Shown one piece after another: positions 1 through 40,149 of a DNA stretch of 40,149 bases. The DNA comes from an uncultured Muribaculaceae bacterium (GTDB lineage: Bacteria; Bacteroidota; Bacteroidia; Bacteroidales; UBA932). The position numbers were made by a program, and so were the translations under genes. Position 1 is the first letter of the stretch. Each line of letters begins with the position of its first letter. Under the pieces are notes generated by a model. The model was not told where the DNA came from, ran no database searches, and was given only the letters and a program-made list of their open reading frames with translations. Where the stretch lies: NCBI GenBank assembly GCA_964649555.1, contig CAZYQA010000001.1, forward strand, positions 1 to 40,149. Reading direction: 5' to 3'.

Positions 1-244
1 TTTTCAAATCCTTTTTTTGCCATATAAAAAATAGTTTAAAGTGTTATGTTTTAATCTTAGCAAAGATAATTATAAAATTGTTGTTAAAATCTTGATAAAT
101 ATTTGGATATACCGGTAATAATATCTAATTTCGCGCACTTATAAACCGTCTATATTGATTATAGATGCGTAGTAAATTGATACTCAACTCGTTGAGACTA
201 TACATAATGTTTAACCCACTATTTGTTTAAAACAAAAATTAAAA

Positions 245-2143
245 ATGAGTAAAGAAAAACAAATTATTGAGGCAGAAGAGACTGTTGTAGCTCCTGCTAA
301 AAAAGAGGAAACAATGGCTGCTTTCATTGAAGAGACTCCTGCTATTGTTGACGCAACTAAAAAACGCAAAAGTAATGCATCTGTTTCAGTTGATAAATTT
401 GACTGGGATGCGTTTGAAAAAGAGACTGAGTACGGTGTTTCTAAAGAGGAGATTGCAGATATTTATGACAAAACTTTGTCTACTGTAATTGAGAATGAGG
501 TTGTTGAGGGAACAGTTGTAGCTCTTACAAAAAGAGAAGTTCTTGTTAATATAGGTTACAAGAGTGAAGGTGTTATCTCTGTAAGTGAATTCAGATACAA
601 TCCTGAATTAGCAGTAGGTGACAAAGTAGAAGTTTACGTTGAGAATGCTGAGGACAAAAAAGGTCAATTAATTTTATCGCACAAAAAAGCTCGTTCATTG
701 AGATCTTGGGATAGAGTTAATGAGGCATTTGATAAAGACGAAATCGTTAAAGGTTACATTAAGTGCAGAACTAAAGGTGGTATGATCGTGGATGTATTCG
801 GAATCGAAGCATTCTTACCAGGTTCTCAAATTGATGTTAAACCTATCCGTGATTACGATGTATTTGTGAACAAAACAATGGAATTCAAAATCGTTAAGAT
901 TAACCACGAGTTCAGAAATGTTGTTGTTTCTCACAAAGCTCTTATCGAGGCTGAGCTTGAGGCTCAAAAAGCTGATATCATCGGTAAATTGGAAAAAGGA
1001 CAAATCCTTGAGGGAACTGTTAAAAATATCACTTCATACGGTGTGTTCATCGACTTAGGCGGTGTAGATGGTCTTATCCACATCACTGACTTGTCATGGG
1101 GTAGAATCAACCACCCTGAAGAGGTTGTTACTTTAGATCAAAAGATCAATGTTGTTATCTTAGATTTCGATGATACTAAGAAACGTATTGCTTTAGGTCT
1201 TAAACAACTTAGCTCTCACCCTTGGGATGCTTTAGATGCTAACTTACAAGTTGGTGATAAAGTGAAAGGTAAAGTAGTTGTTTTAGCTGATTATGGTGCT
1301 TTCATCGAGATCCAACCAGGTGTTGAGGGTCTTATCCACGTTTCTGAAATGTCTTGGTCTTCTCACTTAAGAAGCGCTCAAGATTTCTTAAAAGTTGGTG
1401 ATGAGGTTGAGGCTTCTATCTTAACTCTTGATAGAGAGGAGAGAAAAATGTCTCTTGGTATCAAACAATTAAAAGCTGATCCATGGGCTACTATCAATGA
1501 GAAATACCCAGTAGGTTCTAAACATAATGCAGTTGTTAGAAACTTCACTAACTTCGGTGTTTTTGTTGAGTTAGAAGAGGGTGTTGATGGTCTTGTTCAC
1601 ATCAGCGATCTTTCTTGGACTAAAAAAGTTAAACATCCATCTGAGTTTACTGCAATAGGTGAGCCTCTAGAGGTTGTTGTTTTAGAGATCGATCAAGAGA
1701 ACAGAAGATTGAGCTTAGGTCACAAACAATTAGAGGAGAATCCTTGGGATGTATTTGAGACTGTATTTACAGTAGGTTCAGTTCACGAAGGTACTATCGT
1801 TAACTTCAACGATAAAGGTGCTACAGTTGCTTTAGCTTACGGTATCGAAGGTTTCGCTCCTGCTAAAACTCTTGTTAAAGAGGATGGATCTAACGCTAAA
1901 GTTGATGATAAATTAGAGTTCAAAGTAACTGAATTCAATAAATCAAACAAAAAAATCGTTCTTTCTCATGCAAAAGTAGCTGATGATCAAAAAAGAGAGA
2001 CTGAAGCAACTGAGAAAGCAGTAGATGCTGATAATACTCAAAAAGCAGTTAAGAAAATCAAATCAAACATTGAGAAAACTACTCTAGGTGATATTGATGC
2101 TCTTGCAGCTTTGAAAAGCGAAATGGAAAAATCTCAAAAATAA
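245..2143 (+). CDS. rpsA: 30S ribosomal protein S1
   Basis: 632-aa ORF with ATG at 245. It is built from tandem S1/OB-fold repeats with recurring G.V..v..fG.FV.l..GvdGLiHiS(d/e)lSW motifs. Length is typical of Bacteroidota S1. Confidence 0.95.
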   Translation: MSKEKQIIEAEETVVAPAKKEETMAAFIEETPAIVDATKKRKSNASVSVDKFDWDAFEKETEYGVSKEEIADIYDKTLSTVIENEVVEGTVVALTKREVLVNIGYKSEGVISVSEFRYNPELAVGDKVEVYVENAEDKKGQLILSHKKARSLRSWDRVNEAFDKDEIVKGYIKCRTKGGMIVDVFGIEAFLPGSQIDVKPIRDYDVFVNKTMEFKIVKINHEFRNVVVSHKALIEAELEAQKADIIGKLEKGQILEGTVKNITSYGVFIDLGGVDGLIHITDLSWGRINHPEEVVTLDQKINVVILDFDDTKKRIALGLKQLSSHPWDALDANLQVGDKVKGKVVVLADYGAFIEIQPGVEGLIHVSEMSWSSHLRSAQDFLKVGDEVEASILTLDREERKMSLGIKQLKADPWATINEKYPVGSKHNAVVRNFTNFGVFVELEEGVDGLVHISDLSWTKKVKHPSEFTAIGEPLEVVVLEIDQENRRLSLGHKQLEENPWDVFETVFTVGSVHEGTIVNFNDKGATVALAYGIEGFAPAKTLVKEDGSNAKVDDKLEFKVTEFNKSNKKIVLSHAKVADDQKRETEATEKAVDADNTQKAVKKIKSNIEKTTLGDIDALAALKSEMEKSQK

Positions 2144-2146
2144 TTA

Positions 2147-3091
2147 ATGGAGTTTTCATTTACAGTTTTGGGGACAGCTTCGGCTCTCCCCACTTCTAAT
2201 AGATATCCGAGCGCTCATGTCCTAACGGTACGTGAGCGTTTGTTTTTAATAGACTGCGGTGAAGGGGCACAGATGCAATTAAGGAAAGCGGGTATTCCTT
2301 TTGCTCGAATTGATAACATTTTTATCTCTCATCTGCACGGAGATCATCTATTTGGGATTTTTGGTTTTCTCTCTACTCTGGCTATGAGTGGGAGACAAAA
2401 TCCGCTTTATATTTATGCGCCCGAAGGCTTTTCTAAGGTGCTGGAGTTTTTTATGTCTCAATTTGGGGATGGTATTAAATATGAGATTGTACATAAAATT
2501 GTCAAGTGTAAAGAGCCTGTTTTAATTGCTGAGAATAAGCATTGCGATATTTTTGCTTTTCCATTGGTGCATCGAGGTGAAACTTATGGTTTTTTATTTA
2601 AGGAGAAAATGCCTAAGCGTAATATTCATAAGCATCTGATTGATACTTATAATCTCTCTTTGTATGAAATTGCTCGCTTGAAAGAGGGGACGGATGTGGT
2701 GAGGAATGTTGTCGAAGATGGGCTTGAGTACCCTCTTGTGCTTAAAAGTAGTGAACTTACGTATTTGCCTTATGAGCCCAGGAGTTTTGCTTACTGCTCG
2801 GATACTGCCCCTTTTAAGCGCCTGTATGGCTGGATTAAGGGTGTTGATCTGCTTTATCATGAAGCTACTTATGATACCTCTCTTGCGGATTTGGCTAAAT
2901 CTACACTACATTCTACAACTGCTGATGCTGCGAATTGTGCTGTTGAGGTGGGTGCGGATAAGTTGATTATCAGTCATTTTTCTTCGAGGTATAAGGGACT
3001 AGATCTCTTGTTGAAGCAAGCTAAAGAGATTTTTCCAAATACTATGCTTGCAAAAGAGGGCATAAAATTTGAAATTCCACTAAAAAAATAA
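2147..3091 (+). CDS. rnz: Ribonuclease Z (metallo-beta-lactamase fold tRNA 3' endonuclease)
   Basis: 314 aa. Has the HxHxDH motif (ISHLHGDHLFG), an N-terminal FTVLGTASALP, and C-terminal HST..DAA and LIISHFS motifs. Starts 4 nt after the rpsA stop. Confidence 0.9.
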   Translation: MEFSFTVLGTASALPTSNRYPSAHVLTVRERLFLIDCGEGAQMQLRKAGIPFARIDNIFISHLHGDHLFGIFGFLSTLAMSGRQNPLYIYAPEGFSKVLEFFMSQFGDGIKYEIVHKIVKCKEPVLIAENKHCDIFAFPLVHRGETYGFLFKEKMPKRNIHKHLIDTYNLSLYEIARLKEGTDVVRNVVEDGLEYPLVLKSSELTYLPYEPRSFAYCSDTAPFKRLYGWIKGVDLLYHEATYDTSLADLAKSTLHSTTADAANCAVEVGADKLIISHFSSRYKGLDLLLKQAKEIFPNTMLAKEGIKFEIPLKK

Positions 3092-3100
3092 TTTTAGAAA

Positions 3101-4672
3101 ATGAAGAGATTTTTAATTCCATTCCTTTGTTTACCTATCATGCTATCAGTTGTAAAGGTAAATGCTCAGTCTTTTAAGACTCAGGAGGATGTTACAAAGA
3201 TAGGTCAGACATATTACTATTTAGACAAATTGTATTTAGATACCTTAAATTTTGGCTCTTTAACCGATAAGGTTTTGATTAATATTATGAAGGAGCTTGA
3301 TCCTCATTCGGCTTATGTGTCTGCTAAGGATGTTAAGGCAATGAGTGAGCCTTTGGAGGGGAATTTTGATGGTATAGGTGTGGAGTTTGCTTTGATTGGT
3401 GACACTTTGTCAATTCAAAATACTATTCCCGGTGGTCCTTCTGAGAAGGTTGGGATTAGAGCCGGGGATAAAATTGTGAAAGTAGATAATGAAAATATTG
3501 CCGGTACGGGTTTGACAATTGAGAGAGTGCATAAGTATTTGAGGGGGCCTAAAGGCTCTAAGGTGAATGTTTCTGTGAAAAGAAAAGGGGTGAAGGATTT
3601 GATAGAGTTTACTATAACTCGTGATAAGATTCCTATTAATAGCTTGGATGCAAATTATATGATTGATAATAATATCTTGTATTTGAAGCTGAGCCGTTTT
3701 GCTGCTACTTCTTATAAGGAGATTATGGAAGCTTTGTTGAAACAAAAGGCAAAACCTGAGGGGGTTATTTTAGATTTGCGAGGTAATTCTGGTGGCTATT
3801 TAGTGGCTGCTTTGCAGATTGCTAATGAGTTTCTTAATAAAGGTGAGCTTATTCTTTATACTGAGGGGCGTTCTGTGGATAGGATGGATGAGTTTGCTAA
3901 TGGTAATGGTAGGCTTAAAGATGTTCCTGTCGCTGTTTTGATTGATGAGAATTCTGCTTCTGCAAGTGAGATTGTTGCAGGTGCTATTCAAGACTGGGAT
4001 AGAGGAACTGTGATTGGGCGTAGATCTTTTGGAAAGGGGCTTGTGCAACAGCAACTACCTTTACAGGATGGTTCTCTGCTTAGATTGACTGTTGCAAGGT
4101 ATCATACTCCAAGTGGAAGGGTGATTCAAAGCCCTTATGAGCAAGGTAAAACTGAAGAGTATTACAAACAACTTTTTGAGCGTTATGCCAGAGGTGAGCA
4201 ATTTAATAAGGATAGTATCCAGTTTCCTGATTCTTTGAAGTATAAAACTTTGAAGCTAGGTAGAACTGTTTATGGTGGTGGAGGTATCATGCCTGATATT
4301 TTTATGCCTCAGGTTACTTCTTTTTATACTCCATTTTATGGCAAGATTGTGAGAGCCGGTGTACTTACAGATTTTGTGAATGATTATGTGGATAAGAACA
4401 GAGATTTTTTGAAAAAAGAGTATCCTTCTATTTCTGTTTTTGAGCGTAAATTCGAGGTCACCGATATTATTTTTGATTCCTTCCTTGCTTTATGTAAAGA
4501 GAAAAAGATTGAGCCTGCAGATGGTGAGTTAGAAACTTCTGCTCCTGAATTGAAGAAATATATCAAAGCATTTGTACTAAGATCTTTATTTGATTTCAAT
4601 ACATATATTGAATATTTGAACAAATCGGATGATGAGGTGCTAAAAGCTGTGGAGACAATTCGCGCAAGCTAG
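3101..4672 (+). CDS. S41 family C-terminal processing (tail-specific) peptidase with PDZ domain
   Basis: 523 aa. Has an N-terminal signal peptide, a PDZ-like GGPSEKVGIRAGDKIVKVD segment, S41 catalytic-region motifs (DLRGNSGGYL, SASASEIVAGA, GRRSFGKG), and TVARYHTPSG. Confidence 0.85.
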   Translation: MKRFLIPFLCLPIMLSVVKVNAQSFKTQEDVTKIGQTYYYLDKLYLDTLNFGSLTDKVLINIMKELDPHSAYVSAKDVKAMSEPLEGNFDGIGVEFALIGDTLSIQNTIPGGPSEKVGIRAGDKIVKVDNENIAGTGLTIERVHKYLRGPKGSKVNVSVKRKGVKDLIEFTITRDKIPINSLDANYMIDNNILYLKLSRFAATSYKEIMEALLKQKAKPEGVILDLRGNSGGYLVAALQIANEFLNKGELILYTEGRSVDRMDEFANGNGRLKDVPVAVLIDENSASASEIVAGAIQDWDRGTVIGRRSFGKGLVQQQLPLQDGSLLRLTVARYHTPSGRVIQSPYEQGKTEEYYKQLFERYARGEQFNKDSIQFPDSLKYKTLKLGRTVYGGGGIMPDIFMPQVTSFYTPFYGKIVRAGVLTDFVNDYVDKNRDFLKKEYPSISVFERKFEVTDIIFDSFLALCKEKKIEPADGELETSAPELKKYIKAFVLRSLFDFNTYIEYLNKSDDEVLKAVETIRAS

Positions 4673-4688
4673 GTCACCCATGATGCGT

Positions 4689-4748
4689 TTTTGATCGAGA
4701 AGCCATTGTTCTATATGCTTGATACTAAGTGGTATCACTCGATCAAAA
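4689..4748. terminator. Intergenic hairpin between convergent S41 peptidase and mltG (possible bidirectional terminator)
   Basis: Perfect 11-bp inverted repeat TTTTGATCGAG (4689-4699) / CTCGATCAAAA (4738-4748), sitting between two convergent stop codons. Confidence 0.35.
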
Positions 4749-4760
4749 TGCGTTTCTAGG

Positions 4761-5771
4761 TCACCTAGCTATTGCAGCCTGGTATGCTCTGGCGTTTCGG
4801 TTATGTTCTGAGAGTGTTTTGGCGAAATTATGGGTGCCGTTTAGTGAGGCATCGGCGCAAAAATATAGATAGTTATGCTTTTTGTAATTTAATACGGCTT
4901 CTATTCCCTCTATGCTAGGTATAGTGATAGGGGAGGGTGGAAGCCCTATATTTTTGTATGTGTTGTATGGAGAGTCAATTTCTAAGTGTTTATATAGTAT
5001 TCTTTTTATTGTGGGATCTCCTATTGCAAATTTTACAGTAGGGTCTGCATCCAGCTTCATACCTCTGTTTAGTCTATTCATGTAAACTCCTGCTATTGTT
5101 GTAAGCTCGGGAGAGTAGTTGCTCTCTTCGCATACTATTGATGCTAATATGGATACCTGTGCAGGTGTAAGCCCGATTTGTTTGGCTTTTTCTGTTCTAT
5201 CTTCATTCCAGAATTTATCATACTCTTTTTTGAGCCTATTTGTTAGTTGCTCAGGAGATTCTGTCCAATATACTTCGTATGTGTTTGGTAAAAATATGCT
5301 TTGGAAATTTGCGCTATCTGTGTTGTATTTTACCCATGTTGTGGGGGAGTTAAAATACTCTATGAATGCTGTTGAATCAGCCATCATTTTATTTCCTAAT
5401 GTTGCAGATAGCTTCTCTAATCCTCTAAGATTTCCGGAAAGGATGAGTTTGTATGGTGACTGCCAGCCGTTTGCCAGCATTCTTGCAAGTTCCTTATTTG
5501 TTGCCCCTTGCTTTATCTTGTACATTCCCGGCTTTATACTTTTTCCCTTTAATTCTTTATTTAGTACTTTGTTGAAGGATTTGGGATCAATAAGATAGGA
5601 ATATATTCTAGCCTTTACTGTATCCAATGGGGTATTGGGATATATAAAAATATTGCCACTTTTTTCTGCGTTTTTTTTCTCTCCTGCAAGGTATTGTGGA
5701 AGAATTAAGAGCATTATAAGTGCTAAAATTGCTGTCAGTATCCCAGTGATTATTACTATCTTATTTTTCAT
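4761..5771 (-). CDS. mltG: Endolytic murein transglycosylase MltG (YceG-like)
   Basis: 336 aa. Has a single N-terminal TM helix and YceG-family motifs (ILASIVCEES, AGVYMNRL..GM.LDADPTV.F, DSPYNTY...GLPP.PI..P, YLYFCA). Confidence 0.85.
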   Translation of the reverse strand: MKNKIVIITGILTAILALIMLLILPQYLAGEKKNAEKSGNIFIYPNTPLDTVKARIYSYLIDPKSFNKVLNKELKGKSIKPGMYKIKQGATNKELARMLANGWQSPYKLILSGNLRGLEKLSATLGNKMMADSTAFIEYFNSPTTWVKYNTDSANFQSIFLPNTYEVYWTESPEQLTNRLKKEYDKFWNEDRTEKAKQIGLTPAQVSILASIVCEESNYSPELTTIAGVYMNRLNRGMKLDADPTVKFAIGDPTIKRILYKHLEIDSPYNTYKNIGLPPSPITIPSIEGIEAVLNYKKHNYLYFCADASLNGTHNFAKTLSEHNRNARAYQAAIAR

Positions 5772-5808
5772 TTGCTTGAAGTAAGTATGACTTGTGCCGT
5801 TTGTTTAT

Positions 5809-6843
5809 TTATTTGAGCTTTATTAGGGTGCCATGTTGTAGCTCTGCCTGTTCGTTGATTTTATTGAGTGCTTTAAGTGTGTTTAGTCGCACTCCTGTGA
5901 GTTGAGATATTACATAAAGCGATTCTCCCCCTTTGGCTCTGTATGTGTCGTCTTTACTTCTTCTCTTTTTCCTCTCTATATATACTATATCCCCTTCGCT
6001 CAATATTACCTCACCTTTAAGGTCGTTAAAACCGAGGATTTCTCTTTTGAAAAGTTTGTAATCCCTTGCCAATTGCGCATAAGTGTCACCTTTTGCTGCT
6101 ATTAGGAATGTAACGCCGTTTATTTTATATAAAGGTCTTGAAAGGGCATTTGTGTAATATCTGCTCTTTTTGAGCGGTTTCAGATCGGCTCCAAATAGTA
6201 TCCCAGTAACTTTTGCATTAGGATCTTCTTGCGTTATCTCCTGCACTATGGTTTCAGGTTTTTTATTTCTCAATGCTCTTCTCTCTTCACGCTTTCTCCT
6301 GCGAGCCTCTTTCTTTGCCTCTTTAGAGCCATCATTGTCGTATTGTTGTAAATTGTTTTTTTCAACAATATCGATAAGTAGTTGAGCATACTTTGGGTTT
6401 GTTGCGTATCCGGCAGCTTTAAGCCCTCTTGCCCACGATTTATAATCATTTTGTGGTATGTCAAATAATGATTGATATCTTTTACCGTTTTTGAGAAACT
6501 CTGAGTGATCTTTGAATGATTCTTCGGCGCTAATGTATTTTCTAAAGCAGTCGCCAATTTTATCATCGGTTTTATATAATTTTTTACCTTTCCATCCATT
6601 GTGGCACTTGATTCCAAAGTGGTTATTCCCTTTTACAGCCAATCGAGAATTTCCATTGCCCGACTCTAAGCATGCTTGCGCCAAGATTATACTCGCAGGG
6701 ATCCCATAGGCATTCATCTGCCTGATAGCTATATCTTTATATTTGTTAATGTACTGAGCTCTTGTATTATTTTGTGCGCTAATGTTCAGGTTTACCAAAC
6801 AAAATGTGATAATAAGAGTTAATTTTGATAAATTTATTTTCAT
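5809..6843 (-). CDS. GH73 N-acetylglucosaminidase with two C-terminal LysM domains
   Basis: The N-terminal catalytic region (GIPASIILAQACLESGNGNS.LA...NNHFGIKCH..W.G) is FlgJ/GH73-like. Two LysM-like segments are present (AAKGDTYAQLARDY..., RAKGGESLYVISQLTG...). I chose ATG 6843 (MKINLSKL... signal peptide) over the TTG at 6867 used by the ORF track. Confidence 0.8.
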   Translation of the reverse strand: MKINLSKLTLIITFCLVNLNISAQNNTRAQYINKYKDIAIRQMNAYGIPASIILAQACLESGNGNSRLAVKGNNHFGIKCHNGWKGKKLYKTDDKIGDCFRKYISAEESFKDHSEFLKNGKRYQSLFDIPQNDYKSWARGLKAAGYATNPKYAQLLIDIVEKNNLQQYDNDGSKEAKKEARRRKREERRALRNKKPETIVQEITQEDPNAKVTGILFGADLKPLKKSRYYTNALSRPLYKINGVTFLIAAKGDTYAQLARDYKLFKREILGFNDLKGEVILSEGDIVYIERKKRRSKDDTYRAKGGESLYVISQLTGVRLNTLKALNKINEQAELQHGTLIKLK

Positions 6844-6900
6844 TACTATTGTGTTACTATCGTGCAAAAATACTAAATTTGTATTATAAGACTGTATGTT

Positions 6901-7380
6901 ATGAGTGAAAAAATTATAAATATAAAATATAATGTATTTGCGAGTGCAGATATGTTATCGGATGCCGATAGAGAGTTGTATAATGCTGCTATAGCTGCTT
7001 CGGATAATGCTTATGCTCCATATTCTAAGTTTCATGTAGGGGCTGCAGTAAGGTTGGATAATGGTGAAATTATAAGTGCGGCAAATCAAGAAAATGCTGC
7101 TTATCCTTCGGGCTTATGTGCTGAAAGATCTACACTTTTTTATGCACACTCAAAGTATCCTGATACTCCTGTTGTGGCTATCGCAATTGTAGCAAAAACA
7201 AACGGTGCATTAACTCCAACCCCAACGTATCCTTGCGGAGCATGCCGACAAGTATTGCATGAATCGCAAATGAGGGGAGGTAAACCGATAAAAATAATTA
7301 TTGGTAGCGCAAATACTGTTGAGGTAATCGACTCAGTTGCAGGTGTGTTACCTTTTGCTTTTAATAATTTGCCGGTGTAA
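6901..7380 (+). CDS. cdd: Cytidine deaminase
   Basis: 159 aa. Has the zinc-binding CDA motifs C-A-E (GLCAERSTLF) and PCGACRQ. Confidence 0.9.
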   Translation: MSEKIINIKYNVFASADMLSDADRELYNAAIAASDNAYAPYSKFHVGAAVRLDNGEIISAANQENAAYPSGLCAERSTLFYAHSKYPDTPVVAIAIVAKTNGALTPTPTYPCGACRQVLHESQMRGGKPIKIIIGSANTVEVIDSVAGVLPFAFNNLPV

Positions 7381-7428
7381 ATCGGCATTTTTTTTTGTGT
7401 TATAGAAATTTTATCTATCTTTGTGCCC

Positions 7429-7525
7429 GGGTAAGTCATATACGACCAGCTCCTGCAGAACTCCCCCAGGGCCGGAAGGCAGCAAGGGTATGCGGTTGTA
7501 GCGGTGCGATATATTCAGCTTACCC
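7429..7525 (+). ncRNA. ffs: Signal recognition particle RNA (small/4.5S type)
   Basis: Contains the conserved SRP domain IV core CCCCCAGGGCCGGAAGGCAGCAAGGGTA. The termini GGGTAAG (7429-7435) and CTTACCC (7519-7525) pair. A T-run follows (TTTTTCTTTTTT). The 61-aa ORF at 7395..7580 overlaps it. Confidence 0.8.
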
Positions 7526-7675
7526 TTTTTCTTTTTTAAAAAACTTACTTGCGGCGCTAGTTTTATCAAAACGCTTATAATTAAATAGTTAATCTTTTTA
7601 TTTTTGATTTTATTACTTTTATTTGATAGCTAATCTGCTGGTAATTAATTGTTTGATAAAACTTGTGGCACAACT

Positions 7676-8554
7676 ATGAAATGGATTCTTGCAGCAAGGC
7701 CTAAAACTTTGAGTGGAGCAGCTGCTCCGGTTTTAATTGGGTGTGCATTGGCATATTCAGGTGGAGTTTTTAATTGGGTTCCTGCGATTTTGTGTTTGCT
7801 TTTTGCGTGTTTTATGCAAATTGATGCAAACTTCATAAATGATCTGTTTGATTTTCTCAAAGGAAAGGATACTGAGGAGAGGCTTGGCCCAAAAAGAGCG
7901 TGTGCGCAAGGGTGGGTAACGCCAAGGGCAATGAAGAGTGCTATAATTATTACAACTATTCTTGCTGCCGGGGTAGGACTTTCCATCTTGTTTTTTGCAG
8001 GTTATGAGCTAATATTTCTTGGGCTGATCTGTATACTATTTGCTTTTTTATATACTGCAGGGCCTTATCCGTTGGCTTATCATGGATATGGAGATATTCT
8101 TGTCGTAGTTTTCTTTGGTCTTGTGCCAGTTTGTGGAACTTATTATGTGATGAGTCATAATGTGTCGGCTGCTTCATTAATTGCAGCTTTTGCTTGCGGA
8201 TTGGTAGTAGATACGTTGCTTATGGTAAATAATTATAGAGATAGGGTGGAGGATGCCGCAAATGGAAAGCGCACTATTGTGGTGAGATTAGGAGAGAAGG
8301 TGGGTGCTTTGTTATACCTTTTGCTAGGAATTGCTGCAGTGGTATGTTGTTTTCTACTAGTTATTTATGGATTTGTTTTTGCAGCTGTTCTACCTCTGCT
8401 ATATCTTCCGTTGCATTACATAACATGGAAAAAAATGGTGAGGATCAATCATGGGAAAGAGCTTAACTCAATCTTAGGATCTACCTCACGCAATATTATT
8501 ATATTCAGTTTATTACTGATATTAGGGATTTTTCTAGATACTCTTTCTAAATAA
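7676..8554 (+). CDS. menA: 1,4-dihydroxy-2-naphthoate polyprenyltransferase (UbiA superfamily, MenA)
   Basis: Polytopic membrane protein starting MKWILAARPKTL. Has the UbiA/MenA aspartate-rich motifs NDLFDFLKGKD and NNYRDRVEDAANGKRT. I chose ATG 7676 over the upstream TTG 7649. Confidence 0.85.
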   Translation: MKWILAARPKTLSGAAAPVLIGCALAYSGGVFNWVPAILCLLFACFMQIDANFINDLFDFLKGKDTEERLGPKRACAQGWVTPRAMKSAIIITTILAAGVGLSILFFAGYELIFLGLICILFAFLYTAGPYPLAYHGYGDILVVVFFGLVPVCGTYYVMSHNVSAASLIAAFACGLVVDTLLMVNNYRDRVEDAANGKRTIVVRLGEKVGALLYLLLGIAAVVCCFLLVIYGFVFAAVLPLLYLPLHYITWKKMVRINHGKELNSILGSTSRNIIIFSLLLILGIFLDTLSK

Positions 8555-8960
8555 AATAATCAATCGCAAATAGTCCAGGACCTGCAATAAACATAATTAC
8601 GAAAATAAATAAGTAAAGCAAAGCAGGCTCCATAATTGAGAATTTTTTACTCATTGAATCTACTTTTAGAGCAACTAGCATATTGACAATCATAGCTATC
8701 AATGCAAATTTGAATAATAATCCAGATATAAACCCGAGTGTACATACTACTTCTCCAAATATTGCAAGGTTAACAGACATCTTGTTTCCAATTTTAAGCG
8801 GATCAGGAAAATTCTCACTCAAATATTTATAACTTTTTATTTTCTCAATCCCATGAGATAACATCATCGAGCCTATCACAAGCCTCACAATTAATAAAAG
8901 AATTGACAACTCCACAGCACTTATATCTGTATAAGTTGGAAAGAAGAAATTACTATCCAT
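8547..8960 (-). CDS. DoxX family membrane protein
   Basis: 137 aa with about four TM helices. Shows the DoxX-like pattern LLLIVRLVIGSMMLSHGIEK ... GPGLFAIDYF. Converges on menA with an 8-nt overlap. Confidence 0.65.
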   Translation of the reverse strand: MDSNFFFPTYTDISAVELSILLLIVRLVIGSMMLSHGIEKIKSYKYLSENFPDPLKIGNKMSVNLAIFGEVVCTLGFISGLLFKFALIAMIVNMLVALKVDSMSKKFSIMEPALLYLFIFVIMFIAGPGLFAIDYFI

Positions 8961-9008
8961 AATATGATTTTTCTTTCTTTAACAAATTGTGTAAGTATTT
9001 GTTTCGTA

Positions 9009-11357
9009 TTAATTTAGGTTTTTTATTCTTTGACTCTCTTCGCTTATGGATGAGTGGGATTTGTATTTGCTTTTTTGTTTGCTGAAGCGGTAGGTGAGTG
9101 ATAAATTTATGGTTGAGCGATCAAAATAATAGTGATAACCAATGTGTTGATTGTTAATGTTTGTATAAGTATTCATAGCGTCTGTTCTAAAGATGTCGTC
9201 CCACATAATGGTTGCGGTAAGCTGGTCATTGAAGAATGTTTTTCTAATTCCCGCATCCATTCTAAAAACGGGATCGTAATAGAAAATATTTTCTAAACCT
9301 TTTGTAAAGTATCTGACATTTGTGCTGAACTTAAATCCGTATGGAAGAGTAAAATCAAAACCTGAGTAGGCGTACCACATTGGCCGTTTTAGATTGGTAA
9401 CACCGGAATTTTTGTCATTTGTTATTGTATAAATCACTCCAGTGGCTAAGTAGCAGCTCACCCATCTGTTTTGGTACGGAATCGTTGCATCTATAGATAA
9501 TACATCTGATCTATTGATGTTTTTTTGTGTCACTTTTGTTAAAGCCGGATTCTGTTTGTCTTGTTCTATATACCATGCCAATAGGTTATCCTTTTTTGTG
9601 TAGCTTATTCCTAATGATAACATCTTCATGTATGATATTTTTAGAGTAAGAGCATGGCGAATTTCAGGCACCAGTTTTGGGTTTCCTTGAAAGTATGTAA
9701 GAGAATCCACATATTCAATAGCAGGGTTTAAATCCTGAAAAGTGGGACGGGAAATTTTCATTGCATACGAGAAGTTAAGATCCCAATTATTGTTGAAGTT
9801 GTAATTCAGATTTAAGCTGGGGAATAGATTAAGTTGGGAGGTATCTTGAACTATAATATTTGTTGTAGCATAATTGTCGCAAACCTCTGCTCTTGCTCCT
9901 AATTCTGCGTTTATCTTTCCAAAAGGCTTGGATATAATCAAGTATAGGGAGCCTAGATTCTCTTTATAATTGTAGTTTATATTGTGTATGGTGGATTGTT
10001 GGGATGATAAAAAGTTGCTACTATTATTCCTGATATTACTATATTTTATCCCTGCTTCCAATTTATAGTTTTTTGCAAGTGGGATAGTAATATCCGCTTT
10101 CAATGAGGTGATGCTGATATTCGTTTTAACATTGTTTTGTTTCATAATTGTACCTTTTTCCCCCTCTTCCTCAATATGGGCATCAGATTCGGTGTTATAT
10201 TGTGATTTATCAAATACTGTGTTTAGAATGAGACCGTTTGGAGATGGCTGGTAAGAATAGTATGCTGTCCCTGTAAGTAATCTGCGGTTGAACGGGCTTG
10301 TTTGCACGGATGATAATTTATTTGTTGGATATGCATGAATATCGCTATGTTGATATGTGTTGCTAAGCTGATTTTTGGCATTATTGCCATCAGAGAAATT
10401 TCCGCTAAACTGCAATCCTGCTTTATGTTTGCTAGAAATATTATAATCTGTAGATAATCTAACTCTGTGATTGGCTTGTGTCTTATTGGTACTCTCGATG
10501 TCTATTAGCTCATATACAGGAGATGTTTCATTTGTGTAATCTCTGATATATGATTCTGTATAATATTTTTTAGATTGAGAATATGTGTAGAATCCATAGA
10601 ATGATAGCTTAGATGTTTTTGCCGAGACTTCAGCTCCTATATTGGGGCTCCAGTATTCACCTTTACTCATTCGCCCTGTTATCTCGGCTCCAATACCGTA
10701 GTTTTTAGCTTTTTTAGTGTATATTTCAATTACTGCTTTCCCTTTTGCATCATATTTTGAAGAGGGATTTGTTATAATATCTATCTTTTGAATCTCGGAA
10801 GATGATAGCATTTCCAGAGATTGATTGCCTGGAATCTCTCGTCCATCTATAAGAATTATTGCATTGCCCACCCCTAATACAGATACTCCGTTCTCTTCTA
10901 TCTTTACTCTGGCCGCTTTTTGTAATACATCTACTGCAGAGCCGGATTCGCCCAGTATTGTACCACTCACATTTAATGTAATATTGCCGTTTTTCATGTT
11001 GAACATAGGTGTAGATGCCTGTACAACTACTTCACTTAGTAAATTCAGTTGGGGCACAAGTTTAATTTCAGAAAGATGTTGATCGGAAGATATTACTGAT
11101 ATTAAAGTATCCATATATCCAAAGGAGCTTATTTTTAATAATATTGGAACCTGATTGGTTTGTATTGAAAAATCGGGATCCAAAAAGAAATCATATTTGA
11201 CAATGGTTGAATCTTTGGGCGATATTAATATTGCGCTATACCCTTCGAGAGGCGAATTATTTTCTGATACCACTCTGCCGGATATTTTTTGCATAGATTG
11301 GGGAGTAACCAGATAAGATAATAGGATAAAAAAAAGAAAGATAATTTTAGTTTTCAT
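9009..11357 (-). CDS. Outer-membrane beta-barrel protein with N-terminal carboxypeptidase-regulatory-like and plug-like regions (TonB-dependent-receptor-like)
   Basis: 782 aa. Has a signal peptide, an ISGRVV..NN.PLEGYSA CarboxypepD_reg-like start, and a plug-like VSVLGVGNAIILIDGREI segment. A long alternating beta-strand region ends in an aromatic-rich barrel terminus (LSLTYRF). Confidence 0.75.
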   Translation of the reverse strand: MKTKIIFLFFILLSYLVTPQSMQKISGRVVSENNSPLEGYSAILISPKDSTIVKYDFFLDPDFSIQTNQVPILLKISSFGYMDTLISVISSDQHLSEIKLVPQLNLLSEVVVQASTPMFNMKNGNITLNVSGTILGESGSAVDVLQKAARVKIEENGVSVLGVGNAIILIDGREIPGNQSLEMLSSSEIQKIDIITNPSSKYDAKGKAVIEIYTKKAKNYGIGAEITGRMSKGEYWSPNIGAEVSAKTSKLSFYGFYTYSQSKKYYTESYIRDYTNETSPVYELIDIESTNKTQANHRVRLSTDYNISSKHKAGLQFSGNFSDGNNAKNQLSNTYQHSDIHAYPTNKLSSVQTSPFNRRLLTGTAYYSYQPSPNGLILNTVFDKSQYNTESDAHIEEEGEKGTIMKQNNVKTNISITSLKADITIPLAKNYKLEAGIKYSNIRNNSSNFLSSQQSTIHNINYNYKENLGSLYLIISKPFGKINAELGARAEVCDNYATTNIIVQDTSQLNLFPSLNLNYNFNNNWDLNFSYAMKISRPTFQDLNPAIEYVDSLTYFQGNPKLVPEIRHALTLKISYMKMLSLGISYTKKDNLLAWYIEQDKQNPALTKVTQKNINRSDVLSIDATIPYQNRWVSCYLATGVIYTITNDKNSGVTNLKRPMWYAYSGFDFTLPYGFKFSTNVRYFTKGLENIFYYDPVFRMDAGIRKTFFNDQLTATIMWDDIFRTDAMNTYTNINNQHIGYHYYFDRSTINLSLTYRFSKQKSKYKSHSSISEESQRIKNLN

Positions 11358-11382
11358 GTTTGTTTTGCATTTGAATTTTTAG

Positions 11383-11390
11383 CAAACATA
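11383..11390 (-). promoter_or_regulatory. Candidate Bacteroides-type -7 promoter box (TATGTTTG) for the beta-barrel gene
   Basis: The minus strand reads TATGTTTG, matching TAnnTTTG, 26-33 nt upstream of ATG 11357. This is a motif match only. Confidence 0.3.
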
Positions 11391-11525
11391 AACTCCAGAA
11401 TATATCTATGAAAATAATAGGGATAGGTATAATGTTTTAGTGATATTATACACTTTAGTGCACTTTATCCCACAATTTTGGGATAATTGACAAAGCGAAA
11501 AATGTGAAAACCTAGAGTGAAACTA

Positions 11526-12392
11526 CTAGATTGCGTCCTTAATATCTTTTAAATATGTACGCGAAACAGGGATTTCAGAAGAGGTATAGTTCAGAGTTAG
11601 GAGATAGCCTTGTGCATTCCCTTTTGTACTTAAAATAAAGTTGGTATTTACAATGAAAGCACGATGACATCTAATAAGCATTGGGAAATTTTGTAGCGAT
11701 TCTTCCAATTGCTTTATTGTGGAACGAAGTAACTTATTAGTTGTCATATTTTGTTGCCTATAAAATATATTGACATAATTACCCTCCGATTCAATGTATA
11801 AAATATCTTCGGGGTTTAGAGTTATTGATTCTTTGACAGAGCCTTTTAATGTTATAATTTTGTCATCATCCTTTGATAATGCTTTTACTCTTTCTGAAAG
11901 GATTTGATTTATCTCATTTGAGCTAGTTAGATTACGTTTTAATGAGCTGTTTTGGATAATTATTGTTATTATGCTCAATGGAATGATACCGATAGTTAGT
12001 GTTGCAAATAGATCAATTAAGAACCCCATTGGGAAATATTGCGGAAGTTGATTAGTTATGATAAAGTAGTCATAGCAAACGATGCCCACACCCATAATAA
12101 GCAAGAGGTAAAAATTGTTCAATAAACTTTTGCCAATAGTCCATCTGATTGGGTTGTAAAAATTCTTGAATATCAGAGGTAAAAGCACAAATGAGATGGA
12201 TGTAAAAATCAGTGTAGTGATAACAAACCCAATCAACACCCAAAACTGATTAATAGAGTTAAGCCTAAAATTAAAAGGCTCAAATATGGCTAAAATAAAA
12301 AATACGACAACAGCGCATATCAATACTGATAACCATGGCTTATTATTTATTGAGGCAGGCTGAGATAAATATCTTAAAACTTTATTTCTCAT
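11526..12392 (-). CDS. Membrane-tethered LytTR-family DNA-binding protein
   Basis: The N-terminal half has about 4-5 TM helices. The C-terminal roughly 100 aa is LytTR-like (ILYIESEGNYVNIFY...LRSTIKQLEE.L....FIRCHRAFIVN). No receiver domain is present. I chose ATG 12392 over TTG 12413. Confidence 0.75.
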   Translation of the reverse strand: MRNKVLRYLSQPASINNKPWLSVLICAVVVFFILAIFEPFNFRLNSINQFWVLIGFVITTLIFTSISFVLLPLIFKNFYNPIRWTIGKSLLNNFYLLLIMGVGIVCYDYFIITNQLPQYFPMGFLIDLFATLTIGIIPLSIITIIIQNSSLKRNLTSSNEINQILSERVKALSKDDDKIITLKGSVKESITLNPEDILYIESEGNYVNIFYRQQNMTTNKLLRSTIKQLEESLQNFPMLIRCHRAFIVNTNFILSTKGNAQGYLLTLNYTSSEIPVSRTYLKDIKDAI

Positions 12393-12529
12393 TGAAAACT
12401 TATTGTGTGGCAAAGTTATTCATTCCTGATAAATTATCAATTATTTATCTACATTTGCTTTTGTGTTGTGCGCTCTTGTTGTATGTGTATATAGAAGTAC
12501 TGTAAGAGAGTAAAGGTTAAGTTTGAGAA

Positions 12530-14323
12530 CTACAGGGTTTTCTGCAAATATAATAATTGCATCTGCATTTTTTTTGCAGACTTGTCATTTGGCTGAACCT
12601 TTAAATAGCGATTAATTACATCTATAGCATCTGTATATCTATTCATATTGGCAAGTATGATTGCCTTATATGGCATTGCTCCTTCAAATTTATGACACAT
12701 ATCAATTGCACTTAACGCATTTTCCCACTCTTGTTGTTCAAGATAGCTACGAGCAAGAAATAGGTTGATTATATCTTTATCATAGAGCAGCTTCCTTTTA
12801 TCTTGAACTCTTGAATATTGCTGATCAAACAGCACAGATGCTTGCTTGAATGATTTAATAGCTTGATAATATATTTCATTGTCAAAGTAAGCAAGACCAA
12901 TGTTTTTAGAGAGGACCCATTGTTGATTTAATATTGCAGTGTCTATTCGTTGCATTTCCGCGAGTGATTCTTTTCTTTTTCCTAGCTTAGATAGGATTTC
13001 AGCACGAGTATTTATCATTTGCCAGTCACGGCATTGGCTATGTTTATCAACTATTTGCCACGCTTTATTGATTTGACCTTTTTGAAGAAATATTGTTGCA
13101 TAGGAAAGTGAAGATTGTGGGTCTTGGTGAAAATATTGGTAATTATATTTGGCGAAAGTTTCTGGGTTTTCAAATATTTTTGCTCTATTTATGTTGATTA
13201 CTGCAAAAATGATAATGACACAAGATAATATTGAAAATATAATTTTTTGCATTTTTATTCCCGACAACACGTCGCCAAGGATTATGAATAGACCAACGCT
13301 AGGAAATAGGAAACGGTGCGAAAGATAGTCGATATTTTGCATGGACGATATGAGTAGGGGGGACATTCCCATAAAGTACCACAAGGCGTAAAACCAGCGT
13401 TCACGGCTTGTACGATATGTTCCATATACCGCATAAATAATAAGCAATATACAAATCAATATGCCTAGCATGATTTTTAACGGTGATATATCTACCTTGA
13501 GTGCGAATTGGAATGGCACTAAAATTTGTGAAAGGCTATCTATTTGCGAAAGTATATTTTGCCGTAAAAGTGCAAGGTAATTTACTGTTTGTCCCTCTTG
13601 CTTCAACACTATTTCAGGTATTGGCAGCACTACAGAGCGAAGTATTAAATATCCAACTGTGATTGCAGTTAATGAGCCTATTAAGATTATATGATAAGGA
13701 GTGTATCCTTTAGATTTGATTGCCCACAGATAAGCAATCGATAGCGGAATTAGAGCTACTGCGCTCTCTTTACAACCTATTGCAAAGATGAATAATATTG
13801 CTATTATGCAAATTCTAAGCATATTAGGTTTTTTACAATAGTTGATAAAAAGTAACCATGCAGAAAGAGAAAACATAGTCATTAGTAGGTAATCACGTGA
13901 AGCAATCCACACCACTGAAGGTGTAAATATTGGGTGTACGACAAATATAAATGTGCACAGGAGTGCTATCCTTTTCGATATTTCTGTTTTGAGTAATATT
14001 AACCACATCAGTAATGCGATGATGGCAAAAATTATAGCATTTGTCTTATGGTATGCATATTCTGAAGTTGATCCAAAAATGTGTGGTTCAATGTAAAATG
14101 ATAGTGAATTTATTGGTCTGTAATAGTTTGATTCGTATGATATGTATGTATCGGTTGTAAATATTGTTTTCAGATCTACCGGCTCGCTCCAGAATTTTTT
14201 CTGACTTGTAACTATTCTGTTGTCGTCAAAATCTATTGTTGAGAAGCTGAATGACGGTAAATAAATACCAATAGCCACCAAAATTAGGGCTATTGGTATT
14301 AGAAGTTTATCTCTCATTTGCAT
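12530..14323 (-). CDS. TMTC/PMT-like GT-C fold glycosyltransferase with C-terminal TPR repeats
   Basis: About 597 aa. The N-terminal polytopic region has the family-typical loop DFDDNRIV and YYRPINSLSF motifs. The soluble C-terminal 200 aa or so is TPR-like helical repeats. The start is ambiguous (ATG 14323 or 14317; the ORF track uses TTG 14329). It lies only 8-14 nt downstream of the preceding pilin-like gene. Confidence 0.7.
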   Translation of the reverse strand: MQMRDKLLIPIALILVAIGIYLPSFSFSTIDFDDNRIVTSQKKFWSEPVDLKTIFTTDTYISYESNYYRPINSLSFYIEPHIFGSTSEYAYHKTNAIIFAIIALLMWLILLKTEISKRIALLCTFIFVVHPIFTPSVVWIASRDYLLMTMFSLSAWLLFINYCKKPNMLRICIIAILFIFAIGCKESAVALIPLSIAYLWAIKSKGYTPYHIILIGSLTAITVGYLILRSVVLPIPEIVLKQEGQTVNYLALLRQNILSQIDSLSQILVPFQFALKVDISPLKIMLGILICILLIIYAVYGTYRTSRERWFYALWYFMGMSPLLISSMQNIDYLSHRFLFPSVGLFIILGDVLSGIKMQKIIFSILSCVIIIFAVININRAKIFENPETFAKYNYQYFHQDPQSSLSYATIFLQKGQINKAWQIVDKHSQCRDWQMINTRAEILSKLGKRKESLAEMQRIDTAILNQQWVLSKNIGLAYFDNEIYYQAIKSFKQASVLFDQQYSRVQDKRKLLYDKDIINLFLARSYLEQQEWENALSAIDMCHKFEGAMPYKAIILANMNRYTDAIDVINRYLKVQPNDKSAKKMQMQLLYLQKTL

Positions 14324-14337
14324 AATCAACTATACAT

Positions 14338-16323
14338 CTAAAAGAAAGAAATTGCTCGAATCTTGTAATTGGCACTCTTCATTTGGATACTCTGGGTATA
14401 ATCTGCAAAAGAAAATACATGAGCGCTAAAATTATCTGATTCTCGTGAAGTCCAATATGCACTGTCTGAAATTTGAGTTGCAGAAGCAGCAGCAAGTGCT
14501 ACGTTAATTATATCCTTTTTCAGATTAAGAGCCTCTAAAGTGCCTGCAACAGGCAAATGCCAGTTGAGGCCACTTATATTAGCTGTATTCTTTGCATCGC
14601 ACCAAGCAAAGGCTGGATAATTTGACAATGTGAAATAATTCTTTATCGTTTCCATATTTTCTATGCCGTTAAAATCATTTTGAGCGAATGTATTCTCTTT
14701 TAATGTACTCCATGGTGCAGTAGTTTCGTCTAAAGATACAATTATGCCTTTGGTTGCATCTGCCGGGTCTACATAAAATACTACACCTATTGCAGTTGCC
14801 ATATCTGTAGGATTAGGGTAAAAGTCACCCACTGTATATCTCTGATAGTTGACTTTTGAAAAAAAACGGACATTGTAGGAATCAGAATCTGCGATAGCAT
14901 ACTCACTGCTTGATAGATTTATGTAAAATCTATATGCACCATCAATGGTTGATGACCAATATCTAGAGTCATAATCTCCTATGTATTCTAATTTTATCCC
15001 ACCTGCATCTGCAATTTTTGTATTAAATTCATCTCGCTGGGTTGCTGTTGAGCTGAAATGAGGCATTTCTGCAAGTTCATCCCATAATTGACCATCTATA
15101 TAAGGTTTATCTGATTGTAATGTAACATTTAATCCACTCATTGCTCCATATACCATCAGCCACTCATTGATTGATGGAACATACCACGTAAGACCGCCTG
15201 TTGTTGGAAGTGATAATTTGCCTATATTATTGCCGGAACTTAACATCTGCTCGAATGACATAAGAAGAAATTTCGTTCCCTTTTTAGTTATCGCATTATA
15301 GCTATCATGCGCTGGGTCTACATAAGCAACAATTCCTGCAGGAGAAACGGCATTGGGATATAAGTCACCAACGGCATATGAAATGACTCCAAAATTCTTG
15401 TCATTATCAGGTGTTGCCCATGAATCATCACAAGTTACGGAGAATGTTTCAGATGTAAGGTTTGTATAGTGCCCAATAATGTTGGTTGTGTAGTTGGCTT
15501 GGAATGGTACGTTATCAATCTCAAACTCAGATTCTTTAGTGGTTTTGGCAGTGATATCACACTTGAAGGTTACTTTTGCTATATATTGAGTAGCAGCAGG
15601 TGTAAGTATGAAGAAATTTATGCTATTTAGTATCACTGGGGTATCTTTGGTTCCCGATATTGCTTCTGTAAGGGTGATTGTTTCTGTGCGAGATTTAAGG
15701 TTTACATCAGAAGTACCTCTTACTATATCTCCATTAGATACGTTAAACACTGTTGGCTGAACAAAAGTTGCTGTTAAGGTTGTGTTTGCAATGATTTTTC
15801 CTATCTCTTTGAGATTTAGTTTCGCTACTGCACGTTTAAGGGTGATTGTTTGTGTCGCATTCTTACCATTTATTATTCCTGTGCCAAACCATGCTTCGGC
15901 AGGGGTTTTGCTCTCCTTTAAGGTTACAGCTTTAAGCGTTGTGGTGGTGTAAGCTTTATCCACTGCAACTACCACATCTTTATCTGCCCAGAACAGACAG
16001 TAGTAATTAACTGTGCGGTCAAGAATCATCGAGAAACTGCCGTTCGTAGATGTCGCTTGGTTAGTTTTGTTCTCTCCCTCGCCAAAGATGTTTGCAGGAG
16101 TGGTATATGTAGCATCGCTATACACCTCCATAATATATTGTGCAATGCCTATTGCATCGGCACGTGTACCTACTGCATCATTCGCTACAATGTTCAAGGT
16201 TACATGCTGTGTGCCCTCTGTTTCGACCTCTGCGAGGTCGCTCTTTTGGCAACTTACCAAAAAACCAATGCACAATGCACAATTCATAATACATAATGCG
16301 ATGTTTTTTATCTTTCTATTCAT
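14338..16323 (-). CDS. Pilin-like (fimbrillin/Mfa-like) lipoprotein with two C-terminal DUF1566-type modules
   Basis: 661 aa. Has a lipobox (FLVSC), a conserved TRA after a roughly 35-aa prosegment, and YIMEVY / CLFWAD pilin-like strands. Two modules each contain GIV(A/F)YVDP..., W(Y/H)(V/L)P...(E)(W/A)L and a terminal R.I/F motif typical of DUF1566 (Lcl C-terminal domain). Confidence 0.65.
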   Translation of the reverse strand: MNRKIKNIALCIMNCALCIGFLVSCQKSDLAEVETEGTQHVTLNIVANDAVGTRADAIGIAQYIMEVYSDATYTTPANIFGEGENKTNQATSTNGSFSMILDRTVNYYCLFWADKDVVVAVDKAYTTTTLKAVTLKESKTPAEAWFGTGIINGKNATQTITLKRAVAKLNLKEIGKIIANTTLTATFVQPTVFNVSNGDIVRGTSDVNLKSRTETITLTEAISGTKDTPVILNSINFFILTPAATQYIAKVTFKCDITAKTTKESEFEIDNVPFQANYTTNIIGHYTNLTSETFSVTCDDSWATPDNDKNFGVISYAVGDLYPNAVSPAGIVAYVDPAHDSYNAITKKGTKFLLMSFEQMLSSGNNIGKLSLPTTGGLTWYVPSINEWLMVYGAMSGLNVTLQSDKPYIDGQLWDELAEMPHFSSTATQRDEFNTKIADAGGIKLEYIGDYDSRYWSSTIDGAYRFYINLSSSEYAIADSDSYNVRFFSKVNYQRYTVGDFYPNPTDMATAIGVVFYVDPADATKGIIVSLDETTAPWSTLKENTFAQNDFNGIENMETIKNYFTLSNYPAFAWCDAKNTANISGLNWHLPVAGTLEALNLKKDIINVALAAASATQISDSAYWTSRESDNFSAHVFSFADYTQSIQMKSANYKIRAISFF

Positions 16324-16358
16324 ATTTTTCTGTTTTAATTATTTCTGTTTTTTTCGGG

Positions 16359-16395
16359 ACGGCAAAGCCGCCAAAGGGGTAAAGCACTTTGCCGT
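16359..16395 (-). other. GC-rich intercistronic hairpin between two pilin-like paralogs
   Basis: 9-bp perfect stem ACGGCAAAG (16359-16367) / CTTTGCCGT (16387-16395) in an otherwise AT-rich 100-nt spacer. No U-tract follows it on the transcribed (minus) strand. Confidence 0.4.
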
Positions 16396-16423
16396 TCGGC
16401 TCGTTGCTAAGTGCATTACGGCA

Positions 16424-17887
16424 CTATTCTATATCCCTAACTAAACGCACTCGGTCGTTGCTAGTCTTGCTGTTGGTGCTCGAGATGCCGTAGCTGAAGT
16501 TGACACACATATTGGTGCCCGTGTAGCTCTCCGTAGCAGACTTATAGAAGTCCGAAGCCAACATTGTGCCTCCTGCGGTTGTTATTATGAGATTATTAGC
16601 TGGCTGGTTTGTATCCCACCATGAGTATAATTTCATTAACTCATCTTTGGCAGGTAGATACCACGGACCGTTAACATCGCTGTCATTCTTCTCATAAGCA
16701 AAATTGAAGGCATAATAGTTAGTTGCAAAATCTACTTCATCCTTTCTCAGTGTAATTAGATTCTTTGTTGCGGTCTTTCCGTCTGCGTCACTGCGGATAC
16801 CGTCAACTCCAGCTTCATGTTCATTGATATCTTGAGGACCCCATTCGCCTCGTCCCTCATCCAACGATACGATTTTGCCTTTAGTGGCATCGGCCGGGTC
16901 TACCCAAAAGACAATACCTATAGCTGTTTTTGTATTGTCATATGCAGCAGAGAATGTATTATCCGAGTAGTAGTAGTCGCCAACTGCTACGGGTTTTGGG
17001 AATACCTCATTATTGTCAGGAGTCTCCCACGCATCGTCGCAAGTAACCGAAAGGGTTGTTTCGTAAAGGTTAGAGTATGCACCTTTGATGTTGGTTTTGT
17101 AGTTACGTTGGAAAGGTACGTTTGCAATGTTTTTTACTACCTCGCTGTTGAAAGTAGCTGTAATATCCATCACTGTTTGAGTTGCATCGGTCGCAATGAT
17201 GTAGCTTGTACCGATGGTTTGATCTTTCGATGCCTTGGCAATAGATGTAAAGGAGTGAGTAGCCTTTACTGATGCTGACTCTGACTGTATCTCGGTAGCT
17301 ACATTGCCGTCGAGATTTATTGAGTATGTTTTGGGGAGCTCAACTGTAAGAGAGTTGCCATCAGCCATGAAATCTTCGGTCTGTTTGTAGTTCACTTGTG
17401 CAACGCTGTGGGTAAGAGTTGGGGTAAGGTAAGGCTTCGTTGCTGCTTTGCTGTCGTAGGTGAAGCGCACCAAACCGCCAAATGCCATCTTTGTAGCCTG
17501 ACCTACAATTGATACTTTTTTTAGGTCAGCAGCAGCATATTCGTTAGTTGCTCCATCATTCGTACTTCCATAGTCAGCCCAGAACAGACACGCATAGGTT
17601 ACTCCCTCTTTCAAGATAACTGTAAACGAGCCTGTCGCCTCTTCGTAACGTTGTTGGGGCGTACCGCTAACTGCTGCATCCGCTGTTGCAACCTCATACA
17701 CCTCCATAATGTAGCGTGTAGGGGGTGTGGCTGGAGGTGTTATCGCACGAGTTTCTACACCGTCATTCACCTCGATACTGAATGTTGCTTTACTGTCAGG
17801 AGCATTCGATAGTTCCGAATCCTCTTTTTGGCAACTCGAGAATATTGCTGCGATGCCAAGTGCCATTATTAAAAGTTTTGTTTTCAT
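16424..17887 (-). CDS. Pilin-like lipoprotein with one C-terminal DUF1566-type module
   Basis: 487 aa. Has a lipobox (IFSSC), ETRA, YIMEVYEV, and CLFWADYG. The C-terminal module reads VGDYYYSDNTFSAAYDNTKTAIGIVFWVDPADATKGKIVSLDE ... PWYLPAKDELMKLY ... VRLVRDIE. Confidence 0.65.
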   Translation of the reverse strand: MKTKLLIMALGIAAIFSSCQKEDSELSNAPDSKATFSIEVNDGVETRAITPPATPPTRYIMEVYEVATADAAVSGTPQQRYEEATGSFTVILKEGVTYACLFWADYGSTNDGATNEYAAADLKKVSIVGQATKMAFGGLVRFTYDSKAATKPYLTPTLTHSVAQVNYKQTEDFMADGNSLTVELPKTYSINLDGNVATEIQSESASVKATHSFTSIAKASKDQTIGTSYIIATDATQTVMDITATFNSEVVKNIANVPFQRNYKTNIKGAYSNLYETTLSVTCDDAWETPDNNEVFPKPVAVGDYYYSDNTFSAAYDNTKTAIGIVFWVDPADATKGKIVSLDEGRGEWGPQDINEHEAGVDGIRSDADGKTATKNLITLRKDEVDFATNYYAFNFAYEKNDSDVNGPWYLPAKDELMKLYSWWDTNQPANNLIITTAGGTMLASDFYKSATESYTGTNMCVNFSYGISSTNSKTSNDRVRLVRDIE

Positions 17888-17935
17888 ACTTTTTTTTAAA
17901 ATAATTGTTACTATTTTGTTTTAAATTATTACTTA

Positions 17936-19261
17936 TTAAAACGCCCTGATACAGCGCACATTCACTATACCGCTCTTGAGGGCATTTATCTTGCTGCCAT
18001 CGGTGGAGTAGACAACTGAACTGAAGCCATAGTTGTTCTCCACAGAAGACCAGTATTGGGTATTGTTAAGCAGGGTTGCTGGACTACAATTCGTTATCGC
18101 GGTATTTATGATACTCTTCTTGCCAATAAGAGCTGTTAGTTCATTTGTCGCAGGCAGATACCAAGTACCTGTTGTGGCATTAGCGTAATCGGTGTCGGCA
18201 CTATTCTTCGCAGCACACCAAGCAAAAGCAGGGTAAGATGTAAAGTTATTATTGCCAAAAGCCTTTATTGTTGCCATATTAGTTATGCCGTTATCTTCAT
18301 TGCTGGCTCCTGTCACAACATTTTCTGTGCTCCATTTCAATTGATTTGCTTCATCCAACGATACGATTTTACCTTTAGTTGCATCGGCAGAATCTATCCA
18401 AAAGACTATACCGATTACGGTTTTACTATTATCGTATGTGGTAGAGAATGTGTTATTCGAGTAGTAATAGTCACCAACTTTTGGATTTAATACTACATAT
18501 TTCCCCTTAACATTGGTTTTGGAGTTAGCTTGGTAGGTGATACCCGTAACTTCTGTTGGCTTTACGTCTCCATCAACTTGAAAGGTTAAATCAAAGGTAG
18601 ACTTCGTTTTAGGGTTAGCCAATAACCAAAATGAACCAAATGACTCACCTGCCACTGATGCCACGGAAGTAATATTGTAACTCTGCACCACTGCCGTACC
18701 CGAAATAGTGCTATCTATAGTGTTGAATGTTGGAGATAGCGAATATTTCAGATTGACACTCTTGCCTGCCTCCATATCATTTTTATTGCATAGGTTAATC
18801 TTTGCAACGGCACGCTTGAGCGATATTTTGAGCGTGGAGCTTGCTCCGTTAATGATCGCATTGCCGAAGAATGCTTCGATAGGGAGTTTATTATTGTTGA
18901 GAGTTACTGCTTTTAGATTTTCAGTATTATATACGGTTTTGTCATTATCAGCCCACAAAAGGCAATGATACACCTTTGTGCGGTCAAGAGTTAGAGAAAA
19001 TTTGCCATCGGTACTTATCTTTTGTGTTGGAGTGTCGGAATAATCCGAAGTAGTGTAAATCTCAAGGATATAGTTATTCACAGGAACAGTTCCTCGTGTT
19101 TCTATACCCATAGGCTCCATTGTGCCATCTGCATACGAAAAGTCTGGCGTAACGGTGAGCGTTATGCTTTGTCCTCCCATTTGTGATTCGTTTTCCAACT
19201 CTGTTTTGGCACATCCTACCATCAACAGTATAGCACCAGTTATATATATTATATTTTTCAT
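17936..19261 (-). CDS. Pilin-like lipoprotein with one C-terminal DUF1566-type module
   Basis: 441 aa. Has a lipobox (MVGC), ETRG, YILEIY, and CLLWADND. The C-terminal module reads VGDYYYSNNTFSTTYDNSKTVIGIVFWIDSADATKGKIVSLDE ... YPAFAWCAAKN ... TWYLPATNELTAL ... VRCIRAF. Confidence 0.65.
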   Translation of the reverse strand: MKNIIYITGAILLMVGCAKTELENESQMGGQSITLTVTPDFSYADGTMEPMGIETRGTVPVNNYILEIYTTSDYSDTPTQKISTDGKFSLTLDRTKVYHCLLWADNDKTVYNTENLKAVTLNNNKLPIEAFFGNAIINGASSTLKISLKRAVAKINLCNKNDMEAGKSVNLKYSLSPTFNTIDSTISGTAVVQSYNITSVASVAGESFGSFWLLANPKTKSTFDLTFQVDGDVKPTEVTGITYQANSKTNVKGKYVVLNPKVGDYYYSNNTFSTTYDNSKTVIGIVFWIDSADATKGKIVSLDEANQLKWSTENVVTGASNEDNGITNMATIKAFGNNNFTSYPAFAWCAAKNSADTDYANATTGTWYLPATNELTALIGKKSIINTAITNCSPATLLNNTQYWSSVENNYGFSSVVYSTDGSKINALKSGIVNVRCIRAF

Positions 19262-19274
19262 ATTCGTTCAGCTA

Positions 19275-20630
19275 TTAAAACTCTATATTAAATTCATCAT
19301 CCCAGCTTGTGTCAATGTCTATTCCCCCCTTACCTGCCGTTAGGAAATCACCGCTAATGGTAGTCAAGTACCCCGCTTTGTAGTTTATCTTGATTCCATT
19401 AACACCGCTCACTGTATTGCCATTGGCATCTTTGAAGGTAATATTTACCACTACGCTCGATTCTTTCCCATTTACAAGTACAAAATCTTTAGCTACAACA
19501 GCTTTTTTATCATCAATTTCGGTTACACCTGCTGTATATTTATAACCTTCGCTAGAAGCTGTAAGTGTTTTATCTAAAATATTATATCCAGCAGGGAAGA
19601 ATCCAGAATACATTACATATATTTTAAGTTCTTCTAAAGGAGGATAGCCTCGCTTTACTCGTATCTCATTATATTTTTCAATGTCGTTAGCCACGATTTT
19701 ATATTTTGCCAATGGACGGTGAAGAGTGTAGTTCTCTGTTTTACCCTCTTTGCTTATATTAATTGTAGTAGCAAAGCCAAAACAATCACGAGTGTCCGTA
19801 TTTGCCCAATAGCTCTCCTTTGGCAAGATCTTTACATCTTTTAGATTGGATGTATTATAGTGATAATCCTCCGTTTCGTTCTCGGAATAGTCACCCCAGA
19901 TTCTTACATCAAACTCTCCTTGTGGCATAACAATAGAGGTTTTGTAAACTCCTGCCGTAGTTGTTGACTCTACAAATTTTTGATGGCGTAAAACCACATT
20001 ATCCGTATTCTTATGCAGTATTTCTATAATAGCTCGCAAACGTACATTTTCTCCTATACTCAACGCTTTTGTAACCACATAATCAGGCAATAATGGCTGA
20101 GGGTAGGTTAGATTAAGAGTTACCATTGTCACTTCAACTGCCCCGGACCCCTCTTTAATGTCAATAGTAACCTGCTTAACGCCATCTTTAATCTCGTGAC
20201 GAACCATTCCTGTAAGTAATTCAGGGTATTGTGTATCAAGCGTTTTTACCCATAACTTAAAGTCTGAGAACGAAATGTTTGGAATTTCTCCTCGAGTAGT
20301 TGGTATCAACCCTTCTTCTGTATTGAGAATGGCAAAAACAGTGTATTGTCCACTCTCTATAAGCAATCTGTCGAGCGCTAAATCTGTCATCTTTGGGTAA
20401 TAATTGTGCTCTGCCAACTTATCGGCTTCGTTGAAGAAGTAGATATGCACATCTTTCAACGGTTTATCTAGTACTTCATCGGTATTGAGTGCAATCGTAA
20501 CCGCAGATTTAGAGTTATTTGGAAGCAATATATTCGTCTCGTGGAGGGTCTTATCACATCCGGTTAAAGCTATACACAATGCTCCCGCAATACATAATAG
20601 GCTTCTGCATATATAATTTATCTGTATCAT
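19275..20630 (-). CDS. Mfa2/FimB-like (type V pilus anchor/accessory-like) lipoprotein
   Basis: 451 aa. Has a lipobox (LTGC) and an N-terminal pattern V.I.L......L.DVHIYFFNE....E..YY resembling Mfa2/FimB-family lipoproteins. It sits immediately after the OmpA-like gene and before the pilin-like genes. The family assignment is tentative. Confidence 0.5.
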   Translation of the reverse strand: MIQINYICRSLLCIAGALCIALTGCDKTLHETNILLPNNSKSAVTIALNTDEVLDKPLKDVHIYFFNEADKLAEHNYYPKMTDLALDRLLIESGQYTVFAILNTEEGLIPTTRGEIPNISFSDFKLWVKTLDTQYPELLTGMVRHEIKDGVKQVTIDIKEGSGAVEVTMVTLNLTYPQPLLPDYVVTKALSIGENVRLRAIIEILHKNTDNVVLRHQKFVESTTTAGVYKTSIVMPQGEFDVRIWGDYSENETEDYHYNTSNLKDVKILPKESYWANTDTRDCFGFATTINISKEGKTENYTLHRPLAKYKIVANDIEKYNEIRVKRGYPPLEELKIYVMYSGFFPAGYNILDKTLTASSEGYKYTAGVTEIDDKKAVVAKDFVLVNGKESSVVVNITFKDANGNTVSGVNGIKINYKAGYLTTISGDFLTAGKGGIDIDTSWDDEFNIEF

Positions 20631-20636
20631 TGTTAT

Positions 20637-21851
20637 CTATTTTTCTACTACATAAAGTTTAATTTCTGCTCGTCGTGCCTTTGTGTCACTCTCTGCCATG
20701 GTATCTACACCGTTGCCTTTTATGGTTATACGGCTTTCTGCTACCTTTTGGCGTATTAAGTAATCTTTTAATAATTTTGCTCGTTGAGTTGAAGTATTAT
20801 TGTTTGCTTCTGTTGTTCCTCTTTGATCTGACCATGCCTCAATAGCAATATCTGCCTGAGAGTGTTTTTTTATAGCATTCAATAGTTTTTGTATTGTTTC
20901 AGAACTATCCTCTCGTACAAAAGGGTCATTAAAGGCATAATATACTGTTGCCTTATACACTTCATTGCAAACGGGTGCTTTTTCAACTACCTTAAGCTCT
21001 TCTTGCTTTGCTTGAGATGTGTTTGTAGGTTCTACAACCTCTTTTTTGACCTCATTTTTGGTTTCATCCTTCACTGTCTCTATAGTTTGTATATTAGCAC
21101 TATAGGTGGGTTGTGATACCGTCTGTTTTGTCTTGCGTTTACTAATAGCAAATGTTACCTTTACTCCGCTATTCCAAGTATAGTTGCTCTTATGCTCCAC
21201 CTGTGGCAGAGCATCAATACCTTTGCCTGTAAGCAAGGTAATACCCGAATAGAGGCGGATATTTATTTTAGGTGAAATTTGATAACCTACACCTAGATCT
21301 CCACCTGCGCCAAAATGGAATGATGTGCCATTTTTGACCTCTTTGTCGGTTGAGATAGTTATAATATTGGCACTTGAAAGCACACTATATATAGCAGGTG
21401 AGATGAGAAACGACCATCTACTTGTTGGCTTAAACATCTTTACAAAATCAACATTCAGCCTTGCCCCAAGGCCGTAAAGGTTTACAGAGGAATGTAGATC
21501 ATTATACTGCCAACTATTTACTCCTGCTACAGGTGCAAAATAGCGGTTGCCGTCTGCCCCTAGAAACAGGTGTTGACAGCAGTCGTAAGCTCCCAATCCC
21601 ATATACCGATAGCTTAATTCTGCTTCAGCAGAGATGTATTGGTTGATATGATACCCACCCAATAGACCTATTCCAAAGCCTATACGGGTTTTATCCATTC
21701 CAAATGATTTAAAGGTGGAGTTTCCGAACGAAACACCTGCATCTGCACCTATGTACCAATGTGGCTCAGCAATACTTATTTTTTGCTTTTGTGCCTGTAT
21801 TGTGCCTACATTTACAAAGAGCAAAAAGGTAAGAAATAATAATCTTTTCAT
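20637..21851 (-). CDS. OmpA family protein: N-terminal small beta-barrel fused by a low-complexity linker to an OmpA_C peptidoglycan-binding domain
   Basis: 404 aa. Has a signal peptide, a Gly/aromatic-rich barrel strands region (WYIGADAGVSFG..., GIGLLGGYHIN), and a K/E/T/V-rich linker. The C-terminal OmpA-like domain reads IEAWSDQRGT...N...S.QRA..L.DYL....V...RI...G. Confidence 0.8.
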   Translation of the reverse strand: MKRLLFLTFLLFVNVGTIQAQKQKISIAEPHWYIGADAGVSFGNSTFKSFGMDKTRIGFGIGLLGGYHINQYISAEAELSYRYMGLGAYDCCQHLFLGADGNRYFAPVAGVNSWQYNDLHSSVNLYGLGARLNVDFVKMFKPTSRWSFLISPAIYSVLSSANIITISTDKEVKNGTSFHFGAGGDLGVGYQISPKINIRLYSGITLLTGKGIDALPQVEHKSNYTWNSGVKVTFAISKRKTKQTVSQPTYSANIQTIETVKDETKNEVKKEVVEPTNTSQAKQEELKVVEKAPVCNEVYKATVYYAFNDPFVREDSSETIQKLLNAIKKHSQADIAIEAWSDQRGTTEANNNTSTQRAKLLKDYLIRQKVAESRITIKGNGVDTMAESDTKARRAEIKLYVVEK

Positions 21852-21938
21852 ATAATTTTTATTGTATAATTTCTTCGATATGAGGAAATAGAATTTACAT
21901 TAGTTTCTTTATCGTTTGACTGTCAGCGATATGTTTTG

Positions 21939-21946
21939 CAAAATTA
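21939..21946 (-). promoter_or_regulatory. Candidate -7 promoter box (TAATTTTG) for the surface-appendage operon
   Basis: The minus strand reads TAATTTTG (TAnnTTTG) about 90 nt upstream of ATG 21851. A TTTG lies about 16 nt further upstream (plus-strand CAAA at 21963-21966). This is a motif match only. Confidence 0.3.
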
Positions 21947-22069
21947 CGGCATTCAAAAATTGCAAATGCTTCATTTCTACAATATCTTTAGTCCTACTCT
22001 TTCAATTTTATTCCTTTTCGCCATGCAATTTGTATCACATTTTCAATTCTATGTCAGATTTTCAATATG

Positions 22070-22845
22070 AGCGCTAGAATGGAGTGTTTTACGATATATC
22101 CGTGAAGTTTTTATCCCTGAATATGCTAAGAACTTCAACAAAGGATTATCGACAGAGGATATAAAGTTTTACGGTAAAATCTATCTCGACCGTGAACGCT
22201 CCGATAATGAACAGAATCTACACTGTTATTTAATTATCAGCCGTAAAGACTAAGCCAATAAAAAGAAACTATCTCCGCTTACTAACCATAAGAACACAAA
22301 GAAAGGCACGGTTACAGGCGGTTTTGACCGTGTGAAGCTATTTCAACAAGCGGAGCAGGGCTTCTAAGCTATTCCGTTATAATCGCCAACAAACAGAATC
22401 GTTTGACTACTGCAACACGATGAAAAATGGCACTATATCCGAGCAACTCCATTTGCAAGAGCAGGTTATCAACTCTAGTGAAATGAAAAATAGTAGCCAA
22501 GAAAACTTGTTAGCTGATATACCAGAAAACAAGGTTACAGATAAACCAGTTTACAACCTTGAAAATCTTCAAACTACCAAGCAATCATACAGCCAACCTG
22601 AAAATGAAACCTCGTTAGGTTCTTTAATCTCTTTCACTTCATCGGGAGCGGATTATCTGCCTAATGAGAGTCTAACGGATGAAGAGCTTCGCAAACTCAA
22701 AAACGCAAACGTAAGAAAGGCAGGAAAATGTAATGTATTCCTTCTTTTTATCTGTAAACAAAGGTCTATTTCGGGAATAAAACGGCAACACCAAGCCCTG
22801 CGGGTTTTGGGGAATTTCTTCCTTTCTCGTGCCTCAAAAGAGTAA
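22070..22845 (+). pseudogene. Decayed Bacteroides-type mobilization/relaxase-family gene (5'-truncated, with an in-frame stop and a frameshift)
   Basis: The frame opening at about 22070 reads ...REVFIPEYAKNFNKGLSTEDIKFYGKIYLDRERSDNEQNLHCYLIISRKD then TAA (22251-22253). It continues ANKKKLSPLTNHKNTKKGTVTGGFDRVKLFQQAEQGF. It then needs a +1 shift near 22365 to reach KLFRYNRQQTESFDYCNTMKNG..., which is the 22420..22845 ORF. The (H)..IISRKD and GGFDR motifs resemble Bacteroides Mob proteins. The N-terminal part is missing. Confidence 0.55.
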
Positions 22846-23061
22846 ATTTCCCAAAAGTATTGCCTTATTTATGCCCTTCATAGTTTGGGTGTTTACCAGA
22901 TAAAAAAGGAAAAATATAAGCAGTGGGTTAGAGCCATATAGGACAACAAACGCCATTGCCGCATAGTGCATACTCAATTTTCAAACCGCCCTGTTTTTAT
23001 CTCTTTCTTTGCTGTAAATCATTGCAATGAAAAGAGTTTATAACGCTAAAACAGTAAGAAT

Positions 23062-23334
23062 ATGGAAATTGTAGCCATCGAAAAAAGAACCTTTGAACAG
23101 CTGATGCAGAGGTTCGATGATTTTGTCAAACAGGTAAATGTACTTTGTGGAGATAATCGCAAAGCTGATAACTGGTTAGACAACAAACAGGTTTGTGAAT
23201 TGCTAAAAATATTGCTCCGCACCCTGCAAACATACCGAGATACGGGAAAGTTGCCATTTTCGCAAATTGGGCGTAAATGCTATTACAAGGCTACCGACAT
23301 CGAACAGTTTATCAATCGGGCATCGACCAAATAA
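23062..23334 (+). CDS. Helix-turn-helix (excisionase/MerR-like HTH_17) DNA-binding protein
   Basis: 90 aa. Reads WLDNKQVCELLKI..RTLQTYRDTGKLPFSQIG.K.YYK..DIEQFI. It is a clear homolog of the 30216..30500 product. Confidence 0.8.
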   Translation: MEIVAIEKRTFEQLMQRFDDFVKQVNVLCGDNRKADNWLDNKQVCELLKILLRTLQTYRDTGKLPFSQIGRKCYYKATDIEQFINRASTK

Positions 23335-23342
23335 TCACAGTT

Positions 23343-23621
23343 ATGGAAAGAGAATATTTTGATTTAAGTGTTTTGGTTGGGAATTGGGAGAGCGTTAATC
23401 TGAACCCAACTGTGATGATATACAACAACGTTAATAGCTGCCTATTAAGCATTATCTATATGAACGAAACCACCAGACAAGCAAGTCCATCAACCTATGA
23501 GATTCAGGAGGACGAGCAGGGCTATTTTATATCGCTGAACGGCAAACGCACCGCTGTTAGTTATGATGTAAGATTAGACACATTAACCATCGCTACGATG
23601 GGCGATTATATACGAAACTAA
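23343..23621 (+). CDS. Small hypothetical protein of the conjugative/mobilizable-element backbone
   Basis: 92-aa ORF starting at ATG 23343 (MEREYFDL...), packed between the two HTH genes. I recognise no motif. The 23277 start in the ORF track overlaps the previous gene. Confidence 0.45.
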   Translation: MEREYFDLSVLVGNWESVNLNPTVMIYNNVNSCLLSIIYMNETTRQASPSTYEIQEDEQGYFISLNGKRTAVSYDVRLDTLTIATMGDYIRN

Positions 23622-23633
23622 AACTACCAAATA

Positions 23634-23903
23634 ATGGATATATTAGACCATAAATCACCGCAAATTTACTCGTTCTTTGAGAGTCTGAACGAGCTTTCAA
23701 ACGCCATTCAAATAGCACTTAAAAGCCGTACTCCACACCTGAACGGTGAAAAGTATCTCACCAACCGAGAGGTTTGCCAACTACTCCGTATCTCTCCCCG
23801 TACCCTCCAAAACTGGAGGGACACGGGCAAAATTAAGTTTATTCGACTGAATGGTAAGATTCTGTATAGAGAATTAAGTATTTTATTGTCATTAAAACCA
23901 TAA
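23634..23903 (+). CDS. Helix-turn-helix (excisionase-like HTH_17) protein with a divergent, apparently replaced C-terminus
   Basis: 89 aa. Reads LNGEKYLTNREVCQLLRISPRTLQNWRDTGKIKFIRLNGKILYRE, homologous to the 29926..30219 product up to YRE. It then ends in the unrelated LSILLSLKP. Confidence 0.75.
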   Translation: MDILDHKSPQIYSFFESLNELSNAIQIALKSRTPHLNGEKYLTNREVCQLLRISPRTLQNWRDTGKIKFIRLNGKILYRELSILLSLKP

Positions 23904-23923
23904 ACTTTTACATCTAAACATAG

Positions 23924-24949
23924 TTACTTTTCTTCTTGGTCAAGAATATTAGGGTAATTAATATTACCATGCTTATCTTTGATACACGAAACAATTCTTT
24001 CAAGCTCTTGTCCTACTGGTTTTGTTCCTAAATCTGTATTATTTTTATAGATTCCTATTTTCTGTTTAACTTGTTCTTGTTCTAAATTGTTTACAATACA
24101 TCCGATTTTACTATCAAGTATTGCATATTTATGTGCAATGTCAAAAATTTCGTCAGTTCTTATGTCTGTAATGATATACCTGTGAACAACCCGATTCCTC
24201 TGTTTGTACAATTCTTCCAATTCATCATATATTTCTTGAGAAATAATACCTTTATCTCGTGTTTGTTTATATATCTCTCTTTCCATGATTGGCTTATCAG
24301 ATTCAGATTGAAACAAAAGATTTGTATCTATCTCATCGTTTGTATTTTCGAGTTGAGATGTCAATATTATTGAGAGCCTTAGAGAAGCATCAATACTATT
24401 TGCAGATAACACTACATATTCTATAAAAGAATTATTTTCAATTGCTCGATTTTTCAAATCGATTGTAGTTGCTATTGATGCCATGAATAAACCGAATCGC
24501 CTTAATGCAATAACTTTATCTCGGAATTCAGGTTTGATAAATTTGATTGTAGAAAGGGTTTCTCTTACCTTGCGTAACTCTTCATTGTATTTGTCTCTCA
24601 AATTTTCTTTTTTGTCTGTTATCGTATAAGTGGCAAATAAAAAATGGTCATCTACAGCACAAGAAAACATATAAACTTCAATACTATCTAAAATATTGAT
24701 ATTTTCCGAAAATGATAAAGTTTTAGCATCTGAAGATTGCGTAGGTTCATTTCTTACTTTTATTAATTTTGATATATGATCATTTACTGGTTTGCAACTT
24801 ATTTGAAACGCACCTAACATATCATCATATAAACCAAATGATTGAGGGTGATTATCATTTACATTATTATAATAAGTTGGATTTTTGTATTGCCAATCAA
24901 TTGGTATATACATTTGAAATTTACCACTAGGGTCTGTATATAGTTTCAT
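23924..24949 (-). CDS. Hypothetical two-domain protein; the C-terminal helical half carries an RNxxxH (HEPN-like) motif
   Basis: 341 aa. The N-terminal 140 aa or so is an alpha/beta-looking domain (KFQMYIPIDWQY...). The C-terminal half is helical and contains ELEELYKQ-RNRVVH-RY (R251..H256, nt 24182-24199). The gene is visibly more AT-rich than its neighbours and lies 34 nt downstream of an integrase. Confidence 0.55.
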   Translation of the reverse strand: MKLYTDPSGKFQMYIPIDWQYKNPTYYNNVNDNHPQSFGLYDDMLGAFQISCKPVNDHISKLIKVRNEPTQSSDAKTLSFSENINILDSIEVYMFSCAVDDHFLFATYTITDKKENLRDKYNEELRKVRETLSTIKFIKPEFRDKVIALRRFGLFMASIATTIDLKNRAIENNSFIEYVVLSANSIDASLRLSIILTSQLENTNDEIDTNLLFQSESDKPIMEREIYKQTRDKGIISQEIYDELEELYKQRNRVVHRYIITDIRTDEIFDIAHKYAILDSKIGCIVNNLEQEQVKQKIGIYKNNTDLGTKPVGQELERIVSCIKDKHGNINYPNILDQEEK

Positions 24950-24983
24950 ATAATTATTTTCTTACAAAGGTACTATTTTTACA

Positions 24984-26267
24984 TCACTTATAGTACTGAT
25001 TTCTAATAAAATCCTCTGGCACATCATCTTTTGGGAGTTCGTAGCGGTTTTCAATACGACTGGATAAGATTTTCATATCTTCATTGACCTTTTGGTTGGT
25101 AATTTTGGCGTAAATTTGAGTAGTCTGCACGGAACGATGTCCCATCATTTTGCAGAGTGTCTCAATCGGAACTCCTTGTGATATACACACTTGGGTTGCA
25201 TAGGTGTGCCGCCCCATATGATAGCAAAGTCGGCTCGAAATATCGCACTTTTTAGCAATGATTTTTAGGTTCTCATCAATGGTTTTCAAAGTTTTAAGTT
25301 TGAAAATTTTTTCATCCGTTCGCTCGTGTTTATACTTCTCCATTATCTGAATAGCAACACTAAGCGATCGGATTCTACATTCGCTCTTCGTTTTCTGGCG
25401 TTCAATCTTAATCCACATTACCCCGTTATCGTCCGTTGAGATATGCTTTTCGGAGAGGTTACACATATCTGCATACGCCATACCTGTAAACGCAGCAAAG
25501 AGAAACATATCACGGCATCGTTCAAGATGCTTTTCGACTATGGGTGTAGTGAGTAGCTTTTGAAACTCTTCCATCGTTAAGTGCCGACGCTGTTTTAACG
25601 GTTTTTCGGCAACATAATTGGCAAATGGGTCACGTTTGATAATATCCTGACTAATCGCCCGACGAACTATTTTTCGCAAGGGGATAATATGATTCAAAAC
25701 CGTATTGCCATTCATTCGCTTATCAACCCTCAAATGGAAATCGTAGGCATCAATAAACGGATGATTGAGTTGCATAAGCGGTATATCTTCTTTCTGGTAA
25801 CGTGACTTGATAAAGTTTTCGAGCACTCTGTATGAGTGCAGATATTGTTCGTAGGTTACTTGGGTACGATTGACACCTACACGCAGTTTAAATTCATCGT
25901 TGTGTTCTCGAAATAGCTCTAACAATCCAACAGCTTTACGATTCACGCCCATAAGAGCGTTCTTTATCCGTTCAGCAGTAACATAGCCATCTTCTAACAC
26001 TAAATGGTTATAATGTTGCCCTATCTCTGTTTCTAACTTATCTAACGTACGATTCAACGAGATTGATTCTTTGCTCTTGCCAATAGCACGTCCCGACTTA
26101 CTATCCCACCTATCGGGTTCGATATATTGTTGGGTGCTAAATCGGGCTGATTGAGCGTCAACGCTTATTCTGCCTGTAATAACACATAATCCCTGTTTGG
26201 TAATCTTTGATTTGTCGATATAGAATAGCACGGCAAAGGTGCTTCGGATATTTATTTTTGTTTTCAT
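24984..26267 (-). CDS. Tyrosine site-specific integrase (Bacteroides CTn/NBU type; second of a tandem pair)
   Basis: 427 aa. Has an N-terminal arm-binding-like start (STFAVLFYIDKSK...), a SAM-like core-binding region, and catalytic-domain motifs (FAAFTGMAYADM, HMGRHTYAT, LGH.SVQTTQIYAK). Confidence 0.9.
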   Translation of the reverse strand: MKTKINIRSTFAVLFYIDKSKITKQGLCVITGRISVDAQSARFSTQQYIEPDRWDSKSGRAIGKSKESISLNRTLDKLETEIGQHYNHLVLEDGYVTAERIKNALMGVNRKAVGLLELFREHNDEFKLRVGVNRTQVTYEQYLHSYRVLENFIKSRYQKEDIPLMQLNHPFIDAYDFHLRVDKRMNGNTVLNHIIPLRKIVRRAISQDIIKRDPFANYVAEKPLKQRRHLTMEEFQKLLTTPIVEKHLERCRDMFLFAAFTGMAYADMCNLSEKHISTDDNGVMWIKIERQKTKSECRIRSLSVAIQIMEKYKHERTDEKIFKLKTLKTIDENLKIIAKKCDISSRLCYHMGRHTYATQVCISQGVPIETLCKMMGHRSVQTTQIYAKITNQKVNEDMKILSSRIENRYELPKDDVPEDFIRNQYYK

Positions 26268-26280
26268 TGTATGATAATAG

Positions 26281-26476
26281 TTATAATACTACTTGAAACT
26301 TATCCTCGATACGAGATTCTACCCTCTGCATATCTTCGGCAATCTTGTGTTCGGTGATTTTTGCATAAATTTGAGTAGAACGCAAATCACGATGTCCCAA
26401 CATTCGTCTAACACTCTCAATAGGCACTCCTTGCGAGAGGCAAATCTCGGTTGCGTAGGTGTGCCGTAAGCAATGA
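26281..26476 (-). pseudogene. C-terminal fragment of a tyrosine integrase (first gene of the outer element's tandem pair)
   Basis: Family homology covers only HCLRHTYATEICLSQGVPIESVRRMLGHRDLRSTQIYAKITEHKIAEDM.... It ends 13 nt before the next integrase start. The upstream residues MLMPALPCII of the 26281..26505 ORF are not integrase-like. Confidence 0.8.
26470..26476. repeat. Left copy of the 7-bp direct repeat GCAATGA at the integrase break point
   Basis: Identical 7-mer at 39877-39883. Both copies encode the in-frame His-Cys (cat tgc) of the integrase H.xR box on the minus strand. Confidence 0.6.
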
Positions 26477-26612
26477 ATAATACACGGCAAAGCAGGCATA
26501 AGCAAGATGAAGAAAGCTAGCAGGTAATATGTTTGAAATGAGTTAGTTTGCGGTTATTTGCAGTTTTAGAAAAATGAGGAATAAAGCGAAATTATGCGAT
26601 ATTTCCGTTACC

Positions 26613-26624
26613 AAATCGTTAGCT
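26613..26624. repeat. Left copy of the subterminal 12-bp direct repeat AAATCGTTAGCT
   Basis: Identical 12-mer at 39801-39812. The copies lie about 140 bp and about 65 bp inside the proposed element ends. Confidence 0.5.
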
Positions 26625-26725
26625 TATTAGTTACCAACCTGAAACAGGTAACTCATAGCAGATAAAAGAATTGCAAACCAAATACTATTTCGCTGATTCA
26701 CACTATTTTGCATGTCAATGAACGC

Positions 26726-26761
26726 TTGTAAACCCGATAACTTTGCTGTCGAAATATCGAC
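26726..26761 (+). promoter_or_regulatory. Long imperfect hairpin/palindrome just upstream of the first inner-element integrase
   Basis: GATAAC(TT)TGCTGTCG-AAATAT-CGACAGCAGTTATC gives 14 paired positions with a 2-nt bulge. It ends 28 nt before ATG 26790. Confidence 0.4.
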
Positions 26762-26789
26762 AGCAGTTATCACAAAAATTATAAGCGTT

Positions 26790-28019
26790 ATGAAAAACGA
26801 AAAATTCAAGGTATTACTCTACCTCAAAAAGAGTAGCCCCGATAAGTCGGGCAAAGCCCCAATTATGGGGCGTATTACCGTTGGGCGTTCAATGGCTCAA
26901 TTCAATTGCAAAATCTCTTGTGCACCCACACTCTGGAATCCCCGAGAGAGCCGATTAAATGGCAAATCAAAAGTGGCGGTAGCCACTAATGCCAAGTTGG
27001 ATAAGTTACTGCTATCAATTAACGAGGCTTACAACTCACTCTTGGAACGTAAGCAACAATTCTCGGCAACCGATGTAAAGGAACAGTTTCAGGGAAGTGT
27101 AGAGACTCAAATGACTCTGCTCAGACGATTGGTGTTATACACTGATGACTTAAAATCTCGTGTAGGTGTTGATGTTGCCAAAGGAACCATTCCGAATTAT
27201 CACTACACTCATAAATCTCTTGTCGAATTCATCAAACTAAGGTTCAATGTTTCGGATATGGCATTCGGGCAACTCAACGAACAGTTTATTCGGGATTATC
27301 AAGATTTTTGCTTGATGGATAAAAGTTTGGCTATGGACACTGTACGCCACTACTTGGCTATTTTGAAGAAGATTTGTAAGATGGCATTCAAAGAAGGTGC
27401 ATCCGAGAAGTGCCATTTTGCACATTACAAACTACCTAAACAAAAAGAGAGTACCCCTAAAGCCCTCTCTCGTGAGGACTTTGAAAAGATACGAGACCTT
27501 GATATCCCAAAGCAGAGAACTTCGTATGTTATAACAAGAGACCTTTTTCTTTTTGCCTGTTATACGGGTACTTCGTATGCCGACACGGTGTCTATTACCG
27601 AAGATAACCTTTCCAGAGACGATAATGGTGAATTATGGCTAAAATACCGCCGAAAGAAAAATGAGATGTTGGCACGGGTAAAACTACTACCCGAAGCATT
27701 AGACCTGATAGAGAAGTATAAGAGTTCGGATCGTGATACACTTTTTCCTGTACAACATTATGCTACTCTTAGAGCCAATATGAAAGGTCTTCGGGTAATG
27801 TCGGGAATGAAAGAAGATTTGGTCTACCATGCCGGAAGGCACTCATTTTCGAGTCTTATCACATTAGAGCAGGGAGTACCCATTGAGACTATCAGTCGCA
27901 TGCTTGGTCATAGTAATATTAAGACTACCCAAGTGTACGCCCGTGTGACCCCGAAGAAACTATTTGAGGATATGGATAAGTTTATCGAAGCAACACAAGA
28001 TTTAGTATTAACCCTATAA
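26790..28019 (+). CDS. Tyrosine site-specific integrase (inner element, first of tandem pair)
   Basis: 409 aa counted from ATG 26790 (MKNEKFKVLLYLKKSS...). Motifs: FACYTGTSYAD, HAGRHSFSS, LGHSNIKTTQVYARV. The extension to 26712 in the ORF track is not family-like. Confidence 0.9.
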   Translation: MKNEKFKVLLYLKKSSPDKSGKAPIMGRITVGRSMAQFNCKISCAPTLWNPRESRLNGKSKVAVATNAKLDKLLLSINEAYNSLLERKQQFSATDVKEQFQGSVETQMTLLRRLVLYTDDLKSRVGVDVAKGTIPNYHYTHKSLVEFIKLRFNVSDMAFGQLNEQFIRDYQDFCLMDKSLAMDTVRHYLAILKKICKMAFKEGASEKCHFAHYKLPKQKESTPKALSREDFEKIRDLDIPKQRTSYVITRDLFLFACYTGTSYADTVSITEDNLSRDDNGELWLKYRRKKNEMLARVKLLPEALDLIEKYKSSDRDTLFPVQHYATLRANMKGLRVMSGMKEDLVYHAGRHSFSSLITLEQGVPIETISRMLGHSNIKTTQVYARVTPKKLFEDMDKFIEATQDLVLTL

Positions 28020-28030
28020 TATTAAAAGCG

Positions 28031-29233
28031 ATGCGTAGCACATTTTCTATATTATTCTATATCAATAGAAACAAAGTAAAAGCAGACGGCACAACTGCCG
28101 TTATGTGTAGAATCTCCATAGATGGCAAAATATCGGTTCTCTCAACGGGCGTAAACTGCAATCCCGAACATTGGAAACTAGAGAGTAAAAACAACAAAGA
28201 GTTACTAAAATTACGAACCACCATTGAGCAGACATACGATAAAATACTCAAAGATACAGGTGTTGTCAGTGCAGAACTGCTGAAAAATACCATTGTAGGG
28301 GTAAATGCAGTACCTACGACTTTGTTACAAGCAGGAGAGGTTGAGCGGGAGCGGTTAAGACTTCGTTCAATTGAGATAAAATCAACATCATCACATAGAC
28401 AAAGTAAGACAACCCAACTAAATCTGAGCGATTATATTCAATCTCGTGGATTGATAGATATACCATTTGCGGATATTACAGAGGAGTTCGGAGAGTCTTT
28501 TAAGGTTTTTCTAAAACGTGAGCGAGATTACAGTGCTTCACATATTAACCATTGTCTTTGCTGGTTAAATCGGCTTATTTACATAGCAGTAGATCAAGAG
28601 ATAATTCGCTACAATCCATTGGAGGAGGTAAAATACGAGAAGAAGAAAGCTCCACAGATACGCCATATTACACGCAATCAACTAAAACAGTTGATGCAGA
28701 CCCCGATGCAAGACAAGATGATGGAACTTGCCAGACGGATGTTTATCTTTTCATCGTTCTGTGGTTTGGCTTATGTGGATATATTAAGGCTCTATCCGCA
28801 CCATATCGGCAAAGCATCTGATGGTAGACTCTATATCCGTCAGAAGCGAGGCAAGACTAAGGTAGAGGCCTTTGTTCCACTGCATCCCATTGCCGAGCGA
28901 ATACTTATGATGTACAACACCACCGATGAAACAAACCCAGTATTTCCACTTCCAAATAGAGATTTGCTTTGGCGAGATATTAACGCCATCGGAATAGCCT
29001 TTGGATTTAAGCAGAACCTTTCGCATCATCAAAGTCGGCACACGTTCGGAACTCTCTTACTTTCAGAGGGTATTTCGATTGAAAGTATTGCCAAGATGAT
29101 GGGGCATACAAATATTTCGAGCACTCAAGTTTATGCAAAAGTTACCGATGATAAAATTTCAGAGGATATGGATAAACTTATCCAAAGACGCAAAACAATG
29201 AAAAATGATGTAAATAACACGACACAATTATGA
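28031..29233 (+). CDS. Tyrosine site-specific integrase (inner element, second of tandem pair)
   Basis: 400 aa. Reads STFSILFYINRNK..., FSSFCGLAYVD, HQSRHTFGT, MGHTNISSTQVYAKV. Starts 11 nt after the previous integrase. Confidence 0.9.
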   Translation: MRSTFSILFYINRNKVKADGTTAVMCRISIDGKISVLSTGVNCNPEHWKLESKNNKELLKLRTTIEQTYDKILKDTGVVSAELLKNTIVGVNAVPTTLLQAGEVERERLRLRSIEIKSTSSHRQSKTTQLNLSDYIQSRGLIDIPFADITEEFGESFKVFLKRERDYSASHINHCLCWLNRLIYIAVDQEIIRYNPLEEVKYEKKKAPQIRHITRNQLKQLMQTPMQDKMMELARRMFIFSSFCGLAYVDILRLYPHHIGKASDGRLYIRQKRGKTKVEAFVPLHPIAERILMMYNTTDETNPVFPLPNRDLLWRDINAIGIAFGFKQNLSHHQSRHTFGTLLLSEGISIESIAKMMGHTNISSTQVYAKVTDDKISEDMDKLIQRRKTMKNDVNNTTQL

Positions 29234-29592
29234 AAAGAAATGTAATTACAATCAGCGATAACGATAAAATAACCGTTCCTGATAATATAAAAATGAATAT
29301 CACTGAAATTTCCCATCTTTTTGGACTATACTACCAACAAACTAAAAAGGCCATCCGAGAGATTGAAAAATCAAATATAGCACAAGGTGATTTTTCTACT
29401 GGCGGAGAAGTCGAAAACTCTAAGATTTACCCTGATTACTACGGATTGGATATGGTTATTGGGGTAGCTTTTAGAGTAAACACCTATGAGGCAGATGTTT
29501 TTAGAAAATGGATATTAAAGCGAATAACTATCCACCAAAAACAATCACCGCATATATTTATCCAACTACCATCAACTCAAATTTTCAACTAA
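29230..29592 (+). CDS. RhuM-like small DNA-binding protein (N-terminal RhuM-type region only)
   Basis: 120 aa. Its ATG overlaps the integrase stop (ATGA). ITEISHLFGLYYQQTKKAIREIEKSN and YYGLDMVIGVAFRVNTYEADVFRKWI resemble the conserved N-terminal region of RhuM family proteins. Confidence 0.5.
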   Translation: MKRNVITISDNDKITVPDNIKMNITEISHLFGLYYQQTKKAIREIEKSNIAQGDFSTGGEVENSKIYPDYYGLDMVIGVAFRVNTYEADVFRKWILKRITIHQKQSPHIFIQLPSTQIFN

Positions 29593-29835
29593 TGAAATAT
29601 ATTTTTAAATAATGCCCCAATCGGGTGCACTCATTTTCGTATGCAGGGCAAAGATTGTTTCGGTAGAGAGAACATTCAAGTTCAAGCCCTTGTAGGGTTA
29701 CGACTGAAATCTCCACACCTTCGCTTTAGCTTCGGGTTGTATTTAAGTCGTAAAACTTGCCTGTACACTCTCCCTACACAAGAGAAGCCCCTGCAACGAA
29801 AACGACCGACCCGACAATGACGCATAGTTCCAATA

Positions 29836-29875
29836 ACAGAAAAAGCACATCTTAAGAAAGATATGCTTTTTCTGT
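29836..29875. terminator. Hairpin between convergent RhuM-like and HTH genes (likely bidirectional terminator)
   Basis: Perfect 12-bp stem ACAGAAAAAGCA (29836-29847) / TGCTTTTTCTGT (29864-29875), with further pairing possible inside the loop. It lies about 50 nt downstream of the 29926 stop on the minus strand. Confidence 0.5.
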
Positions 29876-29925
29876 TTAATGCGTCTGCAACTTCAACTCC
29901 CTTACCTCTAAATCTGCATAGATTA

Positions 29926-30219
29926 TCATTTACGTGCCTTAATATAGTGTTTTGATAACATCTCTTGTATATCACTCTCTGCATACAAACACTTGCCTCT
30001 TAAAGCAATATAAGCTATTTTTCCTTCTGTGCGCCAATCCTGTAGAGTACGCCTGCTTACTTTCAATCTTGCCGACACTTCTCGGTCGGTTAGATAAGTT
30101 TCACCATTTAGGGATACCTTACGGTTGTTGGTTAACTTTTCAATGCTTGCCAAAATTCTATCAAGCGTTTTTACAAACCCAAGCACTTGCGGATTCTCTT
30201 TTGTTATAATTGTACTCAT
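29926..30219 (-). CDS. Helix-turn-helix (excisionase-like HTH_17) protein
   Basis: 97 aa. Reads LNGETYLTDREVSARLKVSRRTLQDWRTEGKIAYIALRGKCLYAESDIQEML. Overlaps the upstream HTH gene by 4 nt (ATGA). Confidence 0.8.
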   Translation of the reverse strand: MSTIITKENPQVLGFVKTLDRILASIEKLTNNRKVSLNGETYLTDREVSARLKVSRRTLQDWRTEGKIAYIALRGKCLYAESDIQEMLSKHYIKARK

Positions 30220-30500
30220 ACCTTTTTCTGTTTTAATCGGTTAATTACTTGCTCTACATCTTCAGGGCGATAGAACATCTTATGCCCAACCTCGCTAAAC
30301 GCTAAAGTTCCGTTGTCTCTATATGTTTGAAGCGTTCTTTTTGAGATACTGAGTATCTCGCACACATCCTGATTATCGAGCCACTTTTGCAGGCTCTTAT
30401 CTTCACTGTTTTTACATAGAATTTCGACCCTCTGGGCAATGGCATCAAGCTTCGCCATCATCATCTCCCAAGCTTGGGATTCTACATTGATTATTTCCAT
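30216..30500 (-). CDS. Helix-turn-helix (excisionase-like HTH_17) protein
   Basis: 94 aa. Reads WLDNQDVCEILSISKRTLQTYRDNGTLAFSEVGHKMFYRPEDVEQVI. Homolog of the 23062..23334 product. Confidence 0.8.
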   Translation of the reverse strand: MEIINVESQAWEMMMAKLDAIAQRVEILCKNSEDKSLQKWLDNQDVCEILSISKRTLQTYRDNGTLAFSEVGHKMFYRPEDVEQVINRLKQKKV

Positions 30501-30700
30501 AATTTATATCATTTAATTGGTTTGACTTCTATTTCTAAAAGCAAAGAAATAATGAAAAATTAAGCAAACAATGGGTTTCTGGAAAGTGGCAGCTTGTGGC
30601 GTCAGAATGGAAGTGATTGGCGTTAGAGCCAGGGAAAGTGTCAAAACGGAATCATAGATTCAAATACTAACTCTATTGTATCGCTCAATCATTGTAGACG

Positions 30701-30748
30701 TGAATCTTTACGACAGTACGACAATGAATCTTTGCGTCAGTACGACAA
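30701..30748. repeat. Tandem 24-bp direct repeat (2 units, 22/24 identical)
   Basis: TGAATCTTTACGACAGTACGACAA (30701-30724) is followed immediately by TGAATCTTTGCGTCAGTACGACAA (30725-30748). Confidence 0.8.
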
Positions 30749-31061
30749 TAAATTTATGAATCAATAACAAAGCAGCTACTTGAATCAATACTTTTGTAAA
30801 GACCTGATGTCGTATGTCAACAAGACACTACTTAATGGAATCATTAAAGGCTTTAATCAGCAAATCTTTACATAGTTGCTTATCTGATGAATCAATGATG
30901 TAAATTGGGCGTTCTATTCGCATTAATTAGAAGCAGTGTAGTATAACTTGCTGCATATTGCTTGATTATGCATAAAAAATAAACTATCCGATACGAACAA
31001 TATCATATTGGTAGATGAATTATAATAAACCGTCTCGGGTTCCTTGATATTGATTTACTTG

Positions 31062-31086
31062 AATCCGTCACCACGACGGATTTTTA
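31062..31086 (+). terminator. Orphan rho-independent-terminator-like hairpin
   Basis: AATCCGTC-ACCAC-GACGGATT followed by TTTAT. No plus-strand ORF lies upstream within about 500 nt. Confidence 0.45.
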
Positions 31087-31403
31087 TGTTCATCAGAACA
31101 TAGCAAGGTGTCTTTTGAGTTACTCAAAAGTCGGAGAGTAACTCTCCAAACCTTGCCCTTGCAGGGAGCAATCTCCCTCCGAAGTCGGGAAATTTAAACA
31201 GATGTTGATTGATTCGCAAATAGCATTAAAACTATAATGAATTATTGTCGAAAACAGAAGAGTGAACTCAAAGAGTTTAAATCTGAACTTTCGATTTTGG
31301 AGCGTAAAATCCAGTTGGAGCTTGCACCACCTGATAAGTCGGAGCAGATTTCTGGCAATGCCAAAGAGCAAAGTCTAAATAAAAAATTTGGATAATTGAA
31401 ATA

Positions 31404-31424
31404 ATGTTCGTAATTTTGCGAACA
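31404..31424 (+). promoter_or_regulatory. Operator-like palindrome, site 1 (ATGTTCGTA-N6-CGAAC), overlapping a TAnnTTTG -7 box; putative arsR promoter/operator
   Basis: ATGTTCGTAATTTTGCGAACA. The inverted repeat is GTTCG-N8-CGAAC and the embedded box is TAATTTTG (31411-31418). A TTTG lies 20 nt upstream, and ATG 31444 lies 20 nt downstream. Confidence 0.6.
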
Positions 31425-31443
31425 CAAAAGAGTAGATATATTT

Positions 31444-31767
31444 ATGGCTAAAAAGAAATATACACAACAAGAGGAGCAGTTGGCACGTTTCGCAAAAGCG
31501 TTAGGTCATCCTGCACGTATTGTTATATTGAAATTCTTAGCTGCGCAAGATAGTTGCTTTTTTGGCGACATACACGAGGTGCTGCCTATTGCTAAGGCTA
31601 CTGTGTCACAACACTTGACGGAATTGAAAAATGCAGGATTGATTCAAGGTGAGATTCAACCACCAAAGGTAAGATATTGCATTAATCTTGAGAATTGGAT
31701 GTTAGCAAAATCTCTATTTTCTGAGTTTTTGAAAGAAGATAAGACACATAAAGGTTGTTGTAAGTAA
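31444..31767 (+). CDS. arsR: ArsR/SmtB family metalloregulatory repressor
   Basis: 107 aa. Winged-HTH pattern LARFAKALGHPARIVILKFL....SCFFGDI.EVLPIAKATVSQHL.ELKNAGLI. Cysteines at positions 38, 79, 105 and 106 (C-terminal GCCK). Confidence 0.85.
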   Translation: MAKKKYTQQEEQLARFAKALGHPARIVILKFLAAQDSCFFGDIHEVLPIAKATVSQHLTELKNAGLIQGEIQPPKVRYCINLENWMLAKSLFSEFLKEDKTHKGCCK

Positions 31768-31786
31768 TAACTATTTTTTGTAAATT

Positions 31787-31807
31787 ATGTTCGTAGTTTT
31801 GCGAACT
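31787..31807 (+). promoter_or_regulatory. Operator-like palindrome, site 2, overlapping a TAnnTTTG -7 box
   Basis: ATGTTCGTAGTTTTGCGAACT with embedded TAGTTTTG (31794-31801). Lies between arsR and the Trx-like gene, about 60 nt upstream of ATG 31868. Confidence 0.55.
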
Positions 31808-31867
31808 ACAAACAACAAAAAGGAGTGATTTATATTGAATTATAATAATTTAAATAAGAACAAAACA

Positions 31868-32101
31868 ATGGAAATTAAAGTATTGGGAACTGGCTGTGCA
31901 AGTTGCAAGGCTCTCCATGAAACAGTTAAGCAAGCAGTCGCAGAATTGGGTATTGAGGCTACAGTAATCAAAGAAGAAGATTTGATGCAGATTATGAACT
32001 ACAACGTTATGTCAATGCCGGGATTAGTAATTGACGAAAAAGTAGTTTCGGCAGGTAAGAAACTATCTGTTGCAGATGTAAAATCATTATTAACCAAATA
32101 A
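31868..32101 (+). CDS. Small thioredoxin-fold protein (TM0996/MTH895 glutaredoxin-like, redox-active disulfide protein type)
   Basis: 77 aa from ATG 31868. Reads MEIKVLGTGCASCKAL... with a CxxC near the N-terminus and a MSMPGLVIDEKVV.(S)G segment. This family is commonly linked to ArsR and DUF318 permease genes. Confidence 0.75.
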   Translation: MEIKVLGTGCASCKALHETVKQAVAELGIEATVIKEEDLMQIMNYNVMSMPGLVIDEKVVSAGKKLSVADVKSLLTK

Positions 32102-32111
32102 ACTATCTACA

Positions 32112-32546
32112 ATGAAAAAGATATTATTTGCTTTGATAGCTATCCTAACTCTATCTTCTTGTGGCAATAGCCAAAATGCAAATGCTCAATCTTCTGCAAA
32201 ATCTACACAGAAAGATATTATAGAGGTTCTATATTTTCATGGCAAACAACGATGCATCACTTGTAATGCCATCGAAAAACTAACAAAAGAGGTTGTAGAA
32301 AAAGATTTTGCCGAGCAAGTCAAAGATGGTAAAATAGTATTTAAGGTTATAGACATTTCAACAAAAGAGGGCGAAAAGGTAGCAGATAAATACGAGGTTA
32401 CTTGGTCGTCGCTGTTTATTAATAAATGGAAGGACGGAAAAGAGTCTAAAAACAATATGACTGATTTTGGTTTCTCTTACGCAAAAAACTCACCAGACGT
32501 TTTCAAAGCAGGAGTAAAGAAAAAGATTGATGAACTTCTTAAATAA
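32112..32546 (+). CDS. Thioredoxin-fold lipoprotein with CxxC motif (CITC)
   Basis: 144 aa. Has a lipobox (LSSC), then EVLYFHGKQRCITCNAIE.... Confidence 0.6.
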   Translation: MKKILFALIAILTLSSCGNSQNANAQSSAKSTQKDIIEVLYFHGKQRCITCNAIEKLTKEVVEKDFAEQVKDGKIVFKVIDISTKEGEKVADKYEVTWSSLFINKWKDGKESKNNMTDFGFSYAKNSPDVFKAGVKKKIDELLK

Positions 32547-32554
32547 TTTGGTTC

Positions 32555-33265
32555 ATGGAGTTTTTACAATCTCTTTTAGAAAATAGCAATATGCCGATTG
32601 TAACGGCTTTTCTGCTTGGAATTTTAACCGCAATAAGTCCGTGTCCATTAGCTACTAATATCACGGCAATAGGATATATAAGCAAAGAGTGCGGAGCCGC
32701 ACGGGCAATTTTTTGGAGGGGCATACTCTATACGGTTGGTCGTGTTATCACCTATACAGTCTTAGGATTTATCATTATCCCGATTTTACGAGAGGGTGCG
32801 AGTGTGTTTGCTTTGCAGAAAGTAATCTCTAAATATGGTGAGATGCTGATAGCTCCTGCTCTGATTTTAATTGGACTATTTATGCTTTTTGGAAGCAAAC
32901 TAAACTTACCTAAATTTGGATTTAGCGGTAATGGAAGCGATAAGCTAAAACAAAAAGGAAGTTGGGGAGCATTGATGCTTGGTGTATTGTTTTCATTAGC
33001 ATTCTGTCCTACAAGCGGCGTATTCTACTTTGGAATGTTGATGCCGATGTCGGCAGCAGAAACGGGTGGTTATCTATTGCCTGTTGTTTTTGCTATTGCT
33101 ACGGGATTGCCCGTTATTATAGTTGCTTGGATATTGGCATATAGCGTAGCCGGACTGGGTAAATTCTATAACCGCATACAAGTATTTCAAAAATGGTTCT
33201 CAAAGATAGTTGCTATTCTATTTATTGCAGTGGGTATTTATTACGCAATCATGTTTTATCTATAA
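32555..33265 (+). CDS. CcdA/DsbD-family transmembrane thiol:disulfide electron-transfer protein
   Basis: 236 aa with about 6 TM helices. One Cys sits in each of two helices next to Pro (AISPCPLA and LAFCPTSG), as in CcdA-type transporters. Confidence 0.7.
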   Translation: MEFLQSLLENSNMPIVTAFLLGILTAISPCPLATNITAIGYISKECGAARAIFWRGILYTVGRVITYTVLGFIIIPILREGASVFALQKVISKYGEMLIAPALILIGLFMLFGSKLNLPKFGFSGNGSDKLKQKGSWGALMLGVLFSLAFCPTSGVFYFGMLMPMSAAETGGYLLPVVFAIATGLPVIIVAWILAYSVAGLGKFYNRIQVFQKWFSKIVAILFIAVGIYYAIMFYL

Positions 33266-33277
33266 AAAATATCATAA

Positions 33278-33733
33278 ATGAAAGTATTGATTCTCTGTAC
33301 AGGTAACAGTTGTCGTAGTCAAATGGCACACGGTTTTTTACAATCGTTTGACAAGGATTTGATTGTTTGTTCGGCAGGAACAAAAGCGGCAGGAAAGCTC
33401 AACGAAGGAGCAGTAAAGGCGATGGCTGAGGTTGGTGTTGATATTTCGGAACACACTTCAGATTCGGTTGAAAAGTATCTTGGTGATCAGTGGGATTACG
33501 TGATTACAGTCTGTGGTGGAGCTAACGAGAGTTGTCCAACGTTCACAGGAGATGTAAAACACCGCATACATATCGGTTTTGACGATCCATCGCACGCCGA
33601 AGGAACACCCGAATTTATCGAGAGTGAGTTTCGTCGTGTAAGAGATGAGATTAAAAATCGTTTCTACGAATTTTATATCAAAGAGATTCGCAAACAAGAG
33701 TTACCAAAGTGTTCTTGTGGCGGTAACTGCTAA
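33278..33733 (+). CDS. arsC: Arsenate reductase, LMW-PTP/thioredoxin-coupled type, with a Cys-rich C-terminal extension
   Basis: 151 aa. Has the P-loop ILCTGNSCRSQMA and the second Cys pair VITVCGGANESCP. An extra tail ends ...PKCSCGGNC. Confidence 0.9.
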   Translation: MKVLILCTGNSCRSQMAHGFLQSFDKDLIVCSAGTKAAGKLNEGAVKAMAEVGVDISEHTSDSVEKYLGDQWDYVITVCGGANESCPTFTGDVKHRIHIGFDDPSHAEGTPEFIESEFRRVRDEIKNRFYEFYIKEIRKQELPKCSCGGNC

Positions 33734-33745
33734 TCAATTATAAGT

Positions 33746-34789
33746 ATGGAAAAGAAACAAGGCATAGGCTTTTTTGAACGATACCTGACGATTTGGGTAG
33801 CTCTGTGTATCGTTGTGGGAATTGGCATAGGTCAATACATCCCTATTATACCCGATACGTTAAGTAAATTTGAGTATGCTAACGTGTCGATACCTGTAGC
33901 AATACTGATTTGGTTGATGATCTATCCGATGATGCTTAAAGTCGATTTTCAGAGTGTGAAAAATGTAGGAAAGCGACCCAAAGGCATTATGATAACCTGT
34001 GTTACCAATTGGTTGATTAAGCCTTTTACGATGTTTGGTATTGCGTGGTTATTCTTTTTTGTGATTTTCAAAGCATTGATTCCTGCGGATTTGGCAAATG
34101 AATACCTGGCAGGTGCGGTACTACTTGGTGCAGCTCCATGTACGGCGATGGTCTTTGTGTGGAGTTATCTAACAAAAGGAGATGCCGCTTATACACTTGT
34201 GCAGGTTGCCGTAAATGACTTGATTATCCTTGTGGCATTTGCCCCTATTGTAGCATTCTTGTTGGGCGTTGGTGGTGTAACGATTCCTTGGGACACGTTA
34301 TTGCTATCAGTTGTGCTGTTTGTGGTAATTCCGCTATCGGCAGGTGTACTGACTCGCGCGTCGATAGTAAAACGCAAAGGTATAGAGTACTTCAATAATG
34401 TATTTGTGAAGAAGTTTGACAATTTCACAATTGGTGGACTGCTTTTGACATTGGTGATTTTGTTCTCGTTTCAGGGGGAAACAATACTCAATAATCCACT
34501 ACACATTCTTTTGATAGCTGTACCACTGATAATCCAAACAGTAATGATTTTCTTTGTTGCCTATGGTTGGTCTAAAGCGGCAAAATTACCTCACAATATA
34601 GCTGCTCCGGCAGGAATGATTGGTGCGAGTAACTTCTTTGAGTTGGCGGTTGCCGTTGCCATATCACTGTTCGGTCTGCAGTCGGGAGCTGCACTTGCTA
34701 CGGTGGTAGGTGTATTGGTTGAAGTTCCTGTTATGTTAATGTTGGTTCGTATCGCAAACAATACACACAGGTGGTTCCCTGCAAAGTAA
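33746..34789 (+). CDS. acr3: ACR3 family arsenite efflux transporter
   Basis: 347 aa, polytopic. Reads [23 protein letters not shown], and P...[14 protein letters not shown]. Confidence 0.9.
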
Positions 34790-34817
34790 GTCAAATCTTA
34801 AAACAATAATAAATAGT

Positions 34818-35567
34818 ATGAAATCATTAAAAACAATTTTAATGCTATTAGCAGTGTCGTTTTCTGTAATGAGTTGTTCTGCACAAAAGAGTAATGATAC
34901 AGTAAAGGAACAATTAGCTAAGGCAAAGGAGAAAGAAAATACCGTATTCATGGTAGTAACGGATAGTAAAACACCTGCTGATAAGCTAACCCAACTTATA
35001 ACGGAAGCTACGCAAGAGTTATCGCAAACACAAATTATCCAAATGAACGCAGACGATGAAAAGAATGCTGAATTGGTTAAAGAGTATAGACTTAGTGGAG
35101 CACCGATGCCACTTGTACTTCTTTTCTCAAATAAAGGATTAATGTTGGGCGGAATGATGGAAGAACAAGTAACAAAAGAAAATATTGTTAATGCTATTCC
35201 TACTCCTAAATATAGCGAAATTACGTTTGCACTAAGTCAAGGAAAACCTGTATTGGCGATTGTCTCAAACAGTAAATTCAAAAACGATAAAGCGGCAAAA
35301 GAAGTTTGTAATACAGCAAATAAGGAGATGAACGATAAAGCCGAAATAATTGTGATTGACACCGAAGATGCCAAAGAGAGTAAGTTGATAGAGATGCTTA
35401 ATATTAAAGTGAAATTAGAGGATAGCTTTATAGTAGCCATTAACGGACAAGGAATTATGTCTGGACGCTTCGATGTTATACCAACGAAGGAAGATTTAAT
35501 CGCTGCAGCAACAAAAGTAGTACAAAGTGGTTGTGCTCCGGGTGGCTGTGGACCGACTTGTGATTAG
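34818..35567 (+). CDS. Hypothetical lipoprotein: two tandem thioredoxin-fold-like repeats without CxxC, plus a Cys-rich C-terminal tail
   Basis: 249 aa. Has a lipobox (VMSC). An internal duplication is visible (ENTVFMVVTDSK... versus GKPVLAIVSNSK...). The tail is SGCAPGGCGPTCD. Confidence 0.5.
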   Translation: MKSLKTILMLLAVSFSVMSCSAQKSNDTVKEQLAKAKEKENTVFMVVTDSKTPADKLTQLITEATQELSQTQIIQMNADDEKNAELVKEYRLSGAPMPLVLLFSNKGLMLGGMMEEQVTKENIVNAIPTPKYSEITFALSQGKPVLAIVSNSKFKNDKAAKEVCNTANKEMNDKAEIIVIDTEDAKESKLIEMLNIKVKLEDSFIVAINGQGIMSGRFDVIPTKEDLIAAATKVVQSGCAPGGCGPTCD

Positions 35568-35574
35568 TCTATAA

Positions 35575-35600
35575 TTTAGCCACAATAATATGTGGCTAAA
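35575..35600 (+). terminator. Hairpin after the lipoprotein gene (possible terminator/attenuator between the two modules)
   Basis: Perfect 10-bp stem TTTAGCCACA / TGTGGCTAAA with a 6-nt loop, 8 nt after the stop codon. No clear U-tract follows. Confidence 0.45.
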
Positions 35601-35612
35601 AATTTAAAAACA

Positions 35613-35633
35613 ATGTTCGTATAAATACGAACT
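35613..35633 (+). promoter_or_regulatory. Operator-like palindrome, site 3
   Basis: ATGTTCGTATAAATACGAACT. Here the palindrome extends to GTTCGTAT-AA-ATACGAAC. It ends 16 nt upstream of ATG 35650. Confidence 0.55.
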
Positions 35634-35649
35634 AAATAATAATAAAAAC

Positions 35650-36153
35650 ATGAGTAAAAAAAGAATTATTGGAACAACGTCAGTAGGAATACTATCTTCG
35701 ATACTGGCATTTTTAGGGGTGGTTTCATGTTGCGGACTACCCATCATAGCCGGAGCATTAGCTTGGCTTGGAATCGGAGCTTCACAACTTAGCTTCTTTG
35801 CAGAATATCGTCCGATATTTATCGGCATTGCCATTGTTGCCCTTCTATTTGGATTTTGGCAAGTCTATTTCAAAAAGAAATCTTCTTGTTGTTCTACAAC
35901 CTCTTGTTGCGGAACTCCGAGCGAAGAAGAAAAACCATCAAAATCAAATCTATTTCAAAAGATTTTTTTGTGGATAGGAGCAATCGTAATTGTATTGATG
36001 CTTATTCTGGGAGAACAGAATGCTCCCGCAGAGCAACAAAACAATCCCCTATCACCTCAAATTCAGTTGCAGAACAGCTCTTCAGGTTGTTGTCCTTCTG
36101 AACCTGTACAAGAAACAAAAAAAGAACAATCGGGTTGTTGCCCTCAACAATAA
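35650..36153 (+). CDS. MerT-family-like membrane protein with extra Cys-rich loop and tail
   Basis: 167 aa. TM1 has a vicinal CC (VVSCCGLPIIAGAL). AEYRPIFIGIAIVALLFGFWQVY parallels the MerT EPYRPLFIGAALVAL... segment. The cytoplasmic loop reads SCCSTTSCCG. A third TM helix is present, and the tail carries SSGCCPSE and SGCCPQQ. Confidence 0.65.
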   Translation: MSKKRIIGTTSVGILSSILAFLGVVSCCGLPIIAGALAWLGIGASQLSFFAEYRPIFIGIAIVALLFGFWQVYFKKKSSCCSTTSCCGTPSEEEKPSKSNLFQKIFLWIGAIVIVLMLILGEQNAPAEQQNNPLSPQIQLQNSSSGCCPSEPVQETKKEQSGCCPQQ

Positions 36154-36159
36154 AATAAA

Positions 36160-37071
36160 ATGAATACACTTTTAGATACATTACAGTATTTCGTGCTTAT
36201 CACGCTGGAGTTGATAGCACTCTTTATGCTCATTAGTGCCATCGTGGAGATTATATTGATGTATATTCCACAAGAGACGATCCGTAAAAAATTGTCGGGC
36301 AAAGGTATCACAGGAAATGTTTTAGGAGCTGTTTTTGGCTCACTAACTCCATTTTGTGCATGCTCTACAATTCCTATGACCGTAGGTTTCCTCAATGCAG
36401 GAGTGCCGTTTGGGTCAGTTATGTCGTTTCTTATCTCCTCTCCACTTCTAAACCCTATCATCATCGGAATGTTAGGTGCATTGGTTGGTGTGAAAGCCGC
36501 TATCATCTATTTCGCTATTGCGTTTGTCTGCTCGGTAGCATTTGGAATTATATTGGAAAAGATGGGCGGCATCAAGTATGTAAAAAACGTACGAGTTAAA
36601 CCAAGTTGTTGTTGTAACGGAGCTGCCGAAGAGGTGGTTGATAAACGAGCATTGCCATTTGGTCAAAAGGTGAAACTTGCATTTAAAGCTGCGTGGGATA
36701 GCCTACGTCCTATTATGGGTTATCTGCTTATTGGTGTTGCTCTTGGTGCAGGTATATATGGATATATGCCTGAAGATTTTGTAGTAAAAATTGCAGGAAG
36801 TGACAACTTGTTTGCAGTACCTATTGCGGCGATTTTAGGAGTTCCGCTTTATATTCGTGCCGAAACTGCTATTCCTATTGGTTTGGCTTTGATGGGTAAA
36901 GGTATGAGTATCGGGGCTGTTGTCGCATTGATTATCGGCGGTGCAGGTATGGCAATCCCTGAAATGACAATGCTCGCCAGCATTTTCAAGAAGAAACTTG
37001 TAGCAATGATTGTTATAACAATTTTCTTGACTGCGGTTATTGGAGGTTATTTGTTTAACGTATTACTATAA
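36160..37071 (+). CDS. DUF318/ArsP-type predicted permease
   Basis: 303 aa, polytopic. Reads SLTPFCACSTIPMTVGF and SSPLLNP, has a central loop with PSCCCNG, and its second half repeats the fold. Confidence 0.75.
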   Translation: MNTLLDTLQYFVLITLELIALFMLISAIVEIILMYIPQETIRKKLSGKGITGNVLGAVFGSLTPFCACSTIPMTVGFLNAGVPFGSVMSFLISSPLLNPIIIGMLGALVGVKAAIIYFAIAFVCSVAFGIILEKMGGIKYVKNVRVKPSCCCNGAAEEVVDKRALPFGQKVKLAFKAAWDSLRPIMGYLLIGVALGAGIYGYMPEDFVVKIAGSDNLFAVPIAAILGVPLYIRAETAIPIGLALMGKGMSIGAVVALIIGGAGMAIPEMTMLASIFKKKLVAMIVITIFLTAVIGGYLFNVLL

Positions 37072-37083
37072 AAATATAAAATC

Positions 37084-37266
37084 ATGGAAGATAAAAAGGA
37101 AAAGAAAGGTTTTTGGGCTTCATTATTCACCCCTAAATCATGCGATTGTTGTTGTGGTACTCAAATCGAAGAGGTCACAGAAGAGGATGCTCAACAAGTA
37201 GAGCAAGAAAAACAGGAAGATAAAAAAGAGGATAAACCGACCTGCGATTGTGGAGGTAATTGTTAA
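37084..37266 (+). CDS. 60-aa Cys-rich acidic peptide (candidate metal/metalloid-binding protein)
   Basis: MEDKKEKKGFWASLFTPKSCDCCCGTQIEE...KPTCDCGGNC. Eight Cys fall in two clusters separated by an E/Q/K-rich linker. The gene is packed between two permease genes. Confidence 0.5.
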   Translation: MEDKKEKKGFWASLFTPKSCDCCCGTQIEEVTEEDAQQVEQEKQEDKKEDKPTCDCGGNC

Positions 37267-37283
37267 TTGATTTAGAAAGTAAT

Positions 37284-38252
37284 ATGATACAAGATTTTGC
37301 CGATTGGTTGGTGTATGGGGTCTTTGGATTGGATGCCGCCTCACACCTTGGAGCAGCCGTAAACTTCTTCTTTTACGACACGATAAAGATTCTTATTCTG
37401 CTCTTTTTGATTAGTGCGATTATGGGAGTCGTAAATGCATACTTTCCTATCGACCGTCTACGCAATTTTCTAACAACACGTAAGTTGTACGGGTTTCAGT
37501 ACTTCTTTGCGGCTTTGTTTGGAGCGATAACTCCGTTTTGTAGTTGCTCGTCTATTCCTCTATTTATAGGATTTGTAAAGGGAGGTATTCCACTTGGAGT
37601 AACATTCGCATTTTTAATAACATCACCTCTTGTCAATGAGGTTGCAGTCGCTATGTTCTTGGGGACATTTGGACTTAAAGCTACGCTGATTTATGCAATT
37701 TCAGGTATTTTACTAGGAACTATTGGTGGTTTTATTCTCGAGAAATTCAAGTTAGATAAGTACTTGAGTCCTTGGGTTAAGCAAATACAGGCTCAATCTG
37801 AGGCTGAAACGGCAGAATGGGAAACTGCTCATATCCCTTTTATGAAACGACTACCAACAATCATTAAAGATGCGTGGGGAATTGTTCGTGGTGTGCTGTT
37901 GTATGTAATTATTGGTATTGGTATCGGTGCTGCTATGCATGGATTTGTGCCAGAAGGATTCTTCGAGACTTACCTTTCAACCGATAAATGGTATAGCGTT
38001 CCATTAGCTGTGATTCTTGCCGTTCCGATGTATGCCAATGCCGCAGGTATCGTTCCTGTGATTCAGGTGTTTGTTGCCAAAGGCGTACCACTGGGCACTG
38101 CCATCGCCTTTATGATGGGTGTTGTAGGGCTATCGCTACCGGAAGCAACATTGCTCAAAAAAGTAATGACTTGGCGTTTGATAGGGATATTCTTTGGGGT
38201 GGTAGCTCTGTTTATTATTCTTTCCGGATATCTGTTTAATATGATTCTGTAA
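37284..38252 (+). CDS. DUF318/ArsP-type predicted permease (paralog)
   Basis: 322 aa from ATG 37284 (MIQDFADWL...). Reads AITPFCSCSSIPLFIGF and TSPLVNE. The ORF-track start at 37260 is a TTG that overlaps the previous gene. Confidence 0.75.
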   Translation: MIQDFADWLVYGVFGLDAASHLGAAVNFFFYDTIKILILLFLISAIMGVVNAYFPIDRLRNFLTTRKLYGFQYFFAALFGAITPFCSCSSIPLFIGFVKGGIPLGVTFAFLITSPLVNEVAVAMFLGTFGLKATLIYAISGILLGTIGGFILEKFKLDKYLSPWVKQIQAQSEAETAEWETAHIPFMKRLPTIIKDAWGIVRGVLLYVIIGIGIGAAMHGFVPEGFFETYLSTDKWYSVPLAVILAVPMYANAAGIVPVIQVFVAKGVPLGTAIAFMMGVVGLSLPEATLLKKVMTWRLIGIFFGVVALFIILSGYLFNMIL

Positions 38253-38710
38253 TGAAAAAATACAAAGTATATATTCCGGTCGTACTAATTGCATTAATGT
38301 TCTTTTCGCTGATTATTTTCCGAAAAGATATGGTTAAATTTATATCTCAAAGTAAAATAGAGCAATTGGCAGTTTCCACGAAAGATAAGATAGCAGATAG
38401 TATTGCAAAGAGATATGACTACACTCAAAATGGCGAAAGCTATCAATATACTTTCCTCGAATTTGGTTCGACAGGTTGCCACGCCTGTCGCCAAATGGAG
38501 GGAGTAATGGAAGAGATAAAAACTAAATACATAGGAAAAGTCAAAGTTGTATTTATTAATCTTCGTGAACCTGAAAATAGGGATTTAGGAGACTACTATG
38601 GTATTGCAACGATACCAACACAAGTATTGTTAGATAAAACAGGAAAGGAATTTTTTCGACACGAAGGGTTTTATTCGGCTGAAGAATTATCTGAACATTT
38701 TAAAATATAA
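38252..38710 (+). CDS. Membrane-anchored thioredoxin family protein
   Basis: 152 aa. Has an N-terminal TM helix, then FLEFGSTGCHACRQMEGVM (CxxC) and a TIPTQVLLDKTGKE thioredoxin-fold segment. Its start overlaps the permease stop (TAATG). Confidence 0.8.
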   Translation: MKKYKVYIPVVLIALMFFSLIIFRKDMVKFISQSKIEQLAVSTKDKIADSIAKRYDYTQNGESYQYTFLEFGSTGCHACRQMEGVMEEIKTKYIGKVKVVFINLREPENRDLGDYYGIATIPTQVLLDKTGKEFFRHEGFYSAEELSEHFKI

Positions 38711-38758
38711 GCTAAAATCAAAATCGAGAAATAGAATGTAAACACACCTGTAAAAAAT

Positions 38759-39598
38759 ATGATGTGCAAAGAAACAGAAATAGAGTGTTCATTTGTATAT
38801 AGTCACTACAATGTAGGTGATATTAGAAGTTGTAAAAAGTCTGACTTTCACGTATTGGTATTTTGCATTAGCGGACATGTTAAAGTATTGGACAATCTAT
38901 TCCCAGAAGAATATTTATGTGCAGGTGAAATTTTGTTTGTGCCACGTGGAAGAGATTATAAAACATTAGCTTTAAGCGACTCTATCCTTTTGATTCATTG
39001 TTTTTCTAATACGGTGTGTAAAATAGAGAACTGTATATTATCATTTCTTTATACGCATAAGCAGATTTGCACTGACACAAGAAAACCATATTATTTTAGT
39101 AAGTTGCCGACATGTGAGCAACTTTCACATCTTTTAGATGGTATTGGTAGTTACATCTCTGATGAAAAATATGAGCCGAAGTTGTGGGCTATGAAGCATA
39201 AGGAGTTAATGTGGCTCTTTACGAAATATTACTCACATGAAGAACTACAACTCTTCTTTCATCCAATGATCGATGAGCAGATACCATTCAAAAGTTTAGT
39301 GTTGGCACACTATCGCAAAGCGGAATACACCGATAAGTTAGCCGAGATGTGCGGCTATCCGTTATATACGTTTCGCCGAATTTTTAAAGCTGAATTTGGC
39401 ATTTCTCCCCACAGATGGCTCACAATGAAACGAGCGGAGCTTATTCAATATCGTCTATCGCTACACTATATTCCATTTTTGGATATTATAGAAGAGTTTA
39501 ATTTCTCTTCTCCTCAGCAATTCAACCGTTTCTGTAAAGAAAATTTAGGGGATTCACCAACTGCTCTACGCAAAAAGGCTCTTAGAAAGAAATTATGA
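38759..39598 (+). CDS. AraC family transcriptional regulator
   Basis: 279 aa. The N-terminal region looks cupin-like. The C-terminal double HTH reads LAEMCGYPLYTFRRIFKAEFGISPHRWL...FSSPQQFNRFCKENLGDSPTALR. Confidence 0.85.
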   Translation: MMCKETEIECSFVYSHYNVGDIRSCKKSDFHVLVFCISGHVKVLDNLFPEEYLCAGEILFVPRGRDYKTLALSDSILLIHCFSNTVCKIENCILSFLYTHKQICTDTRKPYYFSKLPTCEQLSHLLDGIGSYISDEKYEPKLWAMKHKELMWLFTKYYSHEELQLFFHPMIDEQIPFKSLVLAHYRKAEYTDKLAEMCGYPLYTFRRIFKAEFGISPHRWLTMKRAELIQYRLSLHYIPFLDIIEEFNFSSPQQFNRFCKENLGDSPTALRKKALRKKL

Positions 39599-39800
39599 AT
39601 AAAGCATATACAGCATATTATTCTCCCAAAATACAATAATGATAAAAAAGAAAGGGTATATAGTATTTATTTGATTTTTAGAATTATATTATGTTGTTTG
39701 TGTTTGATAGTTGTAGCAAAATTACTATCTTTGCAAAGACAAAGTTGTTCATTGAGATGTAAAGCAAAACTGTGCTAATTTCTGCGGTTCGCTCGTTTCT

Positions 39801-39812
39801 AAATCGTTAGCT
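39801..39812. repeat. Right copy of the subterminal 12-bp direct repeat AAATCGTTAGCT
   Basis: Identical to 26613-26624. Confidence 0.5.
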
Positions 39813-39876
39813 ACGCAGATTTTAATAACTTCAAGTCCTTGATTATTAGCTGAGAATAGGATTTTGTCTGTCTTCC

Positions 39877-39883
39877 GCAATGA
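39877..39883. repeat. Right copy of the 7-bp direct repeat GCAATGA at the integrase break point
   Basis: Identical to 26470-26476. Integrase-family similarity of the 39811..40143 ORF stops exactly here (…RLIYHC|GRQTKSY...). Confidence 0.6.
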
Positions 39884-40149
39884 TAGATAAGCCTACGTTC
39901 TATATTACAGAGTTTTGCGATGATTTTTAGGTTCTTATTTAGTCTGCCACAACTAAGCATCGGAAGCAGTTTTCCATCTTTGGCAATACCTCTATACTTC
40001 TCGATAATCTGTTTGGGTAACTCCAAAAGTGGAATATCACACGGTGTTCCAGTCTTTTGTCTGGAAGTTCTAATCCATAGCACCCCATCATCGGCTTTTA
40101 CTATATGGTCGGGTGTGAGGTTGCAGATATCACGATACGCCAAGCCAGT
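39877..40149 (-). pseudogene. Central part of a tyrosine integrase, 3'-truncated; the N-terminus lies beyond the window end
   Basis: ...AYRDICNLTPDHIVKADDGVLWIRTSRQKTGTPCDIPLLELPKQIIEKYRG...NLKIIAKLCNIERRLIYHC aligns with the corresponding region of the 24984..26267 integrase. The next 22 codons down to the stop at 39811 are unrelated. Confidence 0.8.

Follow-up and report, generated by a model that had tools for sequence, protein, structure and literature searches.

Two Nested Bacteroidales Elements in a Muribaculaceae Genome, Their Tandem-Integrase Module and a Probable Slot for Variable Cargo

Genes and Features of the Locus

The window considered here, a 40,149-nt stretch of DNA from an uncultured Muribaculaceae bacterium, carries two versions of one gene module, borne by an outer and an inner integrative element (Table 1). 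Within each tandem pair the first-position integrase is named IntA and the second-position one IntB, the suffixes _in and _out standing for the inner and the outer element. Every ORF named in an earlier sequence-only reading was found where it had been placed, and the proposal that two integrative elements carry homologous modules in identical order was borne out by Pfam, blastp and an integrase tree. About 80 relatives were examined, the best 80 of about 600 matches to IntB_in and no random sample; their loci are given L numbers.

Table 1. Features of the two elements, in window coordinates.
Feature	Position	Strand	Remarks
Decayed mobilization region, outer element	22091..22845	+	DUF5712 remnants with in-frame stops
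Promoter-like TTTG box	23004..23013	+	49-58 nt upstream of HTH1
HTH1, excisionase-type HTH_17	23062..23334	+	Pfam PF12728, 46 bits; outer element
DUF3876 protein	23343..23621	+	Pfam PF12992, E 2.8e-23; optional member of the HTH operon
HTH2, excisionase-type HTH_17	23634..23903	+	Pfam; outer element; 3' end is the right slot edge
HEPN-like slot occupant, outer element	23924..24949	-	G+C 0.289; RNxxxH; fold matches
IntB_out	24984..26267	-	Arm-DNA-bind_5 + SAM_5 + Phage_integrase (Pfam); B clade, adjoins the L095 B integrase
IntA_out C-terminal piece, box II onward	26281..26476	-	Severed by the inner element
Left GCAATGA junction repeat	26470..26476	+	His-Cys codons of box II
Arm-type-like motif GCTAACGATTTGG	26611..26623	-	Near the inner element's left end
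IntA_in	26790..28019	+	Arm-DNA-bind_5 + SAM_5 + Phage_integrase (Pfam); integrase tree
IntB_in	28031..29233	+	Arm-DNA-bind_5 + SAM_5 + Phage_integrase (Pfam); integrase tree
RhuM-like gene, 120 aa	29230..29592	+	Start overlaps IntB_in stop codon by 4 nt
Empty slot of inner element	29593..29925		333 bp between convergent 3' ends
HTH2'	29926..30219	-	HTH_17 (Pfam); inner element
HTH1'	30216..30500	-	HTH_17 (Pfam); inner element
Promoter-like TTTG box	30540..30549	-	40-49 nt upstream of HTH1'
Inner-element cargo, ars/thiol-redox operons	31444..39598	+	Pfam
Arm-type-like motif GCTAACGATTTAG	39799..39811	-	Near the inner element's right end
Right GCAATGA junction repeat	39877-39883		Second break point
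IntA_out N-terminal part	39877..40149	-	Runs off the contig; within ORF 39811-40149

The three full-length integrases all score above the Pfam thresholds for PF17293, PF13102 and PF00589. They have the architecture of the IntDOT/IntN1 type, in which an arm-binding domain, a SAM-like core-binding domain and a catalytic domain are joined and the RHR-Y residues often lack the first arginine: box II (HxxRH) and the tyrosine motif are visible in the sequences, while Arg I is replaced (TGTSYAD, CGLAYVD and TGMAYAD, as read from the sequences), a replacement which we take to parallel that of IntDOT. Two tandem integrase genes lie at one end of each element, with spacers of 11 nt in the inner pair and 13 nt in the outer pair, whose first gene is split; both lengths, noted earlier, were confirmed from the coordinates. 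In a tree of 112 integrases, one change each is enough to separate the A and B proteins (SH-aLRT 98; none of 500 shuffles gave so low a number), and the sub-clades of A and B run parallel. First- and second-position integrases fall into two clades of ancient paralogues, which makes the gene order shared by the two elements a matter of homology. Both integrases may act together in recombination.

The four HTH proteins exceed the HTH_17 gathering threshold (PF12728, 41.6-46 bits against a cut-off of 27) and score below threshold for the TIGR01764 excisionase domain; as small HTH_17 proteins encoded beside an integrase, they are of the excisionase type. The claimed homology of the two pairs, on which the earlier reading depended, holds in blastp: HTH1 and HTH1' are 45% identical (E 3e-30) and HTH2 and HTH2' 44% identical (E 7e-23), with the HTH1-HTH2 cross pairs weaker (E 1e-8 to 1e-13), as befits orthologous pairs. 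HTH1 is 85% identical to its L095 counterpart. The place of the DUF3876 gene, which by comparison with L095 probably starts at 23343 rather than 23277, is likewise occupied in L095, L101, L048 and L077. The 10-mer TTTCTTTGCT, correctly reported upstream of both HTH1 starts, has exactly two copies in the window (0.24 expected) and is a conserved promoter-like TTTG box resembling the Bacteroidetes -7 element TAnnTTTG. TTTG is found 36-58 nt before the start in 26 of 45 distinct HTH1 upstream regions, against an average of 3.4 and at most 10 in shuffles.

A Conserved Third Gene and a Variable Slot

Of 49 tandem loci, about 35 have the layout made of A, B, an optional RhuM-like gene and convergent HTH2 and HTH1, the hosts including Bacteroides, Prevotella, Segatella, Dysgonomonas, Parabacteroides and Porphyromonas. 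At least four further tandem integrase pairs lie in the genome from which the window comes, one of which (C144) adjoins two ORFs resembling, by eye only, relaxase and MobA genes. Where then does the variable part of the module lie? The sequence-only reading placed it immediately 3' of the second integrase, in a single gene position, with the RhuM-like and HEPN-like genes as alternative cargoes, and proposed that the genes 3' of that integrase be catalogued in relatives. Within the window only that position differs between the modules, and RhuM-family genes are often accessory elsewhere. The relatives nevertheless make this version improbable, as the RhuM-like ORF is recurrently tied to the B integrase. 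All 33 homologous ORFs found by HMM in the relatives' loci immediately follow a B integrase or what remains of one, as do the three copies in the window's own genome (29230-29592, C144 and C268; HMM). In 11 of 21 cases there is a 4-nt overlap between the integrase stop and the start of the RhuM-like gene; the gene varies together with the backbone, and extra genes, when present, sit after it (L002, L020-22, L068, L072). The RhuM-like gene is therefore a conserved member of the integrase operon, its third gene, and belongs to the core machinery; it is no alternative cargo. Since it belongs to the core, the slot is the region 3' of the RhuM-like gene, or 3' of IntB where that gene is missing: a convergent intergenic region, instead of the gene after the second integrase. 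The catalogue did reveal a position that varies across the family, even though the immediate gene is often the conserved RhuM-like one.

The RhuM-like label itself holds only for the N-terminus. The RhuM profile (PF13310) matches at 24.9 bits against a cut-off of 33.7, over profile positions 19-52 of 252 only, so that the 120-aa protein resembles the N-terminus of RhuM but is no member of the family. Its AF2 model (pLDDT 83) has MerR, MarR and TniQ winged helices as top fold matches in the PDB, none of them significant (best E 0.07); the protein is predicted to be a winged helix, and may be a DNA-binding accessory factor. In the Tn554 family of Firmicutes, the tandem tyrosine recombinases TnpA and TnpB are followed by a small TnpC of about 120 aa, and insertion is site- and orientation-specific; the resemblance to the window's elements is one of layout only, and no membership is claimed.

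Among the relatives examined, the slot is empty in 12, holds the RhuM-like gene alone in another count of 12, and carries 1-7 kb of unrelated genes in at least 19. In four pairs or trios of related backbones (L021/L022, L029/L031, L037/L039/L041 and L048/L068/L072), homology stops abruptly where the integrase operon ends (3') and again at the 3' end of HTH2, and the DNA enclosed is unrelated. Some occupants are of defence type: TOTE (L010), NACHT (L029), AbiLi (also AbiL) with HerA (L034), and a CBASS cyclase with SAVED-HNH (L002). Elsewhere the slot contains a large helicase (L021), ABC/C39 exporters, radical SAM proteins, an outer-membrane barrel, KilA-N or GT20/GH15 genes, and many slot genes are of no known function or clearly non-defence. 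Conserved flanks, unrelated content between related backbones and the presence of known defence systems, all seen at this slot, are the features of a cargo/defence hotspot of mobile elements.

The HEPN-Like Cargo Gene

In the outer element the slot is filled by the AT-rich HEPN-like gene (G+C 0.289). It is 93.4% identical to that of L095 at the nucleotide level, while its flanks reach only 76% (IntB_out), 77% (HTH2), 75% (DUF3876) and 79% (HTH1), and the spacers on either side do not align to L095 at all. Homologues are also found at other positions and in other contexts. The HEPN-like gene, unlike the RhuM-like one, is true cargo, as had been proposed, and younger than its backbone.

As for its label, the curated HEPN/HepT cut-offs are not reached (Pfam 22.7 against 23.5 bits; NCBIfam 24.6 against 60 bits), but motif and fold both argue for it. 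Fifteen homologues, the most distant at 30% identity, all retain R251, N252 and H256; R251-N252-x3-H256 is the Rx4-6H motif of HEPN proteins, here in a helical fold. The AF2 model (pLDDT 81.6) matches 3hlz, PsbP, HepT 7bxo_F and 2q00, and describes a two-domain protein in which an N-terminal PsbP/Tsi3-like fold is fused to a C-terminal HEPN-like domain, the helical domain matching 7bxo_F (HepT) and 2q00 with target-normalised TM-scores of 0.63 and 0.57. No nucleotidyltransferase gene that could encode an MNT antitoxin partner lies adjacent to the gene. It is probably an RNase toxin or abortive-infection gene.

How do such genes enter the slot? Cargo may be swapped by recombination between co-resident related elements through their conserved flanks; the unalignable spacers beside the HEPN-like gene speak against this route, being unlike a simple homologous-recombination tract through the flanking genes. 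These unrelated spacers, together with the sharp slot edges, could also suggest an integron-like capture, in which the tandem integrases would place cassettes site-specifically into a secondary attachment site 3' of the integrase operon. The idea was raised for TnNimB1 by authors who found no experimental support for cassette behaviour (PMC13597742). For the present family we give it slightly less credit still than the alternative-cargo proposal: the slot edges show no repeated attC-like or core-like motif, the contents are multi-gene, on either strand and 1-7 kb long, and the integrases carry arm-binding domains typical of element integrases. An integron platform has an IntI-type integrase and single-gene cassettes flanked by attI/attC, which is not what is seen here.

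Nesting of the Two Elements

The split integrase reported earlier is real in its C-terminal piece, the ORF at 26281-26505 (minus strand) encoding no more of an integrase than the C-terminal ~65 aa; its N-terminal half, however, is the minus-strand ORF at the end of the window. Up to the break the halves read ...RLIYHCGR, and HTYATE... beyond it. Both align to one uninterrupted L095 gene with an 8-bp overlap (blastn), and the joined IntA_out is 88% identical to this uninterrupted A integrase. GCAATGA is duplicated at both junctions, L095 being the equivalent of the empty site; with 15 copies in the window the 7-mer has no significance of its own, and what counts is its presence at both break points. 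A TTGC-type core adjoins a 7-nt stretch that differs between the junctions (GGAAGAC and TTACGGC), presumably resembling the coupling sequences of the CTnDOT type. The arm-type-like motif has two matches in the window against 0.12 expected, one near each end of the inner element and both on the minus strand; the two Segatella copri elements also have it close to their right ends. Conservation of the left end extends to 14 related elements.

The inner element is thus nested antisense in the box-II (HxxRH) codons of IntA_out. With both halves of this gene located, the inner element measures 13.4 kb (26470-39883), and its earlier extent of about 26.7-30.5 kb is corrected. The shared order noticed before is homology, but its mirror image is a by-product of the antisense insertion into the outer integrase gene, and no design feature. 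That the mirror pair instead arose within a single element, by inverted duplication or as a shufflon-like segment able to invert, can practically be dismissed: the integrase operons do lie head to head and weak inverted repeats occur inside the integrase genes, but these repeats are homologous coding sequence (72-79%), the modules are merely 26-45% identical in protein, IntA_out is cleanly split with each half matching the same intact L095 gene, and the head-to-head layout recurs with unrelated target integrases in at least 12 other genomes.

The slot of the inner element is empty apart from a hairpin with 19-nt arms (an inverted repeat at 29835-29876). Its ars/thiol cargo is found beyond HTH1', on the far side from the integrases, and encodes according to Pfam ArsR, thioredoxin-like proteins, a DsbD-like protein, ArsC, ACR3, a MerT-like protein, two ArsP permeases and an AraC regulator; a second cargo site is present in relatives too (L101). 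A Pfam scan of the inner-element ORFs from 88 aa upwards, covering 31.4-39.6 kb, found no relaxase or primase domain, and 30.5-31.4 kb has no ORF of at least 100 aa. Because no relaxase was found, the term "mobilizable" is unproven for the inner element.

The outer element is a decayed remnant, with its first integrase split and its mobilization genes truncated. The intact relative L095 keeps DUF5712, of which the outer element has only a remnant with stop codons: L095 positions 6040-6383, inside DUF5712, align to window positions 22432-22091, and homology ends at 22091 (blastn). The neighbouring orf141 (22420-22845) is a chimeric leftover matching DUF5712 of L101 and L037/39/41, and a 134-aa gene of L095 is deleted.

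Relation to Known Systems

Both elements are of a known kind, the Bacteroidales mobilizable transposons with tandem IntDOT-type integrases (MTnPi1-3 type). In Prevotella intermedia, the mobilizable transposons MTnPi1-3 (also 6, 7 and 9) carry their tyrosine integrase genes as a tandem pair (Naito 2016, PMC4755523). Such tandem-integrase elements excise as circles, a copy without the second integrase did not excise, and an element inserted in the integrase gene of a degraded one is on record (PMC4755523). The likeness covers two unlike tandem integrases at one end, an excisionase gene, variable accessory genes and Bacteroidales hosts; MTnPi relaxase and primase genes have counterparts in L095, L018 and L026, and the att cores TTAC/TTGC-N5-AA resemble the TTGC and 7 nt at the window junctions. 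It is drawn from described features, the published MTnPi2-left primer having no match in the relatives' loci. Contrary to MTnPi, the inner element here is without mobilization genes, and the MTnPi paper defined no conserved slot, RhuM-like third gene or paired HTH_17 genes (PMC4755523).

CTnDOT and NBU1 share integrases with arm-binding, SAM_5 and catalytic domains (PMC3809561). CTnDOT also encodes two small HTH excision proteins in tandem, Xis2c and Xis2d, whose roles have been reviewed (PMC3809561). By analogy of domain and gene position, HTH1 and HTH2 may be their functional analogues, that is, recombination directionality factors or regulators. Unlike CTnDOT, the window's elements have two integrases instead of one, an HTH operon convergent on the integrase operon, and no Exc or topoisomerase gene was found in them.

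TnNimB1 of MTnBf8, in Bacteroides fragilis, consists of int2, a rhuM-annotated ORF, a hypothetical gene, and the cargo nimB and sugE (PMC13597742). The likeness is one of gene order (integrase, RhuM-like gene, cargo), as there is a single integrase there and an HTH_17 pair is not described (PMC13597742).

A Module and Its Slot

The region probably comprises the integration/excision ends of two nested Bacteroidales elements, with the module and slot as proposed here. The module has three parts: an operon in which two IntDOT-type tyrosine integrases, ancient paralogues, follow each other as A and B; 3' of these, in most relatives, a translationally coupled, predicted winged-helix protein of about 120 aa; and a convergent operon for the pair of excisionase-type HTH_17 proteins, in some cases joined by DUF3876, behind a promoter-like TTTG box. 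Accessory genes would accumulate and be exchanged where the 3' ends of both convergent operons meet. In the hotspots of P2/P4 and of SXT ICEs, conserved core genes flank a variable region with anti-phage systems and unknown genes, and cargo differs between near-identical backbones, as it does in the slot described here. The present slot differs from them in belonging to another element family and in lying at the convergent 3' ends of integrase and excisionase operons; it is a new example of an already known hotspot principle.

A homologous module in two mirror-image elements

The two integrative elements of the window share one gene order in mirror image: a first- and a second-position integrase (IntA and IntB, with the suffix _in or _out for the inner or outer element), a further gene on their strand, and then the convergent HTH2 and HTH1 genes. 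All the ORFs named in the sequence-only reading are present, and its integrase spacers of 13 and 11 nt agree with their coordinates. HTH1 and its inner counterpart HTH1' are 45% identical (blastp, E 3e-30) and HTH2 and HTH2' 44% (E 7e-23), the cross pairs HTH1 x HTH2 being clearly weaker, so that the homology claimed for both pairs holds. All four proteins match HTH_17 (PF12728) above the Pfam threshold, and the small ORF that separates HTH1 from HTH2 belongs to DUF3876. Each of the three full-length integrases combines Arm-DNA-bind_5, Phage_int_SAM_5 and Phage_integrase domains, and 26281-26505(-) encodes merely the last ~65 residues of an integrase. The labels "HEPN-like" and "RhuM-like" do correspond to Pfam matches, but both are sub-threshold, and that of the RhuM-like ORF covers profile positions 19-52 of 252 only. 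An exact look-up of IntB_in in public assemblies returned no record, a PDB search with the HTH1 sequence matched nothing, and no tRNA gene was found as an attachment site in the window, which is an entire contig of a 2.7-Mb genome in 484 contigs.

At least four further tandem integrase pairs are found in this same genome, making at least five in all. The pair on contig C144 has a complete module (IntA, IntB, a RhuM-like ORF, then convergent HTH2 and HTH1) and adjoins two ORFs which, judged by eye from sequence, resemble MobA and relaxase genes. Relatives of IntB_in were sought with one genome per species, and the best 80 of ~600 matches were kept (handles such as L095 denote the loci fetched in this work). 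When the window's module proteins were mapped onto these 80, the same order was seen in ~35 of the 49 tandem loci, whose hosts include Bacteroides, Phocaeicola, Prevotella, Segatella, Dysgonomonas, Parabacteroides, Porphyromonas, Alistipes and Muribaculaceae. In a maximum-likelihood phylogeny built from 112 integrases, the A and B proteins fall on either side of one branch (SH-aLRT 98); the labels require one change each, a figure that none of 500 label shuffles equalled, and the A and B sub-clades are parallel. This split on one branch, together with the parallel sub-clades, makes the tandem pair ancient. The tree indicates that the A and B genes of the window's two elements are orthologous, and that the common order is due to homology and not to coincidence.

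Tandem-integrase elements of this kind have already been described: they excise as circles, and a copy without the downstream integrase showed no excision (PMC4755523). The window's elements are members of that kind. One published MTnPi primer, MTnPi2-left, had no match in the fetched loci, and among 40 related genomes no relative of IntB_out exceeded 37% identity. In three pairs of Prevotella loci (L015/L024, L021/L025 and L022/L025), first- and second-integrase identities are discordant, for example 94% and 83% versus 84% and 90%, which suggests recombination between the integrase genes of different elements.

Nesting of the inner element within the outer IntA gene

The N-terminal half of the split integrase is absent beside HTH1' and present at the end of the window (tblastn), where the minus-strand ORF 40149->39811 reads ...NIERRLIYHCGR and loses integrase similarity thereafter; in the fragment 26505->26281, this similarity starts at ...IIHCLR/HTYATEICLSQGVPIES... 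An intact relative of the outer element lies on L095, a metagenome contig reached via the HEPN-like protein only, with IntA (407 aa), IntB (429 aa) and the HEPN-like gene, and on the opposite strand HTH2, DUF3876, HTH1, a 134-aa gene and DUF5712. Three blastn blocks align L095 with the window (see table), the first two overlapping by 8 bp at the break, and, once joined, the two IntA_out halves show 88% identity to the IntA of L095. These alignments and this identity together place the inner element antisense within the outer IntA gene. By the same comparison the outer element is no more than a dead remnant, with a split IntA, stop codons in DUF5712 and a deletion of the 134-aa gene; homology stops at 22091. 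Inverted duplication or a shufflon, as the origin of the mirror pair, was rejected.

The 7-bp repeat GCAATGA is too frequent in the window (15 copies versus ~8 expected) to stand as evidence by itself, and the junction was established by the L095 comparison instead. Both junctions have CATTGC in common, followed by the differing 7-mers GGAAGAC, which is target-like (GGGCGAC in L095), and TTACGGC. CTnDOT-type recombination joins a conserved core to a heterologous coupling sequence, and the window junctions, with CATTGC and two unlike 7-mers, may be likened to such an arrangement. Near each end of the inner element there is one minus-strand copy of an arm-like motif, GCTAACGATTTRG (2 copies versus 0.12 expected), and two Segatella copri elements have it close to their right end; the GCTAACGATTTRG(W)AACG copies are candidate arm-type integrase binding sites.

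Inverted repeats GTTACC...GGTAAC are kept at the left end. Between HTH1' and arsR, a 900-bp non-coding stretch contains a 24-bp tandem duplication (TGAATCTTTACGACAGTACGACAA x2), which could be a regulator-binding or oriT-like region, the inner element being without a relaxase. A minus-strand operon left of the elements has no homology to L095 and appears to be chromosomal flank.

Features of the window and of related loci
Feature	Sequence	Position (strand)	Details
Operon left of the elements	window	12530-21851 (-)	OmpA-like barrel, DUF6562, three Lcl_C-domain proteins, TPR protein
HTH1; HTH2	window	23062-23334 (+); 23634-23903 (+)	outer element
HEPN-like; IntB_out	window	23924-24949 (-); 24984-26267 (-)	outer element
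Inner element, span	window	26470-39883	13.4 kb; contains ars, thioredoxin, DsbD, ArsP, MerT-like and AraC genes (Pfam)
IntA_in; IntB_in; RhuM-like	window	26790-28019 (+); 28031-29233 (+); 29230-29592 (+)	inner element
Hairpin	window	29835-29876	inner-element slot
HTH2'; HTH1'	window	29926-30219 (-); 30216-30500 (-)	inner element
Shared 10-mer	window	23004-23013; complement 30540-30549	upstream of HTH1 and HTH1'
24-bp tandem duplication	window	30701-30748	
GCTAACGATTTRG(W)AACG	window	26611-26623 (-); 39799-39811 (-)	direct orientation
GCTAACGATTTRG(W)AACG	L081; L082; L016	12638-12655; 8919-8936; 6584-6601	relatives
blastn block	L095 1305-1588	window 40149-39866	
blastn block	L095 1581-5339	window 26466-22731	
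blastn block	L095 6040-6383	window 22432-22091	within DUF5712
Abutting integrase fragment	window	26281-26476 (C-terminal piece); 39877-40149 (N-terminal part)	
Abutting integrase fragment	L003, L004, L005, L007, L008, L009, L011, L033, L034, L081		
Abutting integrase fragment	L010		by tblastn
S. copri G8 element	L081	chromosome 405700-420200	
S. copri G8 element	L008+L082	chromosome 2426849-2454800	
HEPN-like homologue	L101	6001-7017	61% identical
Slot with defence genes	L034	9191-15003	Parabacteroides acidifaciens
341-aa ORF	C243	1747-2772 (-)	window's own genome

Integrase genes as probable insertion targets

On balance, we favour the view that the inner element belongs to a clade of "integrase hunters". 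Such elements would attach at the box-II (H/Y-x-x-R-H) codons, a conserved part of the tyrosine integrase genes carried by other elements, and would enter there in one fixed orientation; insertion would cut off the catalytic C-terminus, disarm the resident element and produce mirror-image module pairs. With the clade defined by an IntA at least 64% identical to that of the inner element, 12 of the 15 scored members abut an opposite-strand C-terminal integrase fragment, 280-320 bp upstream of IntA; in other tandem-integrase clades there is none (0/31), so that the choice of target appears to be specific to the clade. The fragments begin at the H/Y-x-x-R-H motif (HMM position 1-4) and are otherwise intact, and they are very unlike one another in sequence, so that they derive from the targets. 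Both halves of the interrupted gene are in hand for three insertions, that of the window and two in Segatella copri G8. For both S. copri elements (~12 kb and ~19.8 kb) the corresponding N-terminal half lies at the opposite end of the element; their targets are different integrase genes, each split at ..TFHCS/RHTFAT... In these N-terminal halves the PF00589 match ends at profile position 130/172, where the adjacent C-terminal fragments begin. The mirror-image arrangement is also seen in L034 and L011. One S. copri G8 element has two ORFs resembling IS110-type transposase genes, judged by eye from their N-terminal sequence. A literature search on elements that target integrase genes found a single anecdote (PMC4755523). 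Whether such insertion amounts to rivalry with the trapped element or to piggy-backing on it is a matter of speculation.

A sharply bounded slot for variable cargo

The sequence-only reading took the gene after the second integrase as a swappable cargo position, with the HEPN-like and RhuM-like genes as alternatives. The observation of a common order with a variable stretch is confirmed, and its interpretation is supported in part: a variable slot does exist, bounded on one side by the 3' end of the integrase (or RhuM-like) operon and on the other by the convergent HTH2 gene, but the RhuM-like gene is not an alternative cargo, being always 3' of a B-type integrase. Classed by how far the convergent HTH2 lies from the IntB stop, loci from the best 80 of ~600 relatives have no gene at ~100-200 bp (12 loci), the RhuM-like ORF alone at ~490-720 bp (12) and extra genes at 1.6-7.3 kb (11); in 8 more, at least 5 kb of other genes follow, with HTH2 beyond the fetched DNA. 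Between related backbones, homology breaks sharply at the 3' end of IntB or the RhuM-like gene and at that of HTH2, and the DNA between is unrelated. This can be seen in L021/L022 (proteins 82-88% identical; slots of 6.7 versus 3.4 kb), L029/L031 (81%; 3.5 versus 3.6 kb), L037/L039/L041 (95%; 1.4-2.2 kb) and L048/L068/L072 (80%; nothing versus 1 kb versus 5.3 kb).

Defence-type genes are conspicuous among the listed slot contents. They include a TOTE AEP-helicase (L010), NACHT with NA-iREase2 (L029), a CBASS cyclase with SAVED-HNH (L002) and a 1097-aa ResIII/DEAD helicase (L021). The L034 slot is a small defence island, with AbiLi (E 2e-67), a HerA-containing system (E 1e-176) and further uncharacterised genes; PADLOC also matched AbiU and PDC-S22 in the set. 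Non-defence contents are ABC/C39 exporters, radical SAM enzymes, GT20 with GH15, an outer-membrane barrel (L072), KilA-N (L068) and a papain-like protein (L016). Some clades instead have backbone genes (primase, DUF3408, DUF5712) after the integrases. The slot offers a new instance, with clear bounds, of a known hotspot principle.

Within the window, the inner slot (333 bp) has nothing but a hairpin, and the outer one is occupied by the HEPN-like gene, which is separated from its neighbours by 34 and 20 nt and has a G+C content of 29% versus ~38-40% in the surroundings. This gene is 93.4% identical in nucleotides to its L095 copy, versus 76% for IntB, 77% for HTH2, 75% for DUF3876 and 79% for HTH1, and the spacers on either side of it are unalignable. 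Since purifying selection is unable to keep synonymous sites at 93.4%, the cargo is younger than the backbones, and no other evidence of swapping is as direct. The ~120 homologues of the HEPN-like protein also occur in other contexts. In L101 one lies between the HTH1 and DUF5712 genes while the post-integrase slot holds an unrelated 356-aa protein, an arrangement which suggests that the family has a second cargo site. Another adjoins DUF5712 (L102), those of L105/L106 (75% identity) lie beside DUF5677 and AbiJ_NTD3/AAA ATPase, and one is found in a Fulvivirga chromosome. In the RNxxxH motif, R251, N252 and H256 are invariant. The model (pLDDT 81.6) has a PsbP/Tsi3/DcrB-like domain at its N-terminus; its C-terminal domain is helical and, in a fold search, matches HepT (7bxo_F) and 2q00. 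The best overall PDB match is the uncharacterised BT_1490 (3hlz, E 5e-6), and a PDB sequence search with the HEPN-like profile matched nothing. That the protein acts alone as an RNase toxin or abortive-infection factor is plausible.

The RhuM-like ORF as a third core gene

An HMM built from 17 copies of the RhuM-like protein matches 33 ORFs in the fetched loci and three in the window's genome (29230-29592, C144 and C268), each directly 3' of a B-type integrase or a remnant thereof. In 11 of the 21 scored cases, as also in the window, there is a 4-nt overlap between the ATG and the stop codon of IntB, and the remaining scored ORFs are mostly within 21 nt of IntB. The family comprises proteins of ~120-130 aa with a conserved Asn at the end, aligning to the N-terminal part of RhuM. 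AlphaFold, run on a 32-sequence alignment, predicts a helix-turn-helix, a beta hairpin and two helices (pLDDT 83); the top PDB folds are the winged helices of MerR, MarR, TniQ and RacA, none significant (best E 0.07). By its conserved position the ORF is a core gene and no longer counts as cargo. TnNimB1 of B. fragilis, with int2, rhuM, a hypothetical gene, nimB and sugE, has integrase, RhuM-like gene and cargo in the same order (PMC13597742). A 341-aa ORF on C243 also matches the HMM (E 6e-14); presumably it encodes a RhuM-type protein of full length, with no integrase pair nearby.

Predicted promoter and proposed mechanism

The 10-mer noticed upstream of both HTH1 genes has exactly 2 copies in the window versus 0.24 expected. 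Upstream of HTH1 homologues, a TTTG(C) motif peaks 42-47 nt before the start codon; it lies 36-58 nt upstream in 26 of 45 distinct loci (shuffles: mean 3.4, max 10). The Bacteroidetes -7 promoter box is TAnnTTTG, which the motif looks like. From this conservation, the common 10-mer is the predicted promoter of the HTH operon, functionally conserved.

The comparisons have shown homologous three-part modules, nesting by insertion into integrase box II, a sharply bounded slot and a young cargo, and a mechanism may be proposed around them. The A and B integrases would act jointly in recombination, as the MTnPi1-c observation suggests (PMC4755523). HTH1 and HTH2 may act as do Xis2c and Xis2d of CTnDOT, small HTH proteins needed for excision that also activate transfer genes (PMC3809561), and the RhuM-like winged-helix protein could be a DNA-binding accessory or directionality factor. 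The slot would be permissive because insertion between two convergent terminators should disturb neither operon. One possible route of cargo exchange runs through the conserved flanks in genomes with several related elements, although the spacers beside the HEPN-like gene are unalignable.

Gut and oral Bacteroidales are rich in tandem-integrase elements, and the slot would give their annotation a landmark: the stretch to inspect runs from the 3' end of the integrase (or RhuM-like) operon to the convergent HTH_17 gene. This rule distinguishes core genes from cargo and makes it easy to collect accessory genes and anti-phage candidates. Treating the small "RhuM" gene downstream of the integrases as cargo, or as a virulence gene, is likely a recurring mis-annotation, now corrected. 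The more unusual lead is the integrase-targeting habit of the inner-element clade which, if confirmed, would be an unusual case of mobile elements targeting one another's mobility machinery.

Follow-up and report, generated by a model that had tools for sequence, protein, structure and literature searches.

A putative single-gene abortive-infection effector joining a Mog1/PsbP-like domain to a HepT-like HEPN domain on a Muribaculaceae integrative element

Herein, we describe a 341-aa protein encoded in a 40,149-nucleotide stretch of an uncultured Muribaculaceae genome (the window). The protein is probably a self-contained conflict effector of the abortive-infection type that combines a cytoplasmic Mog1/PsbP-like binding domain with a HepT-like HEPN ribonuclease domain. 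A new single-gene Abi-type defence is the most likely explanation because this uncharacterised PsbP-like/HEPN fusion lies in a slot that holds known anti-phage systems in related mobile elements of gut Bacteroidales. An earlier note on this DNA had called the 341-aa open reading frame and its R251/H256 motif, and both the frame and the residue numbering match the sequence. The gene and its parts are as follows.

23924..24949, minus strand: complete PsbP-like/HEPN fusion gene, 341 aa (ORF with ATG start, homologues, dN/dS, model)
24536..24949, minus strand: Mog1p/PsbP/DcrB/Tsi3-like alpha/beta domain, residues 1-138, presumed sensor or gating module (secondary structure, Foldseek)
23924..24535, minus strand: HepT-like HEPN helical domain and conserved DKHG-motif tail (D325, K326), residues 139-341 (Pfam, model, PDB fold matches)
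24377..24391, minus strand: codons of D187-A-S-L-R191 (IDAxLR), second invariant polar pair, on helix 175-202 (conservation)
24176..24199, minus strand: codons of R251-N-R-V-V-H256-R-Y258, predicted RX4HXY catalytic signature (sequence, conservation, profile position)

The motif reads ELEELYKQ-R251-N-R-V-V-H256-R-Y258 in context and is an exact match to RX4HXY, the signature by which HepT toxins are defined (PMC7641770). Residues R251, N252, H256, and R257 are invariant across 40 homologues with identities down to 30%, and RNxxxH is kept in 80 of 81 genome homologues. HxY is present in 72 of these 81 and HxF in 8, so that Tyr is exchanged for Phe in about 10% of the family. D187, L190, and R191 are invariant in both the full-length and the stand-alone forms of the protein, and conservation in the family is highest in the motif helix. 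RNxxxH also arises in 2.1% of composition-preserving shuffles of the 341-aa protein. We therefore regard the motif alone as weak evidence, and its significance comes from the family-wide invariance.

Profile searches pointed in the same direction. The Pfam HepT-like model (PF01934, DUF86) aligned to residues 218-274, covering the motif, with E = 8.7e-5 and a score of 22.7 bits, 0.8 bits under the gathering cutoff of 23.5. This model matched 10 of 40 family members (E < 0.01), and one relative, P0241, exceeded the cutoff with 33.6 bits. The NCBIfam equivalog HepT_toxin (NF047751) also aligned over the motif (E = 1.8e-5, 24.6 bits), short of its 60-bit cutoff. In five independent Pfam alignments, the motif Arg fell at HepT-like profile position 87-88. 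The statement in the earlier note that the product has no nameable match thus does not hold, as both HepT models align over the motif. PDB sequence and profile searches with the 341-aa protein, A1, A2, and P0241 returned nothing meaningful; a beta-amylase match (E ~1.5) was set aside as chance.

The AlphaFold2 model of the full-length protein, built from a 40-sequence alignment, reached a pLDDT of 90.4 and a pTM of 0.86, with residues 1-135 beta-rich and residues 140-327 all-helical. Modeled by itself, the C-terminal domain gave a pLDDT of 92.2. Foldseek matches of this domain model in the PDB were nearly all HEPN proteins, namely HepT, AF_0298, YutE, HI0074, sacsin HEPN, and Csm6, with a best TM-score by target of 0.64 (AF_0298). 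Probabilities for the isolated domain rose to 1.00, but the E-values were weak (at least 0.18). The HEPN reading put forward earlier, for which a missing HEPN fold or unconserved R and H had been named as grounds for rejection, is borne out: HepT models cover the motif, R251, N252, and H256 do not vary, the model contains a HEPN fold, and its matches are almost exclusively HEPN. The assignment of the C-terminal domain as a HepT-type HEPN and predicted ribonuclease is supported by sequence and model together.

The same results bear on whether the domain is catalytically inert, a ligand- or nucleotide-binding adaptor resembling the HEPN domains that bind nucleotidyltransferase substrates and serving no nuclease function. 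Such a scaffold would fit HI0074 (1jog), which was solved as a nucleotidyltransferase substrate-binding-domain fold, as well as the match of one family member to Pfam NTase_sub_bind and the weak Foldseek statistics. We consider it highly improbable, as neither the full R-N-x3-H motif nor the additional polar residues vary, conservation peaks in the motif helix, and the loci examined hold no partner nucleotidyltransferase.

Relatives of the HEPN domain exist as stand-alone proteins (~190 aa), joined to other N-terminal domains, with a transmembrane tail, and as a tandem duplicate. Judged from these architectures, the domain is modular. HMM searches of all ORFs at the stand-alone loci found no split N-domain gene or other partner. 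One apparent natural split (P0266 and P0074 on L185) was rejected; the reading frame shifts by +1 within an A9 run, the contig has 3.33x coverage, and the split is an assembly artefact or pseudogene.

The N-terminal domain carries no signal peptide. Its tentative assignment in the earlier note as Mog1/PsbP/DcrB-like gained support from Foldseek, which matched PsbP (E 1.5e-4 to 4e-3, probability 1.00), Tsi3 (TM-score by target 0.56-0.57), DcrB, and LpqN. Pfam, including DcrB/DUF1795 and PsbP, gave no match to residues 1-140 even at E <= 10. Conserved residues in this domain are P16, Y21, N23, F38, F48, Q49, and S51. The top fold match, BT_1490 (3hlz, 288 aligned columns), is a surface lipoprotein of a vitamin-B12 uptake locus. 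It was rejected as a two-domain homologue; the match runs through the N-domain fold only, and the long alignment has a TM-score of ~0.3 and an rmsd of ~12 Å. A search with the N-domain alone for fusions to other effectors, in which just 9 candidates passed the word-index prefilter, recovered family fragments only and is a weak negative. Because the domain was not found fused to other effectors, its presumed sensor role lacks independent support.

Sequence composition and local divergence mark the gene as an acquisition. Its GC (0.291, z = -2.9) and GC3 (0.199, z = -2.6) are both the lowest among 37 ORFs of the window, which has a GC of 0.373, in agreement with the earlier remark that the gene is more AT-rich than its surroundings. 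The features around it are listed below.

24965..24972, minus strand: candidate -7 promoter element TACCTTTG, matching TAnnTTTG, upstream of the ATG within the 34-bp gap
24984..26267, minus strand: tyrosine integrase, element backbone (Pfam Arm-DNA-bind_5, Phage_int_SAM_5, Phage_integrase)
26281..26505, minus strand: 74-aa C-terminal remnant of a second tandem integrase (ORF; comparison with related locus L011)
23062..23903, plus strand: backbone genes HTH_17, DUF3876, and HTH_17, in convergent orientation to the gene; border of the cargo slot (Pfam)
24060..24960, minus strand: segment 92-100% identical to L011, approximate extent of the cassette (sliding identity, per-gene dS)

The integrase ends 34 bp upstream of the gene on the same strand and shares 82% amino acid identity with its L011 counterpart at a dS of 1.95. 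L011 has two intact tandem integrases at this place, and its homology to the window ends at 26466. The earlier description of tandem integrases upstream is therefore right in that the slot adjoins an integrase, but only one gene is intact and the other is truncated to the remnant. On the other side, the HTH_17/DUF3876/HTH_17 arrangement is the same in L011-L015. Against the near-identity of the cassette, the surrounding backbone is 65-88% identical to L011. The gene has a dS of 0.27 relative to the closest element, compared with 0.83-1.95 for backbone genes. Low GC and GC3, this discordance in dS, and the variable slot support horizontal acquisition, and the gene is foreign cargo.

The gene is also under purifying selection, with a dN/dS of 0.11 against its closest relative, which points to a functional gene. 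Since the host element has decayed, the gene might be a relic; its dN/dS argues otherwise. The candidate -7 element follows the Bacteroidetes -7 consensus of Bacteroides promoters, TAnnTTTG. TAyCTTTG is kept upstream of four relatives even though the intergenic DNA there has diverged. The pattern is frequent, with 74 matches in the window, and the element is only suggestive of the gene having its own promoter. A sigma-70 promoter scan was uninformative, with 11 sites against 9.2 expected, and a terminator scan gave none.

In related elements, the slot between the integrase and HTH_17 carries Hachiman, PARIS, DRT, AbiU, TIR, caspase, and PDC genes. Nine of 10 alternative cargos tested had PADLOC matches: HamB, AriAB, PtuA-like, AbiU, DRT UG5-nitrilase, PDC-S25, PDC-S45, TIR-TM, and caspase. 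This slot is a defence-gene hotspot of the integrative element, and the presence of known defence systems at this position is strong contextual support for an anti-phage role. The 341-aa protein itself matched none of the 5027 models of PADLOC-DB v2.0.0 at E <= 10.

Searches recovered 120 homologues of the protein, and the two-domain form is present in 117 of 185,579 species genomes, a rare and patchy distribution that crosses phyla. Distant relatives adjoin PDC-S39, a Type IIG restriction-modification enzyme, a capP-like gene, AbiV, and PDC-S32, and others adjoin OLD/GajA/AriA/mad3, HipA, AbiJ, and LA2681-HEPN genes. Many homologues lie amid ordinary housekeeping genes, and many are off recognisable mobile elements. 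Searches of INPHARED phages and PLSDB plasmids with tblastn gave no match. This spread is relevant to a second reading, in which the protein is a HEPN RNase that is not toxic and processes RNA as a housekeeping or regulatory function, with the N-domain as its substrate or partner adaptor. Some HEPN proteins do process RNA, and several homologues are surrounded by metabolic genes. We nevertheless hold this role to be very unlikely given the rarity and patchiness across phyla, the foreign GC and dS, the position in a variable defence hotspot, and the lack of a conserved genomic context.

No neighbour is conserved. The 81 loci hold 490 neighbours, and the largest cluster of these is present in 6 loci. 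The MNT motif GSX10DXD is absent from 266 small neighbours in these 81 loci, neither MNT nor GSX10DXD was detected at 17-31 kb of the window, and NTP_transf_2 is not recurrent among 146 genes adjacent to homologues. The earlier claim that the gene has no MNT or antitoxin-like partner extends to all 81 loci; this is a single-gene unit.

These data weigh on a third reading, a fused toxin-antitoxin or addiction module that mainly stabilises the integrative element, by post-segregational killing or element competition, instead of protecting against phage, and in which the N-domain would be a labile cis-antitoxin or an unlinked MNT would AMPylate Y258. The exact RX4HXY signature includes the Tyr that MntA modifies, mobile elements do carry fused MNT-HEPN modules, and the gene adjoins an integrase on an integrative element. 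In addition to the missing MNT and NTP_transf_2 genes, the N-domain is PsbP-like and not a nucleotidyltransferase, the Tyr is Phe in about a tenth of homologues, many homologues are off recognisable mobile elements, and the other cargos of the slot are defence systems, not toxin-antitoxin modules. An addiction module is thus unlikely, and it overlaps with our preferred reading since the boundary between toxin-antitoxin and abortive infection is blurred.

For an abortive-infection effector, we propose the following mechanism. The protein would be produced from its own promoter and held inactive by autoinhibition, a state suggested by stable carriage of the gene without an antitoxin. HEPN RNases form their active site only when two HEPN domains pair. 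Two copies of the domain would accordingly pair so that their R251/N252/H256 motifs build a composite active site, a step that we infer from this family knowledge and from the natural tandem-HEPN relative P0241. The N-domain may gate this pairing or the active-site geometry, and binding of a trigger would lift the block. Domains of the Mog1/PsbP-like fold typically bind proteins or peptides, and the trigger is for this reason most likely a phage-made protein. The activated RNase would then cleave cellular and phage RNA, and the resulting growth arrest would abort infection. RNA cleavage, toxicity, the trigger, and protection against phage are all predictions.

A more specific possibility, which we put forward tentatively, is that the family is a previously unrecognised and widely scattered single-gene anti-phage system in which a cytoplasmic Mog1/PsbP-fold domain, as a pattern-recognition sensor, directly recognises a phage protein and releases a HepT-type RNase by allostery. 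Elsewhere, this fold is known from binding and immunity proteins that are secreted or periplasmic. Neither Pfam nor PADLOC has a model dedicated to the PsbP-like/HEPN family. In the literature searched, no single-protein HEPN Abi system from gut Bacteroidales is described, nor did we find a described architecture combining HEPN with PsbP, Mog1, or DcrB. If true, this possibility would give HEPN effectors a sensor fold new to their repertoire, and the stand-alone and tandem relatives would provide natural controls for dissecting autoinhibition. The slot, which in human-gut Bacteroidales integrative elements swaps Hachiman, PARIS, DRT, AbiU, TIR, caspase, and candidate systems as cassettes, is of use in the search for defence genes that matter to phage therapy and microbiome engineering and could yield further immune genes of gut commensals.

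Several known systems resemble parts of this protein. Residues 1-135 share their fold with Mog1p/PsbP-like proteins (PsbP, DcrB/DUF1795, the immunity protein Tsi3, LpqN, and BT_1490). They occur as lipoproteins or as secreted, periplasmic, or lumenal proteins, whereas the domain described here has no signal peptide and is fused to a predicted nuclease. In Csm6/Csx1 of type III CRISPR, a ligand-sensing N-terminal domain likewise controls a dimeric C-terminal HEPN RNase allosterically, but the putative sensor here is PsbP-like and not CARF. No CRISPR, cas gene, or cyclic-oligonucleotide synthase is near the gene, and cas genes are absent from the window and related loci. The closest system by sequence profile and fold is HepT of HepT/MntA, a toxin-antitoxin system of type VII (PF01934; Shewanella SO_3166, PDB 5yep/7bxo), which shares with our protein the helical HEPN core and the profile position of RX4HXY. 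Our family differs in having no MntA partner and no strictly conserved Tyr, and the protein is ~2.5x longer than HepT and carries a PsbP-like domain at its N-terminus and a DKHG tail at its C-terminus.

FhepTA of Shewanella mobile elements also joins a regulatory domain at the N-terminus to a HepT-type HEPN at the C-terminus in one polypeptide, and its fused N-terminal domain blocks HEPN dimerisation (PMC13000451). That domain is an MNT nucleotidyltransferase, in contrast to the Mog1/PsbP-like domain here, and self-AMPylation is not expected in our protein because its N-domain does not have a nucleotidyltransferase fold. The proposed effector is analogous to Tha and HepS, two validated HEPN proteins that need no partner and abort infection in response to phage tail proteins (PMC11087260, PMC13043305). 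Their direct sensing of phage structural proteins was shown only recently. Tha of S. aureus prophages is a single ~300-aa partner-less protein whose C-terminal HEPN contains RNxxxH. Its gene adjoins int/xis on an integrated element, and its Abi-like RNase activity has been shown experimentally (PMC11087260). Its N-terminal half is unassigned and predicted at low confidence, compared with the confident PsbP-like domain here, and the host phylum differs. Homology to Tha-1 of phage 80alpha was rejected, with a family-profile hhalign probability of 0.14 and no tblastn match in phage genomes. HepS of the Gifsy-1 prophage is, by its description, likewise a HEPN defence without a partner gene, carried by a mobile element; it is made constitutively, autoinhibited through oligomeric geometry, and switched on by binding a phage protein (PMC13043305).

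The open reading frame of the HEPN gene is real, with an ATG start and a 341-aa product, and the RNxxxH motif was found at R251 and H256, where the earlier note had placed it.

23924-24949, minus strand: HEPN gene, ATG start, 341 aa
24176-24199, minus strand: codons of the motif in ELEELYKQ-R251-N-R-V-V-H256-R-Y258

The motif is of the RX4HXY form specific to HepT, as PMC7641770 defines it. RNxxxH appears by chance in 2.1% of composition-preserving shuffles of the protein and is therefore weak evidence by itself; its significance comes from conservation across the family. The gene is also AT-rich relative to its surroundings, as had been claimed. Its GC (0.291) and GC3 (0.199) are both the lowest among the 37 ORFs of the window (z = -2.9 and -2.6), which has a mean GC of 0.373. 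Upstream lies a TAyCTTTG element, which we take to be a match to the Bacteroidetes -7 promoter consensus and which is kept in four relatives despite diverged intergenic DNA. This conservation would fit the gene having its own promoter, but the pattern is common in the window (74 matches).

The protein is a member of the HEPN superfamily and lies nearest to HepT/DUF86. NCBIfam HepT_toxin matched residues 211-274 (E = 1.8e-5), and Pfam HepT-like (PF01934) matched residues 218-274 (E = 8.7e-5) at 22.7 bits, just below the cutoff of 23.5 bits. HepT-like was matched individually by 10 of 40 family members, and its cutoff was exceeded by a tandem-domain relative, P0241, at 33.6 bits. The motif arginine fell at profile position 87-88 in five independent Pfam alignments. 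Neither PADLOC models nor PDB sequence searches matched the protein. A homology search yielded 120 proteins, mostly full-length relatives of ~330 aa, down to 30% identity; a few carry the JGI annotation 'YutE (UPF0331/DUF86 family)'. Across a 40-sequence alignment, R251, N252, H256 and R257 are invariant, as are D187, L190 and R191 (IDAxLR), Q199, Q214 and E223, and P16, Y21, N23, F38, F48, Q49 and S51 in the N-domain. The motif helix (residues 238-262) is the most conserved segment, with a mean pairwise identity of 0.64, compared with 0.49 in the HEPN core, 0.40 in the N-domain and 0.30 in the tail.

AlphaFold2 with the alignment modelled the full-length protein (pLDDT 90.4, pTM 0.86) as a beta-rich alpha/beta domain (residues 1-135) and an all-helical domain (residues 140-327). 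Foldseek searches of the PDB matched the N-domain to PsbP (E 1.5e-4 to 4e-3), the T6SS immunity protein Tsi3 (TM 0.56-0.57 by target), DcrB, LpqN, TiME and BT_1490. BT_1490 counts as a fold match only, since this lipoprotein belongs to a B12-uptake locus. The C-domain modelled on its own reached pLDDT 92.2, and its fold matches were almost all HEPN proteins, with weak E-values of 0.18 or higher. These were the HepT toxins 8xdj, 7ae6, 7bxo, 8xeh, 6m6u/w and 5yep, AF_0298 (TM 0.64), YutE, HI0074, SsR10, the sacsin HEPN domain and Csm6. The Foldseek matches thus support both fold calls of the earlier note, HEPN for the C-terminal half and, through PsbP, Tsi3, DcrB and LpqN, the tentative Mog1/PsbP/DcrB-like call for the N-domain.

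An exhaustive profile search gave 354 representative proteins. Their constant module is the C-domain, which is found joined to the PsbP-like N-domain (~330 aa), by itself (~190 aa, every motif kept), behind a different N-domain of ~110 aa (P0206, P0236 and P0265), extended by a C-terminal TM and Cys-rich tail (P0175), duplicated in tandem as a double HEPN (P0241) and within a 742-aa protein (P0238). The ~110-aa domain shows a common pattern, W-x-W...YD...SIGY; the 742-aa protein has an additional upstream RNDYLH region and a degenerate C-domain motif. The two-domain form was present in 117 of 185,579 species-representative genomes, with a patchy distribution over many Bacteroidota, Ignavibacteria, Balneolales and Gamma-, Beta- and Deltaproteobacteria. 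Set beside this distribution, a housekeeping RNase seems to us improbable. Family members, two full-length and one a stand-alone C-domain, were found on three IMG/VR contigs (L101-L103, ~41-43 kb) predicted to be viral or prophage, and no two-domain form was found in the isolated phage genomes and plasmid records searched.

The lack of an adjacent MNT or antitoxin-like partner held. The strict GSX10DXD (MntA) motif was absent from 17-31 kb of the window and from 266 small neighbours, and NTP_transf_2 did not recur among the Pfam families seen in 146 adjacent genes. When 490 neighbouring ORFs within 4 kb at 81 loci were clustered, the largest cluster occurred in just 6 loci, and no split N-domain gene was found beside stand-alone C-domain genes. 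Since neither an MntA motif nor a recurrent partner gene was found, the second component by which type VII HepT/MntA systems are defined is absent, and the protein, having no MNT, is not a member of that type. A fused toxin-antitoxin that stabilises the element, or a HepT whose MNT is unlinked, would overlap with the sensor-HEPN RNase reading, and we consider it unlikely. An apparent natural split of a relative (L185), which adjoins DNA methylase genes, was rejected; it is a +1 frameshift in an A9 homopolymer run (5380-5400) on a contig of 3.33x coverage, probably an assembly error or pseudogene.

Of the tandem integrases described upstream of the gene, one is intact and the outer copy is only a remnant.

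24984-26267, minus strand: tyrosine integrase, ending 34 bp upstream of the HEPN gene on the same strand
26281-26505: C-terminal integrase remnant, 74 aa, beyond the intact integrase

The closest relatives (94% amino acid identity) share the order integrase(s), HEPN gene, convergent HTH_17-DUF3876-HTH_17 block and DUF5712, and the window is colinear with the closest related element, L011, over 22731 to 26466. The dS of the HEPN gene is 0.27, whereas the integrase reaches 1.95, DUF3876 1.74 and the two HTH_17 genes 0.83 and 1.10; the dN/dS of the HEPN gene is 0.11. From the ATG to about codon 295 the identity is 92-100%, within a backbone that is 65-88% identical. The gene is thus a functional cassette, acquired by or swapped between backbones that were already diverged. 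Horizontal acquisition, as first proposed, is supported by the low GC and GC3, by this dS against 0.83-1.95 in the backbone and by the variable slot. With the motif residues invariant and their helix the most conserved segment, an inert HEPN scaffold is in our judgement highly improbable.

The host element itself looks decayed when its sequence is compared with L011. The L011 DUF5712 (mobilisation-region) gene is left only as an internal fragment (22091-22432), about 400 bp including a 134-aa gene are missing and the outer integrase is reduced to 74 aa; the HEPN gene is intact. The HTH_17 (23062-23334) and DUF3876 (23277-23621) ORFs overlap by 58 bp by their annotated starts. The DUF3876 protein has 114 aa versus 92 aa in its L011 homologue, so its true start probably lies further downstream.

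The slot between integrase and HTH_17 was surveyed in 80 metagenomic loci (L104-L183) encoding relatives of the adjacent integrase. The integrase-to-HTH_17 distance ranged from 0.3 to 3.4 kb, and the HEPN gene was present in only one locus (L108). The alternative cargos are highly diverse, and 9 of 10 representatives matched PADLOC models.

Hachiman HamB, E = 0
PARIS AriAB, E = 4e-154
PtuA-like ATPase
AbiU
DRT RT_UG5-nitrilase, E = 5e-234
PDC-S25, E = 2e-146
PDC-S45, E = 3e-110, 5 loci
TIR-TM
caspase

The slot of these gut Bacteroidales integrative elements is a hotspot of interchangeable defence cassettes. The caspase cargo is accompanied by TIR-like genes, L120 holds an apparent restriction-modification pair, and further cargos are an 809-aa HD-like protein (L141) and proteins of 581 aa (L116) and 484 aa (L129, L111). 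Elsewhere, distant family members adjoin PDC-S39, a Type IIG restriction-modification enzyme, a capP-like gene, AbiV and PDC-S32. Other relatives adjoin OLD/GajA/AriA/mad3-type ATPases, HipA, AbiJ, LA2681-HEPN, nSTAND3 and a reverse transcriptase, and some family members are surrounded by ordinary genes.

A second unit of the same layout (26712-30219) lies back-to-back with the first, which suggests two integrative elements accreted head-to-head.

26712-28019 and 28031-29233, plus strand: tandem integrases
29230-29592: RhuM-like fragment, 120 aa
29926-30219, minus strand: convergent HTH_17 gene

A similar 126-aa RhuM-like ORF fills the slot of L176. Further along, an arsenic-resistance-like operon (31444-38252) comprises an ArsR-type HTH, a lipoprotein, DsbD_2, an LMW phosphatase (ArsC-like), an SBF/ACR3-type transporter, a thioredoxin-like protein and two ArsP permeases, followed by an AraC regulator (38759-39598). 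On the other side are minus-strand surface-protein genes (14338-21851), with GC up to 0.44 around 16-17.5 kb.

14338-19261, minus strand: three paralogous Lcl_C-domain lipoproteins
19275-20630, minus strand: DUF6562 protein
20637-21851, minus strand: OmpA-like beta-barrel protein

The best reading of the protein is a predicted single-gene effector of the abortive-infection type, in which HEPN is joined to a PsbP-like N-terminal module not described before. The sensor-HEPN fusion initially suggested is supported by the HepT-like and HepT_toxin matches, both domain folds, the absent MNT and the foreign signature. To a specialist the concept will come as no surprise; the family is uncharacterised and experimentally tractable, and with it comes a hotspot of defence cassettes, clearly delimited, in elements of gut Bacteroidales. 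We propose that the protein would act as a self-contained, autoinhibited sensor-HEPN RNase. Because domains of the Mog1/PsbP/DUF1795/Tsi3 fold mainly bind proteins or peptides, a phage-made protein, bound directly, would be favoured over a small molecule as the trigger.

HEPN RNases are active as dimers, in which the Rx4-6H site is composite (PMC13043305, PMC11087260); the natural tandem-HEPN relative fits this. In FhepTA, a fused MNT-HEPN protein, the N-terminal domain keeps HEPN from dimerising (PMC13000451), a precedent for cis-gating of HEPN by a fused N-terminal domain. Tha and HepS, partner-less HEPN proteins on integrated elements, both recognise tail proteins of phages and carry out abortive infection (PMC11087260, PMC13043305). 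No homology between Tha-1 and the family of the window protein was detectable by hhalign (probability 0.14). Tha-1, a validated single-gene HEPN defence, lies at 1662-2567 of phage 80alpha (L184) adjoining int/xis, an integrase-adjacent accessory slot like that of the HEPN gene in the window.

Follow-up and report, generated by a model that had tools for sequence, protein, structure and literature searches.

An arsenic-resistance integrative element inserted in the integrase gene of another element

Introduction

The closest described counterparts of the element reported here are MTnPi1, MTnPi2, and MTnPi3, "Tyr duo" integrative mobilizable elements of Prevotella intermedia that were described by Naito et al. 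(2016, PMC4755523) and reviewed in PMC5704250. These elements span 16–18 kb and carry two adjacent integrase genes without significant mutual similarity, along with relaxase and primase genes; PCR demonstrated their excision to circles, and a copy without the second integrase failed to excise (PMC4755523). Their att core, TTAC-N5-AA, contains five unconstrained nucleotides and lies in palindromic repeats (AAAAGCGGCTGTT TTAC N5 AA AAGCGGCT...) that are annotated as hypothetical proteins (PMC4755523). The 13.4-kb inner element described below likewise has, at one end, a pair of distantly related tyrosine recombinase genes lying side by side (int1 and int2, 26% identical), with int2 following int1 in all 68 evaluable relatives. 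In contrast to MTnPi1–3, no mobilization genes were detected in the copy studied here, and the TTAC/TTGC-N5-AA site in palindromic repeats is absent (compared with supplementary figure S2 of PMC4755523). The inner element's site instead falls within integrase genes. For the integrases, this comparison with MTnPi1–3 uses their published description.

CTnDOT/NBU-type elements carry a single integrase. The domain layout of CTnDOT (IntDOT) and NBU integrases, Arm-DNA-bind_5 followed by SAM-like and catalytic domains, recurs in the inner element, which differs in having two integrases and in targeting integrase coding sequence; the targets of CTnDOT/NBU-type elements are short chromosomal sequences or tRNA gene ends (PMC4755523). 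IntDOT tolerates mismatches across most of the overlap, with identity needed only next to the first cleavage site (PMC2817482), and the CAY codon plus exchangeable N5 observed here fits this pattern.

Targeting of one element by another is known from streptococcal integrative mobilizable elements (IMEs) that insert into conjugative elements, such as IME_oriT in the nic site of the oriT of Tn916/ICESt3-type elements; an IME guest travels with its host element or interferes with it (PMC5704250). The inner element resembles these IMEs in targeting a conserved, functionally essential site of another element. The phylum and the recombinases differ, and while the streptococcal IMEs target oriT or conjugation genes, the inner element hits the catalytic motif in the recombinase of the host element itself.

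The Tn554 family of staphylococci (TnpA, TnpB, TnpC) carries two tyrosine recombinases and a small third gene at one end, inserts in a specific orientation without target duplication, and brings along a short core from the previous site; it uses a single chromosomal site, att554, and its recombinases are not known to have the Bacteroidales arm-binding domain. By this description, the inner element is similar in its two recombinases, small gene, fixed orientation, insertion without target duplication, and carried-over short core, and dissimilar in its many target genes. SSV-type archaeal integrases contain attP inside their own gene, which is split on integration and restored on excision. An integrase gene in two pieces also flanks the inner element, but int1 and int2 are intact and the split gene is a foreign one, belonging to the outer element and only 35–38% identical to them.

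The split integrase gene

The DNA analyzed (the window) comprises 40,149 nt of contig CAZYQA010000001.1 (GCA_964649555.1), and all coordinates are positions therein (Table 1). An earlier note on this DNA described a 13.4-kb insertion in an integrase gene, with a 7-bp direct repeat at its junctions. The inner segment is an arsenic-resistance integrative element inside another element's integrase gene, and the plus-strand 7-mer GCAATGA is present as described, at 26470–26476 and 39877–39883, a spacing of 13,407 bp. Read on the minus strand, each copy is T-CAT-TGC, in frame with the integrase fragments. The encoded His-Cys pair had been recognized correctly in the note with coordinates off by one base (26471–26476, 39878–39883); the codons occupy 26475–26470 and 39882–39877.

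Table 1. Features of the inner and outer elements in the window
Feature	Position	Strand	Basis or remark
Outer accessory genes HTH_17, DUF3876, HTH_17	23062–23903	+	Pfam
Outer intB, intact second integrase, 427 aa	24984–26267	-	Pfam
Outer intA, C-terminal part, including stop codon	26281–26475	-	Translation, homologue matches
C-fragment-side junction	26467–26476	-	T CAT TGCTT A, then target sequence ACGGCACACC
Left arm	26477–26789		Left ends invariant within each subfamily as far as the base preceding CAY
int1, first tyrosine recombinase, 409 aa from MKNEKFKV	26790–28019	+	Pfam
int2, second tyrosine recombinase, 400 aa	28031–29233	+	Pfam Phage_integrase, Arm-DNA-bind_5, Phage_int_SAM_5
RhuM-like small gene, 120 aa, overlaps int2 stop	29230–29592	+	Pfam Virulence_RhuM 1.5e-5, below curated cutoff
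Two adjacent HTH_17 (excisionase-like) genes	29926–30219, 30216–30500	-	Pfam 8e-11, 1.5e-10
Arsenic-resistance-type cargo cluster	31444–38710	+	Pfam scans
AraC-family regulator, last gene of inner element	38759–39598	+	Pfam HTH_18 4.9e-14, HTH_AraC 1.6e-11
Right arm	39599–39873		Four right ends aligned; motif search
N-fragment-side junction	39874–39883	-	T CAT TGCGG A, then right end AAGACAGACA
Outer intA, N-terminal part, split target integrase	39877–40149	-	Translation, homologue matches

The interrupted gene, outer intA, starts past the end of the window; of its N-terminal fragment, the final 91 codons can be read and terminate in ...RRLIYHC (...NIERRLIYHC). The C-terminal fragment reads H-C-L-R-H-T-Y-A-T...QIYAKIT..., the continuation after the junction being LRHTYATEICLSQGVPIE... 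up to the stop codon. As the note had proposed, removal of 13,407 bp rejoins the two in frame, giving a 153-aa product that matches Pfam Phage_integrase (PF00589, E = 1.5e-13), and neither fragment contains stop codons or frameshifts. The insertion has cut off the remainder of the protein from the H-x-x-R Arg, the second His, and the Tyr nucleophile; the target recombinase is therefore dead, in agreement with the note. The outer element, the limits of which are not visible in the window, would thereby be immobilized.

Could the C-terminal fragment instead be a remnant carried by the element, or the two fragments derive from different genes, such that nothing was split? A conserved read-through open reading frame does link the left arm to the fragment in many database proteins, such as the 146-aa P0105–P0119. 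Nevertheless, identical left arms adjoin unrelated C-terminal fragments, with the switch falling exactly at CAY, and a matching N-terminal fragment lies at the opposite end in the window, L041, L043, and L057. Intact homologues (P0001–P0006) are 84–89% identical to the N-terminal fragment, and those intact homologues that also match this fragment are 78–94% identical to the C-terminal one. P0001 (88% and 94% for the two halves) and P0002 (87% and 94%) thus match both halves, within the 84–94% range at which the same intact homologues do so. Furthermore, the uninterrupted homologue L085, with DNA 92% identical to the N-terminal fragment, is continuous across the site (CAT TGCGG ACGGCAC), providing the empty site that the note had suggested looking for. 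That the same intact homologues match both halves is better evidence against chance than the probability of one given 7-mer at one given position in the window sequence (~6e-5), and an origin from a carried remnant or from separate genes is extremely improbable.

The restored intA would sit 13 nt (from the stop of the C-terminal fragment to the intB start) from the intact intB, the spacing given in the note. IntB matches PF00589 (E = 6.5e-17), PF17293, and PF13102, and is 50% identical to rejoined intA over 151 aa and 55% identical to the equivalent gene of L001. Given that intA is only 35–38% identical to int1 and int2, the note's description of the resident element as "related" is valid at the superfamily level and does not extend to a common lineage of tandem pairs; judged by these identities, the outer and inner pairs are different lineages. 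The HTH_17-DUF3876-HTH_17 genes of the outer element, typical of Bacteroidales integrative elements, are found as the same set adjoining the split integrase in L001.

Junctions and arms

The complete repeat spans 10 bp, two of which are mismatched: TCATTGC[GG]A at 39883–39874 versus TCATTGC[TT]A at 26476–26467. On the minus strand, the N-side junction consists of the His codon (39882–39880) and TGCGG (39879–39875), and the C-side junction of the His codon (26475–26473) and TGCTT (26472–26468). Because the junctions comprise CAY, five variable nucleotides, and then the constant end or target, the 7-mer of the note is real but is not the full unit; it covers the conserved CAY and part of the exchangeable 5-nt segment. 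The reading CAT TGCGG ACGGCAC in L085 identifies TGCGG as the native version of the target, as inferred from a 92%-identical homologue and not from the same gene. The H-x-x-R box of the restored gene stands, although the pre-insertion motif was most likely HCGRH, as in P0017 and L085, rather than the HCLRH proposed as the original. TGCTT is the commonest C-side 5-mer in the int1–int2 family (11 loci).

Comparison at the equivalent position places the ends of relatives where those of the inner element lie. The N-side layout recurs at the right ends of L086, L057, and L041, and both junctions were recovered in L041, L043, L057, and the window, all displaying CAY, N5, and a constant end. Identical left ends adjoin different targets, with constancy ending at the base before CAY. 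The 5-mer differs between the two junctions of an element, just the 5 nt differ in three pairs of targets that are 95–97.5% identical, and L034 carries on its C-side the 5-mer that L043 has on its N-side. With a right-end consensus of [AG]AG[AT]CACA, the junctions take the forms CAY-N5-[AG]AG[AT]CACA and CAY-N5-N-CGN-CAY, within integrase genes. In sequence terms, their pattern of variation matches the heterology-tolerant "coupling sequence" of CTnDOT-type recombinases.

In the right arm, the constant core AAGACAGA adjoins the junction, and a conserved 18-mer, GCTAACGATTTAGAAACG (39794–39811, minus strand), is a candidate arm-type or accessory-protein binding site. The conserved 18-mer of the left arm, GCTAACGATTTGGTAACG (26606–26623, minus strand), lies 148 nt from the junction; the distance is 147–148 nt in 47 of the 54 loci with the motif (77 searched). 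These arms bear on homologous or illegitimate recombination between paralogous integrase genes, for which the H-x-x-R-H box would be an obvious place, being the most conserved DNA common to the many integrase paralogues of a Bacteroidales genome. Both ends of the insert, however, are conserved noncoding arms with a shared 18-mer at a fixed distance and not integrase coding sequence, the boundaries are base-exact across subfamilies, and both recombinase genes of the insert are intact. Exchange between paralogues is accordingly very unlikely.

Relatives and target range

A scan with int1 of a collection of species-representative genomes retrieved 287 relatives, of which the best 80 loci, from many Bacteroidales genera and all at least 67% identical in int1, were surveyed. 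At 71 of the 77 evaluable loci, an integrase C-terminal fragment starts exactly at the His/Tyr codon of H-x-x-R-H, 277–304 nt from int1 and without exception in one orientation. The note had raised the question of whether other insertions lie where integrase genes encode H-x-x-R, and in these loci they do; every testable prediction of the note was borne out. The surveyed loci contain 63 distinct targets at 95% identity, or 38 clusters at 70%. The six insertions outside integrase genes still occupy CAY-N9-CAY-like sites. In L001 and L003, the int1–int2–RhuM-like trio abuts the integrase C-terminal fragment; in L003 the interrupted gene is the only integrase of a CTnDOT-like conjugative element that carries TraL–TraQ genes, and in L026 it is the int1 gene of a member of the inner element's own family. 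Target neighborhoods are enriched in mobile-element families (HTH_17, AAA_25, Toprim_2, DUF3987, ArdA, transposases). In the target-site logo, recognition by the recombinase is inseparable from constraint by the protein motif.

Since the same catalytic-motif codons are hit in very diverse integrase genes, the family appears to home on mobile elements. Nested elements are common in Bacteroidales, and the window by itself cannot separate targeting from a one-off insertion that landed by chance, with no preference for integrases, in a region crowded with mobile elements. The survey contradicts such an accident, which is highly improbable when 71 of 77 evaluable relatives lie at the same codon of 63 integrase genes in the same orientation and the rare exceptions lie at DNA similar to this motif. 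More distant relatives may use other target sites, as do MTnPi1–3. We found no published description of target choice at the H-x-x-R-H box in the literature.

Proposed mechanism

In our assessment, the inner element very probably belongs to a widespread Bacteroidales int1–int2 family that uses H-x-x-R-H box DNA as its attachment site and integrates by conservative site-specific recombination. The family would be defined by adjacent, dissimilar int1 and int2, usually followed by the RhuM-like gene and two HTH_17 genes. Its chromosomal attachment site would be the DNA encoding the H-x-x-R-H-[ST]-[FYW]-A box of tyrosine recombinase genes, entered in a single fixed orientation. The predicted crossover region is the His codon (CAY) plus 5 nt, within which element and target need not match, and the right end [AG]AG[AT]CACA would mimic the CGN-CAY-AC half-site of the target. 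As the 5 nt are exchangeable, each junction would carry either the target's or the element's version, here probably native TGCGG on the N-side and TGCTT on the C-side. By excising precisely, the element would leave a gene that is again in frame, possibly with altered x-x residues, and the excised element would carry the end-to-end joint ...GTGTATTATT-CAT-N5-AAGACAGACA.... A metagenome scan for this joint returned only joints adjoining decayed left arms without int1, with TGCTT as the 5-mer in six of seven and no clean circles among them. Int1 and Int2 probably act together, and the window copy may still be active. Its int2 has no exact match recorded elsewhere, which leaves recent mobility of this particular copy unproven.

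The same insertion mechanism could serve as a reversible switch, with regulated excision restoring the outer integrase, comparable to the elements that interrupt sigK or comK in Firmicutes. The intA fragments, free of stops and frameshifts, would regain their frame on precise excision, and a full recombination module with excisionase-like genes is retained. We nevertheless regard a switch as unlikely: there is no sign of regulation, the very broad target range fits selfish homing better than a coevolved switch, and some targets are decaying (L007 is frameshifted, and the N-part of L086 is split). Selfish homing would benefit the inner element through riding on or disabling other mobile elements.

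Integrases govern the movement of conjugative and mobilizable transposons in gut Bacteroidales, where these transposons are the main carriers of resistance, defense, and polysaccharide-use genes. A family homing on catalytic-motif codons could immobilize, hitchhike on, or compete with many elements simultaneously. We lean, if only slightly, toward a broader reading in which a large tandem-recombinase clade uses H-x-x-R-H box DNA as a universal landing site and parasitizes other mobile elements. Its hosts would then be conjugative transposons, mobilizable transposons, and other members of the clade; the host recombinase would be reversibly off while the guest rides inside, nested arrays would stack, and excision could leave the repaired integrase altered at two residues. 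Such parasitism would subject gene transfer in the gut microbiota to a level of control not yet described. For annotation, insertion at the catalytic-motif codons accounts for many short "hypothetical" or "partial integrase" genes of Bacteroides (e.g., P0069, P0070, and the 146-aa P0105–P0119). The naturally occurring recombinase pair, whose target site is compact, portable, and widespread, could also serve as a tool for Bacteroidales genetics.

Gene content of the inner element and its relatives

The inner element encodes int1, int2, the RhuM-like gene, two HTH_17 genes, the arsenic-resistance cluster, and the AraC gene. Int1, for which an alternative start is possible at 26712, matches PF00589 (E = 4.7e-16), PF17293 (Arm-DNA-bind_5), and PF13102 (SAM-like core-binding), and is 67% identical over 409 aa to Int1 of L001 and L003. 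Int2 matches PF00589 (E = 2.1e-16), PF17293, and PF13102 and is 57–59% identical to its L001 and L003 counterparts. The H-x-x-R motif, second His, and Tyr nucleophile, read from the translations, are present in both (YHAGRH...LGH...QVYARV in Int1; HHQSRH...MGH...QVYAKV in Int2). An NCBIfam scan gave only generic Xer/integron-integrase matches below cutoff.

The RhuM-like protein, possibly an accessory or directionality factor, is 33–35% identical to the equivalent 124-aa proteins of L001 and L003, and its gene was detected in 44 of 64 relatives. The HTH_17 genes show a weak NCBIfam "excise" match, and 48 of 56 evaluable relatives have an HTH_17 gene at the corresponding position. The cargo comprises genes for ArsR, a thioredoxin-fold protein, a lipoprotein, a DsbD_2 membrane protein, and an LMWPc-type ArsC, together with an ACR3-type transporter (Pfam SBF), a thioredoxin-like protein, a MerT-like protein, two ArsP permeases, and a thioredoxin. 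The int1–int2 family includes mobilizable members (22 of 49 relatives have a relaxase gene, 27 of 51 MobC, and 30 of 55 DUF3408), but none of these genes was detected in the window copy, which is not one of those members. Relatives also carry resistance or defense cargo; L003 has a BREX gene, and L001 an SNF2 helicase.

Insertion of the Inner Element into an Outer Integrase Gene

The inner element, a 13.4-kb arsenic-resistance insert (26470-39883), splits an integrase gene (intA) of its host, the outer element. As the earlier note had reported, the 7-mer GCAATGA is present on the plus strand at both junctions (26470-26476 and 39877-39883), with 13,407 bp between the copies. On the minus strand, each copy reads T-CAT-TGC in the frame of an integrase fragment; the His-Cys codons are indeed in frame at both ends, at 39882-39877 (right) and 26475-26470 (left), one base lower than first assigned. 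The rejoined 153-aa target matches Pfam Phage_integrase (profile positions 34 to 169, E=1.5e-13), and 13 nt separate the stop of the left fragment from the start of the intact outer integrase (intB), the spacing originally proposed for the restored gene.

A protein search showed that the joined sequence has intact homologues covering 98-100% of it. With the halves scored separately, identity to the N and C parts is 88% and 94% for P0001, 87% and 94% for P0002, and 88% and 88% for P0003. The contig encoding P0017 (L085), whose DNA is 92% identical to the N-fragment of the window, is uninterrupted across the site (...CTTATCTAC CAT TGCGG ACGGCACACCTACGCAACC...). Had the fragments come from different integrase genes, no intact homologue would match both; since the same intact proteins match both halves equally well (87-94%) and L085 spans the junction, this alternative fails, and both fragments derive from one gene. 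Insertion of the inner element into an outer integrase is thus supported, with corrections on lineage, repeat, and immobilization. Although the two elements had been called related, the split target shares 50% identity with the neighbouring intB versus 35-38% with int1 and int2, the tandem tyrosine recombinases of the inner element, which places the outer pair in a separate lineage.

Features of the inner element and of the adjoining outer integrase genes
Feature	Coordinates	Strand	Remarks
Intact outer integrase (intB)	24984-26267		
Left integrase fragment (C part of target)	26281-26475	-	LRHTYATEICLSQGVPIE...QIYAKIT..., then stop
18-mer, left arm	26606-26623		
int1	26790-28019	+	tyrosine recombinase
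int2	28031-29233	+	tyrosine recombinase
120-aa gene	29230-29592	+	RhuM-like match, weak
Two HTH_17 genes	29926-30500	-	excisionase-like
Arsenic-resistance-type cluster	31444-38710	+	
MerT-like membrane protein	35650-36153		Cys-rich tail
60-aa Cys-rich ORF	37084-37266		CDCCCG...CDCGGNC
AraC regulator	38759-39598	+	
18-mer, right arm	39794-39811		
Right integrase fragment (N part of target)	39877-40149	-	ends ...NIERRLIYHC; continues past window end

Recurrent Targeting of Integrase Genes by Relatives

One nested insertion is ordinary; the interest of this one comes from family-wide targeting of integrase genes. Among the hits to the joined target were also many short database proteins interrupted at the residue where the window target is split. 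N-fragment proteins end in ...YHxxRH plus a few foreign residues (e.g., P0021, and P0069 and P0070, "hypothetical proteins" of B. fragilis and B. hominis), and C-fragment proteins are preceded by a conserved foreign extension (e.g., the 146-aa P0105-P0119). On the contigs of two such proteins (L001 and L003), the module int1-int2-small gene-HTH_17-HTH_17 adjoins the integrase fragment, with int1 67% identical to that of the window. The L001 target comes first in a tandem pair and lies beside HTH_17, DUF3876, DUF3408, MobC_2, and RteC genes. In L003, the interrupted gene is the sole integrase of a conjugative element that resembles CTnDOT and has ParB and TraL-TraQ; the element inserted there encodes a relaxase and has a BREX gene as cargo. 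P0069, P0070, P0074, and P0105-P0119, publicly annotated as hypothetical proteins or short integrases, are read-through chimeras across the junction, in which an integrase fragment is fused to an element arm.

Because an exact-protein look-up found no other record of an identical int2, relatives rather than identical copies were used to find other insertion sites. A search with an int1 alignment, one genome per species, found 287 relatives, and the best 80 int1 loci (67-78% identity) were surveyed. Hosts include Bacteroides, Parabacteroides, Phocaeicola, Segatella/Prevotella, Dysgonomonas, Muribaculaceae, Prolixibacteraceae, and others, frequently with several copies per genome. Upstream DNA was sufficient at 77 loci, and 71 of these have an integrase C-fragment on the opposite strand whose first codon is exactly the His (sometimes Tyr) of the catalytic H-x-x-R-H box, at 277-304 nt from the start of int1. 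Targeting of the H-x-x-R-coding region, raised in the earlier note as a possible property of other insertions, is therefore the rule among these relatives. Grouped at 95% identity, the target fragments amount to 63 distinct sequences; at 70% they form 38 clusters. Left ends identical base for base adjoin unrelated targets, and constancy ends at the base before CAY, the His codon of the box; the C-fragment is thus part of the target and not of the element.

Target context was judged by a Pfam scan of 145 neighbouring ORFs, which are enriched in mobile-element families (HTH_17, AAA_25, Toprim_2, DUF3987, ArdA, ORF6N, and transposases). BLAST against a limited set of mobile-element proteins was too insensitive for this purpose, recognizing the context for only 15 of 65 targets. 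The family is also able to nest within itself, as in Segatella copri HDE04 (L026, upstream of 10001) one member lies inside int1 of another; there, after the C-fragment (HSGRHSFASLITLEAGVP...FEDMDKF), come genes for a full-length integrase, an HTH_17 protein, and a relaxase. Two interrupted targets are decayed, the N-part at L086:9462-10543 being broken into two ORFs and the C-fragment of L007 (upstream of 10001) having a frameshift and a stop. Both insertions are evidently old and can no longer be reversed.

The six exceptions to integrase targeting (L024, L025, L037, L054, L067, and L069) have sites ~280-300 nt upstream of int1 that keep CAY-N5-N-NRN-CAY-A(C), N5 being the exchangeable 5 nt after CAY, with resemblance extending to AC(NTTTGC); L069, for example, reads CAT TAAAA AAAACATACATTTGC. 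Tandem accretion at L025 and L037 was ruled out, as no right-arm motif follows the junction. These secondary sites could help to tell the bases read by the recombinase from those imposed by the protein motif.

Junction Anatomy and Proposed Recombination

Besides the window, complete relatives with both junctions are L057 (~7.3 kb) and L041 and L043 (~11.1 kb), and L086 gave one more right end. When N-fragments were sought by tblastn in the 10 kb downstream of int1, only L057 and the window yielded one, most elements exceeding this flank; blastn with the L057 right end recovered two more right junctions. In target orientation, the N-side junction consists of target...CAT, 5 nt, and the constant right end [AG]AG[AT]CACA..., and the C-side junction of the constant left end, CAY, 5 nt, and N-CGN-CAY-... 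of the target. The right end of the element thus imitates the Arg-His codons of the target, giving N-fragments an apparent x-x-R-H ending.

A single element has different 5-mers at its two junctions (TCGGG vs ATGAG, TCGTG vs TGCTT, GTCTC vs TGCTT), and 5-mers also differ within target pairs otherwise 95-97.5% identical over 160 nt (L034/L043, L038/L052, and L053/L057); the N-side GTCTC of L043 is the C-side version in its near-twin L034. The N-side 5-mer of the window, TGCGG, is the version of the uninterrupted L085 and of P0017 (YHCGRH), whereas the C-side TGCTT is the commonest of the family. The 7-mer is accordingly T plus CAT plus the first three of five exchangeable bases. The actual repeat is the longer TCATTGC[GG/TT]A, and the motif before insertion was most likely HCGRH rather than the HCLRH initially suggested. 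An 18-mer, GCTAACG[AG]TTT[AG]G[AT]AAC, occurs in both element arms; the left-arm copy is in most loci separated from the junction by 147-148 nt, and the right-arm copy by 66-83 nt. An inverted repeat, ATTGTG-N12-CACAAT, flanks the core in the Segatella-type subfamily; no convincing simple inverted repeat flanks the core in the window copy.

The combination of CAY with an exchangeable N5 agrees with IntDOT, for which identity is needed only beside the site cleaved first, mismatches elsewhere in the overlap being tolerated (PMC2817482), and with MTnPi1-3 of Prevotella intermedia, which have tandem integrases and att cores TTAC-N5-AA and form circles on excision (PMC4755523). On the basis of this agreement, we propose that the int1/int2 pair would carry out conservative, orientation-specific recombination, with the conserved CAY as one edge of the overlap and the following five bases tolerating heterology. 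The right half-site would be CGN-CAY-AC-NTT-YGC, kept nearly invariant in every integrase gene by the protein motif. The split deprives the target protein of its Arg, second His, and Tyr; excision would restore the frame with either remaining 5-mer and give the excised element the joint ...GCCGTGTATTATT CAT NNNNN AAGACAGACAAAATCC.... MTnPi1-3 appear to require both integrases (PMC4755523). We infer that int1 and int2 are both required, that the HTH_17 or small proteins set the direction of recombination, that the window copy is still active, and that the outer element is immobilized by the insertion.

Several of these traits are already known: the recombinase type, the tandem "Tyr duo" layout (described for MTnPi1-3; PMC4755523, PMC5704250), exchangeable coupling sequences (as in CTnDOT), and guests on conjugative elements, since streptococcal guest elements target essential sites of such elements (PMC5704250). 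Within the Bacteroidales arm-binding integrase group, int1 and int2 are unremarkable, and NCBIfam and PDB sequence searches with the recombinases gave generic Xer/integrase matches only. MTnPi1-3 share the tandem integrases but differ in attachment site, and TnNimB/MTnBf8 is a distinct, single-integrase element. Use of integrase catalytic-motif codons as the attachment site was not found described in the full-text literature, of which coverage was partial, so that an earlier account is possible.

Joined Ends in Metagenomes

A 41-nt pattern of the joined ends had no match in metagenomes. A shorter pattern for the Segatella-type subfamily matched seven metagenome contigs (L087-L093; e.g., L091:8606-8631) that read left arm-CAT TGCT[TC]-right arm; the two ends can join through the expected core. 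What these contigs retain of the left arm is 132 nt, together with 66 nt from the int1 coding sequence, and no int1 or int2 lies near the joints. The adjacent genes resemble cargo and encode an AAA ATPase and its HNH-like partner, a radical SAM protein, and a YhcG-like nuclease. With their left arm decayed and lacking int1, they were not counted as circular forms. They look like decayed tandem structures rather than circles and may be either the decayed remains of a tandem array or a non-autonomous derivative.

Gene Content of the Inner and Outer Elements

Both int1 and int2 contain arm-binding, SAM-like, and catalytic domains and retain H-x-x-R, the second His, and Tyr; they are 26% identical to each other. 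Among relatives, int2 follows int1 at all 68 of 68 loci, and the small gene (44/64), HTH_17 (48/56), DUF3408 (30/55), MobC (27/51), and relaxase (22/49) genes were detected less regularly. None of the mobilization genes screened for in relatives (DUF3408, MobC, and relaxase) is present in the window copy. The ~930 bp between the HTH_17 genes and arsR (30513-31443), the position at which relatives have these mobilization genes, contain no ORF >83 aa, and tblastn detected no remnants of the genes there; this stretch could hold an oriT or a regulatory region. No tRNA was found in a scan of the window, and base composition across it does not mark the element limits.

The arsenic cluster encodes ArsR, thioredoxin-fold proteins, DsbD_2, an LMWPc ArsC, an ACR3-type transporter, a MerT-like protein, and two ArsP permeases, with the Cys-rich ORF between the two permease genes. 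This ORF, the MerT-like protein, and several thioredoxin-fold and DsbD_2 proteins make a composition unusual for an ars operon.

A 341-aa protein (23924-24949) encoded between the outer integrase and HTH_17 genes has a weak HepT-like (nucleotidyltransferase-substrate-binding/RNase) match and is possibly a toxin or defence gene product of the outer element. To the left of the outer integrases, positions 12530-21851 encode a TPR protein, three paralogous Lcl_C-terminal proteins, a DUF6562 protein, and an OmpA-like protein, which may be surface-structure cargo of the outer element; G+C rises locally to 0.40-0.44 at 15000-19500.

Follow-up and report, generated by a model that had tools for sequence, protein, structure and literature searches.

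The five genes at positions 35650-38710 of a 40,149-nt stretch of DNA from a Muribaculaceae gut bacterium (the window) form the second, separately operator-controlled unit of an ars island. All lie on the same strand and encode a MerT-family membrane protein (MerTL), two ArsP-type permeases (Perm1 and Perm2), a Cys-rich peptide and an anchored thioredoxin (Table 1). The module is very likely an accessory of the island under the control of ArsR, and MerTL and Perm1 are likely to act as one unit; on balance, we expect the core formed by MerTL, Perm1 and the peptide to work together. That this core exports trivalent arsenicals by thiol hand-off is a serious possibility, although we rate it slightly below an even chance. 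The backbone of the island is known. The pairing, or fusion, of a MerT-like protein with an ArsP-type permease appears to be new, and in the searchable literature we found no description of it, of the Cys-rich peptide or of the second internal operator.

Table 1. Features of the ars island and its second unit, in window coordinates.
Feature	Position	Strand	Description
Operator site 1	31406..31423	.	GTTCG-N8-CGAAC, upstream of arsR
ArsR/SmtB repressor	31444..31767	+	NCBIfam HTH_metalloreg, 56.2 bits (cut-off 55)
Operator site 2	31789..31806	.	GTTCG-N8-CGAAC, between arsR and the arsE-like gene
First ars unit	31835..35567	+	arsE-like, arsF-like, arsG, arsC, acr3 and lipoprotein genes
arsE-like mini-thioredoxin	within 31835..35567	+	NCBIfam ArsE family, 108.5 (cut-off 62)
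arsF-like lipoprotein	within 31835..35567	+	NCBIfam ArsF family, 128.7 (cut-off 60)
arsG	32555-33265	+	NCBIfam ArsG, 292.5 (cut-off 200)
arsC	33278-33733	+	Same strand as the module
acr3	33746-34789	+	NCBIfam acr3, 398 bits (cut-off 282.8)
Lipoprotein with Cys-rich tail	34818-35567	+	Last gene of the first ars unit
Hairpin	35575..35600	+	10-bp stem TTTAGCCACA / TGTGGCTAAA, 6-nt loop; just 3' of the lipoprotein stop codon
Operator site 3	35613..35633	.	ATGTTCGTATAAATACGAACT; core 35615-35632, GTTCGTATAAATACGAAC; GTTCG-N8-CGAAC, 17 nt 5' of the MerTL start codon
MerTL	35650..36153	+	MerT-family three-TM Cys-rich membrane protein, 167 aa; Pfam MerT
Perm1	36160..37071	+	ArsP_1/DUF318 permease, 303 aa; Pfam ArsP_1, 188 bits
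Cys-rich peptide	37084..37266	+	Acidic, 60 aa, 7 Cys; termini conserved across loci
Perm2	37284..38252	+	ArsP_1 permease, 322 aa from ATG; Pfam ArsP_1, 212 bits
Anchored thioredoxin	38252..38710	+	152 aa, CxxC (GCHAC); Thioredoxin_2, Thioredoxin

The original prediction held that the module has no classical ars partner. This proved incorrect: directly 5' of it, on the same strand, lie arsR-arsE-arsF-arsG-arsC-acr3 and a lipoprotein gene, with acr3 less than 1 kb upstream, only the lipoprotein gene in between, and the same type of operator. An orphan system is thereby ruled out: the ars island is of the standard Bacteroidales type, and the module is its distal transcription unit. Such islands read arsR-arsE-arsF-arsG-(arsD-arsA)-arsC-acr3; here arsD and arsA have been deleted, and hence the window encodes no ATPase. 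The ArsG is of the DsbD_2 type, and the aligned ArsR has a single Cys in helix 3 and GCCK at its C-terminus. The island lies within a small integrative element, and islands of this kind are common on mobile elements of gut Bacteroidales. The predicted lack of merA was borne out, with no MerA above the cut-off of 454 bits (best score 321) in the genome, which is 87% complete, and neither merR nor merP is found among the module's annotated neighbors, which are ars genes.

The window contains exactly three GTTCG-N8-CGAAC sites, compared with none in 100 shuffles, and one of them is the operator proposed to precede the module. Site 3 is thus the third copy of the operator of the upstream ars operon, and the ArsR operator of the autoregulated arsR promoter also stands before MerTL. 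A site at equal distance upstream of MerTL occurs in nine loci (L010-L017 and L031; ca. six distinct sequences), and in two ArsR lineages a copy precedes the start codon of MerTL by ca. 15-45 nt. Half-site sequence and ArsR paralogue vary together: TTCG..CGAA accompanies an ArsR with a C-terminal CC, and ATCG..CGAT accompanies ArsR2, a dedicated 100-aa repressor whose CxC resembles the classical CVC site for As(III). One feature of site 3 counts against our favored explanation. Its spacer (TATAAATA) has no -7-box-like TAnnTTTG, unlike that of site 1 (TAATTTTG), which fits this motif, and that of site 2, which is likewise -7-box-like; we take TAnnTTTG to be the Bacteroides -7 box consensus. The intergenic region containing the upstream hairpin folds as RNA at -20.6 kcal/mol, and an AGCCA..TGGCT hairpin with compensatory changes is found at the matching position in L010, L013, L014, L016, L017 and L031. 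Transcription of the first ars unit is probably terminated or attenuated at this hairpin. The start of MerTL and the stop of acr3 overlap in Bacteroides fragilis, and qPCR on a B. fragilis ars operon showed As(III) induction of the eight genes annotated in it at the time (PMC10223770).

MerTL was expected to be MerT-like, with a CC pair in its first transmembrane helix (TM1). It passes the Pfam MerT profile (PF02411) with 40.2 bits against a cut-off of 32.9, over profile positions 7-105 of 116, and scores 46.3 bits against the NCBIfam MerT equivalog (NF010314), below the cut-off of 150. As in MerT, there are three hydrophobic segments, a CC pair in TM1 (Cys27/28) and Cys in the TM2-TM3 loop on the cytoplasmic side. 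The further CC pairs foreseen in the loop and tail were located at 80/81 and 86/87 and at 147/148 and 163/164, respectively. From the loop charges, the N-terminus and the loop pairs are predicted to lie inside and the tail pairs outside, the tail carrying CCP motifs that would face the periplasm. The CCG(L/M)P motif of TM1 and the segment GIGASQLSFF are invariant across 20 homologues. MerTL is a small subfamily with ca. 43 representatives among 1.84 billion, and all records that carry an organism name are labelled Bacteroidota.

Both permeases match Pfam ArsP_1 (PF03773) over their full length, far above the cut-off of 32.3 bits. They are indeed paralogous DUF318 proteins with the TPFC(A/S)CS motif, reading TPFCACS in Perm1 and TPFCSCS in Perm2, and are 32% identical; in trees, Perm1 forms a distinct clade that includes the MerTL fusions described below and Perm2 a separate one. 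The CxC motif is kept in every aligned Perm1 sequence, and an AF2 model places TPFCACS at a helix break. Perm1 also has a CCC motif in its positively charged central loop, and loop charges predict that the Cys clusters of MerTL and Perm1 share the cytoplasmic face. Neither permease reaches the SO_0444 or SaoE equivalogs (103/101 bits for Perm1 and 79/122 for Perm2, with cut-offs of 300/325); a genuine SO_0444 member is encoded elsewhere in the genome (400 bits). Perm2 orthologues in other ars operons adjoin arsE or arsC, and one of them is the sole exporter candidate of the second ars operon in this genome. Between the first three genes, the reported gaps of 6 and 12 nt are as described, and one of two reported overlaps, of 1 nt between Perm2 and the thioredoxin gene, also stands. 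The other, between the peptide gene and Perm2, needs a start at TTG 37260, from which the frame is open (330 aa); orthologues begin at the ATG found here at 37284 (MIQDFADW), as does a paralogue in the same genome that starts 3 nt after an arsC stop; this start gives a 17-nt gap and no overlap.

The peptide encoded between the permeases is a real conserved gene, even though it matches no family in Pfam or NCBIfam. Both its N-terminal KKGFWASLFxPKSCDCCCGTQIEE and its C-terminal TCDCGGNC are kept across loci, including a 66-aa form in B. fragilis. It has no hydrophobic segment and is presumably cytoplasmic. The last gene encodes the membrane-anchored CxxC thioredoxin that had been proposed, with 40.9 bits for Thioredoxin_2 (cut-off 27) and 35.5 bits for Thioredoxin (cut-off 23.5). 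This TlpA/ResA-like member of the thioredoxin superfamily reaches no NCBIfam equivalog; it has one N-terminal hydrophobic segment (residues 3-29) and a domain, predicted to be periplasmic, with Cys76-x-x-Cys79. In other loci the anchored thioredoxin comes after acr3, the peptide or MerTL.

MerTL occurs in ca. 34 distinct loci, nearly all of them from Bacteroidales and, outside the Marinifilaceae, nearly all in ars operons. Perm1 follows within 62 nt in 17 loci, counting this window, and behind the peptide gene in one (L025); the usual order has the peptide after MerTL-Perm1. The gene order is also conserved outside this strain, with all five genes identically arranged in two other metagenomes (L014 and L015) and the core present in many other loci. 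Four proteins of 464-489 aa are natural MerTL::Perm1 fusions, each encoded directly downstream of arsR or with a small 2Fe-2S ferredoxin-like gene between. They form one clade within Perm1 (support 100/99), lack the periplasmic CC tail of MerTL, and carry an acidic linker predicted to put the permease N-terminus outside, in agreement with MerT topology. In the AF2 model of one fusion, the MerT part had a pLDDT below 58 and no confident interface was obtained. In Marinifilaceae the pair is kept without recognizable ars genes, showing that the pairing itself is the conserved unit.

The five genes are not, on the other hand, one indivisible system. The core comprises MerTL, Perm1 and the peptide; the genes for Perm2 and the anchored thioredoxin are ars accessories in their own right, which assort independently of the core and occur alone in other ars operons. 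Nor does either member of the pair strictly need the other, since one type of chromosomal ars operon in the sample (L056 and L057) has Perm1 but neither MerTL nor acr3, and ca. nine loci have MerTL but no Perm1, for example after arsD-arsA or beside a thioredoxin. The MerTL-less Perm1 nests among MerTL-linked sequences in the tree, which points to secondary loss. In L020, MerTL is followed by an anchored thioredoxin that has its own operator. Some MerTL-bearing ars islands hold a CDF/HMA gene. In the public collection of assemblies, the B. fragilis form of the pair is indexed in over 1,200 blocks; its members are annotated only as 'hypothetical protein' and 'permease'.

The prediction that the module is a Cys-based transport system for a soft metalloid, placed behind an ArsR-type operator, is thus supported by the data. 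The contrast drawn originally between an importer-type shuttle and exporter-type permeases is undercut by the natural fusions, which argue for one transport unit; because MerT proper is an importer, homology cannot give the direction of MerTL. In the mechanism that we favor, MerTL would be the membrane hand-off partner of Perm1. Trivalent arsenicals would first bind as thiolates to Cys clusters in the cytoplasm, which are supplied by the peptide, by the loop of MerTL with its two CC pairs and by the CCC-bearing loop of Perm1; the candidate substrates are MAs(III) and aromatic As(III) species, with As(III) or Sb(III) as further possibilities. From there they would move by ligand exchange to the CC pair within TM1 of MerTL and to the permease's CxC site, before release to the outside. 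Perm2 would be a second, independently occurring ars-type exporter, and the anchored thioredoxin probably keeps the periplasm-exposed cysteines of the MerTL and lipoprotein tails reduced. Counting against an efflux role for MerTL and Perm1, the island already has Acr3 for As(III). More tentatively, a MerT-fold protein may have been recruited as a dedicated partner subunit, or in one clade a fused domain, of an ArsP-family permease, its CC pair and cytoplasmic CC repeats creating a three- or four-thiolate site. If so, MerTL would be the first MerT-family member in arsenic efflux rather than mercury uptake, the two-thiol, MAs(III)-specific mechanism of ArsP could widen to three-coordinate As(III)/Sb(III) or other gut arsenic species, and MerTL would in effect be a new ars gene widespread in human-gut Bacteroides.

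MerTL might instead follow Mer-like logic, importing periplasmic trivalent arsenicals or thio-arsenicals that the peptide and tails would buffer and that Acr3, Perm1 or Perm2 would expel, with the periplasm protected as a result. MerTL is truly homologous to MerT, with the CC pairs of TM1 and the cytoplasmic loop at MerT-like positions, the CCP motifs of its tail could stand in for MerP, and the island encodes periplasmic CxxC proteins in the ArsF-like lipoprotein and the anchored thioredoxin. We consider this unlikely, however: there is no cytoplasmic detoxifying enzyme to make import pay (arsC acts on As(V)), import tied to immediate export would be futile, and the fusions drop the periplasmic CC tail while MerTL stays joined to an exporter-family permease. 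It is similarly improbable that the substrate is a different soft metal (Hg, Cd, Cu, Zn, Sb or Te) and that the unit merely rides in ars islands. Outside the Marinifilaceae, the Bacteroidales unit is nearly always in ars operons whose ArsR-type repressors have As(III)-type Cys patterns, and MerA is not found above cut-off. MerT relatives do move Hg, a CDF/HMA gene accompanies some of these islands, and, of the ArsP_1 subfamilies that NCBIfam names, the SO_0444 Cu/Zn exporters and SaoE come closest; yet the best scores against those two are far below their cut-offs, and the true SO_0444 member lies elsewhere in the genome.

A transmembrane thiol-disulfide relay like CcdA/DsbD, in which MerTL and the anchored thioredoxin would pass reducing power to the periplasm without being a conduit for any substrate, could draw on the Cys pairs within TM1 and on both faces, on the direct succession of the two genes in L020 and on the ferredoxin-like gene adjoining the fusions. 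Vicinal CC pairs, however, are poor redox couples and typical soft-metal ligands, the island already has a DsbD_2-type ArsG, the commonest partner of MerTL is the permease rather than the thioredoxin, and the periplasmic Cys tail is missing from the fusions; we regard such a relay as distinctly unlikely. Finally, it is very improbable that the five genes are unrelated, functionally uncoupled cargo assembled as a mosaic, with a palindrome that is only a remnant. Perm2 and the thioredoxin do assort independently, and the island is on a mobile element and shows deletions, but across Bacteroidales families, and despite divergent sequence, MerTL remains next to or fused with Perm1 and behind the operator, with the operators co-varying.

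Among commensals, gut Bacteroidales are the ones chiefly exposed to arsenic; their ars islands move with mobile elements, and the MerTL/Perm1 pair is very common among them. Should the pair be a thiol hand-off efflux unit, it would add a component to the ars toolbox, represent the reuse of a mercury-transporter fold for arsenic, and offer a handle on the delivery of trivalent arsenicals to pumps in bacteria that are not known to have glutathione. Because the ArsP_1 fold has no solved structural relative, the natural fusion is attractive for structure determination.

Bacteroides ars operons share a backbone of arsR, arsE-like, arsF-like, arsG/DsbD_2, arsC and acr3 genes under an ArsR repressor; that of B. 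vulgatus ATCC 8482 reportedly consists of arsR, three unknown genes and arsDABC (Li, Mandal and Rosen 2016, Anaerobe). Published Bacteroides ars operons end at arsB/acr3, whereas here MerTL, the permease pairing or fusion, the peptide and a second internal operator follow. ArsP-family permeases and thioredoxin-like genes are recognized accessories of ars operons, and the presence of CcdA, thioredoxin, redox-active disulfide protein 2 and ArsP in such operons has been noted (Castillo and Saier 2010, PMC2963123). MerT (PF02411) and MerTL have in common three TM helices, the TM1 CC pair, Cys in the TM2-TM3 loop and an (E/P)YRPIFIG segment; MerTL differs in falling below the equivalog cut-off, in its extra loop CC pairs and periplasmic tail, and in having an ars context under ArsR rather than merR, merP and merA as neighbors. 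The ArsP of Campylobacter jejuni (TCDB 2.A.119; Chen et al. 2015, Mol Microbiol) belongs, like Perm1 and Perm2, to the Pfam family ArsP_1, and likewise has a conserved Cys pair in a TM motif and an ars-operon setting. Driven by the pmf, it exports MAs(III) and Rox(III) (PMC6205960); it works alone, whereas Perm1 has a MerT-like partner or fusion and an additional CCC loop. The SAO locus, saoTECXLBPAD, has nine genes, including a MerB-like SaoL and an ABC importer, SaoA/B/P/X (Haft and Gwadz, bioRxiv 10.1101/2022.07.06.499078). In the module, as in the SAO and SO_0444 systems, a thioredoxin-like protein accompanies an exporter of the ArsP_1 family that bears a C-S/A-C motif, and several proteins have CC motifs; unlike SAO, it has no SaoL, ABC importer or selenocysteine, and it scores far below the SaoE and SO_0444 cut-offs. 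The island genes from arsR to the AraC gene all fall in families other than the SAO set, with no MerB-like protein or ABC component among them. With the ArsD-ArsA-ArsB/Acr3 system the module shares the concept of a Cys-rich protein handing As(III) on to an efflux pump through ligand exchange; here, however, the ArsA ATPase is absent from the window, and a membrane MerT-fold partner and a 60-aa peptide take the place of the soluble ArsD.

The five open reading frames of the predicted module are all present on the + strand, and ars genes lie directly upstream on the same strand; thus, the original prediction that the module has no ars partner was not borne out. The upstream genes encode, in order, ArsR, a mini-thioredoxin of the ArsE family, a lipoprotein of the ArsF family, a membrane protein of the ArsG family (292 bits, cut-off 200), an ArsC of the thioredoxin type, Acr3 (398 bits, cut-off 282.8) and a second lipoprotein, with a Cys-rich tail. 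Tandem integrase genes adjoin the island. The absence of merA does stand, as no MerA scored above the cut-off in the 87%-complete host genome. The window's island also lacks arsD and arsA, which in most relatives lie between arsG and arsC. In a related locus (L016), another deletion has left a shortened arsG fused to what remains of arsA. This stretch of the island is deletion-prone. An AraC-family regulator gene follows the thioredoxin gene, with a counterpart of 51% identity at the same place in L016. Because RteC occupies this position in most relatives, the regulator is probably part of the mobile element rather than of the ars module.

Coordinates of features in the window and in related loci (L numbers)
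Feature	Location	Strand	Description
Five-gene module	35650-38710	+	MerTL, Perm1, peptide, Perm2, anchored thioredoxin
MerTL	35650-36153	+	167 aa; Pfam MerT, 40.2 bits against 32.9
Cys-rich peptide	37084-37266	+	60 aa, between Perm1 and Perm2
arsR	31444-31767	+	first of the upstream ars genes
arsC	33278-33733	+	C-terminal extension
arsD-arsA deletion	33265-33278		
Operator sites 1 and 2			either side of arsR
Hairpin	35575-35600		10 bp; between lipoprotein stop and site 3
Operator site 3	35613-35633		core palindrome 35615-35632; 5' of MerTL gene
AraC-family regulator	38759-39598		next after thioredoxin gene
Second ars operon, source genome	L051:159-3343		contig C50
SO_0444-family exporter, source genome	L052:10-1670		contig C145
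Truncated arsG, arsA remnant	L016:6699-7384		
Ferredoxin-like genes	L037:2933-3250, L040:2104-2454		adjoin fusion genes
SigZ-type sigma factor	L043:10496-11068		also in L044, L045
MerTL after second arsD-arsA pair	L021:7669-10531, L024:7471-10516		Proteiniphilum/Dysgonomonas
Broken MerTL and Perm1	L031:10001-11440		Bacteroides neonati

As predicted, the first gene encodes a MerT-like protein (MerTL), which matches positions 7-105 of the 116-position Pfam profile; against the NCBI MerT equivalog it falls far short (46 bits, cut-off 150). All ten of its cysteines occur as vicinal pairs, one in TM1 (27/28), two in a lysine-rich loop that follows TM2 (80/81 and 86/87) and two in an acidic tail (147/148 and 163/164). 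By the positive-inside rule, the N-terminus and loop pairs would be cytoplasmic and the tail pairs periplasmic. The two expected permeases, Perm1 and Perm2, match the Pfam ArsP_1 model over their full length (Perm1, 188 bits; Perm2, 212 bits) and have the anticipated motifs, TPFCACS and TPFCSCS, respectively. They share only 32% identity and are thus old paralogues. The same rule predicts that the permease first loop (+4) and central loop (+10, with a CCC) lie inside, and the acidic linker of natural MerTL::Perm1 fusion proteins argues for an outside N-terminus.

In an AlphaFold2 model of a natural fusion, the CxC of the permease falls where one short helix breaks off and another begins. In this model pLDDT was ca. 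80 in the permease part and below 58 in the MerT part (pTM 0.63), with no confident MerT-permease interface. Foldseek comparison of the fusion model with the PDB returned nothing below E = 0.27 (best TM-score ca. 0.3, to VcINDY and CNT), and PDB sequence searches with Perm1 and a MerTL profile gave no matches; a solved relative of the ArsP_1 fold is absent from the PDB by both approaches.

The Cys-rich peptide proved to be a genuine gene, with both ends kept in other loci, where its forms include one of 66 aa in Bacteroides fragilis; family models gave no match to the 60-aa form. Its C-terminal CDCGGNC is nearly identical to the CSCGGNC that ends ArsC. Elsewhere in the island, GCCK forms the end of ArsR and GCAPGGCGPTCD that of the lipoprotein; Cys-rich tags recur on both cytoplasmic and periplasmic proteins. 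The supposed overlap of the peptide and Perm2 genes did not hold up, because it depends on a TTG at 37260, and orthologues begin at an ATG equivalent to 37284. A Perm2-type copy in the same genome starts at this equivalent ATG, 3 nt past an arsC stop. In the last gene product we found the described CxxC and a single N-terminal hydrophobic segment, as expected of an anchored thioredoxin.

Two other identities for the permeases were ruled out. Scores fell far under the cut-offs for the SO_0444 Cu/Zn exporters and for the SAO system, of which SaoL and the ABC importer are also missing; Perm1 and Perm2 are ArsP_1 members, neither SO_0444 nor SaoE. Another contig of the source genome encodes a genuine SO_0444-family exporter (400 bits against 300) that bears a CC loop and the motif PLCSCG; its gene lies beside that of an AraC-type regulator with an N-terminal, HMA-like CxxC segment. 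In this genome, the exporter is the ArsP_1 family's metal paralogue.

MerTL homologues form 115 clusters at 90% identity, all unnamed or annotated as hypothetical; where an organism is named, it always belongs to the Bacteroidota. Among 1.84 billion representatives, a profile search recovered only ca. 43 close members, one of them a 486-aa fusion, before scores dropped to distant matches, presumably general MerT relatives. From public assemblies and one genome per species we collected ca. 34 distinct MerTL loci and annotated their neighborhoods by BLASTP against the window's proteins. Nearly all loci outside the Marinifilaceae are ars operons with the layout arsR-arsE-arsF-arsG-arsD-arsA-arsC-acr3-(lipoprotein)-MerTL-Perm1-peptide-(Perm2)-(thioredoxin). 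In 17 loci, including the window, a Perm1-type gene starts within 62 nt of MerTL; in one further locus, L025, the peptide gene lies between the two. Four loci, from one Muribaculaceae, two Rikenellaceae and one unassigned Bacteroidales, encode MerTL::Perm1 fusions of 464-489 aa, which were aligned to MerTL using their N-terminal pieces. Each fusion gene follows arsR, either directly or with a small ferredoxin-like gene in between. The ferredoxin-like gene encodes a Cys-rich 2Fe-2S protein of the NuoG N-terminal type and occupies the place of the Cys-rich peptide in other loci.

Three Marinifilaceae loci have, between MerTL and Perm1, a gene for an ECF sigma factor of the SigZ type whose C-terminus is Cys-rich. 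No ArsR is encoded near these pairs, which may be under different, possibly thiol-sensing, control. Perm1 is absent from ca. 9 of the ca. 34 loci. In Proteiniphilum and Dysgonomonas, MerTL stands last, after a second arsD-arsA pair and without Perm1; it might also be a membrane partner of ArsA. Bacteroides neonati has both MerTL and Perm1 split into two or three ORFs by frameshifts or stops; the unit is thus decaying there, with seemingly intact ars genes upstream.

Two other metagenome contigs (L014 and L015) carry all five genes in exactly the same order, L013 and L016 lack Perm2, and in B. fragilis and Bacteroides xylanisolvens (XB1A) the peptide gene ends the unit. In a tree, the ArsP_1 proteins of the fetched loci fall into three clades, Perm1, Perm2 and "long ArsP". 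The fusions form a single clade within Perm1, where Marinifilaceae permeases also fall and where a Perm1 protein without MerTL nests among MerTL-linked ones. Perm2-type genes in other ars operons adjoin arsE or arsC, and the anchored thioredoxin gene elsewhere follows acr3, peptide or MerTL. Thus, the five genes are not the single unit originally proposed; they comprise a conserved core of MerTL, Perm1 and peptide plus two independently assorting accessories. A second ars operon in the source genome contains arsR, an arsE-like gene, an ArsF-like slot without any ORF of at least 70 aa, arsG, arsC and a gene for a Perm2-type permease (322 aa; tree path to the window's Perm2, 0.1 changes per column). 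Because this operon has neither acr3 nor arsB, the permease is its sole candidate arsenite exporter.

The operator-like palindrome reported before the module is indeed one of exactly three GTTCG-N8-CGAAC motifs in the 40-kb window; none arose in 100 shuffles. In L010-L017 and L031, TGTTCG-N8-CGAA(C/T) begins 31-44 nt 5' of the MerTL ATG, always preceded by the same hairpin with compensatory changes. Seven other loci (L018, L023, L025, L028, L029, L030 and L053) encode a dedicated 100-aa ArsR2 just 5' of MerTL. Unlike the main ArsR, ArsR2 has no C-terminal CC; it aligns CYCGD with the classical CVC As(III) site of R773 ArsR. At these loci the operator is ATCG-N8-CGAT in place of TTCG-N8-CGAA, with one copy before arsR2 and one ca. 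15-45 nt before MerTL. Both lineages share this two-site layout and its spacers, TAnnTTTG-like at the arsR-proximal site and TATA(A/T)ATA at the MerTL-proximal site. The matched changes in half-site and repressor provide good evidence that the predicted operators form real repressor pairs and that MerTL-Perm1 is under direct ArsR-family control. The MerTL gene of B. fragilis starts within the end of acr3, across its stop codon. For a B. fragilis ars operon, qPCR showed As(III) induction of the eight genes annotated at the time, with MerTL outside the assayed set (PMC10223770).

We propose that trivalent arsenicals would first be bound by cytoplasmic Cys clusters in the peptide and in the loops of MerTL and Perm1, then be exchanged onto the TM1 CC pair of MerTL and the permease CxC, and finally exit the cell. 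The anchored thioredoxin probably maintains exposed cysteines in reduced form, and the Cys-rich tails of ArsR, ArsC and the lipoprotein would be compatible with a protein-based thiol buffer. Acr3 is nearly always encoded alongside the MerTL/Perm1 pair, whether within the island itself or, as in G076, at another genomic site, which weakly favors a non-redundant substrate such as organoarsenicals. The characterized ArsP is an exporter of MAs(III) and Rox(III) and does not export As(III) (PMC6205960). The idea that Perm1 requires MerTL for As(III) transport was weakened by one of the sampled operon types, which has arsC and Perm1 without MerTL or acr3. Neither protein is strictly dependent on the other.

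Export by this route has to be weighed against less likely readings, among them mer-like import. The transport direction is not readable from homology. Less probably, the unit serves another soft metal, to be set beside its ars operons and ArsR-type operators, or the thiols and thioredoxin act as a redox relay. The least likely reading is a mere mosaic, one that the loose association of Perm2 and the thioredoxin allows and that must accommodate the conserved core and the fusions. The original prediction made largely correct observations. Its interpretation captured the spirit of the system, thiol-based metalloid transport under ArsR, and was wrong on independence from the ars genes and on five-gene unity.

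In the literature searched, no paper ties MerT to ArsP or reports MerTL from a Bacteroides ars operon; that ars operons can include thioredoxins, CcdA-like proteins and permeases of the ArsP type has long been on record (PMC2963123). MerTL shares the structural hallmarks of MerT but differs in its below-equivalog score and in lacking a mer context. The island that houses it has the same backbone as the known Bacteroides ars operon.
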